A stretch of DNA of 64,000 nt from Octopus bimaculoides (taxonomy: Eukaryota): assembly GCF_001194135.2 (NCBI RefSeq), contig NC_068984.1:67664056-67728055 (forward strand), given 5' to 3'. The translations under genes were made by a program, and so were the position numbers. Positions 1-64,000 of the stretch are shown here, one piece after another. Below the pieces are notes generated by a model that saw only the letters and a program-made list of their open reading frames with translations, was not told where the DNA came from and did no database searches. Positions within the stretch are counted from its first letter, which is position 1; every line of letters starts with the position of its first letter.

Positions 1-596
1 TATGCATGTATGGATATAAGTGTATGTATATGACGCATATATTTGCATACATATATGAATGCACGTTTGTATGTATAAATGTGTGTGCGCGTGTGTTTGT
101 GTGTGTAGACATTTGATGGTAAATGTCAGCTACGTTCCATGCATTGTTTCTTATGTAGTCACCTTATTTCTTCATTCAATTAACACATTTATATCGCGCC
201 CACTGCGGCGTTGTAGTAGTTTTATGACTGTAATGTCTATACTGGTCTATGCACGCGCATTAATCATTCCAAATATCCATTAAATGACATAAGTTCAGAA
301 CTGTAAGTTAATAAAATACATTTTTATTACGAAATACTTCTACCTCCTACACAGGCTATTACTATCGTAACTATTTGTGGCTTATCGAATGACGGAGCGG
401 GTATTAAATGTCCGAGATATCCGTAGCAGAGCGATTATGACGTCCTCCTGCAAATCATCCACTTCTAGTCTTGACAGAATTCTCCTCATCAGATAAAGCG
501 CTTACGAACCGAATTTTGAAGAAAGGGGGAAATATTTCATAAGTGAGGATAACATTTTAACGTAAGCATTCTTTAAAATAATAATATTAAAATATT

Positions 597-830
597 GTTG
601 TTTACTCTTTTACTCTTTTACTTGTTTCAGTTTTTTTACTGTGGCCATGCTGGAGCACCGCCTTTAGTCGAGCAACTCGACCCCAGGACTTATTCTTTGT
701 AAGCCTAGTACTTATTCTATCGGTCTCTTTTGCCGAACCGCTAGATTACGGGGACGTAAACACACCAGCATCGGTTGTCAAGCGATATTGGAGGGACAAA
801 CGCAGACACACAAACACATACACACACACA

Positions 831-880
<50 letters not shown>

Positions 881-1053
881 CATATATACGACGGGCTTCT
901 TTCAGTTTCCATTTACCAAATCCACTCACAAGGCTTTGGTCGGCCCGAGGCTATAGTAGAAGACACTTGCCCAAGATACCACGCAGTGGGACTGAACCCG
1001 GAACCATGTGGTTGGTAAGCAAGCTACTTACTACACAGCCACTCCTACACCTA
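597..1053 (-). mobile_element. tRNA-derived SINE, family A (octopus-type), near full length
   Basis: Minus-strand head TAGGTGTAGGAGTGGCTGTG...GGGTTCAGTCCC with A/B-box-like motifs, internal (TA)n/(TG)n tract and TTTTACTC-type tail repeats. Homologous copies at 1395, 18257, 45019 and 57728. Confidence 0.9.
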
Positions 1054-1200
1054 TAACTAAAATTTATTTCATCAGCTTTGGCTAATACTTGGGTAAAATG
1101 AATTTATACAAAATTGTTTATACGTGCTACAGAATAAGGATCCGACTTTTCAGAAAATTGTACTGTGTATGTATGTTAGAAGTAAGTAAAAAAATAAAAC

Positions 1201-1393
1201 CCAGTCAGGAATGGCCATGAGATCGCACCTAGAACGTTCCCCTCCGAGGCACAAGTCCGTGCAAGGCTGTTTATGGAAGACTAGATGTCACCCATGCATA
1301 CCAGCCTCCCCACGATGTTATCCTAGAGAAAGACAAAGTCCGATACTGCTTGCCACTAGTGACGTCACAACACATTTCTATAGCTAGTCATCT
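1201..1393 (-). mobile_element. SINE family C fragment (3' part)
   Basis: Similar to 11570-11720 (GAACGTTCCCCTCCGAGGCACAAG...GGAAGAC; GATGTT...CCGATAC...GTGACGTCACAAC). Confidence 0.6.
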
Positions 1394-1394
1394 C

Positions 1395-1761
1395 ACTGCG
1401 GTTGTCCTGGGGAACCGCCTTGGAGGGTTTTAGTCAAACAAATCTATCCCAGGACCTTTTTAAGCCTGGTACTTATTTTTTCGGTCTCTTTCGCCAAACC
1501 AATAAGTTACGGGGTGTAAACACACCAACAACGGTTGTCAAGCGTTGGATGGGGCAAACACAGGCACAAAGACACACATAGATAAATACACAGATATTCG
1601 ACGGATTTCTTTATGTTTCCGTCTACCAAACAAACATACAATCCTTTAGTCAGTCCGAGGTTATAGCAGACCACAATTGCCCAAGGTGCCACACAGTGGG
1701 ACTGAACTTGGAACCATGTGGGTTGGAAGCAAGATTCTTTTCACACGGCCAGCCTGCGCCT
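1395..1761 (-). mobile_element. SINE family A copy, diverged
   Basis: Colinear with 650-1053 (CCCAAGGTGCCACACAGTGGGACTGAAC..., AAACACACCAACAACGGTTGTCAAGCG). Confidence 0.9.
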
Positions 1762-1894
1762 GTATTTTGCTGATTCTCCTTTAGATTAAGTAAGACATAA
1801 TTAAGGTCTGAATGAGAGAAGTAAAATTTCGAAGGTAACAATTGAATTATTCCATCCCGTTACATTTACTGACGAGACGATGGATCTTCCGATT

Positions 1895-2003
1895 AGCTTG
1901 CTGGTAAGTTAGTGTCTGAGAGAATTTGAGCACAGAACGTAAAAGTCCGTAATTAAATACCGCAATACATTTGTCCCCAGCGCTCTACTTATTCTGCTAG
2001 CCC
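1895..2003 (-). mobile_element. SINE family B, degenerate 5' part
   Basis: GAATTTGAGCACAGAACGTAAA...AAATACCGC matches the reverse complement of the family B head (compare 13784-13830). Confidence 0.55.
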
Positions 2004-5000
2004 CTGTTAGTGCTCGTTGTACAATAACGAATGAAATATTGATTTTTGGCTCAAATTTCGTTAACGGTTATACAAGTTTGAGCTTATCGCTTAAAGTATT
2101 CATATAATATCACAAGTAATCATACGAAAGCAATTTAAGTGGAGTATTTTAGGTGCTGTATAATAACTAGTGAAACTTCAAACTATTTCGAATATATGTC
2201 CAATAATAGAATTTGGCAATTCTAAGCTTAATAACCTAAATATCGTATACTTTACGTTAGAGATTTTATGTGGAAATATGGTAAACTTCCTATGAATAAT
2301 TGCTATATAAGTCCTTTAACCTAACGCTATGTTGGTGGGAGTTCATATGATGAAAGGCCGCTGGGACATTATTAGAATCTAGTCGGAACAATGAATATAT
2401 TATATGTGGCAATTGTTGAAATCAATGATGGCAGTTTCTACTTTATTACCCAAAGCTCGCCTGTTCAAATCTTGCCAATCTTGTAAATCCATGTAAAATT
2501 ACATTGTATCATAGATTCGATTATATTCGATTATATTCAAATATGTTCATAGGCTCATTTCATTCTAAAAGACATTTTACAAAAAATTAACTTATGATTC
2601 ACACAAGAAGGAAATCCAAAGTTGATGTCGACTTCAACTTAGATTGTAAATGATGTTTCACAATTTGGAAGTATAAATATTCTTGAAAACAGTTCTGAGG
2701 AAAAGTGAACTACCTTACTGAGATCAGAAATGAACATTAAGGGCCCTATGATTTTTTTTTTTGCCTGATTAACCCCTTCACTGTGGTATTTGACGAAGTT
2801 AATTAGACTATGTTTTACTGGACCATATTTACTCCTGCATGAAGGCAAATGCAGTCGATAGAAACTTATTGGAGCTCGGTAATTATTTTGGTATTTGAAG
2901 AGAAAATTAGGTCTCAGATTCATATGAGAGGAACAATGGATTAAATAATGTCACTGAAGTATAACTGATTATATATAACAACTGACATAAACAAATTAAC
3001 ACAACTGCTCTCTTGGACATTTTTTGACCTTTTCGACATTTAGAATAAATTACAGACATCAAAATTCTTTAGAATCCGACTGATTCATACCATTACATAT
3101 TCTTCTAACATTATTTCTTAACGTTCACTCCGTTAGTTTGGGGATGGTCAGTGCTTAGGAAAGTGACTGCTTCCTGTGTTTATCATACACTCCTGTATAC
3201 AATTTCATCTAAAAAAAAAAAAAAATTACTCATGTTTGTTAAGTATATCCTCTAATGCCACTGTCTGCTAAGATTCTGTTTTGGTTTGTCCTATATTAAA
3301 AACCCGATTAAAATTAACACTCTGTGAAGGCTAAAATATAACACTTGTAAGAATTACGTCAAGGTAAGTTTCGAAGCACATGCACACAGATAAAAGTCAC
3401 AGGTTTGCAAACTTTAGTTGTAAGCATATCTTTTGCACAGTATCACCTATCATGAGACATATCTACTTCCAAATTTAGCCAGATCTTTGATCTATATAAT
3501 TTGTAGTACGAAATTTGTTGAGAACTTTAGAACTTCGACATCATGTAGAACACACTCACGTGATAGAACCAGACGGACTTCCTCACGAAATTTATTTGTG
3601 GGTCTCAGTCAAAAACTACAAGTTCCTATAAACCCATTCTTTCTTTTAAATAGAAACGGTTCTGCAAACTTAGTGAATTGCTGCCAGCTGATATGTTTAT
3701 ACTACAGAGACTACTGTCGGTCACTATCGTACGCAAATATGGAATTAGATACCATTAAATCTTTCTGCCTTTCAATAAGGCAGAATCATATACACTTTTA
3801 TTAAAATGCATTCTTATAGAATGTTCTTTTTTCCACATAGAAAAATGATAGATTTTATGCTTTATGTCAGGCACAAAATTGTAGCTAAAAATTGCATACG
3901 TTATATCACTTTTAAGTATCCGGACTAAAGTTTGTATAACTTTACTAACAACCTAATTCAAGTAAATTGTCATTTTATTGAGCAAATTTATGTTTATTGT
4001 TGTATCTTTGTATTAATTAACTCATTCTGTCTGGTGTTATTATATATGACATTCTCTATCGGAATCTGCGTTGTATTAGTTTTGGGGTATTGGTAAACAT
4101 ATGTTTGGCTGCTCATATCCAAGCAAATATTTCCTTCTTACCTACTTCGGTCGGCTATATTTGATACCACTTTCTTCTAAGCATCCTGATATTGTACAAT
4201 TCATTTGCGCAGCACACTTTTAATTTAACTTAAAATATATCATTTCTTATCAATAACAATCGATATAAACGTTTGAATAGGCATGAGTTCAGAAAAGTAT
4301 GTTGAATCATAGAAATACATCGTTAAATGCAATCGAATTATATCCTCCATTCTGAGAATAGCTATCTTGCAATTGGAAAGTATCTAAGAACATATCTCGA
4401 CGCTATATCTGATATTATTTTTAAAGTTGTAAGCTAGTTAACTTGAGCAATAAAGTGACGTAATTTGAACTTCTCCGTTGTCAATGGCTTGTTTAATCTA
4501 CTTATGTAGATATTGAAACGGTCCTAATTTTTTAGTGAAAGACATATCAACAGAGGCTGATTTAGAAAAGACCTTTTCAAATGCCTATAAATCTATTTAC
4601 CTCTTTTATGAAGTTTTGTAGATACTCAGTCGCCTATCAAAATGTTAGATAATGAAACATCTCATAAAAGAAACCAACAGTATTTTATCTGAGAACAATA
4701 GAATCTGTGATAAAATACTTTCCAGCTTCCAGACAAGCGGCACCATTAATGCAATAAGTGCTAAAGGCTTTCATTTCATTTGTGCATTAAGCGGAACATA
4801 CCCAGCTTGGAATACATATGTACCCGAAATCTTATTTTCTTGCATATCATTCGTTTTTTTTCATCAATATTACATAGAGTGCGTAAATGAATAATTTCCA
4901 GTATTAATAGTATGTGGTTGATTTGTATACACTGAAGGCATAGTTTATAAGAATAATCTTAAAAGAATAAAATCTCTCCACTTTTATACGAAGTCAATGC

Positions 5001-5174
5001 TGAGAGGAGACACCGAAATAATGCAAGGAAACATAACGAAAGGTAATATAATTTACGTCTTGAATGCCTCTGTTTCAAAGAAACTTTGTATGAAAGACAC
5101 GTTGAGATTCTTATGAATGTTATATTAATATACTGGTGTATTCCTTTGGAACAAGTACATTTTTTGTTGAGACC

Positions 5175-5360
5175 AGTTGTTACAGTTGTTGTTTAGATGC
5201 CGCTAGTCATGATCGAGTAAACCTATGATCAGTAACTTTCCAGCAGTTGCCATTCCATTTCTTATTCAAATAAGCCTCTATCTAGGAATGCATATCAAAT
5301 ATATTCATTTTCTTTGTTTGGAATGAGATTTGAGGAGCATTCAGTTGTAATGTTTAACAT
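5175..5360. repeat. Dispersed repeat, degenerate (related pieces at about 12400-12512, 20740-20810 and 61070-61130)
   Basis: Shared motifs (GTTGTTTAG...GATCGAG...CCTATGATC; TTTGA.GG.GA...GCTGCT.TTTCTAGCAGGT.GAG). Recalled as a common octopus repeat; not searched. Confidence 0.4.
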
Positions 5361-5564
5361 ATTTTGACTTGTTTCGAAAGGTTTATGGGATTTACGCAAT
5401 CCAGTATATAACGGTTTTTTAATTTATTGTCCGAAGATTGATAAAACGTAAGATAGATCACAACCCATTCTTTCTGTAAAAACTTACATAGAGGCAGAAT
5501 AATAAGTGATTGGTTGCCATGAACTCTTCTTTCTTGGTCTCTTTAATGAAACTAATTCTCAGGG

Positions 5565-5707
5565 ACAGGCAGAGAGAGGGGAGAGAGAGGGGGAGAAACA
5601 GAGTGTGGGAAACTGACACAAAGCGAGAGAGGGAGAGAGTGAAAGGGGAAAGCGAAAAAGAGAGAAAGGGAGAGGTAAAAAGAAAATGAGAGGGAGGGAA
5701 GGAGAGG

Positions 5708-5757
<50 letters not shown>
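5565..5757 (+). repeat. GA-rich / (GA)n microsatellite
   Basis: Degenerate purine tract ending in a pure (GA)n run. Confidence 0.95.
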
Positions 5758-5759
<2 letters not shown>

Positions 5760-6927
5760 AAACGGGCCCTGTACATACATGACTGGTATTTTGAGACATC
5801 GAATTGCCGAACGGATGAAATGCAAGTTAAATATTGACAGATTTGAACTCAATGGAGAAAGCATTCTATTCACGACTCGAATGGTTATGCCATTTCGCTA
5901 TTTTCTAGATTACTATGTAATTTGAACTCAGGTAGGAAACTAAATTCTCATAGGTTTTGTATCGGTTCTAATCCTTCAATCACACTCATAATTTATGTGA
6001 TATACCGAAAGCAAATACACTGTTGTATTATATTGAAGGAGTTTACAACTTAAAGTAATAAAGATATATACATTTTTTCCCTTCATCTCTCTGAAAGCTT
6101 ATTCAAGATTTGAAACTGCACATGATATAAATATCATGCCGCATACTTATGAGCTTAAGTAGATCTAGTGAGAAAGATATTTTACAAAACATTATGGATG
6201 ATCTAATTTCCGTTACTGGTGCTTATGTTTAATATCATTTCACGTTGAATTTTTGCAATTCATTTAATAAATTTGAGTTAGTAATAAATATTTATTGCTT
6301 TTATTAAGTGATTTTCCGAAAGTATAGCGTTTAAGAAAGGAATATATAAAATCTTTAAAATATTTATTATGATATTAATATATCCTTCGGGTGCAATATG
6401 TTTTCTCTTTTCAGGATAAAATATAGAACTTTCTGAATATATACTTCAAATAAAGGAAAGTAAATACCATTGACGACAGCTTTAATACCTCGGAACAGCA
6501 AACTGAATCCACGTCGATCGATTCTTCTCAACCATTTGACAGATAACAAATAACAACCAAATACCGCTCAATTCGGAGACTGCACAGATATAGAACACAT
6601 TGAACAATATATTTTGGTTGCAGTTCTAGTTGTTCAACACCAAATTACATGTTAATATGAAGGACAGCATCTGAAACTTGAAGCTAAATATACCCGTAAA
6701 ATTGTGAAACAGCACGATATAAAATGCAAGATTAAATATATGTAATGTAGGGTAAAACCATTACTAAAAAAATGAAGATCCGATGGTCATAGCATGAAAA
6801 CTTTTGACAAGTGGAGAAATTTTACAACATGAATAATTAAGGTTATTTTTATATACAGTGCTGATTGATTTAAGGATTGTAGTGACGCCTGTACCTGATA
6901 TAATCTATAATCAACAGTAGCAAGCGT

Positions 6928-6943
6928 ACACACACACACACAC

Positions 6944-7000
<57 letters not shown>
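6928..7000 (+). repeat. (CA)n microsatellite abutting a transposon end
   Basis: Direct reading of the sequence. Confidence 0.95.
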
Positions 7001-7002
<2 letters not shown>

Positions 7003-7790
7003 GAATGCGGTAAAAGAACTGTCATTTCAGTTGCGCAAAAATGAATATAACACTGACATATATTCGCCAACATTACATTAAAAAATCTTGAAATACTAAA
7101 GAGTAAATGTATTCAATAAAATCGCCATTGTCTTCAACCACGGCTTCGAGGCGACTTCGGAACCTCTTGCAACTCTTCTGGACGGTCTCCTTATTTAAGT
7201 TGGTGAATGCTGCCATTATTTTTGCTTTCAGGTCATCTTTAATGTTACAAGGAGCTTTGTTGGTCAACTGCGCCCCACACATAATAATCAGGGGGGTTGC
7301 AATCAAGGGGGTTAGATGGCCAGATGTTAGGGATGACGTGGTCGCAGAAATTGTCTGATAGCTATGACTAAGTTCTCTTTGTGTCGCATGATGCAGAGTC
7401 CTGTTGCCAGACATAGGGAACTCCAGCAGCCACCCTCTTGATCCAGGGCAGCGCTTCCTCCACCAGGTACTTGATGTTTGCCTCCGTGTTGAGTGTGAAA
7501 CCGTGCGAGAAGATGAATGGAGGCATAAAGTCGCCATCACTAGTGACCATTCCAAACACCATAATGTTGACTAGATGTTTCATTTTATCCCTCTCGGTAC
7601 GCATTCTCAGGTTGCACTGTCCCCAGATTGATACCCAAACACTCTGAAATGTTCGTATTGGAGCCTCCGGCTCGAATGCCAAGTAGTGCAGTATGTCGTT
7701 ACCAAATTTCTGGCAGAGTGAATTGCGTCATGGTGCTGTTCTCTCACAGACGGTGCCCAACTGACTCGACCATACTGTGTAGTTGACAAA
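7001..7790 (-). mobile_element. Tc1/mariner-superfamily DD37D (maT-type) non-autonomous deletion derivative, 5' end truncated
   Basis: Broken transposase frames: VNIMVFGMVTSDGDFMPPFIF, WQQDSA, degenerate WP-N-D-NP-DYYVWG, KETVQKSCKRFRSRLEAVVEDNGDFIE. Terminus CAGAATGCGG at 7001 resembles the CAGGGTGCA start of the copy at 51631. Confidence 0.9.
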
Positions 7791-8045
7791 AGTATAATGA
7801 AGCAAGTGTACTCGTGCGTGTGTGTGTGTATGTATATTCCCTTCTTTAACGGTCATTGTAATAGCACTTTTGTCTTACAAACGGTTAATTAAATTGTAAT
7901 TTCCCTTTGTTTAACGCTCATTTTCATAGCATATTTTGATTGCCTCGATAACTAAAGAGATGCAGGTTTCCGCCCCGACATCCGAAACTCGGAGTTTTAT
8001 TATGGCAACCGAATAATTGTCACATTTTATATTATATACATATAT

Positions 8046-8988
8046 NNNNNNNNNNNNNNNNNNNNNNNNNNNNNNNNNNNNNNNNNNNNNNNNNNNNNNN
8101 NNNNNNNNNNNNNNNNNNNNNNNNNNNNNNNNNNNNNNNNNNNNNNNNNNNNNNNNNNNNNNNNNNNNNNNNNNNNNNNNNNNNNNNNNNNNNNNNNNNN
8201 NNNNNNNNNNNNNNNNNNNNNNNNNNNNNNNNNNNNNNNNNNNNNNNNNNNNNNNNNNNNNNNNNNNNNNNNNNNNNNNNNNNNNNNNNNNNNNNNNNNN
8301 NNNNNNNNNNNNNNNNNNNNNNNNNNNNNNNNNNNNNNNNNNNNNNNNNNNNNNNNNNNNNNNNNNNNNNNNNNNNNNNNNNNNNNNNNNNNNNNNNNNN
8401 NNNNNNNNNNNNNNNNNNNNNNNNNNNNNNNNNNNNNNNNNNNNNNNNNNNNNNNNNNNNNNNNNNNNNNNNNNNNNNNNNNNNNNNNNNNNNNNNNNNN
8501 NNNNNNNNNNNNNNNNNNNNNNNNNNNNNNNNNNNNNNNNNNNNNNNNNNNNNNNNNNNNNNNNNNNNNNNNNNNNNNNNNNNNNNNNNNNNNNNNNNNN
8601 NNNNNNNNNNNNNNNNNNNNNNNNNNNNNNNNNNNNNNNNNNNNNNNNNNNNNNNNNNNNNNNNNNNNNNNNNNNNNNNNNNNNNNNNNNNNNNNNNNNN
8701 NNNNNNNNNNNNNNNNNNNNNNNNNNNNNNNNNNNNNNNNNNNNNNNNNNNNNNNNNNNNNNNNNNNNNNNNNNNNNNNNNNNNNNNNNNNNNNNNNNNN
8801 NNNNNNNNNNNNNNNNNNNNNNNNNNNNNNNNNNNNNNNNNNNNNNNNNNNNNNNNNNNNNNNNNNNNNNNNNNNNNNNNNNNNNNNNNNNNNNNNNNNN
8901 NNNNNNNNNNNNNNNNNNNNNNNNNNNNNNNNNNNNNNNNNNNNNNNNNNNNNNNNNNNNNNNNNNNNNNNNNNNNNNNNNNNNNNNN
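8046..8988. other. Assembly gap (others: 18714-19294, 21578-21743, 23505-23585, 27817-28256, 30330-30673, 35506-36490, 57670-57679, 62807-63025)
   Basis: Runs of N; six of the nine abut (TA)n or (CA)n microsatellites. Confidence 1.
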
Positions 8989-10047
8989 TATATATTCTAT
9001 AAAATAGTCTTAAAAAAGACACTGATCTTTTTACAGAAATAGCATTGTAAGATGTGATAACGTAAACCGTTTTGCATTATTTTTCATACCATCTAAAAAA
9101 CAAAAAAAAAAATGAAATATAAATAAAAAAAGATAGGTGAAAATAAATGCATTCCCAAAATCTTACGTTGATGGGAATAAGCACAGTTGCTAACAGTTAT
9201 ACAATATATAGGAAGTAAGTATGAATATGAAGTTCAGCAAATAATAGTTTTTCAAAGTGTCGCATGAATATATTTATCTGCACGAAAAAACGACGCGCCA
9301 AACAAAACTACGACGTAGTACTCTGTTCCTACTAGAGTCGTACACCTCAGTGTGTCCCTTACAAAGTTGGCAAAATCAGTATCAAGTAAAGTGTTGGTAT
9401 CGATAATATGACTAAAGTCCTTTAAGATGCTGTTTCAACATGGTTGCAGTACATAGATTGATGGAGAAATAGCTTTAGAAGTGACAAATAGAGAAAGACA
9501 CGTTCAAATACACACATATACAAACATACATAGACATAGACTCAAGCATACGTATACACGCACAAACACTCACACCTATACATTACTAAAATTAATTGAA
9601 GGAGAATTTGGAAAATATTCAGCTCTTTTTAACTATGAACATAATCACTTCTCTAATAACAAGCATGGCTTGGCATTGAATTAACTAAAGTAAACATGCG
9701 GAAAATGTGGGTTTAGAATTATTGGTGTCTTTTCAAAACGGTAATTAATTGCCATAGTCATCGCTCAGAAGATAAGATCAAACCACATTGATTATTAATT
9801 TCTTACCAATTAAATTGATGTTTGGGCTTAAAACAAGGTTTTCATATACTGTCATTACGTATGAAGCTCATTATCTCTCATGCCCAGGTCATGGTTAAGA
9901 ATATTTCTCCTTTTTATGCTAAATGGTTAAAAACTACATATTTAATGGAAATATATTTAAAAACTTGAAGGATTTCATGATTAAAATTTTGTTTCATTAG
10001 CCCTTATTTAAGATAACTAATTTTTTTTTTCTTTTTATATTTAATAA

Positions 10048-10216
10048 CTGAGCGTTCATAATTACTGAATGCGAATGTAATTAAAGTTGGTGAACATTTG
10101 GCCTCACCAGCACTGTGGAAATGAGTAAACTTGATATAGTATAAAGCATATTTTACATCGTTACAATATACAATTTATCAATTCCATTCCATACTCCATC
10201 TCTGTGAATATCTCAT

Positions 10217-10269
<53 letters not shown>

Positions 10270-11411
10270 CAAATAAGAAAATGGAGAGGATAAACAATCG
10301 ACAAACATCAGCCTGTTAACACTAAATTTTAACTCTTTATTAATTGATTACAATCTTATGTATAAGTGATCGAAATAAATGAAAGAAATAAGCAAATAAA
10401 TAAGTATATAAATGAATTAAAAAAAACATATAATATTAAATGAATTACAAATAGTGAACTCTTACAGCTGTTTCTATCATGGGGTTGCCCAATCTCCCAA
10501 GTTTCCTACATCATACCAGTGATATACAGGGGTTAAACAAAGATTGAACAAACATTAGACAGGGGTTGGACAATGGTTGAGCCCCAAGGCTTCATCAGAG
10601 ATACCAAATGTTAGGAAACTAACATGTGGGGACGTAAGTTGAAATAATAAAGTAAAATAAAATAAAAATAACAAAACAGAAATAGTAAGGAATGGTAAGA
10701 GCGTCATTTCACAGTGCTATCATAATCCACGGTATTACATGTTATTATTTTAACTTACATCCCCACATGATAGTTTCCTAACATTTGGTCTCTCTGATGA
10801 AGCCTTGGGGCTCAACCATTGTCCACCCCCTGTCCAATGTTAATTAAACCTTTGTAAAATCCCTGTATATCACTGGCGTGACGTGGGAAACTTGGAAGAT
10901 TGGGCAACCCCATGATAGAAAGAGTTGTAATAGTTCACTATTTGTACACCCATTTATTCTTATTCGTTTATTTTCATTTACCTATTTATTTACTTATATA
11001 TTTGCATATTTCACTCGTTTATTTGGAGCGCTTATACATAAGATTATAATCAATTAATAAATAGATATAATTGAATTTTTACAAGCTGATGTTTGTCGAC
11101 TGTTTATTCTCTCCATTTTCTTATTTGCCTTATAAATCCTGGGTAAATTTCTGCTTTACCTCCACCCATACCTAGTATCCAATTGCAATATTGCCCTAAA
11201 ATAGTAAGCACTTGAATATAAATTCGTAGGTATATATATTCACAGAGAGATGGAATATGGAATGGAATTGATACATAATATATTGTAACGATGTAAAATA
11301 TTATGCTGCATGCTTTATACTATATAAAGTTTACTCATTTCCACAGTGCTGGTGAGGCCAAATGTTCACCAACTTTAATTACTTTCGTATTCAGCAATTA
11401 TGAACACCCAG
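10048..11411. repeat. Long nested inverted repeat (palindrome). Outer arms 10048-10211 / 11236-11411; inner arms 10263-10650 / 10742-11134; 91-nt central spacer
   Basis: Arms read as reverse complements, e.g. TATAAGGCAAATAAGAAAATGGAGAG vs CTCTCCATTTTCTTATTTGCCTTATA, and GTTGGTGAACATTTGGCCTCACCAGCACTGTGG vs CCACAGTGCTGGTGAGGCCAAATGTTCACCAAC. Confidence 0.95.
10459..10602 (-). ncRNA. Penelope-type type-I hammerhead-like motif with long stem II (left arm); degenerate twin on + at 10790-10933
   Basis: Minus strand: TCT CTGATGA A [about 117 nt] GAAA CAGCTG TA AGAG. Both core boxes, a palindromic stem III and a short stem I are present; the stem II closing pair is non-canonical. Confidence 0.4.
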
Positions 11412-11497
11412 CAGTATATTGGATATTTACTATCCCTTAACTGGTTACTTAACCTCTCTCTCTCTCACACATACACGCACACACACACAGACACAAA

Positions 11498-11546
<49 letters not shown>

Positions 11547-11569
11547 CCATATATATTTAGGTAAAAGGA

Positions 11570-11841
11570 GGCATCCCGAAACTTCCCTTCAGAAGCACAA
11601 CCTCAGAGGAGTCTGTGGAAGACACCAGTCCCCCCTCTCGCGCCACCGATGTTGTCCGAAAGAAAGGCAACAACCGATACAGTGTGGCATTGGTGACGTT
11701 GCAACTCATCTCTTCAGCTGAGTGAACCGAAGCAAAGTGAAAAAAGTGTCTTGTTCAAGAACACAATACACTGCCCAATCCAGGAATCGATCTCATAACC
11801 TCATGATTGTGAGTCCTTTGCGCTGAAGTATGCACCTTCAT
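11570..11841 (-). mobile_element. tRNA-derived SINE family C
   Basis: Minus-strand head ...CATGAGGTTATGAGATCGATTCCTGG (B-box-like), then GTGTATTGTGTTCTTGAACAAGACACTTT...TTCACTCAGCTG, typical of conserved SINE central domains. Confidence 0.8.
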
Positions 11842-12345
11842 ATATAAATGTAAAACCGTGGAATAATCTGCAGATTTTGACCCATATACTACAAACTAAT
11901 ACAGCATTAAAATGGGTTTTCTTTCTGCTTTCATTAAAGTAAGAATTACAACAAACATTTCTCTTTCATTTGTTCATTGGAAACAATTCGCCTCTCTCCA
12001 TGGTGCTATGGTGAAGCGACTACCTGAGTTTCTCACCATTGAAGTACCATGATAAAACTGAACGTATGAAAGGATTGTACATCCACGAGCTTATGAGTAA
12101 GCTGAGTCTAGGAAGAAATTAAAGAGTCTTCAATTCAAATAACAAATCGATTAGCTTCAGTGCAATCTGGAAATGAAACAATTATAGACAGCCAATTTTC
12201 CAGACATAACTGTGAATCTAGAATATGAAACATGAAAGTTTTGCCGGTAACTTTGGTTATATAACTCAATTTTATAGAATATATTTTATTAGGTATTTGA
12301 GCATTTGTGAATGTTAACATGATACCACCCTTTGTGACACTTATT

Positions 12346-12380
12346 GCTTACCTGAAATAGAATTTGTGAAAATATAAATC
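12346..12380 (-). other. Candidate recursive splice site (3' splice site immediately followed by 5' splice site); junction 12352/12351
   Basis: Minus strand ...TTTATATTTTCACAAATTCTATTTCAG|GTAAGC; about 28 nt AG-free upstream. Confidence 0.45.
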
Positions 12381-13411
12381 TCACGAATTTTACGCTTTTC
12401 TAGAGACCACCCTGTTTATATGTATATATACTAATGACTGTAGGGTATTATTTTGAAAGAGATGGGTGCTACTTCTAGCAGGTTGAGATAACATCTGCAG
12501 ATTTCCCTCGGTCTGTTTACAATCAATTTTATTAGCTGGAATCTATTCATAATATCAATCCAAAAGTAGAAGAAATGTGGGTAAACCTATCTCCGTAGCT
12601 AAGTATAATTGAAAATGAAATATATGTTTAGATACATGCAAGGTTTAATGCCAGATATTTCCTTACAATACAAAAACGATCGATTGGAAATGCAAAATTA
12701 GCGAAAAAATAATTGAGTTTAAAATTTAAGTATAAACAAGCGTGAAGTTCGTACAATTTTGAAATATTGTATGTGTAAACATTAATGCGAGTTTATTTAT
12801 TAACCATTTTCATCATAACATGATAATTCAGAAAGGATTATGGCAAAATCTAAATATCCGGTATTGCGTTTTTCCATTTTAGTAAATTGCCATGGTTTTG
12901 AAAAGATAGCCAAACATAAAATCCCTACTATGCGGAGATTAAACAACCAGAAATTAAATTATTCACTCTGAATGCATTTTATTGATGAATATCATTGCTA
13001 TTTGAGAAGCGATACTTGTGTTTTCTTTTTGAATTCTGCTGTTTTCTCAAAGGAGCGGTTTTAATTGAAAAGCATCAGCAGCCTGCTGTTAGATTTGCGA
13101 TCTAACAATGACAAGAGGTGCATTAGTGCCAAGTGAATAACCAATACACATGATAAATGACTAATAATGAACATATCCCCCACCTCAATGTTCCTTTAAA
13201 AAATGCCATTTATAGCAGTATGAATATAAAACAAAAACTATATAAGCTCATGACAGTTCATTCACATCATTAACATTAAAAAATAAAGTTTTAAAATATC
13301 TTTTAAAATTTAATTTCATCTGTTGTCATTTAGTAATTTACATACTTGAGTGCTGGAAGCCGTTCTTTTACGAAACACAATGGAGGTATTTGTTCAATAA
13401 TAAAGAGTCGT

Positions 13412-13616
13412 AGGCGGCGAGCTGGCAGGATCCTTAGCACAGCAGGAAAAATGTTTAGTCCATCCTTACGTTTGGAGTTTAAACTCTATCGAGGTCGACT
13501 TTGCCTTTCATCCCCTCGGATTCGATAAAAAAGTACCTGTTGAGCACTGGGATCGATATTATCGACTTAACTTCTCCCCCGACATTGCTGACCTTGTGTC
13601 AAAATTAGAAATTAAT
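13412..13616 (+). mobile_element. tRNA-derived SINE family B (CORE-like central domain)
   Basis: GGCGGCGAGCTGGCAG head, GTCGACTTTGCCTTTCATCC core, CCTTGTGTCAAAATTAGAAA tail; many homologues in the window. Confidence 0.9.
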
Positions 13617-13669
13617 GGAAGATAGACGTATATTGATGATGATAATGACGATCCTTTCTACAATAGGCA

Positions 13670-13866
13670 CAAAGCCTGAAATTCTGAGGGAGGGTTATAA
13701 TCGATTACGTCGAGTCCAGTAAATAACTGGAACTTATCTTATTAACCCAGAAAGGATGAACGGCAAACTCAACCTCGGCAGAATTTGAACTCAGAACGTA
13801 CAGACGGACGAAATACCGCGGAGCATTTTGCCCGGCGTGCAAACGATTCTGTCAGTTCGTCACCTT
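13670..13866 (-). mobile_element. SINE family B, tail-to-tail with 13412-13616
   Basis: Reverse complement reads AAGGTGACGAACTGACAGAATCGTTTGCACGCCGGGCAAAATGC...GAGTTCAAATTCTGCCGAGG. Confidence 0.9.
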
Positions 13867-13888
13867 AATAATGATAATAATAATAATA

Positions 13889-14103
13889 TAAAATATGGAC
13901 AAATACATAACAAAAAAAACAGGACTTACAAATATATATAACATACAGAAAATTGCACTACTGGGTACTGCACACGTTCTACGCAAAACACTTTCAATAC
14001 AGTAAACATAAGAGCACCACAGCAAACCACAGCACATACCGAAGGCGCCCAGAGCTGCGCTCGGTAGTGAAGTGAAAGCACGTTATAAAAATAAAACTAC
14101 TGA
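13889..14103 (+). mobile_element. 3' end of an R4/Dong-type (restriction-like endonuclease) non-LTR retrotransposon
   Basis: 13922-14005 encodes GLTNIYNIQKIALLGTAHVLRKTLSIQ*, matching the QK.ALLGTAHILRK C-terminus of R4-clade ORFs; flanked by (TAA)n on both sides. Confidence 0.75.
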
Positions 14104-15964
14104 ACAACAATAATAATAATAATAATAATATGCATATGCGATATGACTATGCATATGCGATATCACTATGCATCATACAAAATTAGACCATGCCATATAT
14201 CACACACCCAGAGGCAAAACTGACCATTTCTTAAATGATTCATTCGCAGCATTAGATATTAATCTCCAGTATTACATTCTGTACATTTTATACCACTATA
14301 AGTAAGGAGGTTGGTTTCCTCTTACAGCAGAACCGAATATCTGTTTAGAATCATCTTTGCTGTAATATCACAGTAACCAATTGCAGTTTAGATATATATA
14401 TGTATTGTCTAGTTCTAAATCATATTTTAGTGACATACCAGCTGTGACTTTTTTGCACTTAAAGGATACGCAAGACTATGTAGTCTAACAATTCTATTTC
14501 CTTACTGAAGATTGTGTGGAGTTATTTGATGATGACTGAGTTACATAGTTTTCGTATATGTGCAGTCACATAGGCACACTCGTTGCTTAGCTTATTGCAG
14601 CGTAAATATCATGCGCTCTCGCATTTCTTTTCATAACTGTGTCGTCTTATATCTCACATAGCCGAATAGTGTTAATCGTATTTACACTATTTACTTAGAA
14701 TAAGTCTTCGATGTTATTCCATAATTTTATACATTTTCTGTAACTTGACTCCTGAAATTATCGAATAGCTACACTGAAGAATCTTTCACAAAATACTGGG
14801 TTCATCATGAGAGACCCTCTTCATAATTAAACTGATTTATATTCTATATATTGGCCTCAGAATTGAAACTTCCCACTTTCGAAACAACTATAACTCTAAT
14901 TTATATTAACTTTTTTTTGCAAACTACATTTGTATTTGTACTACACTACTGAAAATTGTATCGATACTGATAATTCAAACTTATTGACCTTTCATTTCTG
15001 AGTAATAAATAGATTATATGTGTGTATTCTATCTCAAACAATAGTAGAAACTATTTATTGGATGCTGCATGTGTTTAATTAGCCAAGTGCAATTAATTGA
15101 CGAGAACGTTTAATCCTGTTTCAAACAACCGATTCGGAAGTGAAAATAGTTTTGGCAAATGTGCGTCACACTGATTTGATTGCTAACTCTGTGATGCTAT
15201 AGATTTATTTGAGTGCAAAGTCATGTATAGCTTTATACCAATAAATCGAATAAGCTTTCTAAGGAAGCAGTATAATCTAGTAGATTGTATTTTTGTTGCA
15301 ATGGTTTTAATTTGATTTGTTGCCGGTTATTGAGAGATGGGAAAGCAAAGAGAACATGGAGGGAATTATTACACAACATTTGCTTAATAAAAGAAGAGAA
15401 ACGCTGAGTTTCTCCTTTGTAAAAAGTCTGAATGTAAAATTACGATATATTTACAGTTGTTCTGAAACATTTTGTTTACTGATTATTTGTCTCAGTTAAT
15501 AAAGCCTTGCTAGCAATGTTTGTAATAATGCACTAGATATTCTGTTAGTTTATCCTTGGGACTAACAGAAATATGCATAACTACAGTAATACAAACTTTT
15601 GCCAAAGGAACCATCCGGTAAAAATAATAAAAAACAACTATAATTTTGCGAGGAAATGTTTGCTCACATTTTAACGAATGAAAAACTCTGTAGCCGGTTT
15701 CAATTTATCAGGGTATTTCTAGTGTACAAATAAAAAATAAAGTTATATAACTGTTTATATTCGGCATAGAAATCAGTTAACAAAACCAGTACTATGGTTC
15801 TCAAGCGGTGCAATTTTACTAAATGATTCAGAGAATCAATAGGAATTTCTTTATAGAGTAAAATAAACATTTTTCCCAATGCCCAATCATTATTCATTCA
15901 GATTACGTAACGAAAATTTAAGCAAAAGTACTACACACATTTTGATCTTTTTGTTACACATCTT

Positions 15965-16300
15965 GCCACATCGACGTGGCGTCATTAGCCTTAATCTTTT
16001 GTCTTTTTATTGCTACAGCAGATACTCTGATGAACTTCCTCTCTTAGTTTCAAACCACTTTGTGCCATCTTGCCTCACTCGAAACTCACGGCGTCTTCAT
16101 ACATGTGCTGTTGTGCTTCCACGAATAAAGAAGTCTTTCTACAGTAATATAAGTTTGGCAGCTCGAATGAAACATCCGTCGAACTACCAGACTTTGGAAC
16201 TCTCTTCCATCTCATTGTTTTCCTCCTTCTTATTACCTGAATTCTTTCCTAAAGTAAATTCGTTATTTTGTCTCAATTTCTAAGTCACTTAGACTTAGCG
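15965..16300 (+). mobile_element. 3' fragment of a Jockey/CR1-group LINE reverse transcriptase ORF, decayed
   Basis: HRRGVISL..FY.Y.RYSDEL..LV, then after a frameshift LWNSLPSHCFPPSYYLNSFLK; resembles the HRR-SL-FY-YY-G-CS-EL...LWNSLP-F-FK C-terminal pattern. Confidence 0.7.
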
Positions 16301-16584
16301 GCTTTCCGCTTCATGACATTCTTATAAAAGATTAATTGCTTAAAACGAAAGCATAATAATTTGAATATATGTGTAAGTGTGTGTATGTTGTAGCATTTTA
16401 TTATATTCTATTAGTAAAACAATGTGAAATCTTGCTTTTATAACCCATTCATTTAACATTTTCAATGAAATTACAATTTTTGAAAGAATTCGTAAATTAC
16501 AGAATATCACAGACACCGATAATATAATTTCTACCACAAGAACAAGGTAGGATATTTTGGGGATTGATATCTCAACTAGTACAT

Positions 16585-16712
16585 GTGTCATCGACTCTGA
16601 AAGGAACGAAGGAACAAAGTCGGCCTCCGCGGTATTTTAACTCAGAACGTAAAGCCGGCAGAAAGTGTCGCCAAGTATTTTTGTTTGGCATCCAAACGAT
16701 TTTGCGAGCTCA
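16585..16712 (-). mobile_element. SINE family B, degenerate
   Basis: CAAAGTCGGCCTCCGCGGTATTTTAACTCAGAACGTAAAG...AAACGATTTTGCGAGCTCAC matches the family B reverse complement. Confidence 0.7.
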
Positions 16713-17675
16713 CAGGATAATATTTAAGTAGCAATTTCGAGTAAAGAAATTGAATATAAAAATATTGACTACTTAATTTCTATTCATATGCATATTTATG
16801 ACTTCAATAAAAAAGCAGAAAACATTCATGCATCGGGAGATTTTGTTGTAAATTGTATATTGTGCACATTTAGTTGCAAGTTGATTTATCTACGCTGATA
16901 TACATGACATTATTTCCTATGAGACTCTTGTAGTCACTTGAATGACAACTAATGTTTTACTGATTCTACTTTTTATTTAGATAACTATAAAAGAATGAAA
17001 GGCAACACTACTGCATGCAGAAAAATTTGAACTAAAAATACTGAAAGTCGAAACTAAACAGTTTTGCATGGTTATTGATTTCATGCTATTGCTTTTTATT
17101 TCGCATATTATAAATCATAGTTTCCTAAATTTAAGTTTATAGTTTCTTGAATGCATTTCAACATACCTCTGGCTTTTATTTATATCTAAAGTATTACATT
17201 GGCAAGGACGGTAGATTACATACTGCCGATTTGAAACGGAGAGAGTTAAGAAAACACTATTTATTACAATTTACACACTCCGACGTAGAAATGCTTTTTT
17301 CAAAAGGCTCTTTTTCACTACTACAAGAACTACTACCACTACTACGGCTACTATACTATTACTAGTACTGTTACTACTACCACCAAAACCACCACCACCA
17401 CCACCATCGTTACTTCAAACATTACAGTGTAAATATTAGAGGCTCTATATTCCACTAGCTCCTTGTAGACTGGTATAGCCAGACTACAAATATATATTTT
17501 TATTATTGTTGCTATTTCCTTAGCAAGAATTTATTATTTGATTCCATATATGTCTTCGTTAAACAATCTAACATGAGCATAAGAAAATAATTAGATGAAA
17601 TTAAATGTATATTTCTCCAGGCTTCGTAAGCTTTAACGAAGGAATAGAATAAGTGAGTATTCTAGTGAGTTCGTA

Positions 17676-17738
<63 letters not shown>

Positions 17739-18223
17739 GTGATAGCCTGTGTTTTCTCGTTTTGTGTGTTTGTATTGATATTTATTCTCGTTCACGGTTC
17801 CATTGTATTCAAGCAACAAGAAATGAATGCAACCGTTAAATGTCATTGCAATCGCAAATCTATTCACGCTAACAGATAACTAAATACACCAATCAGTCTT
17901 TGAATCTGCAGTGTAACAAATTGTCTAATAAAAGCTAACATTGATAACCTTATCATTACTATTATTATTCTTATTTATGGTTGTAGTTGCTGTTATTAAT
18001 AAGAATATCAACAGCAACACGGCAGCATCATACTGATCTCTATTTAAAAAAAAAATGACTGTGTGTCTCATGAATGAATTCTTCGTAAATTCTAAGATTT
18101 CTGTGAAGACTGAGCGCAATATCATGATACCAATATTTCACATACTTATTTCTTTGATAAACTTCTGCGGTTCTTTTCTGTATAATACAGTAGATAGCAT
18201 GAAGTATGCCTCTGTGTGTGTGT

Positions 18224-18256
<33 letters not shown>

Positions 18257-18258
<2 letters not shown>

Positions 18259-18421
18259 GGCACAGGTGTGACTGTGTGTTAAGTGGTTTGTTTCCTAACC
18301 GTATGGTTACGGTTTAAGTCCCATTTCATCGTACCTTGGCAAATGTCTTCAACTATAACCCGGAGCCTATCAGAACCTTGTGAGAAGATTTAATAGAAGG
18401 AAATGTAAGAAGCCCGTTGTG

Positions 18422-18453
<32 letters not shown>

Positions 18454-18455
18454 TA
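18257..18455 (+). mobile_element. SINE family A 5' half ending in its (TA)n tract
   Basis: AAGGCACAGGTGTGACTGTG...CCTTGGCAAATGTCTTC...CCTTGTGAG...AGAAGCCCGTTGT. Confidence 0.75.
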
Positions 18456-18510
18456 AAGGAAAATGAAAAAAGCCAGAATGCTGAACTGGGAGCATAATTT
18501 AATAAAGATT

Positions 18511-18553
18511 CTTTCTAACCGGTTTTCATTGCGATGAAGCAAATTATCAAGAA
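18511..18553 (-). ncRNA. Minimal type-I hammerhead ribozyme-like motif, U3-A8 core variant
   Basis: Minus strand: TTC TTGATAA T TTGC ttcatc GCAA T GAAA ACCGGT TA GAA. Stem II has 4 bp plus a U.U pair, stem III is palindromic, stem I has 3 bp. It lies downstream of and on the same strand as a Penelope-like ORF fragment. Confidence 0.5.
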
Positions 18554-19294
18554 GTAGGAGAATGAAAATGTTTTTTTACAAAGAAGTACAAAAAAGTACA
18601 AAATGAAGAAAATAATATATAAAACAATAATATATAAAAAAAAATAAATATACCCATACATTATATTGTCTTTGAGCTTTTGTAGTGCAATAGTAGTTCA
18701 TGTATAAATTGGTNNNNNNNNNNNNNNNNNNNNNNNNNNNNNNNNNNNNNNNNNNNNNNNNNNNNNNNNNNNNNNNNNNNNNNNNNNNNNNNNNNNNNNN
18801 NNNNNNNNNNNNNNNNNNNNNNNNNNNNNNNNNNNNNNNNNNNNNNNNNNNNNNNNNNNNNNNNNNNNNNNNNNNNNNNNNNNNNNNNNNNNNNNNNNNN
18901 NNNNNNNNNNNNNNNNNNNNNNNNNNNNNNNNNNNNNNNNNNNNNNNNNNNNNNNNNNNNNNNNNNNNNNNNNNNNNNNNNNNNNNNNNNNNNNNNNNNN
19001 NNNNNNNNNNNNNNNNNNNNNNNNNNNNNNNNNNNNNNNNNNNNNNNNNNNNNNNNNNNNNNNNNNNNNNNNNNNNNNNNNNNNNNNNNNNNNNNNNNNN
19101 NNNNNNNNNNNNNNNNNNNNNNNNNNNNNNNNNNNNNNNNNNNNNNNNNNNNNNNNNNNNNNNNNNNNNNNNNNNNNNNNNNNNNNNNNNNNNNNNNNNN
19201 NNNNNNNNNNNNNNNNNNNNNNNNNNNNNNNNNNNNNNNNNNNNNNNNNNNNNNNNNNNNNNNNNNNNNNNNNNNNNNNNNNNNNNNNNNNNNN

Positions 19295-19572
19295 GGGGGT
19301 GGAAGTGGTGTATGTAGTTTGGAATTGGTTAATAATGTTTTCAAAGATTTGTGTTGCGTTTTGCATTTAAGGACTTTGTGTGTATTAATGATATTGTTCA
19401 TTTTCGGGTCTATAGTAAGTAAGGGGAGGTTTTGTTTAATTGTGGTGAATGCTTCGATGTTATTGGGGTTATGGGTGGAGATGTATGGAAGTATTTTGGG
19501 GTTGGGTGTGTTATTATGTTGGTTGGTTTTTAGTGTGCTTTTGTCAAGTTCCTTGGCACGTTTTATTCCATA
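19295..19572 (-). mobile_element. Penelope-like element ORF fragment (region between RT and GIY-YIG endonuclease), open into the gap
   Basis: About 92 uninterrupted codons: YGIKRAKELDKSTL...KILPYISTHNPNNIEAFTTIKQNLPLLTIDPKMNNIINTHKVLKCKTQHKSLKTLLTNSKL, matching the PLE pattern P.V.T.NP....I......L..DP.....I........R...NLK.LL. Confidence 0.7.
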
Positions 19573-22500
19573 GGTCTATTTATAGTGATTTAACTTAAAA
19601 TTTTACTACCCAAACTATTACTCACTTCGGTATCACCCCACCCTTACATTTTATCTGCCTTTTCTCTACCCATCCCTTAATGCAACTCTGTCATATCACC
19701 CTACTCACATGTCTCACATTCTTTTACACCTTATCTTCTAATCTCTTCCTATTCCTCCCCCACACCTCTTCCATCCTCCCATCACATTATCTTGATCACC
19801 AACTAACACTCCCTGTCTCACTTCTTTCACCCTTTCTTCTCATATATATATATATATACAGAGAGAGACAGTGTGTGTATGCGAGAGAAAGAGAAAGAGA
19901 GAGTGAGAGAGAAAGGTACTATATTCTGTTTCTTCTTATACTCAACATAATACAGTTCTCCTTGTAAAACAATGTTTTGTAAATTTATATGATTGCCTGA
20001 GTTAAATGATAAATACATACCTAATTGGATATTTAAGCAATATGTTCAAAGATGACAAATAAGTTAGATGGGTGCTGATGAAGGAGAAAACCCACCAAGA
20101 TATTGCATATACGCCAATTACTTGTTTTTCATCTTCTTATTGTTTGTTTACATCTGACGTCTAGTATATGAAATATTGTAGCACAAATCAGTACTAGTTA
20201 TAATTTCTAAAGAATATCTATAGCGTTAACCTTAATAGATAATGAAGAAAGTGCACTGCTAACGCAGTAGAACCCGGTATTCGGTTATAAAAACGTTTAA
20301 AATACTTTATAGTATATTATGTCTGCATAACGAAATACCACGAACCTACAAATCATTAATACCTAATTGTAATAGTTCATTACAACTTTGTTTTCTGAAT
20401 CAGATATCACGGCGCTAGCGCTAGAATGGAAGCTTATTAACTATTATTCTAATGACAACCATTTTCGCCTCCAAAATATTTTCTTTAATTTTAAATTATT
20501 TTTCCAAGCGGGAAATATTTCTAAGAAAAAATTGTCTCTGCTTAAAGCAATTTTGTGTACATTACTAATCATGCATTCATTAGAAAAACCTGGTTTTTAT
20601 GAGAATTCAGCATTTTGCTAGAATAAATTGTCCTTTAAACTGTTGGAAACAACAGCTCATTCGTCAAATCACACCATACTGTCGTAAATAAGAATGACAA
20701 TAATAGAAACGTGAGGCAATATGATACATAAAAATAGACGGGACTGTCACAATCGCTGTGTATTGCTTGTAGACTTTTACCTGCTAAAGCTGACCTGAGG
20801 TCAAACGACAGGAGGAATAAAATTTATGCAGTGAACAATACCAAAAAAACAAGAGCTAGTTGCCTAATAACATATTCAATAATCTATTCTTGCTTCTACG
20901 GCAATGGTGTAGAGAAATCAAAATACGTTTCCGACAATCGATTTAAGTGATATCACTTTCGATTTATCATTTCTCAAAAAAAATTCTATTCCGTTTTTAT
21001 TCGTATCATAAAATTCACTTTGTCATCTGTATCATGTATTGGGTGTGATCAGAGACAGCATGAAATTGAAGCAATTACATCACGGAAGAGCCATCTTAAC
21101 CAATTTATGAATTTATTGCTTAAGCTGTCAAATTGTGTCGCATATTTGCAAACTGGTTATTTAGAGATTTCCACAGCACTGCTGAAAATATGAATTACTG
21201 CCAAACTTTAATTGGTCTTGCGGCCTTTCTTTAGTTTCTCTCTTTTCTTCTTACTAATACATAGTTCTAGCTGTAACATATGAGATAGATCACCGTTAGG
21301 CATATTAGATTCAATATTTCTGTTTGCCTGTAAATTCCATGTGTCTTTTCTATCATTTTCCTTGAAATTCCTCACCATTTTCTTTTATTTTTCATTTCGT
21401 TTTTCGCCCTTCCATATAAAGTATACATAGTAAGACCAAACATTCAACATCAAATACCATGATAAAAGAAGACAGAATGGAAAAGGTAAGAAGAGAGAGA
21501 GAATAAAACAAAACAAGGAAATGGAGATAAGAAGGAGTGTGACGAAACACGCAATCGTATAAGTATGCATATATATANNNNNNNNNNNNNNNNNNNNNNN
21601 NNNNNNNNNNNNNNNNNNNNNNNNNNNNNNNNNNNNNNNNNNNNNNNNNNNNNNNNNNNNNNNNNNNNNNNNNNNNNNNNNNNNNNNNNNNNNNNNNNNN
21701 NNNNNNNNNNNNNNNNNNNNNNNNNNNNNNNNNNNNNNNNNNNGATTATAACAAGTCCTGTTTGTGCACATATTTTATGATGTAGATAAACTGTAAACAA
21801 TAACGATTTCTTCATCATTCAATGTATCAATAAAAAGAGAAAAAAAAAAAGTAACGTGTTGAAGCGCCATATTTTCAACAAGATGATACCGATAAGGTGA
21901 ATTAGTGTATTGACTCATACTGTTGATCGATTTATGATTCAGTAACGCTGTTTAGTGTGTCAAGCCATTGAATCACAAGAATATGCACTGCGATTGTCTC
22001 TAAGATTAGACATATTAAATGTAGTTATAAACAGAGGGATTAATATTCTTTTTTCAACTAACAGTGAAATATGATAAATCATGACACTTCTTCAACAAAC
22101 TCTTTAAAAGAATCCAATCACAATGATGAATAAGGAGTGTCCCGATTGATATTTTCACTATGGTATATTAGTGAAGGACAATATTCATGACAACCGTTTG
22201 ATGTTACAGATGGAACGCAGTAGCTGTGAAGCAGGTAAAATAGTGAGAACTTGATCTTTTTCAAGCAGAATTCGAAAGTTTGTGTCAGTGCTGGCGGAAT
22301 TGCATAGATTTGTGGATAGAGACTACATTAAGTTGTAGCTTTGTTTAGAAAAGCAATTACTCTACCAATATGAGTAACTTAAAGACCTATGTGAGCTAAT
22401 AGAAATTTTCAATTCTTTCTCTTTAACTCTCATATATTTTTTGAAACAATCCCTAAGCTATAATTTTTCTATATATGTCAATCTACAGACACACAAAGTA

Positions 22501-22637
22501 AACATCGATTCCCAACATTTGCGGAAGTTCTGAAAGACTTTTGATGACTAATCCCAATTACCTACTTAATATATACTTAATATATTATGCTGGAAAATTT
22601 TAGCAACCCCTAGCATCAACAACTGTAAAAGAAAAAA

Positions 22638-22868
22638 AAAGTTACACCGTGTGTACACTAATTGCGCCTATTCTGTCTATTCAATCCTCTTTTTTTCCAT
22701 TATGTGTCCTATATTTTTTTTAATATGAAATTTGTTAGTCGTTCGATTGAGAGGGAACTTTCTCATCAACCTAAACAAATATTTTAACTTTTGTAGCAAT
22801 TGAAATTCAATTTTTTAAAAGCGATACTCTAACAACCATAAAATACTTCTGTCAGCGAAGAGATAAAC
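22638..22868 (+). repeat. Direct repeat copy 1 (about 230 bp; copy 2 at 24942-25172)
   Basis: Near-identical from AAAGTTACACCGTGTGTACACTAATTGCGCC to CTTCTGTCAGC.AAGAGATAAA; flanks are unrelated. Confidence 0.95.
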
Positions 22869-24941
22869 AATAATGTCTCCTAGTATATTACTAAAACTTG
22901 AAACCATAACTACTTGCAATAACACTAGAACATATGTGGAAAGAATTTACGTGTTTTTTCCCTCGTTTTCCTCCAACATACCATGTTTAACTCTTTTTAC
23001 AGTTAATTAACATTTGTTTGCTAAATCAAAACACATTCAAAAGTATGCTCATTGTTGGTCTTTGATAACCAAAGGATACTGTCACGCCCTATCATGCCAA
23101 TATAATCTACCGCCATTTAAAGTGAATACGTTACGTAAAATGCAAAGGAAGCTGTGCATGTCTTTAATCTTTTATATAATGAAGTTGGGAATCGTTGCAA
23201 AACTATAATTAATTACAGATTAGTTCCTGCTGATCTTTTGATTTTAATTAAAACTCTATAGTCAAAAAGTATAAAGGCTATCATACTTTTCTGTCATAAG
23301 CCCTTAACCGCGTTACAAGAAAGTGAAGATACTCAAAGTGAAACTTAAATGTTTGATTAATATTTTATGTATATCTGCATATTATTTAAATTTCTGTTCT
23401 TTTATGCACGTAGATATTTACAGGTTCCCACAATCTCTCTCTCGCTTTTTCTCTTTCCGTTTCTCTCTCTCACTCGCGCGTGCGCACACCTCAACGTACA
23501 AAACNNNNNNNNNNNNNNNNNNNNNNNNNNNNNNNNNNNNNNNNNNNNNNNNNNNNNNNNNNNNNNNNNNNNNNNNNNNNNNNNNTATGACACTAATATA
23601 AGAAAATTTATAGTTGTAACCTAAATTTACAACTAAGTAACACACGGTTTGTTATGATTAACTAAAAGCAATTGTACGATGTGATCCGGCATGGGTACAG
23701 TACTATATTGATGACGTAAAAGTGTCAAGGACTAAAAGAATACACTCTCTCTCTCTCACTCGCGCGTGCGCACACCTCAACGTACAAAACGTAAAAAAAA
23801 TTGTGCCTCTTAAATTGTTTTGCAACGCACAACTGCATTCAAACTAGTGAGCGTATTTTTAGTTAGGATAAAATCCTCATGAGACGTACACTCCAAAAAC
23901 ATTTTACTACGTAACCAGCTTTCATCTCTCGCTAACCAGTTAAAACATTACACATTTCAAGGAATATTTCTGGTAATAAACATTTGAAGGTTACTGAAAT
24001 TGTCTTTGTTTGAGAAAAAAAAGATCGCTTACTGCTCATCTTCATTATATTTTTCTTCTATATTAATGCTTTACATGCATATTTTAAAAAAATTACCATT
24101 GACTTAAATTTACTTGTGGTATAATATAATTTCTGAATACCAGTAATGAGATAAACCGACATAACGAAACGAAAAGTATGATATATGACGTTGTTGAACT
24201 AAATTAGACTTTCAAATTATGCTTTACATTTTAAAGTATTACAAATATAATGCAGCATACTAAACTAAATACGATTGAAAAGTGGCATTTTCCATGTGAT
24301 ACAAAAGTGGGAGACTGAAAACTATAGCATCTGAATGATATAAAATAAGTGTTTATACCAAATTCAAAAAAATTAAATACTCTAAAGCATTTTCATTTTT
24401 TTAGACTAATTTGATTTTTCAATCTCCACGCCTGTGGTGACGACAAGTTCTGTATAATTCAAGTACTCGAGTCAATTAACTCTATACTCCCAAACAAATA
24501 CGTTGCCTTGTCCTTAAGTGCGAAAACAATATTATTTTGAATGTCGGCTACAGTATTGCACTTCGAAAACTATTTCATCTTTAGAAATCTTTAATTTTCA
24601 AAGGATTATAATTCGATGAATGCTTTTCAGGTGATAATTTAAAGATAATTAGATATTTCTGCAATATATTATTTTTAAACCTACTAATTAAGTTTAAAAT
24701 GCAATGCTGTTTCAAAAACTGCATTTTCTAGAATATCACTTTTAAATAAAATCACACTTAATTTAAATATTTTCCACGTATTTTAATATTATTTTCGGTA
24801 TCCTATGTGATTTTTGGATTATTTAGACTTCCAAGTTATAATTACTTAAAACGCAGCAGTGAAACATTTTCAAATGTAAAAGATCAATCGTAGTTGATGA
24901 TAATGCCTTGATGATAGCTATTTTTAAGTATAATTAAAACT

Positions 24942-25172
24942 AAAGTTACACCGTGTGTACACTAATTGCGCCTATTCTGTCTATTCAATCCTCTTTTTTT
25001 CCATTATGTGTCCTATATTTTTTTTAATATGAAATTTGTTATTTGTTCGATTGAGAGAGAACTTTCTCATCAACCTAAACAAATATTTTAACTTTTGTAG
25101 CAATTGAAATTCAATTTTTTAAAAGCGATACTCTAACAACCATAAAATACTTCTGTCAGCCAAGAGATAAAA
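24942..25172 (+). repeat. Direct repeat copy 2
   Basis: See 22638-22868; only a handful of substitutions by eye. Confidence 0.95.
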
Positions 25173-28100
25173 CAATGCTTTAAGTGAAAAGAGTGATTAG
25201 TCTATTTATCCAGGTTTTCTTTTATTGTTTTAGTCTGGAGGAAACTGCTGTTAACATGACTTTCGTGCGTTCGATTATATTGAAGCTGTTGAAGAGTTTC
25301 AAATAGACAGCTGTAGGAGAACGTGTGCAGGGAGGTGATGCCAGAGGTTTTACTTCTTGCAAAGAAAGGATTTAGCGTAGAGATTATTACAGAAAATCGG
25401 TAGTGGCTGTAGTGGAAACAAAATCCATTTTAAGAATTTCTATATAATGATCGGAGAATAAAATACATACTGTATCCTGTTATCCTCTCTACTTCATACG
25501 TTGCAAGTACTGTCAAACTGGACAAAATAATTTACTAGCAAAACATTTCAAATAATCAGGAATTTCCATATTTTTTTTTTAAAGACAACCCCATCTTATT
25601 GTTATTGAAGACAATGCATACAGGCCATAAAGCTCTGAAACATCATTTTCTTTGAATCTGTGTATCGAAACTGAAAGAAACTAGACAGATAGTCAGATAA
25701 TGACTCAAATAGAATAGATCGTGCGATGTGGATTAAATAGACTACAGGAGACACATATCTCACCTTACGCGTAGACGTTTACGGATCAGTTATGTAATAT
25801 TGAATTATCACTTATCCTTATTTCACATATTACTATATACGAAGTTTCTAAAATAGGATGTAAAATATTAAACGTATCTTAAAATATACGAAGTATTTCT
25901 TCTTATGTATTTTTAGTTAAAATTAATTAATTTAAAATTCTTCAATAATTATGTTAATGTGTTTAATAGAAGATAAGGCAAGATTCGTGAGTAATCAAGG
26001 ATTTCATTGCACAAGATTCATACTTTGACAAGCGATAGATGTAGGAGAAGAGGAAATGGGATTGTGTAGCATATATATTTGGCTCTAGCTCACTAGAGTT
26101 AGTGACACATATCAAGGAAATGGCTGCACCAAATTATTGTCAAAGATTCGGTTCACTAGAAACTGACCAATAGCTCGAGACATTCCTAATATTATAATCA
26201 CATTATATTGATTGATTCAAGAATTTCATTTAGGGAAAAAGGAATATGTAATAGAAGTATGCAAATGAAAAGCTAACCTCATGACCCTGTTTTCATATCC
26301 GGTATATCTATTTCACTTAAGTGAATACCATCGAATGGAATAGCTTAATAGTTATGAAATCCTATTTCTATTGCAGTCTAGATATGGGCCCTTGTATCTA
26401 TACAATAACATATCAGATGTGTTGAGAGTCATTGAATAGAAATTATCTCTGGTATATTACGGGCTGTAAGATAGTTTCTCATCTAGATAGATAATTGATG
26501 TTCCTATTCACGCTTTCCACCAATGGAACAAAACAAATCTCATAAACTGCCAAGCTTTATCTAAGATTTTATATCATAATAAAAATGTGTCGATCAACGC
26601 TTACTGGAATGAAAGAAAAAATAGAAATGGATATAACTAAAACAAAAAAGACCAACCATATTTGGTAATTTATCACTCATCGTTAAAGATTCATATAGTG
26701 GAAGTAAACATTCTTGTTTAAAACTGTAATTTCATTAAAAAATCACTTGCATGTCTTTTTTGTATTAACACAAAGTGGATAAAAGGACGAAAGAACGAAG
26801 CATTTAATTGCTATAGGTGTTTCACATCCGAGATAGTTGATTTTTCTGAAACAATACATCAAAGTTGCATTACTGAAAGCCTTGAAAAAGATCCTAAAAT
26901 TATTCTTAGGAAAGCTAGAAAACTCTGAATTGCTACAAATGGAATATCTGGGCATATTAGTTTTTGCATTTGGCTAATAAATGAACAACATCTCAAAGAA
27001 TAGCATTTTTTAGTAGCAAAGAATGCAAGTAGGATGCAAGTATTTTTATAGCTATGACGCAAAATGTTTTCAACTGAAATTTATCGTATTTTACAACTGT
27101 TGACATGCGATATATCGATGCTAACAAAATATAAAAATGTGAGTACAGAATGCACGAAACGGAACGCGATGATTCTGCGGGGAATATGATTCGTTTTCAG
27201 TGATTAATCATTCCCTATAGACTATTCGTTTCCAAATAGGCATGATGTTTGCTTCCATATAGAACGATACGATAGTTTAGAAATGTATTGACCGAAACTG
27301 ACACGATATATTCCCATTAAATTGTATTGTATTGCGGTCAGACAAAAACATTTCTGAATGTATTTACAAATTGTGAACACACATACACACATATTTTATA
27401 TGTACAGAGTGTGTGTAAATATAATTATTCCTATGACTGAGTGCTCATTTTCTTCTGTACGTACACGCGAATGTATTCATTGAATAAAATTACAACTTTG
27501 AAGTATCACTTGCGAAAAATATCAATAAATATACATTCTATGATCTACGTAACGTATACAGAGATATTCTACAAGTGTTAACGCAAGAGAGCATACAGTA
27601 TTTACCGGTACAGATGTGTAATTATGGAATGCCATACGATATAATGGAGTGATATCGGTTTCAAATTATTATGGGTAGTTAAAATATTGAATGTAAAATG
27701 TATGATAAAATTCCGTGAAAATGAAAGAGCACACAAACACAATATTATACTTGTAATTCCGATAATCAGTATGAAAAGAACTCAACAAATGGAACTGGCA
27801 GGAAGGAAAAGGTGTANNNNNNNNNNNNNNNNNNNNNNNNNNNNNNNNNNNNNNNNNNNNNNNNNNNNNNNNNNNNNNNNNNNNNNNNNNNNNNNNNNNN
27901 NNNNNNNNNNNNNNNNNNNNNNNNNNNNNNNNNNNNNNNNNNNNNNNNNNNNNNNNNNNNNNNNNNNNNNNNNNNNNNNNNNNNNNNNNNNNNNNNNNNN
28001 NNNNNNNNNNNNNNNNNNNNNNNNNNNNNNNNNNNNNNNNNNNNNNNNNNNNNNNNNNNNNNNNNNNNNNNNNNNNNNNNNNNNNNNNNNNNNNNNNNNN

Positions 28101-28256
28101 NNNNNNNNNNNNNNNNNNNNNNNNNNNNNNNNNNNNNNNNNNNNNNNNNNNNNNNNNNNNNNNNNNNNNNNNNNNNNNNNNNNNNNNNNNNNNNNNNNNN
28201 NNNNNNNNNNNNNNNNNNNNNNNNNNNNNNNNNNNNNNNNNNNNNNNNNNNNNNNN

Positions 28257-28301
<45 letters not shown>

Positions 28302-28913
28302 TATATGCATACATATATACATACATATATATACATACATTCATACATACATACACATATAAACACAAGCTCACACATAGACACATACAAATGTATAAAT
28401 AAACCTGTAAAATTCTGCGTGTGTTTGTGTATGTGCAAGATCGTGAGAACGTGTTTAAAGCGAAAACATTGCGTTCTAAAGACCTATTACAACCATTTAG
28501 AAGCAAAATATATTGTTAATTCAAATTTTGATTTTTTTCTAGGGTTTCAAAACTTCTATAACACAAATGTGACCCTATTACCGATGTTGTCCACAGCACC
28601 CATGTGCAAATTAGTAAATGGTCAATTCTTAATGTTCAAGGCATATGAGTTTTTGTATTTATGTTTCTCAGTTCCGTCTCATGATTTCTTGGTTACGCTG
28701 TTATGTACAAAGTTACAACTTCGTAAATATCGTTCCTATAATTTAACTTTGAAATTTTAATCTCTTTCCTATTGTTTTCTTTTTCTCACCAGTACGTTTA
28801 ACTATTTTGCCAATGGTATGTTTAAAAAATATCTTTTAAATTCATACAGGCTCATACAGGCTCATACACACACACACACACACACTACGCGTGCGCATAC
28901 ACATATTTTTGAA

Positions 28914-29068
28914 AGATATCACTTAAACTGCATCTGGTAGCAGGGCTCTGGTTGGGGAGTTCTAGGATTTCGAGGAGTATGGAACCACCACATAGCCTAT
29001 ATTATCCCTAGGTCAACTCAGACCTAGCGTAGTAATAGTACCTATGAGGGTTCCAAATATGGGTTAAT
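28914..29068 (+). repeat. Degenerate dispersed repeat (octopus-type SINE-like tail)
   Basis: GATATCACTTAAACTGCATCTGG...CCCTAGGTCAACTCAGACC...GTACCTATGAGGGTTCC..ATATGGG resembles a repeat recalled from octopus sequence; single copy in this window. Confidence 0.4.
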
Positions 29069-30703
29069 TATTATATGAGATGATATTCTATCTTAAAGCG
29101 AAGAAGCAGAAATATCCTTACTTGGTATTAGGGTGTGCATTAAAATCATAGGAAGTGAAGGACTGCTAGCTGTTCTCACAGCATACTTCTAGGAGTAGGA
29201 CAGTCTGATGTAAAATTTGCAATGTCACGTGATTACCAGTTATCTTGCTTTGGCCTGTGTCTAAGTAATAACCTCGGAGATTCAGAGAGTGGTACTCTCT
29301 TTATTGTGATCTCATTCGCCATCCCATCTCCTGAAAATCCTATAGCGGTAGAAGGGTGATAATGTGAGCAGACCTCGCCGGTTTGAAGCGCACACTGAGT
29401 TACAATTTGCTATCACCTATGCTTCAAAGCATACAGACCTGCTCTGGGTTTGAATATTCATCTGAGAAGTCATGGATGGGATGTCTGAAATGCCATTGAC
29501 GATGAAGTACAAAGAGATAGCAATCATTTGTTAAAGTAAGGCAATAACCATATGTACATATACATAAATATGTACGTACAGGCATACATATACACACACG
29601 CACACACACATGCATACACACACACACACACACACACACATATAGGCAATCATGTTATGCTTTCTAGCATCTAATGTGCTGCACATATCCTGCACATGTC
29701 CTGCACATGTCCTGCACACCTTCGAAACTTTAAATCATGCACAGCTGAGCCGAATTGTTATTAACTATATATATATATTATTTGTGAATTAATTCTACCA
29801 TTGATTTCATGTTAAGAAGAGTGAGAAAATATAGAAGTATCTTAGCAATTTTTCAAGCCAATCACATGGAGAAATATGTTCGCTTCTCTCTCTCCATATA
29901 TATATATGGTCAAAAATATACGAAGAATCAACGACAGATGAACGAACAACAAACAAGGTGTATTAGTTTAACGCTCACAAAAATATGGAAGACGTATTTC
30001 ATGAACCTACGCTCTTCTACAAGGAGAAATGAAGACAGAAATTGTGTAAGAAGTTCGTTGGGTGGATTGTGCTTATAATCCAAAAGAACAAGACTTGCCA
30101 AACGATGTGACGTGCTGATTCTAACTCGGAATTACATTAAGTGTACAGGCAACTGGGGAATGTCTAGCCACTTACATATAAATTCAGAAGCAGATTCTAA
30201 ACGTGACTATGCAGCTGAAAGTCACATTTCACGCCAACAACACAACCACCATAAGTAATATACTGTATATATATGTATATATAAAGAGAGACATTTACAC
30301 ACGCACACACTAATATATATATATATATANNNNNNNNNNNNNNNNNNNNNNNNNNNNNNNNNNNNNNNNNNNNNNNNNNNNNNNNNNNNNNNNNNNNNNN
30401 NNNNNNNNNNNNNNNNNNNNNNNNNNNNNNNNNNNNNNNNNNNNNNNNNNNNNNNNNNNNNNNNNNNNNNNNNNNNNNNNNNNNNNNNNNNNNNNNNNNN
30501 NNNNNNNNNNNNNNNNNNNNNNNNNNNNNNNNNNNNNNNNNNNNNNNNNNNNNNNNNNNNNNNNNNNNNNNNNNNNNNNNNNNNNNNNNNNNNNNNNNNN
30601 NNNNNNNNNNNNNNNNNNNNNNNNNNNNNNNNNNNNNNNNNNNNNNNNNNNNNNNNNNNNNNNNNNNNNNNNNATACACACACATGTACACGCACACATG
30701 CAC

Positions 30704-30748
<45 letters not shown>

Positions 30749-32135
30749 TGTACACGCACACGTGCATATATATATATATATATAGATAGATAGATATATA
30801 TAAATGTGTGTGTATAGCAGGTAACATGTTATTTATACGTTATATTTATAGACTTTTATCGTAATTAAGTTAGTTGTATTGTTATCATTTCTTGCATATG
30901 ATGTTTCAGAACTGACTCATATTATTTTGTTGGGAACCATGCTGACAGATAGTAAAGCAATATACACGTCTTGAAATCCCACTAACTGCTTTATTTGAGA
31001 AATGATGCGGGTGAGATAGCAATATTTCAGAATTTTGCAGCGCAATAATACTTAACCCACATCATCTTTAATTTAACTTACTTTCTTATCTAACAACGTG
31101 CTGTTCCGCAATACAACATAATAATGCATTGTTAAAGTTTAGAATTATTTACGTAGCTTCAACAAGAAATAAATCTGGTGTTATAATTAAACGTAGTGGG
31201 ATAAACGATAATTGTAATTCTATACGCCACTACGCATTTGAATTAGGGATATGAAAGTTTCTGAAGTATTAGTTTATGTACTCTATGTCGTACTAATGTA
31301 ATTTCGTCCCTGAAAATCTGTTCGTTTCTCTTCTGTTCAATAGCTTATTGATATCATGCAGATGTAACTGCGATCTTCAGAAAGTGTTCAGTGTTCAAAT
31401 TTGGTCTTTCATGTGTAAATCCATTAATTCTGTTTTAGTTTACTAATAATTTGGATACGAGATAATGCGATCGCACATGTATGTATTGTTACTAATTCTC
31501 TCAGTTCTGATTTTATGTAAACAGATGCATGGTATTTCTTCAAACGAAATCTACATAGTAATATACTTATCATTGATTTAGAAATGGTGTATGTGCTGTA
31601 AGCCCCTGGCAGCATACTTCAATAGATATGTGTGTACAACATCATTAATATTTACGTTAAGGTAGTATTAACATTTTATATCAATACTTGGTTCTGTTGC
31701 AACCCTCAGTAATTAGTTGTGTACTATACGCTTATACATTAATAGTTTAATAAATTCTTATACATATAATCGAGTCTCTAGTAATTTTTCTTAGTAAGAG
31801 GTATGAAAAATGAATATCATCACAGTTAGGTTTCAATCCTGGGAGAAACTCATTATCTTACAGTCCAATTTTTTAGGTATCATGTTTTTTCACATTTTGA
31901 TCATGGAATAAATATGCACATTATTATACTTATGCTTCAAATTATATCCATGCCTCAAAGTGCTAATGGATTAGATACTTGCAACCCCATTGGTTTACGA
32001 TTTAAAATATTGTGCTATTAGTTACAGACCAAACCTGAAGCAAAAGAAAGATAGGGCTACGTTTTATGCCCGAATGAAAAGAAATATTTACCTACTAGTA
32101 GATTAAATGTACTTTCCAATACATTATAAACTGCA

Positions 32136-32170
32136 GCTTACCTGAAATATATAAGAAAATAATTAAGCTC
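32136..32170 (-). other. Candidate recursive splice site; junction 32142/32141
   Basis: Minus strand ...GCTTAATTATTTTCTTATATATTTCAG|GTAAGC, with branch-like CTTAAT about 25 nt upstream. Confidence 0.5.
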
Positions 32171-33427
32171 AAAGTAATAAATCAAATAATTCAATAGATT
32201 ATATGACTATAGCATTGAAAAATGTTATGATGTAATATTTTAAAATTACTTCAATAAAATTATATCAAACTATTTAAATAATTTTTTACTGAATATGTAA
32301 TGTAGTAATCATATATTGTAAGCTTACAATTTCCTTCGCATCTCTGAATTTAACATATTGGAAAATATAATATCCCGAAGGATTGAAGATATCTTTATAC
32401 TTGAAAGTTATTCAACATACAATAAAATATATTTTGGTCATACAACATTCGGTCATACAATATATACTCTAAAATATGTTTTTAAAAACTTTGAGTTGCT
32501 TTCCTATATACCTGGGATTCATCGGTATTGTATCACCAAAGGTGTCTTGTCTTTGTAAAATATATTGGGAAAGCAAGATATGTTCATAATACAAAACCTA
32601 GGAATATAGAAGAATAAACATGAAATTTGTTGGATCATTCGATATAAGCTATTAGCAATGATTTACTTTCATGCAATAATTCCGGGCTACATTACAAATG
32701 TATAAAGAATCATATACTGCTGAAAAAGGGGACACGATAATGTGGGGTACATTGAAAGAATAGTTATTCTCTATGTTCCTCGCATACAATCAATAACAGT
32801 TGTTGTCATTTAAGGGAAATACTAGAAAGAAAACAGAAAAAAAAAGAACTGCAAGAACTATCGGTAAATGACATAATTATGCGAGAAAATCTGCATGCTT
32901 GTATAGAGAATTTGTAAAAATATTTGAATTTCTAGAAAATATCAGTAAGAATACACTGATTAAATATCAGTTTCAGGCATTCTATAATGGAAGAATTCAC
33001 CATTTTTCTGAATTCCATTTTTGTGAATTAGGCATTCGCAAGAAAATCTGTGAATAGAAGCCAAGGTTTGTTGTAGATCTAGGCATGTTTATTCGCTGTC
33101 TACAAAGAAAGCCGCTATTGAATTTTTTCGGAAAATCATCACATGCGATGACATCTGCAGCATTGGTTTGTAGAATCAATATAATAAACTTGCATTAATC
33201 GATAAGAATCACCAATCACGAGATTTGCGGATGCATACACATGTTTTTATCTCTGACACTTCTTTAAATAGCCATTCACATAGTTGCAAGTAGTGTTACC
33301 AAAACAAAAGCTTCGTGTATAGCAAATATACGTAAAACTGAATTCAGTGATTTCTTAGCAAAACTTTTGCTAATTTTACAGATAACGTTTTAAATATTGG
33401 TATCGGTGCTGTATGTATCTATATAAT

Positions 33428-33513
33428 GTTGCTATATACTCATTCAAATACAACTACAAATATATGTATATATGTGGATGTGTTGCTATATACTCATATA
33501 AATACAGATACAA

Positions 33514-33604
<91 letters not shown>

Positions 33605-33620
33605 TGTGTGTGTGTGTGTA
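33428..33620 (+). repeat. 53-bp-period tandem duplication followed by (TA)n(TG)n
   Basis: TGTTGCTATATACTCAT...AAATACA...ACAAATATAT at 33428 and 33481. Confidence 0.85.
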
Positions 33621-34188
33621 TGTGTATCATTATAAACAAAGTTTAGAGGCGCTCGGTATGTTGGTATTTCACTGACAAGGAAGTAAATTTCGATTGCAGC
33701 ATAGTTGTCAAAACTGACAAGATTGGGTATTTACAATTAGAAAACAACAAAAAAGTTACCAGCAGGCGCCTGCGGTAAATCGGACACTGTATCTCTTGGA
33801 TTCTGACTGCGTATTCCGTACCATACCTGTAAGCAGTCCTTTACAACAATTACTGTCAATTTTACATAAATAAATACATATATACATACATACATAAACT
33901 ACAATTCAGAACTATAAACCACATGTTTTTATTAAAGTTATTTAGAAATTTAGCTCTGCATTCAAGTGGACTAAAGGGCACAATATATTTTACATGGGTA
34001 GTTTTTGTGTACTTTGAAATGTAAACGTTGTGTCTTTATCACATTACAACACCTGATTTTCCATTTTTCCCTAGCATATCAACACGTCAAAACTATAAAG
34101 TCATTAATACATTTTCTTTCCTTCCCAGATTGTTTCAGAAAATATTCGACTGAATCGTATTCACCGTGATCGAGATTACATTTCCTGT

Positions 34189-35155
34189 ATGCCTAAAGCC
34201 ATAAAGATCTCCGAAGTTGAGCAAAGGAAGATTCTGGTGCTGGAAGCAAGAGGAATGAGTAACTCGAAGATTGCCAAGAAGACTCAACCAAGCAGAACGC
34301 CAGTGGACAATTTTGTGAAAGGTCCTGATGGCTACAACAGTGTTCATGCTGGTGGACATCCCAAGGTTAGATCAGATTTTTGGACGAAAGTGCCACAGTC
34401 AGAGCTGTACAGAAGTCACGCTGCTCTTGTTTCCAGAATCAAGGCATCAGAAGGACTAGGAGCCTTGACATCCACCCTAAGAAGAGTGGTTTGGAACCAT
34501 GGTTTCTATATGAAGAAGCAGCTAGGGCGTTCGTTAGTGTCCCCTTCTCACAAAGCTGTTAGATTGGAGTTTGCTCGGCAGCATCAGACGTAGGATGGTG
34601 AATGGATCAGGGTTCTGTTCTCTGAATGGATTTGGATGGCCTCGACAGTTCCAGGTATTGCTGGACAGATAAACGTATACAAAACTTTACTTGTTCAATG
34701 TGGCAGAACAGTGCGGGAGGTCTTATGGTGTGAGGAGCAATATCTTCCAATGGGAGGCCGCCACTTGTCATCATGGATGGCCAGTTAATGCTGCACGATA
34801 TATTGATATGTTGGACAGGGCTCATATTGGAGAAGGAAGAAGGTTCCATAGTGAGAACTTTATATTTCAATAGTACAATGCTCCTATTCATTTGTATTTC
34901 CCCCATGTAATTAGGGTTGAAGTCAAGCCATGGTTAGCAAGAAGTTCCGATCTAAATCCAATTTAGAATTCCTGGGGATATCTCACGAATGTTGTGTACA
35001 GCGAAGCCGAACAATATCCATCCGTTGATGAACTTCTAATGGCAATAAAAAAGGCTTGGAAAGAGTTTCCACTTCATCTGCTGCAAAAGTTGATTGAAAG
35101 CATAAAATCGTGTGCTTTGAAGTAATTCAGAAAGTTGGTGGTCAAACACGATGTG
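34189..35155 (+). pseudogene. Tc1/Tc3-like DD34E transposase pseudogene
   Basis: MPKAIKISEVEQRKILVL...HKAVRLEFARQHQT, W.RVLFS, GRSYGV / NAARYIDML, FQ*YNAPIH, W.ARSSDLNPI*NSWG, KKAWKEF, FEVIQKVGG; several stops and frameshifts. TIRs not confidently identified. Confidence 0.88.
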
Positions 35156-35460
35156 GTTCTGGCTTTGTATGCCTTTTTGAATTATATTAAATTTTTTTTT
35201 TCAATTAATTTGAATATTGGAATGCTTTCTGCTATTCAATTTCGTATCTGGAGATGAGTTTCATGAATTTGGGTAGTATAGTCCGCCAGAAAAAAAAATA
35301 CAGACAATGCTCTGGCTTTATAGTCGTGAAGAACAGCTTACATACATACATACCTACTAAAAGCGTTTTAAAATGCTTCGAAACAATACTCGATATTGTT
35401 TGTCAAATTCTGTTCAATAATATATGTATGTATGTGTTTGTGTGTGTATGTATGTATATA

Positions 35461-35505
<45 letters not shown>

Positions 35506-38500
35506 NNNNNNNNNNNNNNNNNNNNNNNNNNNNNNNNNNNNNNNNNNNNNNNNNNNNNNNNNNNNNNNNNNNNNNNNNNNNNNNNNNNNNNNNNNNNNNN
35601 NNNNNNNNNNNNNNNNNNNNNNNNNNNNNNNNNNNNNNNNNNNNNNNNNNNNNNNNNNNNNNNNNNNNNNNNNNNNNNNNNNNNNNNNNNNNNNNNNNNN
35701 NNNNNNNNNNNNNNNNNNNNNNNNNNNNNNNNNNNNNNNNNNNNNNNNNNNNNNNNNNNNNNNNNNNNNNNNNNNNNNNNNNNNNNNNNNNNNNNNNNNN
35801 NNNNNNNNNNNNNNNNNNNNNNNNNNNNNNNNNNNNNNNNNNNNNNNNNNNNNNNNNNNNNNNNNNNNNNNNNNNNNNNNNNNNNNNNNNNNNNNNNNNN
35901 NNNNNNNNNNNNNNNNNNNNNNNNNNNNNNNNNNNNNNNNNNNNNNNNNNNNNNNNNNNNNNNNNNNNNNNNNNNNNNNNNNNNNNNNNNNNNNNNNNNN
36001 NNNNNNNNNNNNNNNNNNNNNNNNNNNNNNNNNNNNNNNNNNNNNNNNNNNNNNNNNNNNNNNNNNNNNNNNNNNNNNNNNNNNNNNNNNNNNNNNNNNN
36101 NNNNNNNNNNNNNNNNNNNNNNNNNNNNNNNNNNNNNNNNNNNNNNNNNNNNNNNNNNNNNNNNNNNNNNNNNNNNNNNNNNNNNNNNNNNNNNNNNNNN
36201 NNNNNNNNNNNNNNNNNNNNNNNNNNNNNNNNNNNNNNNNNNNNNNNNNNNNNNNNNNNNNNNNNNNNNNNNNNNNNNNNNNNNNNNNNNNNNNNNNNNN
36301 NNNNNNNNNNNNNNNNNNNNNNNNNNNNNNNNNNNNNNNNNNNNNNNNNNNNNNNNNNNNNNNNNNNNNNNNNNNNNNNNNNNNNNNNNNNNNNNNNNNN
36401 NNNNNNNNNNNNNNNNNNNNNNNNNNNNNNNNNNNNNNNNNNNNNNNNNNNNNNNNNNNNNNNNNNNNNNNNNNNNNNNNNNNNNNNNNNGTATACAAAT
36501 TTAATCTGCGATCCATGGGACGAGCCGTTTTAACGATGCGTCCTGCCCAAGCTCGTCGAAACGCCGGTGTTAAAACGTGGGTAGCTGATGAAGTAGAATG
36601 TTCTCTATGTGGCTCGTGTGTTCTCGTCTACGTTTGTTTGCTATGTCCTGTACCCAGATATGCCCCTATACATACAGGTGGATGTCGGTATGCACATACC
36701 TGTACGTATATATGCATATACTCATTTACTATTTGTTTTTATATATATATATATAGTTGTTTTCTTAAGTGTATTATCAACATAAACGCATTTCATGGAT
36801 TATTGGATAAAATTATATTTACAATAATACTTCTTAGATGGGTATTACAATAGCAAACTTTATTTTAAAAGTTAACCATCCGACCGAAAAGATAGTACTG
36901 TTAAAAAACCATGTTTTCAAACAGAACCAGCTGTAAGAGATAAGAGTAAGCCTGAAAGTAATATCTTGCTACGCGTGTTCGCTCGTTCAAAATATAGTTT
37001 TCCTCCTAATATGATGTGTATAATAAAAATGAGAGCATCCTATAGTGTTTTAATAATGAATTAGCAATGATATTTTAATAAAGCTTTATCTATACAATTT
37101 TAATAAGATGGCATTTTCGAAAAATATAGATGTATTTTTAATTTGATTTAAAATACGACAGTATAAAATATCTCATGTATTAAATGTTAGAGCTCATTAA
37201 TAAATCTACTGTTTTTAGTAAAACATATTTCGGATGAGATGAAGTCTCAACAATAGAAAGTCTTTGACATATACAGCCCATGAAATATTAAATTCAGTAT
37301 GGGCAATTAAAACCGTACTTAATTTCAGCTTTCACACACTTTAGTACTCAGACCACTTAATGCAATGTATCTTGAACAAATTAGAGCAGAATTCTTTCAT
37401 CTATATGGAAAGTGGATTTCAGTTCCCAGATAAAGATTTAATAAGAAATATTTTTCAATATTAGTAAAGTCTACTTCACAAATATTAACCATTCTCACAA
37501 GTTTAAAAAATATATTACACACCCAAGAAATACTAAACCTAAGTGCTTAAACTCTATATACAGACAATCTTGATCACATAAAAGTGCTTAACGACTAAAT
37601 ATCTCGAAGTCGCCTTACAGCACAATCCAACCTCTATCTCAGAGGTTCTTTTATATGAGAGCTCGACTAATAATGTTGTAATGTTATTACAGTGGCCTGT
37701 TACCTTGGAAACCGGTTTGTCTCGTACTAGCTCTATTCAGTTTTTTTCCCGGCTCACTTGTCTCCCCGCCCCGATCTGCGCCCATAATAATTCGCCTTGT
37801 GATTTCCTTCAGAAAGTTAGTTCTCTCTGAAATATTCTCTTTTCCCTTGCATTCCATTCAGTGATTCCTCTGAAGATGTTTAACAGAAACATGAACTGCG
37901 TCTATTTTGTTGTAAAGGTCATGAGTACAGCTTCTTCCTCTCAACTAATCCAATAAAAATTAATATGTACAATATTTATTAACTATTTTCAGCGATGTGC
38001 AACCTAGCTTCTCGTCCCGATAGACGTGGCGCATCAGTAAGTATAGTTATCTAAACATCAAATTTTCAGTTAAATGCTGCTTCCAACATAAAATAGTGCA
38101 TACATCTTCAATAACAAAGATGAGAATAAGTTCTCAAAGTTTGGTAAACTCTAATGGTTAGTTCCTTTAAGTGCTAAGTCCCTTAATGGTTAACTCCTTT
38201 CATTCACTCTGTCATGGGAAAAACACAAGTCTGTATTATACTACACTCCACAACGATAATCCCTGGCACGAGCGGTAAGCTAAATCAAAACGGTCCAATG
38301 TCTACTGCTCGCCTAATTTCTACTACTGTATACACTGTTTTTTCTCAGTCCGAGATCACTTCACCTTGACTATTTGTGCTTATACTTCATAAATATTTCT
38401 ACAGCAACATCCCACTACCACTATTTCGTATTACGTGTGAATATACTCTGTACACATCTTTAACATGCTCATAAAGAAAACGTTGTATAGTGTATGGACA

Positions 38501-38869
38501 ATCACTTCAAGTGTTATCTGTAGATATCACATTGACATTTTCGAGCAGTGCTGAAGACTTGGGACACATCTAGGTATTAATTCCAGAAAATATTTACTGA
38601 TTTGGATATCTGGTTGTTATGCCTGCTTCCTATTTACATTTTTGCAGTATGTATTTTCTCAATTCCTGTTCCTGAGATACAAAACTTTACACTTCAACAT
38701 CAATGACAAATTACCGCATGCTCTAGTTAGACATGTTACAGTCACTGTAGCTGGCTTTCTGACAGAAAAAAAAATTCATCTAATGTTCTGTTGTTGTAGA
38801 GATTTAGAATTATGTATAAATGTATGTATGCGTGTTTGTTAGAACGACCTAAATCAGACTCTCGAACAG

Positions 38870-38913
<44 letters not shown>

Positions 38914-38922
38914 ACACACACA

Positions 38923-38964
<42 letters not shown>

Positions 38965-40598
38965 CACATGTATGTATTTATTATTTTCGAGCGAGTAATT
39001 CCTATATACAAACGTGTACCTGTCTTTGTCCCACACGAGAGTATTAAAGCAAGAATCGACTAAGAACTGTGGTTAAGTGTGGCTAGGGATTGCAATGCGT
39101 AAACTAAATTTACAACACTAACGATCTTGCATATATATAATACGCACGCACACGCACACACACACAAACACACACATACACGCACACATGAATCTAATAT
39201 GCAGAAGGGTATGATGTATATGTGCATTCACTTGCTTAGCCCCGGCGCGAGTATTTAAAAGAATTTACGCTAGACATCATGAAGTATTTTAAGCTTATGT
39301 AGGACTATATTATGTAGTGCATTATTTCATAATGATGCAATGTCATTGGAGGACTATTTGGCGGGCATTTCTCACAGGATAGTCAACCACGATCAGGCTT
39401 CGTCTTTTAACTCAAAGATATGTATTATGTCTCCCTTATTACTGATTCAACAGCTCCTACAGTTGGATAGAACTGTTCAAATAATTTCAAACTAATTGAT
39501 TGTCAAACGAATTTGATTTGAAAGTATATGGTTTACTTTTAACGATAAGACTGTAATTAATTTGTTCCTCTGATCTTAAACCAATTTGAAAGTTAAATGC
39601 CGGATTTTTCCAGGCATAGATATTTTAGTAAATTATTAACTGTCAGTTTGGAATAGAATGTGTTAGGAAATGAATCTAGTGTAATAAGAAGATAAGGGTT
39701 TATAATTGTCGCAAATTGTCAAGAGCTCATGGTTCAGCTGATATATTTCGTTTCTGAATTAATTCCATATCTATCAAAATGTCAATAGTTTGATTTATAA
39801 TTTCAACCTGTTTTCAGTCGCTTACGAAGGAGTATATTCTACTCAAAAAAAATATGTAATTTGAATAATTTATATGGACATATAAGAATATCAGAATTCT
39901 TAACTATATCATTTTACGCCTGATTATGTATTTTCATCTGAAAATATGTTTATTTCATGTTATCAGTGTGAGTTATGATCCTTCTTAACATAGAAAGATT
40001 AAAAAGACATGTTTCAATGTAGGTGAATTAAGACAAGTTAAACAAAGTTCTTAAAAGAATTTACAAATATTATTGCTAAGAATAAGGTAAATGTAAATTC
40101 CAAGAGAAAATCTTCCTTGTTTATATGCAACTGCCTGAAGGAAAAGAAGGAAATGTGTGCATAACATCTTAGCTCCAGTGAGAACTCGATAAAATCAAGA
40201 AGTGAATAGGAAAAGATTAAAAATAATAGCTCCACATCGATGACATACACTATAAAAGTAGGCGAATCTTATATTTAATTTTCATAAAGTATTTATTTGA
40301 AAACTGGATGGGGTAACATCATGGTAGATAATGCCTCTAAGCAATAGTATAGTGGTATTTAATGCAATAAATTAACAGTAAACATGTCAAAAATTACATC
40401 GGAAAAATAAATAATCAATTACTGTGAAAATATGTATAAACTTTATATAGACATATTCGAAATATTAAAGATGTTATTCACGAAAATATATAAACTATAT
40501 GATACTTCTGTTAATAAATGACCCAATCAGAACAGATTCCGATCATGTACCCCAATGTGATCAAGAGCACTCCTATTATTGTGAAAATACCGAGTATC

Positions 40599-40660
40599 AC
40601 TTGCCTGAAATGAAGAAATAACAAGATATAAAAGAGTAAAATATTAAAAATATTATTTTG
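40599..40660 (-). other. Strong 3' splice site followed by GC-type donor consensus (candidate recursive site or exon start); junction 40605/40604
   Basis: Minus strand ...TTTTACTCTTTTATATCTTGTTATTTCTTCATTTCAG|GCAAGT; about 70 nt AG-free upstream. Confidence 0.4.
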
Positions 40661-41167
40661 AAGGGGCAGTAAAGCAAGGAAGCTGAGACTAGAGTGTGAA
40701 TTGAACGAAATATTATATCAATGGTATATAAAAACATCCGAATGTTTTGTGAAGGGAAATCGCAGGAAGAAATGCTGGAAGATTCTGAAATGGGAGAAAA
40801 CTGAAATATACTAATATGCTTCCATATTCGATAGCATTTTCCTCTCAAGAGACCCACGGTGGGAATCTTTAAGTGATATAGTCACCTAGTAATGAGAGTT
40901 GTTAAATCATTATCAAATCGCACTCGAAAACATGAAGATCAGATGGGATAGTTTAGGTCACGATACATGTCCTTTAAAAGTGTTAAAGAGGGGATAAATA
41001 CCACTAGAAAGCCTATAATGATACGTGACAAAATATAAGTTTAAGTGATAACAATAGGTGCTGCAAAACACAGTAGAACAGCTAGTACAAAGTTTTGTAC
41101 GGATTTTCATAAATATTACGGAGAGGGAGCACTAAGCAGTGATAAGTAAAACTGTAATGTTATGATC

Positions 41168-41756
41168 AGTTCGAATATGCTTGATGCACGTTTGAACTGA
41201 GGAACAAGCTACTCACTGAGTTTTGTCAGGGAGAACGTATCTCGCTTGTTGACAAATGGTGTGTAGATCAGCTCGCAGCGCCGCCTACATAGACTGTGAG
41301 ATGCTAGCATTTTGGTATAGTTATCTCCCCTTCGGTCACAGACATAATGTGATTGAATTAACACCATTTGTTAACAAGCAAGATATATTCTCCGTAACAA
41401 AGCGCAGCGAGTAACTTGTTCTCCAATGCGAACGTGTATCAGGCATATTCGGATTGATAATAACATTGCAATTTCACTGATCACTACTTAGCGGTCCCCC
41501 TCCGTAAATTACTCACGGTGAGACGTTGTATAGCGCATCCAGTGGGGTAAAAGCTTCAGTCTATTCACTTCGCGCGTAGCATCGTCTGCCTAGTGTCTGT
41601 GACCGAAGAGGAGATAACTACTCTGAAATGCTAGCACCTCAGACTCTAGGTAGGTGGCACGGCGATAAGTCGGAAATTTATACAGAGTTAAATTTATACA
41701 AAATGCAGTAAATAGCTTGTTCCCCAGTTCGAACGTACCTCAAGTACATTCAAACT
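41168..41756. mobile_element. Foldback / MITE-like element with long imperfect inverted arms (41168-41344 / 41594-41756)
   Basis: GATGCTAGCATTTTGGTATAGTTATCTCCCCTTCGGTCACAGACA vs TGTCTGTGACCGAAGAGGAGATAACTACTCTGAAATGCTAGCA, and TTTGAACTGAGGAACAAGCTA vs TAGCTTGTTCCCCAGTTCGAA. Confidence 0.75.
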
Positions 41757-42279
41757 TAACTTCGAGCGACACAACAGCAAAATAACACAGTGACGAACCT
41801 AAGCACTTGTTTTACTCCTGTCATGATAACTGTCAGTGTATGATGTTTCGTGATACAACGAAACAGCCTTGGAATTACATAGTATCATGGCTAAACATGT
41901 GTTTTCGCTGGAGTTATGAAATTTTAAAATAATGTAGCAAGCAAAATGTGCTTGAGCAACAGATAACAGAATAAATAATGCCGGTAAACAATTTTTTCAA
42001 GAAGCACGTATATCAATATTTTGTACGTAGTTGCTTCACTTGCTAGACATGCCAGAAAACTCTCTCTCTCTCTCTCTCTCTCTCAAAGTACACTACAGAG
42101 GATTAGGTAGCTACATGAAAGGACCGTAGTTTTAAGATATAAATAAAAATGCCAACTTTACCTCCCACTGATACTTTAGAACAGTAATATTTTATAATCG
42201 ATAAAGCTATGTCCTCTAATATCAGCTGTATTCGTTTCTTTTAATATTCAGTATTAATATATATATGAATTCAGTATAA

Positions 42280-42471
42280 AGGCGGCGAGCTGGCAGAATT
42301 GTTAGCACACCGTGCATCTTTATGTTCGGAGCTCAAATACCGCCTTGGCCAGCTTTGCCTTTCATCCTTTCGGGGTCGATGAAGAAGGCACCAGTTGAGT
42401 ACTGGGGATGACGCAATCGAGGTACCCACTTTCCCGAAGTTGGTGGCCTTGTGCCAAAATTTGAGACCAAT
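42280..42471 (+). mobile_element. SINE family B (small internal deletion)
   Basis: GGCGGCGAGCTGGCAGAATTGTTAGCAC...TTTGCCTTTCATCCTTTCGGGGTCGAT...GGCCTTGTGCCAAAATTTGAGACCAAT. Confidence 0.9.
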
Positions 42472-42911
42472 ATATGTGTATATATGTATATGTGTGTGTA
42501 TGTATGTATCAGTTTAAAAAATTGTAAGAAAATATATATATAAGTTGATATCACTTATTATTTTAGGAAATGGGATAACCATAAAAGCTGATCCTGGAGT
42601 GTGATTTCAATTCAGGACACCGACTAGACAAATTAAACTAAATACCGAAAGATATCTATGTAATCCATTAGGTTTGAAATGACAGAATAAATCCTTTTAC
42701 AAAGTATGAAAGCAAAGCAGATTTTCGTTTTACAATATGCAGTACTTTATAGTAAAGTAGAAAAGTAAAGTAGCAAAATTGGTTTACAAACTTTAAAGTT
42801 TCTTTCTGTCGCATGCATAATTCTTTTTATACTTAGAGAAATGAAAACCCATTAAAAAAACCATAGCAATGGGGTAACAGTACACACACAAACAGCGACA
42901 CACGTGCGCGC

Positions 42912-42942
<31 letters not shown>

Positions 42943-43402
42943 TTCATACGTAAATACATACGTAAATACATACGTACATATAGATACATACAAGCATACA
43001 CACATATACATATATACATACATATACACACATAAACACATTTTTATATTCCTTTATTATATATGTGTTGAATCATGTTTGAATTTACGAATATACCATA
43101 AAAATATTTAAAACTCTTAAATTCCAATGCAAAAGCAAACTTTAATTTCATTTTCATAATTTAGAATGTTTTTTTACAGAAACATACAACGTTCTGTTAC
43201 TTTAATTTCAATGCAAACTTTAAAATCTTATATTTATTCTAAGCTTTAAGGGAATATTGCATTTAGCAACGCTAAGTGAAGCTCTAATTTTATTGCAAAC
43301 ATTTTACAAGATTATTCTCAGAATATTTCAAGATTATTTTCAGATATATTTCCCAGTAAACTATGAAAAGTATTTCTGATTTAGAAGATAAGATATATTA
43401 TA

Positions 43403-44593
43403 TTAGGTCGTCAAGTATGAAATTTGTAGTAAAGTATATGGTAAACTTTGACAGCTGCTCATTTCGCCCCGTTATGGTATTTTAACATTTTTATTTTTCG
43501 TTGGAAAGCTGACACATTTGTTTGTTTATTATAACTCATTTTGCGCTTTATACAATATTTATAAATCATTTTTTGGTATTTTTGTTTATAGATAGATAAG
43601 TCGGAAATTTATACAGAGTTAAAATATGAATTCTTTCTTGGAAATACAACATCGCAGGCAGCTCGGAATAAGAGTATCAAATTGGTTTGCAGAATTTCGT
43701 TCTGGTAACTTTGACCTCACAAATGAGCAGAACCAGAAACAAAAGTGGATATGACGAACTGAAAGCCACCATCGAATCAGATCCATTTCAAAGTGCCCGT
43801 GAATTATCGTTGTTCTTTGGTGTTAGCAAGCAAACAATATTGACTCACCTAGTTCAAATCGGTTAAGGGAAAAATTTGGATAAGTGGGTTCCTCATGAAC
43901 TCACTAAAAATCAGAAACAGTAACGTTTGGAAGCCTGCATTATGCTACTTTCTCGTCACAAAAAGTAATCATTTTTCAATCGAATTGTAACATGTGATGA
44001 GTAATGGATCCAGTACAACAACCGCAAACGTTCAGCACAATGGTTGAACAAAGACGAGCCACCAAAACAGTCCAGAAAGCAAAATTCAACAAAAGAAGCT
44101 GTGTGTGTTTGGTGGTCTGGCGCAGGTGTGATACATTATGATTTCATTAAACCTGGCTCATCAATCACGGCCGAAGTATACTGCAGCCAACTGGACAAAA
44201 TAACGCAGAAACGTACAAAAAAAAATCAGCCCAGATTAGTCAATAGATCCACTTCTATTTTATTGCAAGACAATGCCAGAAAACACATCGCAAAAATGGC
44301 ATTCGCGAAACTACAGGAGTTGGAGTTGGAAATTCTCCATCATCCACCATACTCATCTGATCTTGATAGGGAAAAAAATAATTCCCACGATGCTATAAAA
44401 CAAGCCTTCCAAGAATTTATTGACTCTAGATTGCCAGGCTTTTACGGTTCCGGGTTGGACAAGCTACCGCTAAATTGGCAAAAGTGTATTGACAAGATGG
44501 GTGCATACTTTGATGAATAAAACAACTCCTTGCATTCATAAAACATTAGCAAACTTCTTTTCTTTTCTACAAATTTCATACTTGACGGCCTAA
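43403..44593 (+). mobile_element. mariner DNA transposon, both ends intact
   Basis: 27-bp TIRs TTAGGTCGTCAAGTATGAAATTTGTAG (43403-43429) and CTACAAATTTCATACTTGACGGCCTAA (44567-44593) with one mismatch; TA on both sides. Confidence 0.95.
43592..44520 (+). pseudogene. mariner transposase pseudogene
   Basis: (ATA)DKSEI..LKYEF, WFAEFRSGNFDL, KWVPHEL, RIVTCDE*W, LLQDNA, HPPYSSDL, WQKCIDKMGAYFDE*; at least four in-frame TAA stops and a deletion after YSSDL. Confidence 0.93.
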
Positions 44594-45018
44594 TACCTTC
44601 ATTTCATTGTAAATATGGAAATAGAATTACAATGACTTTTGTGAAGAAGTTATTTCCCTTGCCCTAGTAAAGTACGATTTTCAACCTGTGTTAGAATCAG
44701 AATTGAAACGAGAATGAATTAGATTCCATAACTCTGCTAATGCTGACAATAAGTTCTTAGAATCCAGATATTGACATCCCGGCCTATATGAAGTTTTATA
44801 GATGGGGTATATGCATCATGATTGAATATCATATTTGAGTAACTAAAATGACTACTTGTCTTAAAACTGAATACAGAAATAGTTAAGCCTAGACAGTAAA
44901 CTGATAGATTGAAATACATACACGCATGCACATACACACTTACATTCATACGTACATACACATAAAAATACAATTGTGAATATGTTTGAAAATTCATACA
45001 TACATACATACAAACATC

Positions 45019-45167
45019 CTGACTGTGTGGTAAGAAGCTTTCTTCCCAACTACATGGTTCCGGTTTCAGTCCCACTGCGTCTATAATATACAGTCCCTTC
45101 TACTATAGCCTCGGGCCGGCCAAAGCCTTGTGAGTGGATTTGGTAGACGGAAACTGAAAGAAGCTCG

Positions 45168-45219
<52 letters not shown>

Positions 45220-45447
45220 TGTATGTGTGTGTGTTGTGTGTGTGTATCTTTGTTTGTCCCCCATCACTGCTTGACAACCACTGTTGGTGTATTTACGTCC
45301 CCGTAACCTCGTGGTTTAGCAAAAAGACCGCTAAGTACTTAAGAAATAAGTCCTGGGTTAATCTGTTCAACTAAGACCTCATCAAGGCAGTGCTCCACCA
45401 TATCCGTATTCAAAGGAATGAAACACACAAAAGAATAAAAGAAAGAA
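45019..45447 (+). mobile_element. SINE family A
   Basis: GACTGTGTGGTAAGAAGC...GCCTCGGGCCGGCCAAAGCCTTGTGAGTGGATTTGGTAGACGGAAACTGAAAGAAGC, internal (TA)n(TG)n and a diverged tail. Confidence 0.9.
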
Positions 45448-48400
45448 TCCGAAGGGTTGTGAGTACTGCCCTAACTTCTTTAACTAAGTTACAATATGGT
45501 GTTACTCGATAAGATACCACAAACCGCAGCAAAAATATTTTATAGCAAATAATATATGATATTAGTCAAATAATAAACTTTGTATAATTTTTGGATGTGT
45601 ACCATAACTAGCATAATCCTTTCTATTATTACCATAACTAACAATATAACTGCTTTAGTTTCAACTAGCATTCTCGAATCAAATCATTTCCTAAAGAACT
45701 ACTGCTCAGAATGAACACACACACATGCACACACGTACATACATGCAACAAACATATGTCTACACACACTCGCATAAATATATGTATGTACACACACACA
45801 CACACACACCCACACCCACACACACACACACACGCACACGCACATACACACAGAGGAAATGAGAAAAGTTCAAATCATGTAAACCACAATGAACACATGT
45901 GTCCGGATTTAATTAAGGTAAAAATTGTCCGAAATAAAGCATATATTGATATATCAAAAATATAAAAATATATGAATAGTACAGATATGTGGACATATAA
46001 ACATATGAATATATAAACATAGTAATAATATAATCAAATACAGGAATATAGATAAAAACATTTTTTTTTTAAATTTAAAATATAGCGAAGAGAAAATAAT
46101 AGGCATCAAAAACCCTATGGGTTTCAAATTTTGTTTCACAAATCATGTAATTATAAAATCGATTAAACACTACGGCACCTTATGTCGCAGGCTGACGAAC
46201 ATCTTTGCGTAGAATTTTGAACACGGAAAATATCGGGAAGTCCGTGTGTGTGAGTGAGTGCGGGCTTGCGTTAATGTAAAACTGTAAACTTATTGGTAGA
46301 ACAGCTTCCTTCCTTTTATGCCATATCGGTACGTAGAGATTCAATACGTTGAGATCAATAAAACAAACGCCAAAACGAAATTACTCGGCTCTACATAATC
46401 GATTAAAATGTAAGAGAACAGTTCCTCAATACGGCTACAGTCTAATAAAGTAGTGAGTAATAAGTAAAACAACTTATGCATTTGAACAAGGAAAACGTTT
46501 TGTACCGGTGAATACATACTTTTGCATTAGAAGGTTATACCAACATGATATATATCGAAGAGCCGTTAGAACAGCAGCGCCCATCTATATTCCCTTCAAG
46601 GATTATGACTGGAGGATTCAAGTAAATTTAAATATGAAAATAAGTGATTGTATCTATGTTGCATGCATGGTTCATTTAAACGTCAGTTAATCTTTATGGT
46701 AGGATTACACAAGTATATACTATCAAACGGATAATATAGGCTTAAACTCGATAAATATTACTGAAAACAATGTAGAGTATTGAATTTTATTGCACTATTA
46801 ATTGCACATATACCATAATTGTTTTATAACTCACATCCATTAGGACAGGTATAGATATTCCCTACAGCAGTTCGTCTTAATGGAAAAGATCAGTGAGGTC
46901 AGTATTCTGCTAAAGATAAATACAGTTGTTCAACTGAGTGTTAACCGAAAGTCAAGGTATAAACGTTTAGAGATATTTGTTCCGTTTTATGAAGGTGTAG
47001 TGAAACAACACTTTCCATTTCCACTTTTAGGTGAGTGCATTTTAAGCTTCTTTATTTATATAAAATAGCTTTGACCACCCAAATGCCTACGACATTAACT
47101 TGCTGTGTATGTATATTGATTTTTATATATGAAATACGAAACATCAAATGATATTTAGTAATATATATTTCATGACATTATTCATAAGTGCAAAAAGCCA
47201 CAGTAAATCAAATAAAGATCGAATGAGCCTCTTTTACCAATGACAATGGTGATAGCAAATAAAATGATCCTGGTTTGGCTTTAAATATATGTTTCAATAT
47301 TTTATGTGCAATTAGCTTTATCTAGTTTCCACCATGTTCTCAGTGGCTAACCCGATACATACTGACCCAGATGTTAAAGGGTACAATGAATGCATTATTA
47401 TAGATCTTTAATTGGTTTGATTTATTGTATCATTGCAATTTTAATTTCAAAACAGTGGCAAAACTGTCTGGTAAGAATAGGTTTCACGAGTTTAAAAGAC
47501 CTTCAAGTCCATTTTACCTTTCACCTTTCTGAAGTGAATAGAGTAAATAGCAACTGAAATAATTACTGGGGTTGGTGTAAGTTGCTGTACTCTCAAAACA
47601 GTCCCATTATAATTACTAAAATTACTAAAAGAATAAAGGTATATATATTTTTCGCATCACTTAATCAAATGTGTTGGGTTGAATATTGGTGAGAGTCTGA
47701 CATAAAAAAATATATATACATTTATCCTTATGCCTTTCGAATTTACGTGTTACCAAATAATTTTTTATTTTTTGTCTCTGTAGTTTTATCACTATACAAA
47801 TGCCCGTGAAAGAAGGTTTCTGTTCAGTTTTTATACCATTTATCTTAGTACAAAATTAGCATCAGTGCCTATGATCCTATTCTCACGTCTCATTAGTACC
47901 TTTAATATAGTTTGAAGACGAAGACAAAATAATTCAAGAGGATGTTGGGAACCATTATCTTATATAGCTTATAATTTTCAAAATAGCTCAAAACAAATAA
48001 TTTAGCAAAGACAACGTGTAGGTTCATTAGATAGAAACAGGTTAGCTTTATTAAAGAATGATATAGTCAAATATATCAACTCTAATATTGAAGCGGTACA
48101 TAATTTTATATGATGAAAAAAGCAAATTCAAAATTGAATTTAATGCGTAAAGAGACATAATTATTTCAAAACATTTTGCGCTTAACATTGAGTTTGTCAA
48201 GGCAGAAGTATCATAATGCTATACGATTTAGAACCTTTAATTTGATCACCTTTCTCATTTTATATCTCAAATTTGTACCCCTCTCCATTACTCTAGTACA
48301 ACTATTGATCAGTTGTCTAGTAGATTATGTATATTAATGAGATTCGTGGATATTCACTTTTTAAACTGTTCTTGTTTTTATCTTGATGCATACATTTATA

Positions 48401-48806
48401 AATCGTCGTAGCATTGCTATATCTTCTTAACATATAAAGATTATGTCTTCCTATACATTATAGAGTTAAGAATGGATAAAGTTTAATATTCGAACCTTTT
48501 GCATTACATTAGATAGTATTTCATATTTAAGCTTTTTCAAAGTAAAACATTCAAACATTTTTCATTCGTTAAAAATTTCGATTATATCTACGGTTACAAA
48601 TGGATAACGTTTGAATGCAGGTTGTAAGAGATGGAATAATAATTAAGATTCTGTTTTACAAATAAAATATACGTTAAATGTCACCGACAAAATGTTCACG
48701 ATCCTCAAAATATGCTTAATATCCCAAAGTAACATTTATTTCTAAGTGAAATCTCTTGAAATAGAAGTTCTGAAATAAATTAAGTATATATTTTTTTTTT
48801 TGTTTT

Positions 48807-48988
48807 GAAAACGCTTGACGGTATTTCGTCCGCCTTTACGTTCTGGAATCAAATTCCCCCAAGGTTAACTTTGATGTTCATTCTTTTGGGTTCGATAGAA
48901 TAAATACCAGTTAAACACTGGTGTCGATGTTATCAGCATATCCCCTCTCACGAACTTTCTGGCCATGTGCCAAATTTTGAAACCAATA
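48807..48988 (+). mobile_element. SINE family B, 5' truncated
   Basis: CGGTATTTCGTCCGCCTTTACGTTCTG...GGCCATGTGCCAAATTTTGAAACCAAT. Confidence 0.8.
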
Positions 48989-49030
48989 TTAATCCAAACA
49001 GAGTACAGGAAGAGATCTATTCGCGTGTGC

Positions 49031-49076
<46 letters not shown>

Positions 49077-50980
49077 GAGAGAGTTTTGTGCTGTACGAGA
49101 AAGAATAAGGGCGAGAAAAAGAGTTTATCTGCCAATTATATAATCGCCATCACTTTTCATGAACACCCTGGGTTTTACCCTTAGGTGATATTGGCATCAG
49201 GATACTTTTGCAAAATGAATTATTCTTCGCAGATTTTTAGAAATGGTGACCTTTCAGGATCGACAAAAATGTGTTATTGTTACTGAAGTGAGTAACTACA
49301 GAATTAACATCAGTGCGATCGATTCGAAATGATAACTTGAAATACCTTGACAAAATACCGCATGTTATTATGCCCAATGCTTTAGCAATTCTGCCAATTC
49401 ACTATTCCTTTACAAATAATGGTGCTGAAAAGAATAATACTGAAATAATAGTACTGAAAAGAATTTTTTAACTTCTTTAAATACATTTCACTACAAAACC
49501 AAGAAGCTAAACTGTACCAATGTTAACATTTGAAATAAAATGTGCTATGACATAGCCAAAATGATTAATAATGTTGTACCAAATGAACACGGTTGTATTT
49601 TAAGTGGTATTTTATATGCGGGTATTGTTTCCATAATAGAGGTATTTTAACATGAAGTAAAATTGACAAAACATAAAAAGTATCGAGTGATTTCTAGTTT
49701 ATAACAGTTCAATACATAGTTTTCTTTGTTAACTATCTACAGCATTAAATTTTATAGACTTTTTAATGCTGTAAAGCGTTCTATCTTATGGTGGTATATC
49801 GCCAGGTCGTAATCAACTCCCAAAGAAGTATAAAATGGACGTAACAACTTTTCGATATCGTTTTTAAAGACATTTCATGTGGACGAAGTACAACAAACCG
49901 TTCGTGTTTAGCCGATGAAATAAAATTACGATTATTTCAAATGTTGTGAAGAACACTTGAAATAATTCCTGGGCAGAAAAGAATTTGTATAACAGAAATT
50001 ATATAACCATGTACCTATATAACTATACTTCCTATATAGGAAATTATATAATGTCTGAAGACCATTGATTCACGATCCCTAAATCGTTAAAGATATAGCA
50101 ACGTAGACTTATTTCTTTAAATGATATATCTTAATCTGTTTACACTTTCCAATTCTTTCTAAGTAGTGTACTAACAGAAGTAACAGATAGTCGGATAAAA
50201 TGCCTTGTGGTATTCAATTTACATTTAATGTCAAAGTATCTAGACAATACCAATTTTCCCTTTCATCAGTAGTGGTTGATAAAATCAGCCTTCAAGAAAT
50301 ATTGCTACTGATATTAATTGACTTTATGCCTGGGCAAGAAACTTTGCAATTGTGCCGACATAAAAAGTCATAACTATACAGTTTTGAAGAGCAGCATTTT
50401 AGTAGATGTAGCCTATGGAATAATTGTCTCATAATATATGTATATACATTACTTATCTAGAGCTTTCAAGTTCCTATCCGCATGGAATCATTTGCTATCC
50501 TTTTACAACATCGCCAACAATTGCTTGTACAATAAATTATGGTGTTTGTAAAATCTATAAATCGGTTTTGTAAATTTTCAAGGGACCTGGGATGATAGAA
50601 ACGGCAGGGCATCATAATGAATGCTATGGATACTTAGTTACATTAATTTAGCTTCCGAATTGAAACCTGCAGGGAATAATTTCGTCATATATTTGAAATA
50701 ACTTCAACTAATGATAATATTTTTTGAAAAATAATCAAAATTAAAAATCCTTAACGTTATCCCGCCGAAAAGATCATTCGTTGGTTGATAATCAATTTTG
50801 ATAATATATGTAAATTCAATGATTTATCTCAATTATACAGAGAATGGTGCTGGTATGAAAGGAAGGAAACCATTTGAAAATTCTGTGCTTTGTTGTAAAT
50901 GAACTACGTCTGAAACCTTCTATTCTCATTACCAGAAAATATAAAACACCTTTCCTTAGTATTTACGATGGTAATGTTAA

Positions 50981-51192
50981 CAATGGCAAAGGCAGTAAAT
51001 TAGCACGCCGGTTGAAATGTTTAGCAGTATTTCGTCTGTCTTTATGTTCTGAGTTCAAATTCTCCGAGGTCGACTTTGCCTGTCATCCTTTCGGGGTCGA
51101 TAAATTAAGCACCAGTTGCGTACTGGGGTCGATCTAACCGAGTAACCCCCACTCCACAAAAATTTCGGGCCTTGTGCCTAGAGTAGAAAAGA
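50981..51192 (+). mobile_element. SINE family B
   Basis: TTAGCACGCCGGTTGAAATG...GAGTTCAAATTCTCCGAGGTCGACTTTGCC...GGCCTTGTGCCTAGAGTAGAAA. Confidence 0.9.
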
Positions 51193-51630
51193 AAGTAAAT
51201 TGATTATATTAAGTATAGTGCATATTGCGTCGATCTAATACTTTCATAGGAGTTGTATTCTATAAAGGCCTTTTGTTCTGTATAACTGATAATACTCTAA
51301 TATTAAGACCGGTTAGCAGTGTAATATCTTAACCTGGGCCTTCTGTGATTTTACTTACGTTCGATGTTAGAAACGTTCGAGCGAAGCCTCTCTTTCCCCG
51401 TATTAGTCAGAGAGACCCTGGAAAATGTCTTTACTCCTCTTAAAAAGCAATTAAGATAAAAATGAAGAACAAAAATACAACAACGTAGTCAGTGAAAATA
51501 CCTAATTAAATATAGTATTTAGTGGCTTTTTAAAGTCGAAAATATTTTTGAGTCAGTGATTATTTTTTCATTGTTCTGGAGTCGATAAAATAGTTGCTAA
51601 TCACGTATTGGGTTGATTAACATGATTATA

Positions 51631-52521
51631 CAGGGTGCAATGGGTAAATTATCATGAAGTTATATTTTTAATTTCGTGCAGGCACATTGTTTTTTATTTT
51701 GTCGGCTACACAGTATCATAGGGCAGTGTCTGTAAAAAAAAATAGCACCATGACGCAATTCCCATTGTCAGAAATTTGGAAACGATATACTGTACTGCTT
51801 GGCATTCGCACCGAAAGCTCCAGTATTAACATTTCAAAGTGGTTGGGTGTCAATGTGAGGACAGTGCAATCTGAGAACATGTATCGAGACTGAAAAATAT
51901 TAAACATCCAGTCAACATCATGGTGTTGGAGATGATCACTAGAGACGGTGACTTTATGCTTCCATTCATTTCCCCACACAGACTCAGGCTTAACACGGAG
52001 GCAAGTATCAATTGCCTGGAGGAGGTAGTACTGCTCTGGATCAAGAAAGTGACTGCTGGAAGATCCTGTGTCTGGCAACTGGATTCTGCACCATGCCACA
52101 CAAGCAGGAGAACCGAGCCATGGATGTCAGACAATTTCTGCGACCACATCTCTCCAGCTAATTCCCCAAAGTCTGACCAGCTAACTCCCCAGACTGCAAC
52201 ACCCTTGATTATTATGTGTGGGGCGCAGTTGAACGAGAGACCAAGAAAACTTCTTGCAACATCAAAGATGAACTGAAACCAAGAATTATGACAGCGTTCA
52301 CCAACTTAAACACAGAGACCGTCTCGATGAGTTGCAGGAGATTCCGAAGTCGTCTGGAGGCTATGGTTGAAGCCAATGGCGATTTTATTGAATAAATTTA
52401 CTCTTTAGTATTTCAAGATATGTTTATGTAATTTTGGTAAAATATATCTGTTAAAATGAGATGTCATTCTTATTTCCATGTTTGCACAATTTAGAGAACA
52501 GTATTTTTTTCGTACTCTCTA
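51631..52521 (+). mobile_element. DD37D (maT-type) non-autonomous deletion derivative
   Basis: TA|CAGGGTGCAATGGGTAAATT start; MTQFPLSEIWKRYTVLLGIR N-terminus; ITRDGDFMLPFI, WQLDSAPCH, NSPDCNTLDYYVWGAVE, FRSRLEAMVEANGDFIE*; colinear with 7001-7790. Confidence 0.9.
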
Positions 52522-52615
52522 GTTCATCCTGTTGCAAATCTAAAAATTCAATAACATATAGAAGGGTGATGGAGATTAAAAGTGGAAGAATAGCGGTTAA
52601 ACTGCTGCCTATTAT

Positions 52616-52699
52616 TTCTTCTTCTTCTTCTTCTTCTTCTTCTTCTTCTTCTTCTTCTTCTTCTTCTTCTTCTTCTTCTTCTTCTTCTTCTTCTTCTTC
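52616..52699 (+). repeat. (TTC)n trinucleotide microsatellite
   Basis: Pure run of about 28 units. Confidence 0.97.
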
Positions 52700-53079
52700 A
52701 CGTGGCCGTAGTTGAGTTACATTTTACTACGCCGAACCTTGCATGTCTGTCTTCCATTAGCCTTAGTGGATACTAAATTTTGAGATGCGTGTCTCTGGTA
52801 TTTAGGCACGGCCGTTTACTTCCTATATTCGAATCTTAAACTGAAAGTCAGTTGTGTTATTCACCCTTCAATGGTCGATAAAATGAAGAACCGAACAACG
52901 TACTTTGCGGTTTCAAGTTACGTCCCTTTAATTTTTTCTTCTCTTCAAATCCCTTCAGAATCAATGTTGCTGTTCGTTCTTGTGGGATCAATAAAATAAA
53001 TAATTGAGTTGATTCAATCGACTACAACTCTCCATGTGTGTGTTTTTTTTACCTTTGAAATAAATCGATATTATATTAT

Positions 53080-53290
53080 GGCGAAAGGAGGAAGGCTGGC
53101 ACAATCGTTAGAGCTAGGGAAAATTCATTGCAGTATTTTAATTATGACTGCTTAACACTCACTTCAAATCCCACCGTAGTCAACTTTGCATTTTAACGTT
53201 CCAAGGGTTATCAAATAGTCAAGTCTTGAGATCGATTTAATTAACAGCCCCCGTGCCGCAAAACTGGTGACCAGTTGTTCTTTTAGAAAA
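53080..53290 (+). mobile_element. SINE family B, highly degenerate
   Basis: GGCTGGCACAATCGTTAGAGC...TTCAAATCCCACCGTAGTCAACTTTGCATTT. Confidence 0.6.
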
Positions 53291-54829
53291 GAGCTTTACG
53301 AAAATATGGATGATCTACAACGTCATATTTGTCACTAAAATATCATATCTTTTCTCCTAGTCAAAATGCAGCTAGTACTGTATGCATAACGCATTCAACA
53401 CACAGACATACACACGCACGCACACACAGACACACACATATACACACACACGCACACACGAACACACAAATATATACAGAAATATTATAAGCATTTGTTT
53501 TTAAAATTACTAAAAATTTTAAACTTATTAATAACGACAAAGGAAATTTGAATTATAAAACACTGAAAACATTATTTCGCAATAAAATGACTCGCCGTTT
53601 CTTTATTTTTAGAAAGAAGTCGAGATGTTGTAAATCTGTTTTATGCACTGATTACCCACTAAGCTCTGGATAAATTTAGTAATTGTGATACACACTAAAA
53701 TACAGTAATTGTGTATGTTTCTATGTGATATAATTACGAAAGAAACAAACGGTCGAATGGAAATTCAAGAGTAACTCAACAGAACAATATCATTCAGTCG
53801 ATAATTACGCAGCTATTAAGATACATCTAAGAAACATTAATAACATTGTGAAACAGAATATATAATTTAGTGCGAAACATACAATTTTACATTTTAAACG
53901 AAATATCTGTTGTACATATATTGAGACATGTCACTGGTCCAGCCAATTTGTATAAAATTACAACTGTCTAAACTTTACTAATTGGATTCGCAGTTTCGTA
54001 GTTTAGACGCTGTGAACCTATTATCACTAGTCCAACAATAGACTCTTAGTATTATTGTCGTTCTTTACTGCCACTAAATAAACACAGTAATCATTACATA
54101 GATAAGAACAAAAATATAGAAGCTAATGTTAAATGTGATATATCATTGTGGTTCTGTTCCCCGCACCATTATTTTGTTAAACGTATGAAATAAGCTAATA
54201 ACGCAAAGATGTTCTATGTAATTCATAACTTGTTATTCTTATATCATAAGAACTGTTATCAGCTAATTTTGAAATGTAACTATACGAAACTAACAGCAGA
54301 TTTTGTTAAAAAATAAACACTATTTCCATTTGGAAAACGATGATTGTGTTCATTGATATAATCGTTGGAGATCTAAGTGAGAAATTCCAAGGCTTTTCTC
54401 CGCGCGAGTAATTAAATAATCTATAATATGTTAAATGATTAAAGAAATATTTTATTTATTAATATAATTAATATAATTAATTAATATAAAATGATTAAGG
54501 AAATTATCTGTTTATTAATATCTGCCGGAAAGTTGGTAGAGTTCACATAATCAATAATGTTTCTTTTCATAATGTAATAATTAAAAGTCCATGTATATGT
54601 ACTGAAGACACAGTCGATTACATCTCCTTGTTCATATTTTATCGACCTCCGGAGTGTGGAGGGCTAACTCGAATCCGATGATGTAGGGAGTAACTTAATG
54701 CGTCACTCCACTGCGTTGTTTATTGGCAATCTTTGTAGTATAGTAACTTTGTTTTCAGCTAAAGAGTGAGCTTTTACACGGTCAGTCGAAATGTAAGATA
54801 TCGTAGCCAAACCTCTATCTTCGGTTATA

Positions 54830-54880
54830 TCTCACCTGCTAAAGAATGTAGAAATTCGTTGTATAAAGTTAGAGTAAAAA
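54830..54880 (-). other. Candidate recursive splice site; junction 54836/54835
   Basis: Minus strand TTACTCTAACTTTATACAACGAATTTCTACATTCTTTAGCAG|GTGAGA, with a CTAAC branch motif and a tandem TAG/CAG acceptor. Confidence 0.4.
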
Positions 54881-56106
54881 TGCAATGCAATGGAAGACGT
54901 TTTTTGTGGCAGGCCTATTGAGTCAGATCTGACAAGAGGCTAACGAGCAACATCATAATAAAGATCTATGACATACAGAGAAGCTCATATACTCGTAAAT
55001 GATTCACTTGTGTGTTGATATATAACTGGTTCTTTATCAACTGTAGAACTATAAGACTCATAGCCGACTCCCAGTGGAATTTGAATTCAGACCGTAAAGA
55101 AATGGAACTAAATGATGATATTGTAATTCACCACCTTTCTAAAGTCTGTGGTAATTTTATTCGCTGTGAAAATATAAAAATCTATACATAAACTAAGTGT
55201 TAGGGAATCTTATAGCAAAAGATACGGATGAGAGGCAATCTTAATCTTTATGTCTGAATGCAAATATAATTCGGAAGGGGATATCTAAAGAAGAGATGTA
55301 AACCACACTTAAAAAGTGTTAGGTACAACTCTCCAACATTGTCCTGATCTCAAACGCAGTTACCTGTACTCGCAGTTGTTTATGGTAACGTTTTTGTCTC
55401 ATTGGAAGTGTTTACAAGGAAAATAATTTTTTATGAAATATGAACAGTAAAAATTGGATCTGTCATTATTATACTGTTGTCAATTTCAAATCAAATCTGA
55501 ATATGAGAACGCGTATTAAGTCCGTAGAATGTATATGTGTGATTCAAAGAGCCATCATGCCAAATATGCTAACCTCTATGTTAGGCAAAGTACAATAATG
55601 ATAAGTGCTCAGGTATTTAATATGGAGTGCTAGGTAGCTACATGGCTGTACAGCAACTCATCTCAGATCAATCAGTCTTTGTTTTTTCATATGTGCTTGT
55701 GGTCATTACACCTGAGAAAAATGTGGGATGTGTGTCGATTGCCGTGCGATTGCTGCTGTTCCTGAATTCTGTTTTTTATTTCATTACAAATTTTGTGACA
55801 GCGCATTTGGTTAGGTTGATAATTAATATCATTAATTGACAGATCTGTGATGCGATTTAATCAGATTCATAATTTCAAAAGTACAATATCCTCGGATTTA
55901 AATCCTGAATCCTGTAAATGAGTTAGTCGATGAAATCTTGGTAAATACCCAGATTTCTCAAAACATTGAAAACATAACGAAACATTTATTATTATAAAGC
56001 TTTTCTATTCAACAAAATGTCTCATATAACATTTCCTGGTAATAATTTTCTCTTCGGTTACTAAATTTCAGTTTTGGTTTTGTATTTGTAGAAGATCAGC
56101 AATATA

Positions 56107-56323
56107 CGAGGTGGTGCTGAAAAGGTCCTGGCGTTGAGAGTATTGCGAAAGACCTGGTTTGAGGTCCAACCTTCCGAGTTATTTTACAACGCTTAGAAAA
56201 ACTAAAGGACCGCTGTAATAAGTGTATGAATCTGAGACGGGAATACATTGAATGAAATCATAATTAACTGACACTCCTGTATTTTCTCCTATCCAAAGCC
56301 AGAAACTCTTCAGAACACCTTCG
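56107..56323 (+). mobile_element. mariner-derived MITE (217 bp)
   Basis: TA-flanked imperfect TIRs CGAGGTGGTGCTGAAAAGGTCCTGGC / GCCAGAAACTCTTCAGAACACCTTCG. The interior reads LEKLKDRCNKCMNLRREYIE*, like a mariner C-terminus. Confidence 0.8.
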
Positions 56324-57377
56324 TAAATACGGTTACTAAACCATATTTCTGATACGTTTTAATTAACTCTGGAGGAGTGAAACTCAACGTCGAACATGAA
56401 TGGAATTGAACTTAAAACGTAAAAATAGGTTGTTCGCAAAACCAGATATTTTAACTTCGCTATTTATTTAACCAGTCTACGTAAATTTAAACGACAAAGA
56501 TGACTTTTCTACTTCCGAAATCAGAAAGTAAAGAGCTGTATCAAGATTCTATTAGACATTTATTCACTGTTCCACAAATTCAACAATCCAGTAATTTCCT
56601 TAGTTGTCATACTGAACGTAATTTGTCCTTCACGTATACGATATTCTTTCTAGGAACATAAATTTTAGGACATATTTCTATTATTATACGTTTACACTAA
56701 CAAACAAATATATTAACACGTCCCAAATACGTGATGGATTTATTGTGTCTGCTAAATTATTTCATATAGAATTACTTTGATAATGATTATCTGTAAACAA
56801 TTTCTAAAAGATTCCACGCGAGTTTCTCTTATACAATCGTCTTCCCAAGGCTCCAGTCTAAATTCTTTGTCTACATCGTTAATATTGTTTTGTTAGCACT
56901 TTAGCAGAAAAACGAAATAGTCAATATTTTAGTGTTATTAGATCGCGTCTGCACCCAAAAATTTATCAGCTCACCTTTTTACCGTCTCATATGTAAAGCG
57001 ATTCATTAAAAACCATATGCAGTTTATCTGCCAGCATTTCATGACCTCCGATGTATGTTCTAATATATACAACTGGATTTGAAAGAAATATTTGAATGAA
57101 CTCCATCTTCGCGCATCAACAAACGTAGCTATATTTTATACGAAACAAAATAGATCTACTTTTGAAAAAATCATTGTTTTCTTTAAGACTTGACGGATTA
57201 ATATTATATACAGAGAGAATACTGAAAGGAGAAACAGCTTCATCTACTTTTTCTTCCATTTTTTTTCTATTATATTTATTGAAGCAACAGCTCACCACCG
57301 TAATATACAGTAGCCGCGCGGGCACTGCATTATATATACATACATACATACATACATACATACATGTATACATGTAT

Positions 57378-57409
<32 letters not shown>

Positions 57410-57412
<3 letters not shown>

Positions 57413-57600
57413 GTCAATTCAAATATACAATCAATTCAAATAAACGAATAATATAATTAACAATAAGAGACAAAAAGACGACGTGCACAAGGAATGTATT
57501 AGTTTGGCCCTCAGTAAAAGGAGAGAGTTCGAACATAGCTCTTCGTCGGAAAGAAGAAATGGAAAAGTTCAAAGAAGGAAAACAAAATCGCCAACAACTC
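57410..57600 (-). mobile_element. Penelope-like terminal-repeat remnant with decayed hammerhead-like motif at 57527-57549
   Basis: Minus strand CCGACGA A GAGC TAT GTTC GAAC, compared with the CTGACGAAGAGC...GCTCGAAAC pattern; flanked by microsatellites. Confidence 0.4.
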
Positions 57601-57625
57601 GTGTGTAGTTACGTTGCTGTATCTA

Positions 57626-57669
<44 letters not shown>

Positions 57670-57679
57670 NNNNNNNNNN

Positions 57680-57716
<37 letters not shown>

Positions 57717-57727
57717 GTATATATATG

Positions 57728-57960
57728 TAGGTGCAGACGTAGCAGTGTGGTAGGAAGGTTGCTTTCCAAACACATAGTTCCTGATTCAGTCCCACTGCGT
57801 TGAACCTTGGGTAAGTGTCTTCCACTATATCCTCAGGGGGAACAAATCCTTGTGAGTGGATTTGGGAGACGAAAACTCAAAGAAGTCCGTCGTATATATG
57901 TAGATATGTGTGTATGTGTGTGTGTGTGTGTATGTGTGTGTGTGTGTGTATGTGTGTGTG
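57728..57960 (+). mobile_element. SINE family A 5' half
   Basis: TAGGTGCAGACGTAGCAGTGTGGTAGG...TTCAGTCCCACTGCG...CCTTGTGAGTGGATTTGG...CGTCGTATATATG(TG)n. Confidence 0.88.
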
Positions 57961-58496
57961 TTAAGATGTATATAACTATACAACTACTGCAATACGTATT
58001 GATGCGTATGTATTTGTAACATTTGATAAATTAAACATCATTATCACGAAGTGCAGTTGGACATAGAAATATAACTCTTAAGTTCCCTTTGTTCATGTTT
58101 GCATACGATTTTAAATATTCGAATTTCTGCTAATGACAAAATGTGGTAATGAATTAACTTTCTGCGATTAATATTTGAAAAGCAGAAAAAAATTATCGAT
58201 ATGCATGCAGAATATGAGAGCAAATTTAAGTTAGTAAGAAATTTTATTTCAAACATTTATTTTCCTGCCAGACCATTCCCTAGCACCTCGACCAGTTAGC
58301 GATATCAGCCAAATCTTTGTCAGACCACAGCCGAAACTCTATTTTTGTTTTTTCTTTTCTTTTTTTTTAAGACATACTGAATAAATATCCTAAGATACAC
58401 TGTGCGGATGAAAAATGAGATGGTTATAAATTAAACCCATTTGAGTTATAAATCTGCTTAAACCACAATTGTTTAAGCAACAACACTAGCGGTAGT

Positions 58497-58699
58497 ATCC
58501 TTTCCAAGGGAGGCCAAGGCCTGATATTTTGGAGGTGGGGTTAGTTGTTCACATCGAATCTAGAGCGTGATAGGTTCTTTTTTCATCGACACAATAAGGC
58601 AGATCTCACTTTGGCGAATCCAAACTTATAATGTAAAGAGGCGAAATACGGCTAAGCATTTTGTCCAGCGTGCAAACGATTCATCCATCTTGCCATCTT
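58497..58699 (-). mobile_element. SINE family B, diverged
   Basis: GAAATACGGCTAAGCATTTTGTCCAGCGTGCAAACGATTC matches the reverse complement of the family B head. Confidence 0.75.
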
Positions 58700-61429
58700 G
58701 TTAATGAATATAATACCATTGTATTATATTGTCAAAAGATTGTGGTTTGCAGTCAATAGAATAAATGTATTATACTGTATAAATACTAACCTCACAAAGA
58801 TATAATGTAAAGCTATCCCCAATGAGATTTGAATGAAGAACCTAAAGTAGCATGACTAAATACTGTTAAACATTTACTGTACGCCACTACCCTGAAATAT
58901 AATATCGATTTCTAACACGGGCGCAAAATTTCTTATTTAGGGTGTGAGGGAGTTGGGTATATGTGATTACAATTGACTCTAGCTCTTTGCTATTGCTTTA
59001 TTTTATCGATCCCTGAGAGTGAATGAATGCCGCAAACTATTTTTGATCGACTACCATTTTTTCATTAAATTCTCTCAGATATTACGATATTGACGTTAAA
59101 TCTTACTACATTGTTCGAAGCACAACAAGATTTTTTTTTTTGAACGAAAATGTTTAATAAATTTTAGAGAAAAAAGAGAAATATAATTTTGAAATTTAAA
59201 TATATTTTTCAGGATAGTTTTCTTAAAAAGCTTATTTAAAGATTACTACCATAAACTTGAAATTAGGATAAATGTATTGATCTACGAAGTGAGACACATA
59301 CGAAAATATCTACGTCAGATAATAATCTGTTTCTGTTATGTAATAACATCAATACATAGGTTATGATTGTTAACGGATTTTGTTCTATGTTTTGCTATCC
59401 ATTCTCCGAAAGATTAAGGTAAATTGACAAAACATTTAATTGATAGAAAACAGAGTAATGAAACAGGTATTTTATAGCATATCTTGTTGCAGAATATGTT
59501 TCTTAACTTACATGTTTATCACGAATGTATAACTAATGTTTTGTCACTAATTCGGGGATTTCAAGAAAATTGGTGTTTTTATTTTTATAAAAATATATCA
59601 ATTTCCATTGTATGATAAATTTAAATGACTGACTAATACCAAAGAGACATAAACTTTTTAAAAAATCACACAAGAAAAATATTTAATTTTAACAGCTATT
59701 GTATATAGTATGAAAAAAAAACTTGATATTCTCCATATTTCAGGATTTACAAAAGCAAATAATACTGGCATAGATATAACATTTCAGCGGATATCCATTT
59801 TTTCCTCTATATCAACGCTCCAGCATTCTAAGATAGAAAAGTGCTATTTTCTTTTCTCCTTTCTTCACCTCTCCTCACTTAATGTATTTTATGATACCAT
59901 TAAAAGAACTCTCGGCCGTTGTATTTGGCAGTCAGCAATAAAATTAATCGATATTCTGTCGGGAAACCGGAATTAACGTGAGAAGTTCAATATCCGATTC
60001 CATTTGTAAACCAATTCACAGAAACATGGACTACTAGCATTACACCACTGGAGTCTGCATGAAAATAAAATTATCGGATATTATTTCCTTATTGAAATAA
60101 TCTTCTCCTAATTACAAGTGCTTTTCCATTATTCTATCTATCATTTCGCTTATGTCCTAGAACATTTATGCTAGTGATAAGCGTTAAATTTCGAAACTAA
60201 ATGGAATTTTAAAGTTCTATTTCCCACTTACTTGAAAGTCAAGCGCTTTCTGATCAGCTTCAATGATAAAGCAGCATGAACTACAGTGAATCTTTGAAGA
60301 TAACAAAAGAGTTAAACCAATGAGTGAATAGGAAGCAGAGATAATCGAAAACGTCGATTGTACGTTATTCATTCAAAGATAAAAGTATTACGCGTTATGC
60401 AGTTATGTCAAGAATTTCTGTAGCATGGGCTGCTATGTGTAACGACATCTTTATATTGTTTGCTTAAAGACATGATTGAAGGTAATCAATTTAGCCTTGC
60501 TTAAAAGTATAATCTTACATAAATAAAATGATTTCTATTGACTAAACAGAAATGCCAAATAAATTGAATAATGATATTCTGACTCAATATGTGCACGCAC
60601 TTCAAGTATAGCATACAGGAGCATAACATATCAGGTAGATTGCTTATTATATGTTTTAATAACTGTATGAAAACGAGATTATAAATTAAGCTATCTATTT
60701 TGTCGAAATAGAATCAAAGTCACGTCACAAACATTCTGTTATGCCAGAACTAACAATAATCCATACAAATTTAATTATTCAAACATGTGAAAAGTTTCTA
60801 ATCAGTGAAATCAATTGAGGAGAAAATGTTAAAATCAACTTCTTTCGGAGCAACTGCAGCTAGTGTATTTGTAAATGTTTTTGAAGGCAACAGTAATAAC
60901 ATTGGTATATAGGAGCCTGTACTCCTATTTAAAATGTCGTAGTTCAATCAGCCCAAACCAGTTACAACTCTGATTAAGATATTCATACAATGAACATATG
61001 ATTTTTATTCAAGTGAGTGTAATCCAGAATGAATTATACAATATCGAATTTTACTTAAAATAGTGCAATGGTGAAGATGTGACTGCTGTTTCTATCAGAT
61101 CGAATGGTCAACTAGAGGCTTCCGCCTTCATTATTTCACTTAAACGCTAGAATTCCGATCTCGCAACAAATTCTGCTCACAACGTAAGAATCTACCCCCA
61201 CTAGGCTAGAATATACGTATGGACGTCAGATTAATCCATTTCTACTTCGATAAAATATAAGACTTTGTGGCCAGTAGAAATAAATCAGTATTCCTGTATG
61301 CAGCTTCCTAGTTGTGTCTCCACTAAAGAAACGATTTGAAACATTTTAGCCATTTATTAATTATAGTTATTTGTAATATTGACTTTATAATACTGAACAA
61401 CTGTTAAATATTTCTGTACGGGTCTGACA

Positions 61430-63398
61430 CTGATCAATTTGGATCAACCAAAATCGTTCGATAGTTGTACACCATCACTACTTGGAGGCTGTCCTTAAAG
61501 CGGCTCGTTTCGGTCCCATCTTTCGCGCTTGGATCGCTGCCTTATACAGCAGCATCCGCTCGGTAGTTAGCGGAAATGGTCATCTGTCCAGACCATTTAA
61601 CATCATGCATTCGGTTCGTCAAGGAAGCCCTCTCTCGTCGCTTCTGTTTGTATTGACTCTTGAGCCACTACTGCGGAAGCTGGCGACGCTGAGAGGCATC
61701 CCACGAGAGCTGGGATGCGGGAGGAGCGTATCTGCATATGCAGACGACGTCACAGTCATAGTGTCGAGCCACAAGCACATCGACCTGGTCGGCGAGACAC
61801 TAAAAGAATACGAAGCGATGACGGGAGCAAAAATTAACCGGGAAAAGTCAGTGAGCTTGCGGCTCGGCACCTGGAGAAGCAAGCCTATGCCGTCCAACAG
61901 CATCTCCATCGTTGGACGCTGGACCGACGGACCGGTAAAATTGCTCGGAGTCTCCTTCGGTCTGGACCTCCAAATGGAGAAGAACTGGGGCGAAATGATG
62001 ACTAGGATGACCACTCTCACCCAGCAATGGGCGAGAGGAAGCTATCCCTAAAAGGTCGGACGGAGGTGGTGAACGCGTACATCGCATCCGTCATCGATTA
62101 CAATCTGACCGTCGTGCCTTGTCCCGACCCTACCATCAGCAAACTAGAACGCATACTCTTCCGCTTCTTATAGAACGGAAGCGTTCCAATGGTTAGGCGA
62201 TCTATCTGCTGTCAACACCCGCTACATGGAGGGCTAGGCATGCCGTGGTTGATGATGCGCAGACGTGCGCTAAGACTGCAACATTTCCGGCGCTTCATAG
62301 ACGACAGTGAACAGTGTTATCGCCGTTTGTACGACGCGCTTTTCCGCAGCTCGTCTCCTTGTCCGAACTGCAGTCATGGATCAAACAGAGACCGAGGCTA
62401 GGCGAATGGCACCACCAGTGTCGCGTTGCTCTCAAGCAACTCTGCCGTACGGGACCAAAATTGAGCGACTTCATTACAACAAAGGCGTTCTATAGAGGAT
62501 TAGTGGAGGGGGGTGCGACGTCGTTCTTGGGCAGAATTTGGGCGTCGACGAGGAACACCTGACCCGCCTGTTCAGGACAAGTTTCGGGCCAGGACCTATA
62601 GACAATCACCAAAATTTCTTGGCTTGGCAGTGCTATCGAGAAGCATCACCCGTTCGGGATAAGCTCTACAGGCACGGTTCGAGACACACCAGACCGGCTT
62701 GCCCGATTAGCGATCAGAGCGACGAAACCGTTCTGCATGTACTCGTGCAGTGTCCAACCATTTCGGACCTGTGGGCTTATGCCGAACGGCTGCTGTCACG
62801 TGTGGGNNNNNNNNNNNNNNNNNNNNNNNNNNNNNNNNNNNNNNNNNNNNNNNNNNNNNNNNNNNNNNNNNNNNNNNNNNNNNNNNNNNNNNNNNNNNNN
62901 NNNNNNNNNNNNNNNNNNNNNNNNNNNNNNNNNNNNNNNNNNNNNNNNNNNNNNNNNNNNNNNNNNNNNNNNNNNNNNNNNNNNNNNNNNNNNNNNNNNN
63001 NNNNNNNNNNNNNNNNNNNNNNNNNTGAAGGTGAGATTGGAGAGGCAGGTTTTGTCTCGTGAAAGTTTCAAAAAAAGGTGGTGCTTGCGAGTGACGAAAC
63101 CACATTGAGCATGATCCTGTAAATCGAAAAAGGAGAGAGAGCACTTTGCTCTCATGTGTTTATTCCCTCCCTGCCTGAGGTTACCGTGGTCTTTTCCGTA
63201 GGCTTTTCTTTCCACGGATAAACCTAATCTTGCTTTTTACATCTTTAAAATTCTTCTGTGATATACGATTCCTTTTAATCGTCTTTTTTTTCCGCTCCCT
63301 TTTGTTCGAAATTTTACTTTTTTTTTCCATTTTCGAAAAGAAAAGCTGTACATTTGTATTTGTCCCCTCTGTTTTTAGCCCTGTATGGCCAATAAAGA
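61430..63398 (+). mobile_element. 5'-truncated L1/Tx1-clade LINE (RT and zinc-knuckle region), frameshifted and interrupted by a gap
   Basis: INLDQPKSFD, SVRQGSPLSSLLF, AYADDVTVIV, KINREKS, RKLSLKGRTEVVN, HPLHGGLGMP, C-P--DQSDETVLHVLVQC; GC-rich against the AT-rich host; AATAAA at 63391. Confidence 0.9.
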
Positions 63399-64000
63399 AT
63401 GTTATACCAATATGTCATTGCTCAACAAAAGCCATGCACGTTTTAAAATTTTATTTCTAACAATATAACTTCAAAAAAGAAATACAGAAAAATAATATAT
63501 ATTAATATGCAAAAAATAATACTTTTATACTCAATATAGTAGTAGATGAGCCCGTGAAAATTGTGAGACATAACAACTACTCTTGAATTCCTCTTACCAT
63601 TTGAAATCTTTCATTCGTATTGTCTCTCTTATGCTCATTTCGTTCTCACGGCTGAAATACACATTGCATTTACATTTTCTGCTCTTCTTTGCCACTAATC
63701 TACAGATTTGTTCAGCGACTAATCCCTCTTGTTCTCTTATTGGCTAACATCATCTCTCACTGTTGATATTTTTTTTAAATTAAAAATATAAGAGGTTCTT
63801 AGTCTAGCAAACGACAATCTGCTTTAATTGAACATGAAAAGCAAACACCTTCTCTTTCCGTCACCTTCCGGACAAAACCACAATCACTGCACCCACTAAG
63901 CAGCATCCTTACCTATAACTTCAGCACTTCAATAGCTACCTTAGTCCAGAGTATATATCGCATACGTATACGTGGGATTATATTATCTTTATAGTATACC

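What the first reader, a model, noticed from the sequence alone, without database searches (positions are those of the whole stretch)
12346..54880. Series of co-oriented AG|GT junctions: candidate recursive-splicing (ratchet-point) system in a giant minus-strand intron
Seen: four minus-strand sites where a polypyrimidine acceptor is followed with no exon by a donor consensus: 54836/5 (CTTTAGCAG|GTGAGA), 40605/4 (TTCATTTCAG|GCAAGT), 32142/1 (TATTTCAG|GTAAGC) and 12352/1 (TATTTCAG|GTAAGC). Spacing is about 14, 8.5 and 20 kb. Two share an identical 14-mer with unrelated flanks, so they do not come from a shared repeat. No coding exon is evident in between. Known: this is the architecture of recursive splice sites in long Drosophila and vertebrate neuronal introns; I know of no description in cephalopods. 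My rough, post-hoc estimate for TTTCAGGTAAG at this base composition is about 0.02 expected copies per strand per 60 kb. Caveat: one comparable site lies on the plus strand (47030/1).
Basis: partly seen in the sequence, partly recalled or inferred. Interest (0 to 1): 0.72.

Follow-up and report, generated by a model that had tools for sequence, protein, structure and literature searches.

The report
Recursive-splice-like motifs, function unproven
Four spots on one strand of this repeat-rich animal DNA, which has no detectable coding exon, look like a splice acceptor butted against a splice donor, but they are only slightly more numerous than chance predicts and nothing shows the region is an intron, so they are most likely coincidences.

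Summary
Two share TATTTCAG|GTAAGC with unrelated flanks.

The case for a "system" is thin:
- **Site quality.** One site has a GC donor, not GT. Another has a second AG three bases upstream and lacks the TT at -5/-6 seen in 99.5% of fly ratchet points.
- **Strand.** The second-best site in the window is on the plus strand. A 4:1 strand split is not significant (p about 0.38).
- **Excess over chance.** It is modest and depends on the threshold. Nominal p is 0.003-0.05, and all thresholds were chosen after seeing the sites.
- **Shared 14-mer.** This is ordinary here: 49 non-repeat 14-mers recur in the window.

I found no sign of a gene on either strand. Pfam matched only transposon families, the ORFs I searched have no homologues among 5.8 billion proteins, and there are no RNA genes and no consistent strand skew. 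The sites also sit on three scaffold contigs joined across gaps.

Intron status, RNA evidence, conservation and even the organism cannot be tested with these tools. My best reading is chance motifs (about 0.6). True recursive splicing remains possible (about 0.12).

The parts
54830..54853 (-). Junction motif TTCTACATTCTTTAGCAG|GTGAGA (AG ends at 54836). It is a tandem TTTAG/CAG acceptor with A at -5. A CTAAC branch-point-like string has its A at -34.
   Evidence: (PWM 17.2)
40599..40622 (-). Junction motif GTTATTTCTTCATTTCAG|GCAAGT (AG ends at 40605). It has a good pyrimidine tract (16/20), but the donor is of the GC type.
   Evidence: (PWM 13.4)
32136..32159 (-). Junction motif TTTTCTTATATATTTCAG|GTAAGC (AG ends at 32142). 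This is the best-scoring site in the window. A weaker donor TAG|GTAAAT lies 50 nt downstream.
   Evidence: (PWM 19.0)
12346..12369 (-). Junction motif TCACAAATTCTATTTCAG|GTAAGC (AG ends at 12352). It shares its 14-mer with the 32142 site. The tract is interrupted by CACAAA, and no downstream donor scoring 4 or more lies at +20 to +250.
   Evidence: (PWM 14.8)
47013..47036 (+). Opposite-strand junction motif TTCCATTTCCACTTTTAG|GTGAGT. It is the second best in the window and serves as an internal control against a strand-specific system.
   Evidence: (PWM 17.8)
43401..44595 (+). Mariner-type transposon relic with inverted ends. It carries the additional minus-strand YAG|GTGAGT at 43849, showing that such strings also arrive inside transposons.
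18714..36490 (.). Stretch holding six N gaps (18714-19294, 21578-21743, 23505-23585, 27817-28256, 30330-30673, 35506-36490). These separate the contigs that carry 12352, 32142 and 40605/54836. Four of the six abut AT/AC microsatellites; 18714-19294 and 23505-23585 do not.

Best explanation
The four junctions are most likely chance juxtapositions of an acceptor-like string (T-rich run plus CAG) and a donor-like string (GTRAG) in AT-rich (about 34% GC), transposon- and microsatellite-laden non-coding DNA. They are not a dedicated recursive-splicing system. T-rich runs ending in CAG are abundant (TTTCAG occurs 49 times on the minus strand), and about 2 YAGGTRAG per strand are expected. A reader hunting through 64 kb for the best examples then finds a handful. 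Shown: the strings, their scores, the modest excess, and the absence of any detectable gene. Inferred: that they have no function. If the region does turn out to be transcribed from the minus strand, the two consensus TTTCAG|GTAAGC sites would probably be seen by the spliceosome whether or not selection put them there.
For: - **Expected numbers.** About 2 YAGGTRAG per strand and 0.25 YYYYAGGTRAG per strand are expected by composition.
- **Strand.** The five best sites split 4:1 between strands, and the plus-strand site ranks second. That split is not significant.
- **Size of the excess.** It reaches only P 0.007-0.05 in Markov simulations, P 0.012 in a juxtaposition test, and vanishes at looser cut-offs.
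- **Shared 14-mer.** Repeated 14-mers are common in the window, 49 in all.
- **Transposon origin.** One further YAG|GTGAGT sits inside a mariner relic.
- **No gene signal.** Pfam on 413 ORFs gives only transposon families. ORFs next to the sites and the 60 longest non-TE ORFs have no homologue in 5.8 billion proteins. There is no Rfam family or tRNA. There is no consistent A/T or G/C skew, and no hexamer strand bias that survives multiple testing.
- **Atypical sites.** Two of the four are atypical: a GC donor, and a tandem AG with no TT at -5/-6.
- **Prior.** Octopus introns average about 5 kb (5.4 kb in O. minor, PMC6279123), so an exon-free intron longer than 42 kb is a rare setting.
Against: - Two exact copies of the near-consensus TTTCAG|GTAAG on one strand, against 0.02 expected, is nominally about 2e-4 for that one word.
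- No dinucleotide shuffle out of 100 reached three YYYYAGGTRAG.
- Only 0.3% of other acceptor-donor offsets reach the count seen at offset 0.
- Spacings of 8.5-20 kb fit fly recursive segments, whose means are 18 kb and 9 kb.
- Three of the four sites have TT at -5/-6, as fly ratchet points do.
- Three of the four have a weaker donor 23-54 nt downstream.
- The lack of exons also fits a giant intron.
Confidence: 0.6

Rival explanations
1. True recursive splice sites (ratchet points). The window lies inside a giant minus-strand intron that is removed in steps. The upstream exon is joined to each AG in turn, which regenerates a 5' splice site (GTGAGA, GCAAGT, GTAAGC, GTAAGC) used for the next step.
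For: - Strong juxtaposed motifs at 32142 and 12352, with usable ones at 54836 and 40605.
- A nominal excess on the minus strand.
- TT at -5/-6 in three of the four sites, which is the hallmark of 99.5% of fly ratchet points.
- Spacing within the range of fly recursive segments.
- A weaker downstream donor that could define a cryptic RS-exon at 32142 (+50), 40605 (+54) and 54836 (+23).
- No coding exon between the sites.
- In flies, most introns longer than 40 kb carry recursive sites.
Against: - There is no evidence that the region is transcribed, intronic, or on the minus strand.
- No exon was found anywhere in the 64 kb, so the intron would have to exceed the window.
- The strand split is not significant, and the second-best site is antisense.
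- Pyrimidine tracts are ordinary (13-16 of 20), not the extra-strong tracts of fly ratchet points.
- 12352 lacks an RS-exon donor.
- 54836 has an AG at -5/-4, which would favour a 3-nt offset.
- All thresholds were chosen after seeing the sites.
- Co-orientation depends on scaffolding across gaps.
- In vertebrates and lungfish, conserved recursive sites are few even in very long introns.
Confidence: 0.12
2. Ordinary splice sites of unannotated transcripts. One or more of the junctions would be the plain acceptor or donor of a non-coding, alternative, micro- or poison exon (an lncRNA or an unannotated isoform) whose neighbouring bases happen to resemble the other splice signal.
For: - Acceptor and donor scores are individually good.
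- Candidate short open segments bounded by the sites exist, for example 40784-40605 ending at the GC donor and 32141-32096.
- Draft annotations miss many non-coding exons (my own knowledge).
Against: - None of the flanking ORFs has any homologue or domain.
- The chance that a normal exon begins GTRAG or ends in a T-rich tract is itself low.
- No RNA data are available.
Confidence: 0.1
3. Repeat-borne motif. The TATTTCAGGTAAGC copies, or other sites, would be remnants of a dispersed repeat family too old or too short to be seen within this window.
For: - The window is dense in transposon relics and SINE-like copies.
- One YAG|GTGAGT lies in a mariner relic.
- A weak extended similarity exists upstream of the two 14-mers: TGAG.TT.A.TATTTTC.
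Against: - The flank similarity is not significant (z=1.8).
- No site is covered by any intra-window repeat, even at E<=1e-3.
- No Pfam or homologue signal lies nearby.
Confidence: 0.07

Closest known systems
Drosophila zero-nucleotide ratchet points (Ubx, kuz, luna; Burnette 2005, Duff 2015, Pai 2018, Joseph 2018/2021)
   Same: - Juxtaposed (Y)nNCAG|GTRAG.
- TT at -5/-6 in three of the four sites.
- Several sites in one orientation, 8-20 kb apart.
- A possible short cryptic exon with a weaker donor at three sites.
   Different: - Fly sites are defined by RNA evidence, location in the sense strand of introns longer than 11 kb, and ultraconservation. None of these is available here.
- Pyrimidine tracts here are ordinary.
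- One donor is GC.
- One site has a tandem AG.
Vertebrate recursive sites with RS-exons (Sibley 2015; Blazquez 2018), in long neuronal genes
   Same: An AG|GT junction followed by a potential RS-exon donor that is weaker than the regenerated donor. This holds for 32142, 40605 and 54836.
   Different: They are conserved and lie in identified long genes. No gene, expression or conservation is known for this window.
Stochastic or cryptic use of AG|GT strings in long introns (discussed for lungfish in bioRxiv 10.1101/2024.12.11.627982)
   Same: Strong but unselected AG|GT strings in long non-coding stretches could be used at a low level if they are transcribed.
   Different: This needs transcription of the minus strand, which is not shown. 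It implies no selected "system".
GC-AG introns (minor class of U2-type donors, consensus AG|GCAAGT; own knowledge)
   Same: 40605/4 reads CAG|GCAAGT, the GC-donor consensus.
   Different: I know of no described ratchet point with a GC donor. At one mismatch from the word, the site is within chance (4 matches against 1.31 expected, reached by 4 of 100 shuffles).

Membership tests
Recursive splice sites / ratchet points | [quoted passage not shown] | tested here: met
   Met for 32142 and 12352 (TTTCAG|GTAAGC) and largely for 54836 (CAG|GTGAGA). Not met for 40605, which is AG|GC. The PWM ranks them 1, 4, 3 and 5 in the window.
Recursive splice sites / ratchet points | TT at -5/-6 and an unusually prominent pyrimidine tract (99.5% of fly sites) | tested here: inconclusive
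   TT is present at 40605, 32142 and 12352 and absent at 54836, which has TA. Tracts are 13-16 pyrimidines of 20, no stronger than ordinary acceptors.
Recursive splice sites / ratchet points | Located on the sense strand of a long (over 10-40 kb) intron | not testable with these tools
   There is no annotation, and no exon was detected in the window on either strand. Exact look-ups of window ORFs found no record.
Recursive splice sites / ratchet points | Sense-strand excess over antisense | tested here: inconclusive
   The top five sites split 4:1, binomial p=0.375. YAGGTRAG splits 6:1. No independent strand signal exists.
Recursive splice sites / ratchet points | Downstream cryptic RS-exon (about 50 nt) ending in a weaker donor | tested here: inconclusive
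   32142 has +50 TAG|GTAAAT. 40605 has +54 GGG|GTACAT. 54836 has +23 GAG|GTTTGG. 12352 has none at +20 to +250. Such weak donors are frequent by chance.
Recursive splice sites / ratchet points | Segment lengths of a few kb to tens of kb | tested here: met
   The segments are 14.2, 8.5 and 19.8 kb. Fly segments range from 2.6 to 63.6 kb, with means of 18 kb and 9.1 kb. Gap lengths are only estimates.
Recursive splice sites / ratchet points | Evolutionary conservation of the AG|GT motif against diverged flanks | not testable with these tools
   No related genome is reachable. Searches with ORFs spanning or flanking the sites returned nothing.
Recursive splice sites / ratchet points | RNA evidence: exon-to-site junction reads, saw-tooth coverage, lariats | not testable with these tools

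The most novel reading that the evidence does not exclude
The window is part of a giant minus-strand intron, longer than 64 kb, of a cephalopod gene. The intron would be removed in four or five steps at ratchet points 54836, 40605 (a GC-type ratchet point), 32142 and 12352. As far as the paper library shows, this would be the first recursive splicing described in a lophotrochozoan.
Probability: 0.1. Interest if true: 0.55.

Novelty: not a real feature. Interest (0 to 1): 0.2.

Why it matters
If the sites were real, they would extend recursive splicing from flies and vertebrates to cephalopods. That would support an ancestral bilaterian origin and give a handle on how large, repeat-rich genomes with long neuronal genes process giant introns. 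A GC-donor ratchet point would also be a new variant.

As it stands, the finding mainly shows how easily consensus-like AG|GT strings turn up in 64 kb of AT-rich DNA. It also shows that motif inspection alone cannot establish recursive splicing.

Tried and rejected
- **Gene and strand.** I scanned for exons with splice-site PWMs plus an open frame, ran Pfam on all 413 ORFs of 42 aa or more, and ran two homology searches: ORFs around the sites, and the 60 longest non-TE ORFs. Only transposon relics turned up. Their accession numbers appear in no paper. The cephalopod origin is therefore unverified.\n- **RNA genes.** Rfam and tRNA scans found none.\n- **Strand asymmetry as a proxy for transcription.** The A>T skew on the plus strand comes from the 40-48 kb region only. 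TTTCAG at 49 against 25 (p=0.007) ranks eighth of 422 hexamer pairs, where about 3 are expected at that level. PAS and donor hexamers are symmetric. I rejected this as evidence.\n- **Shared repeat origin of the two 14-mers.** Rejected.\n- **GC-rich patches as hidden exons.** Most of them coincide with intra-window repeats or transposon relics; none showed an exon signal.\n- **Six-frame translation blocks.** The alignment tool refuses sequences with stop codons.\n- **Literature.** No paper in the library reports recursive splicing in cephalopods or molluscs.
Full report
**Observation.** Reading the minus strand confirms every string at the stated coordinates:
- ...TTCTTTAGCAG|GTGAGA (54836/5)
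- ...TTCATTTCAG|GCAAGT (40605/4)
- ...TATATTTCAG|GTAAGC (32142/1)
- ...TCTATTTCAG|GTAAGC (12352/1)

The 14-mer TATTTCAGGTAAGC occurs exactly twice, both times on the minus strand. The plus-strand site TTTTAG|GTGAGT at 47030/1 is also there. Spacings are 14.2, 8.5 and 19.8 kb, and the last two include N gaps of estimated length. The window has nine gaps. Most of them abut (AT)n or (AC)n microsatellites. The four sites lie on three different contigs (8989-18713, 30674-35505, 36491-57669). Their order, spacing and common orientation therefore rest on the scaffolding, which cannot be checked here.

They give about 2 YAGGTRAG per strand against 6 on minus and 1 on plus, and about 0.25 YYYYAGGTRAG per strand against 2 and 1.

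I built a generic 24-nt acceptor-plus-donor weight matrix from my own approximation of metazoan consensus frequencies. It ranks the sites as follows:

| Rank | Site | Score |
|---|---|---|
| 1 | 32142- | 19.0 |
| 2 | 47030+ | 17.8 |
| 3 | 54836- | 17.2 |
| 4 | 12352- | 14.8 |
| 5 | 40605- | 13.4 |

One of the two best is on the other strand. A 4:1 split has a two-sided binomial p of 0.375, so "co-oriented" carries no statistical weight.

Further tests give:
- **Simulated sequences:** sites scoring 14.8 or more are expected 0.3-0.65 times per strand against 3 observed on minus, P 0.007 (orders 1 and 3) to 0.05 (order 5).
- **Juxtaposition test on the real sequence:** 183 acceptor-like sites, of which 3 are followed by a strong donor against 0.47 expected, P=0.012.
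- **Offset control:** 3 at offset 0 against a mean of 0.25 at 377 other offsets, of which 0.3% reach 3. With looser cut-offs the enrichment disappears on both strands.
- **The tool's dinucleotide shuffles:** 3 YYYYAGGTRAG against 0.51, with 0 of 100 shuffles reaching 3. For TTTCAGGTAAG with up to one mismatch: 4 against 1.31, with 4 of 100 shuffles reaching 4.

All thresholds were set after seeing the sites. Sharing a 14-mer is not unusual in itself, because 49 non-repeat 14-mers recur in this window. The two copies do not come from a common repeat: no site is covered by a self-BLAST hit, and the 300-nt contexts align no better than shuffles (z=1.8). Taken together, there is a real but modest local excess of strong AG|GT strings, at a nominal p of roughly 0.003-0.05. 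A scan across many windows would produce that level by chance many times.

**Anatomy of the sites.**
- **TT at -5/-6.** Found in 99.5% of fly ratchet points. Present at 40605, 32142, 12352 and the plus-strand site. Absent at 54836.
- **54836.** It is a tandem TTTAG|CAG, so the upstream AG would compete and leave a 3-nt offset.
- **Pyrimidine content of -23..-4.** It is 13-16 of 20, ordinary rather than the extra-strong tract described for flies.
- **Branch-point-like strings.** Present upstream of all sites (CTAAC at -34 for 54836), but they are cheap in AT-rich DNA.
- **Downstream donor.** A weaker donor that could close a cryptic RS-exon, a requirement in the current model, exists at +50 (32142, GTAAAT), +54 (40605, GTACAT) and +23 (54836, GTTTGG). 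None lies at +20 to +250 after 12352.
- **40605.** It has the GC-donor consensus GCAAGT rather than GT.

**Surroundings.** The window is about 34% GC and full of microsatellites and transposon relics. The relics include:
- a mariner-type element at 43401-44595, with inverted ends and a Transposase_1 ORF
- mariner relics at 7058-7740 and 51741-52447
- a Tc3-HTH relic at 34108-34590
- a LINE reverse transcriptase with zf-RVT at 61434-62806
- two SINE-like families, a foldback inverted repeat and an LTR-like pair

One further minus-strand YAG|GTGAGT, at 43849, sits inside the mariner relic.

I looked for host exons in several ways:
- **Splice-bounded open segments:** none looked protein-like.
- **Pfam on all 413 stop-to-stop ORFs of 42 aa or more:** only transposon families above noise.
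- **Homology searches against 5.8 billion proteins:** 26 ORFs next to the sites and the 60 longest non-TE ORFs (65 aa or more) returned nothing.
- **RNA genes:** no Rfam family or tRNA.
- **GC-rich patches:** most coincide with intra-window repeats or transposon relics, and none showed an exon signal.

That fits a giant intron, but it fits intergenic DNA equally well.

**Strand of transcription.** There is no usable signal. A>T on the plus strand comes from 40-48 kb only. G/C skew is negligible once tandem repeats are masked. AATAAA and donor hexamers are symmetric. TTTCAG is 49 on minus against 25 on plus (p=0.007), but that ranks eighth of 422 hexamer pairs, where about three are expected at that level.

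**Origin and comparative evidence.** Exact look-ups of window ORFs found no record. The reverse-transcriptase relic matches only unnamed ENA and Logan contigs, at most 79% identical, and their accession numbers appear in no paper. No orthologous sequence is reachable, so conservation is untested.

**What is known.**
- **Flies, Duff et al.:** 197 ratchet points in 130 introns of 11-133 kb, one to six per intron, with segments of 2.6-64 kb (mean 18 kb). Motifs are highly conserved, and all sites are supported by junction reads and saw-tooth coverage.
- **Flies, nascent RNA:** recursive sites occur in most introns longer than 40 kb, with a mean segment of 9.1 kb. They are about twice as conserved as control AGGT sites.
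- **Mechanism:** it requires a cryptic RS-exon whose donor loses to the regenerated one.
- **Mammals:** Lungfish, with 40-Gb genomes, show no more than human-like levels.
- **Cephalopods and molluscs:** no paper in the library reports recursive splicing.
- **Octopus gene structure:** in O. minor the average intron is 5.4 kb and the mean gene is 23.6 kb. Annotated genes therefore cover a minor part of the genome, and exon-free introns longer than 42 kb must be rare.

**Weighing.** These are my rough estimates, not computed results.

| Quantity | Estimate |
|---|---|
| Prior that a random window lies wholly inside one giant minus-strand intron | 1-3% |
| P(three or more strong sense sites, given such an intron with fly-like usage) | about 0.1-0.3 |
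| P(this pattern on a given strand by chance) | about 0.01-0.05 |

That gives a posterior of roughly 5-20% for real recursive splicing, and I use 0.12. The most likely reading, at about 0.6, is chance motifs in non-coding DNA. Ordinary splice sites of unannotated transcripts (about 0.1) and an undetected repeat origin (about 0.07) remain possible.

**Verdict.**
- **Observation:** accurate but over-read.
- **Interpretation:** cannot be tested here and has a low posterior.
- **If true:** it would be a new member of a known kind, namely recursive splicing in a new phylum, perhaps with a GC-type site. It would not be a new mechanism.
- **What would settle it:** annotation mapping, total or nascent RNA-seq, a genome-wide sense-versus-antisense count, and cross-species alignment.

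Noticed in passing
window 43401-44595: Mariner-type DNA transposon relic of about 1.2 kb. It has 34-nt inverted ends (43401-43434 / 44562-44595, 94%), an HTH-like ORF at 43672-43863 and a Transposase_1 ORF at 44005-44517 on the plus strand. It contains a minus-strand YAG|GTGAGT at 43849.
   Followed up: partly
window 7058-7740 (-) and 51741-52447 (+): Two further relics of one transposon family, 80% identical over about 700 bp and in opposite orientation. The ORFs are frame-broken. Pfam does not recognise them, but they read like a DDE transposase.
   Followed up: partly
window 61434-62806 (+): LINE reverse-transcriptase relic (RVT_1 plus zf-RVT). GC content peaks at 58% (150-bp windows, 61392-62807) and CpG o/e is 1.07, well above the window background. 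It is cut by the gap at 62807-63025. The closest proteins are unnamed ENA and Logan contigs, at most 79% identical.
   Followed up: partly
window 10054-11405: Foldback-like structure. The arms 10054-10655 and 10735-11405 are inverted copies at 86-88% identity, separated by about 80 bp, with an (AT)n stretch inside the left arm.
   Followed up: no
window 22632-22871 and 24936-25176: A pair of 241-bp direct repeats, 97% identical and 2.3 kb apart, enclosing the gap at 23505-23585. This could be the LTR pair of a small retroelement or a recent segmental duplication.
   Followed up: no
window 13454-13849, 42317-42473, 48819-48989, 51000-51189, 58623-58682: SINE-like dispersed repeat family, 72-82% identical, whose copies give a recurring pseudo-ORF motif (..SEVDFAFHPxGVDK..). 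Two copies sit head to head at 13454-13606 and 13655-13849.
   Followed up: no
window 695-1053, 1456-1733, 18264-18444, 45020-45330, 57728-57961: A second short interspersed repeat family, 74-84% identical, associated with (AC)n/(TG)n tracts.
   Followed up: no
window 52616-52699: A perfectly pure (TTC)28 microsatellite (100% matches) next to the transposon relic. Most other microsatellites in the window are imperfect.
   Followed up: no
window 40514-40717 (-): The ORF running through the 40605 junction encodes a transmembrane-looking stretch (VILGIFTIIGVLLITLGYMIGICS). It has no homologue or Pfam match and is probably a by-product of AT-rich composition.
   Followed up: yes
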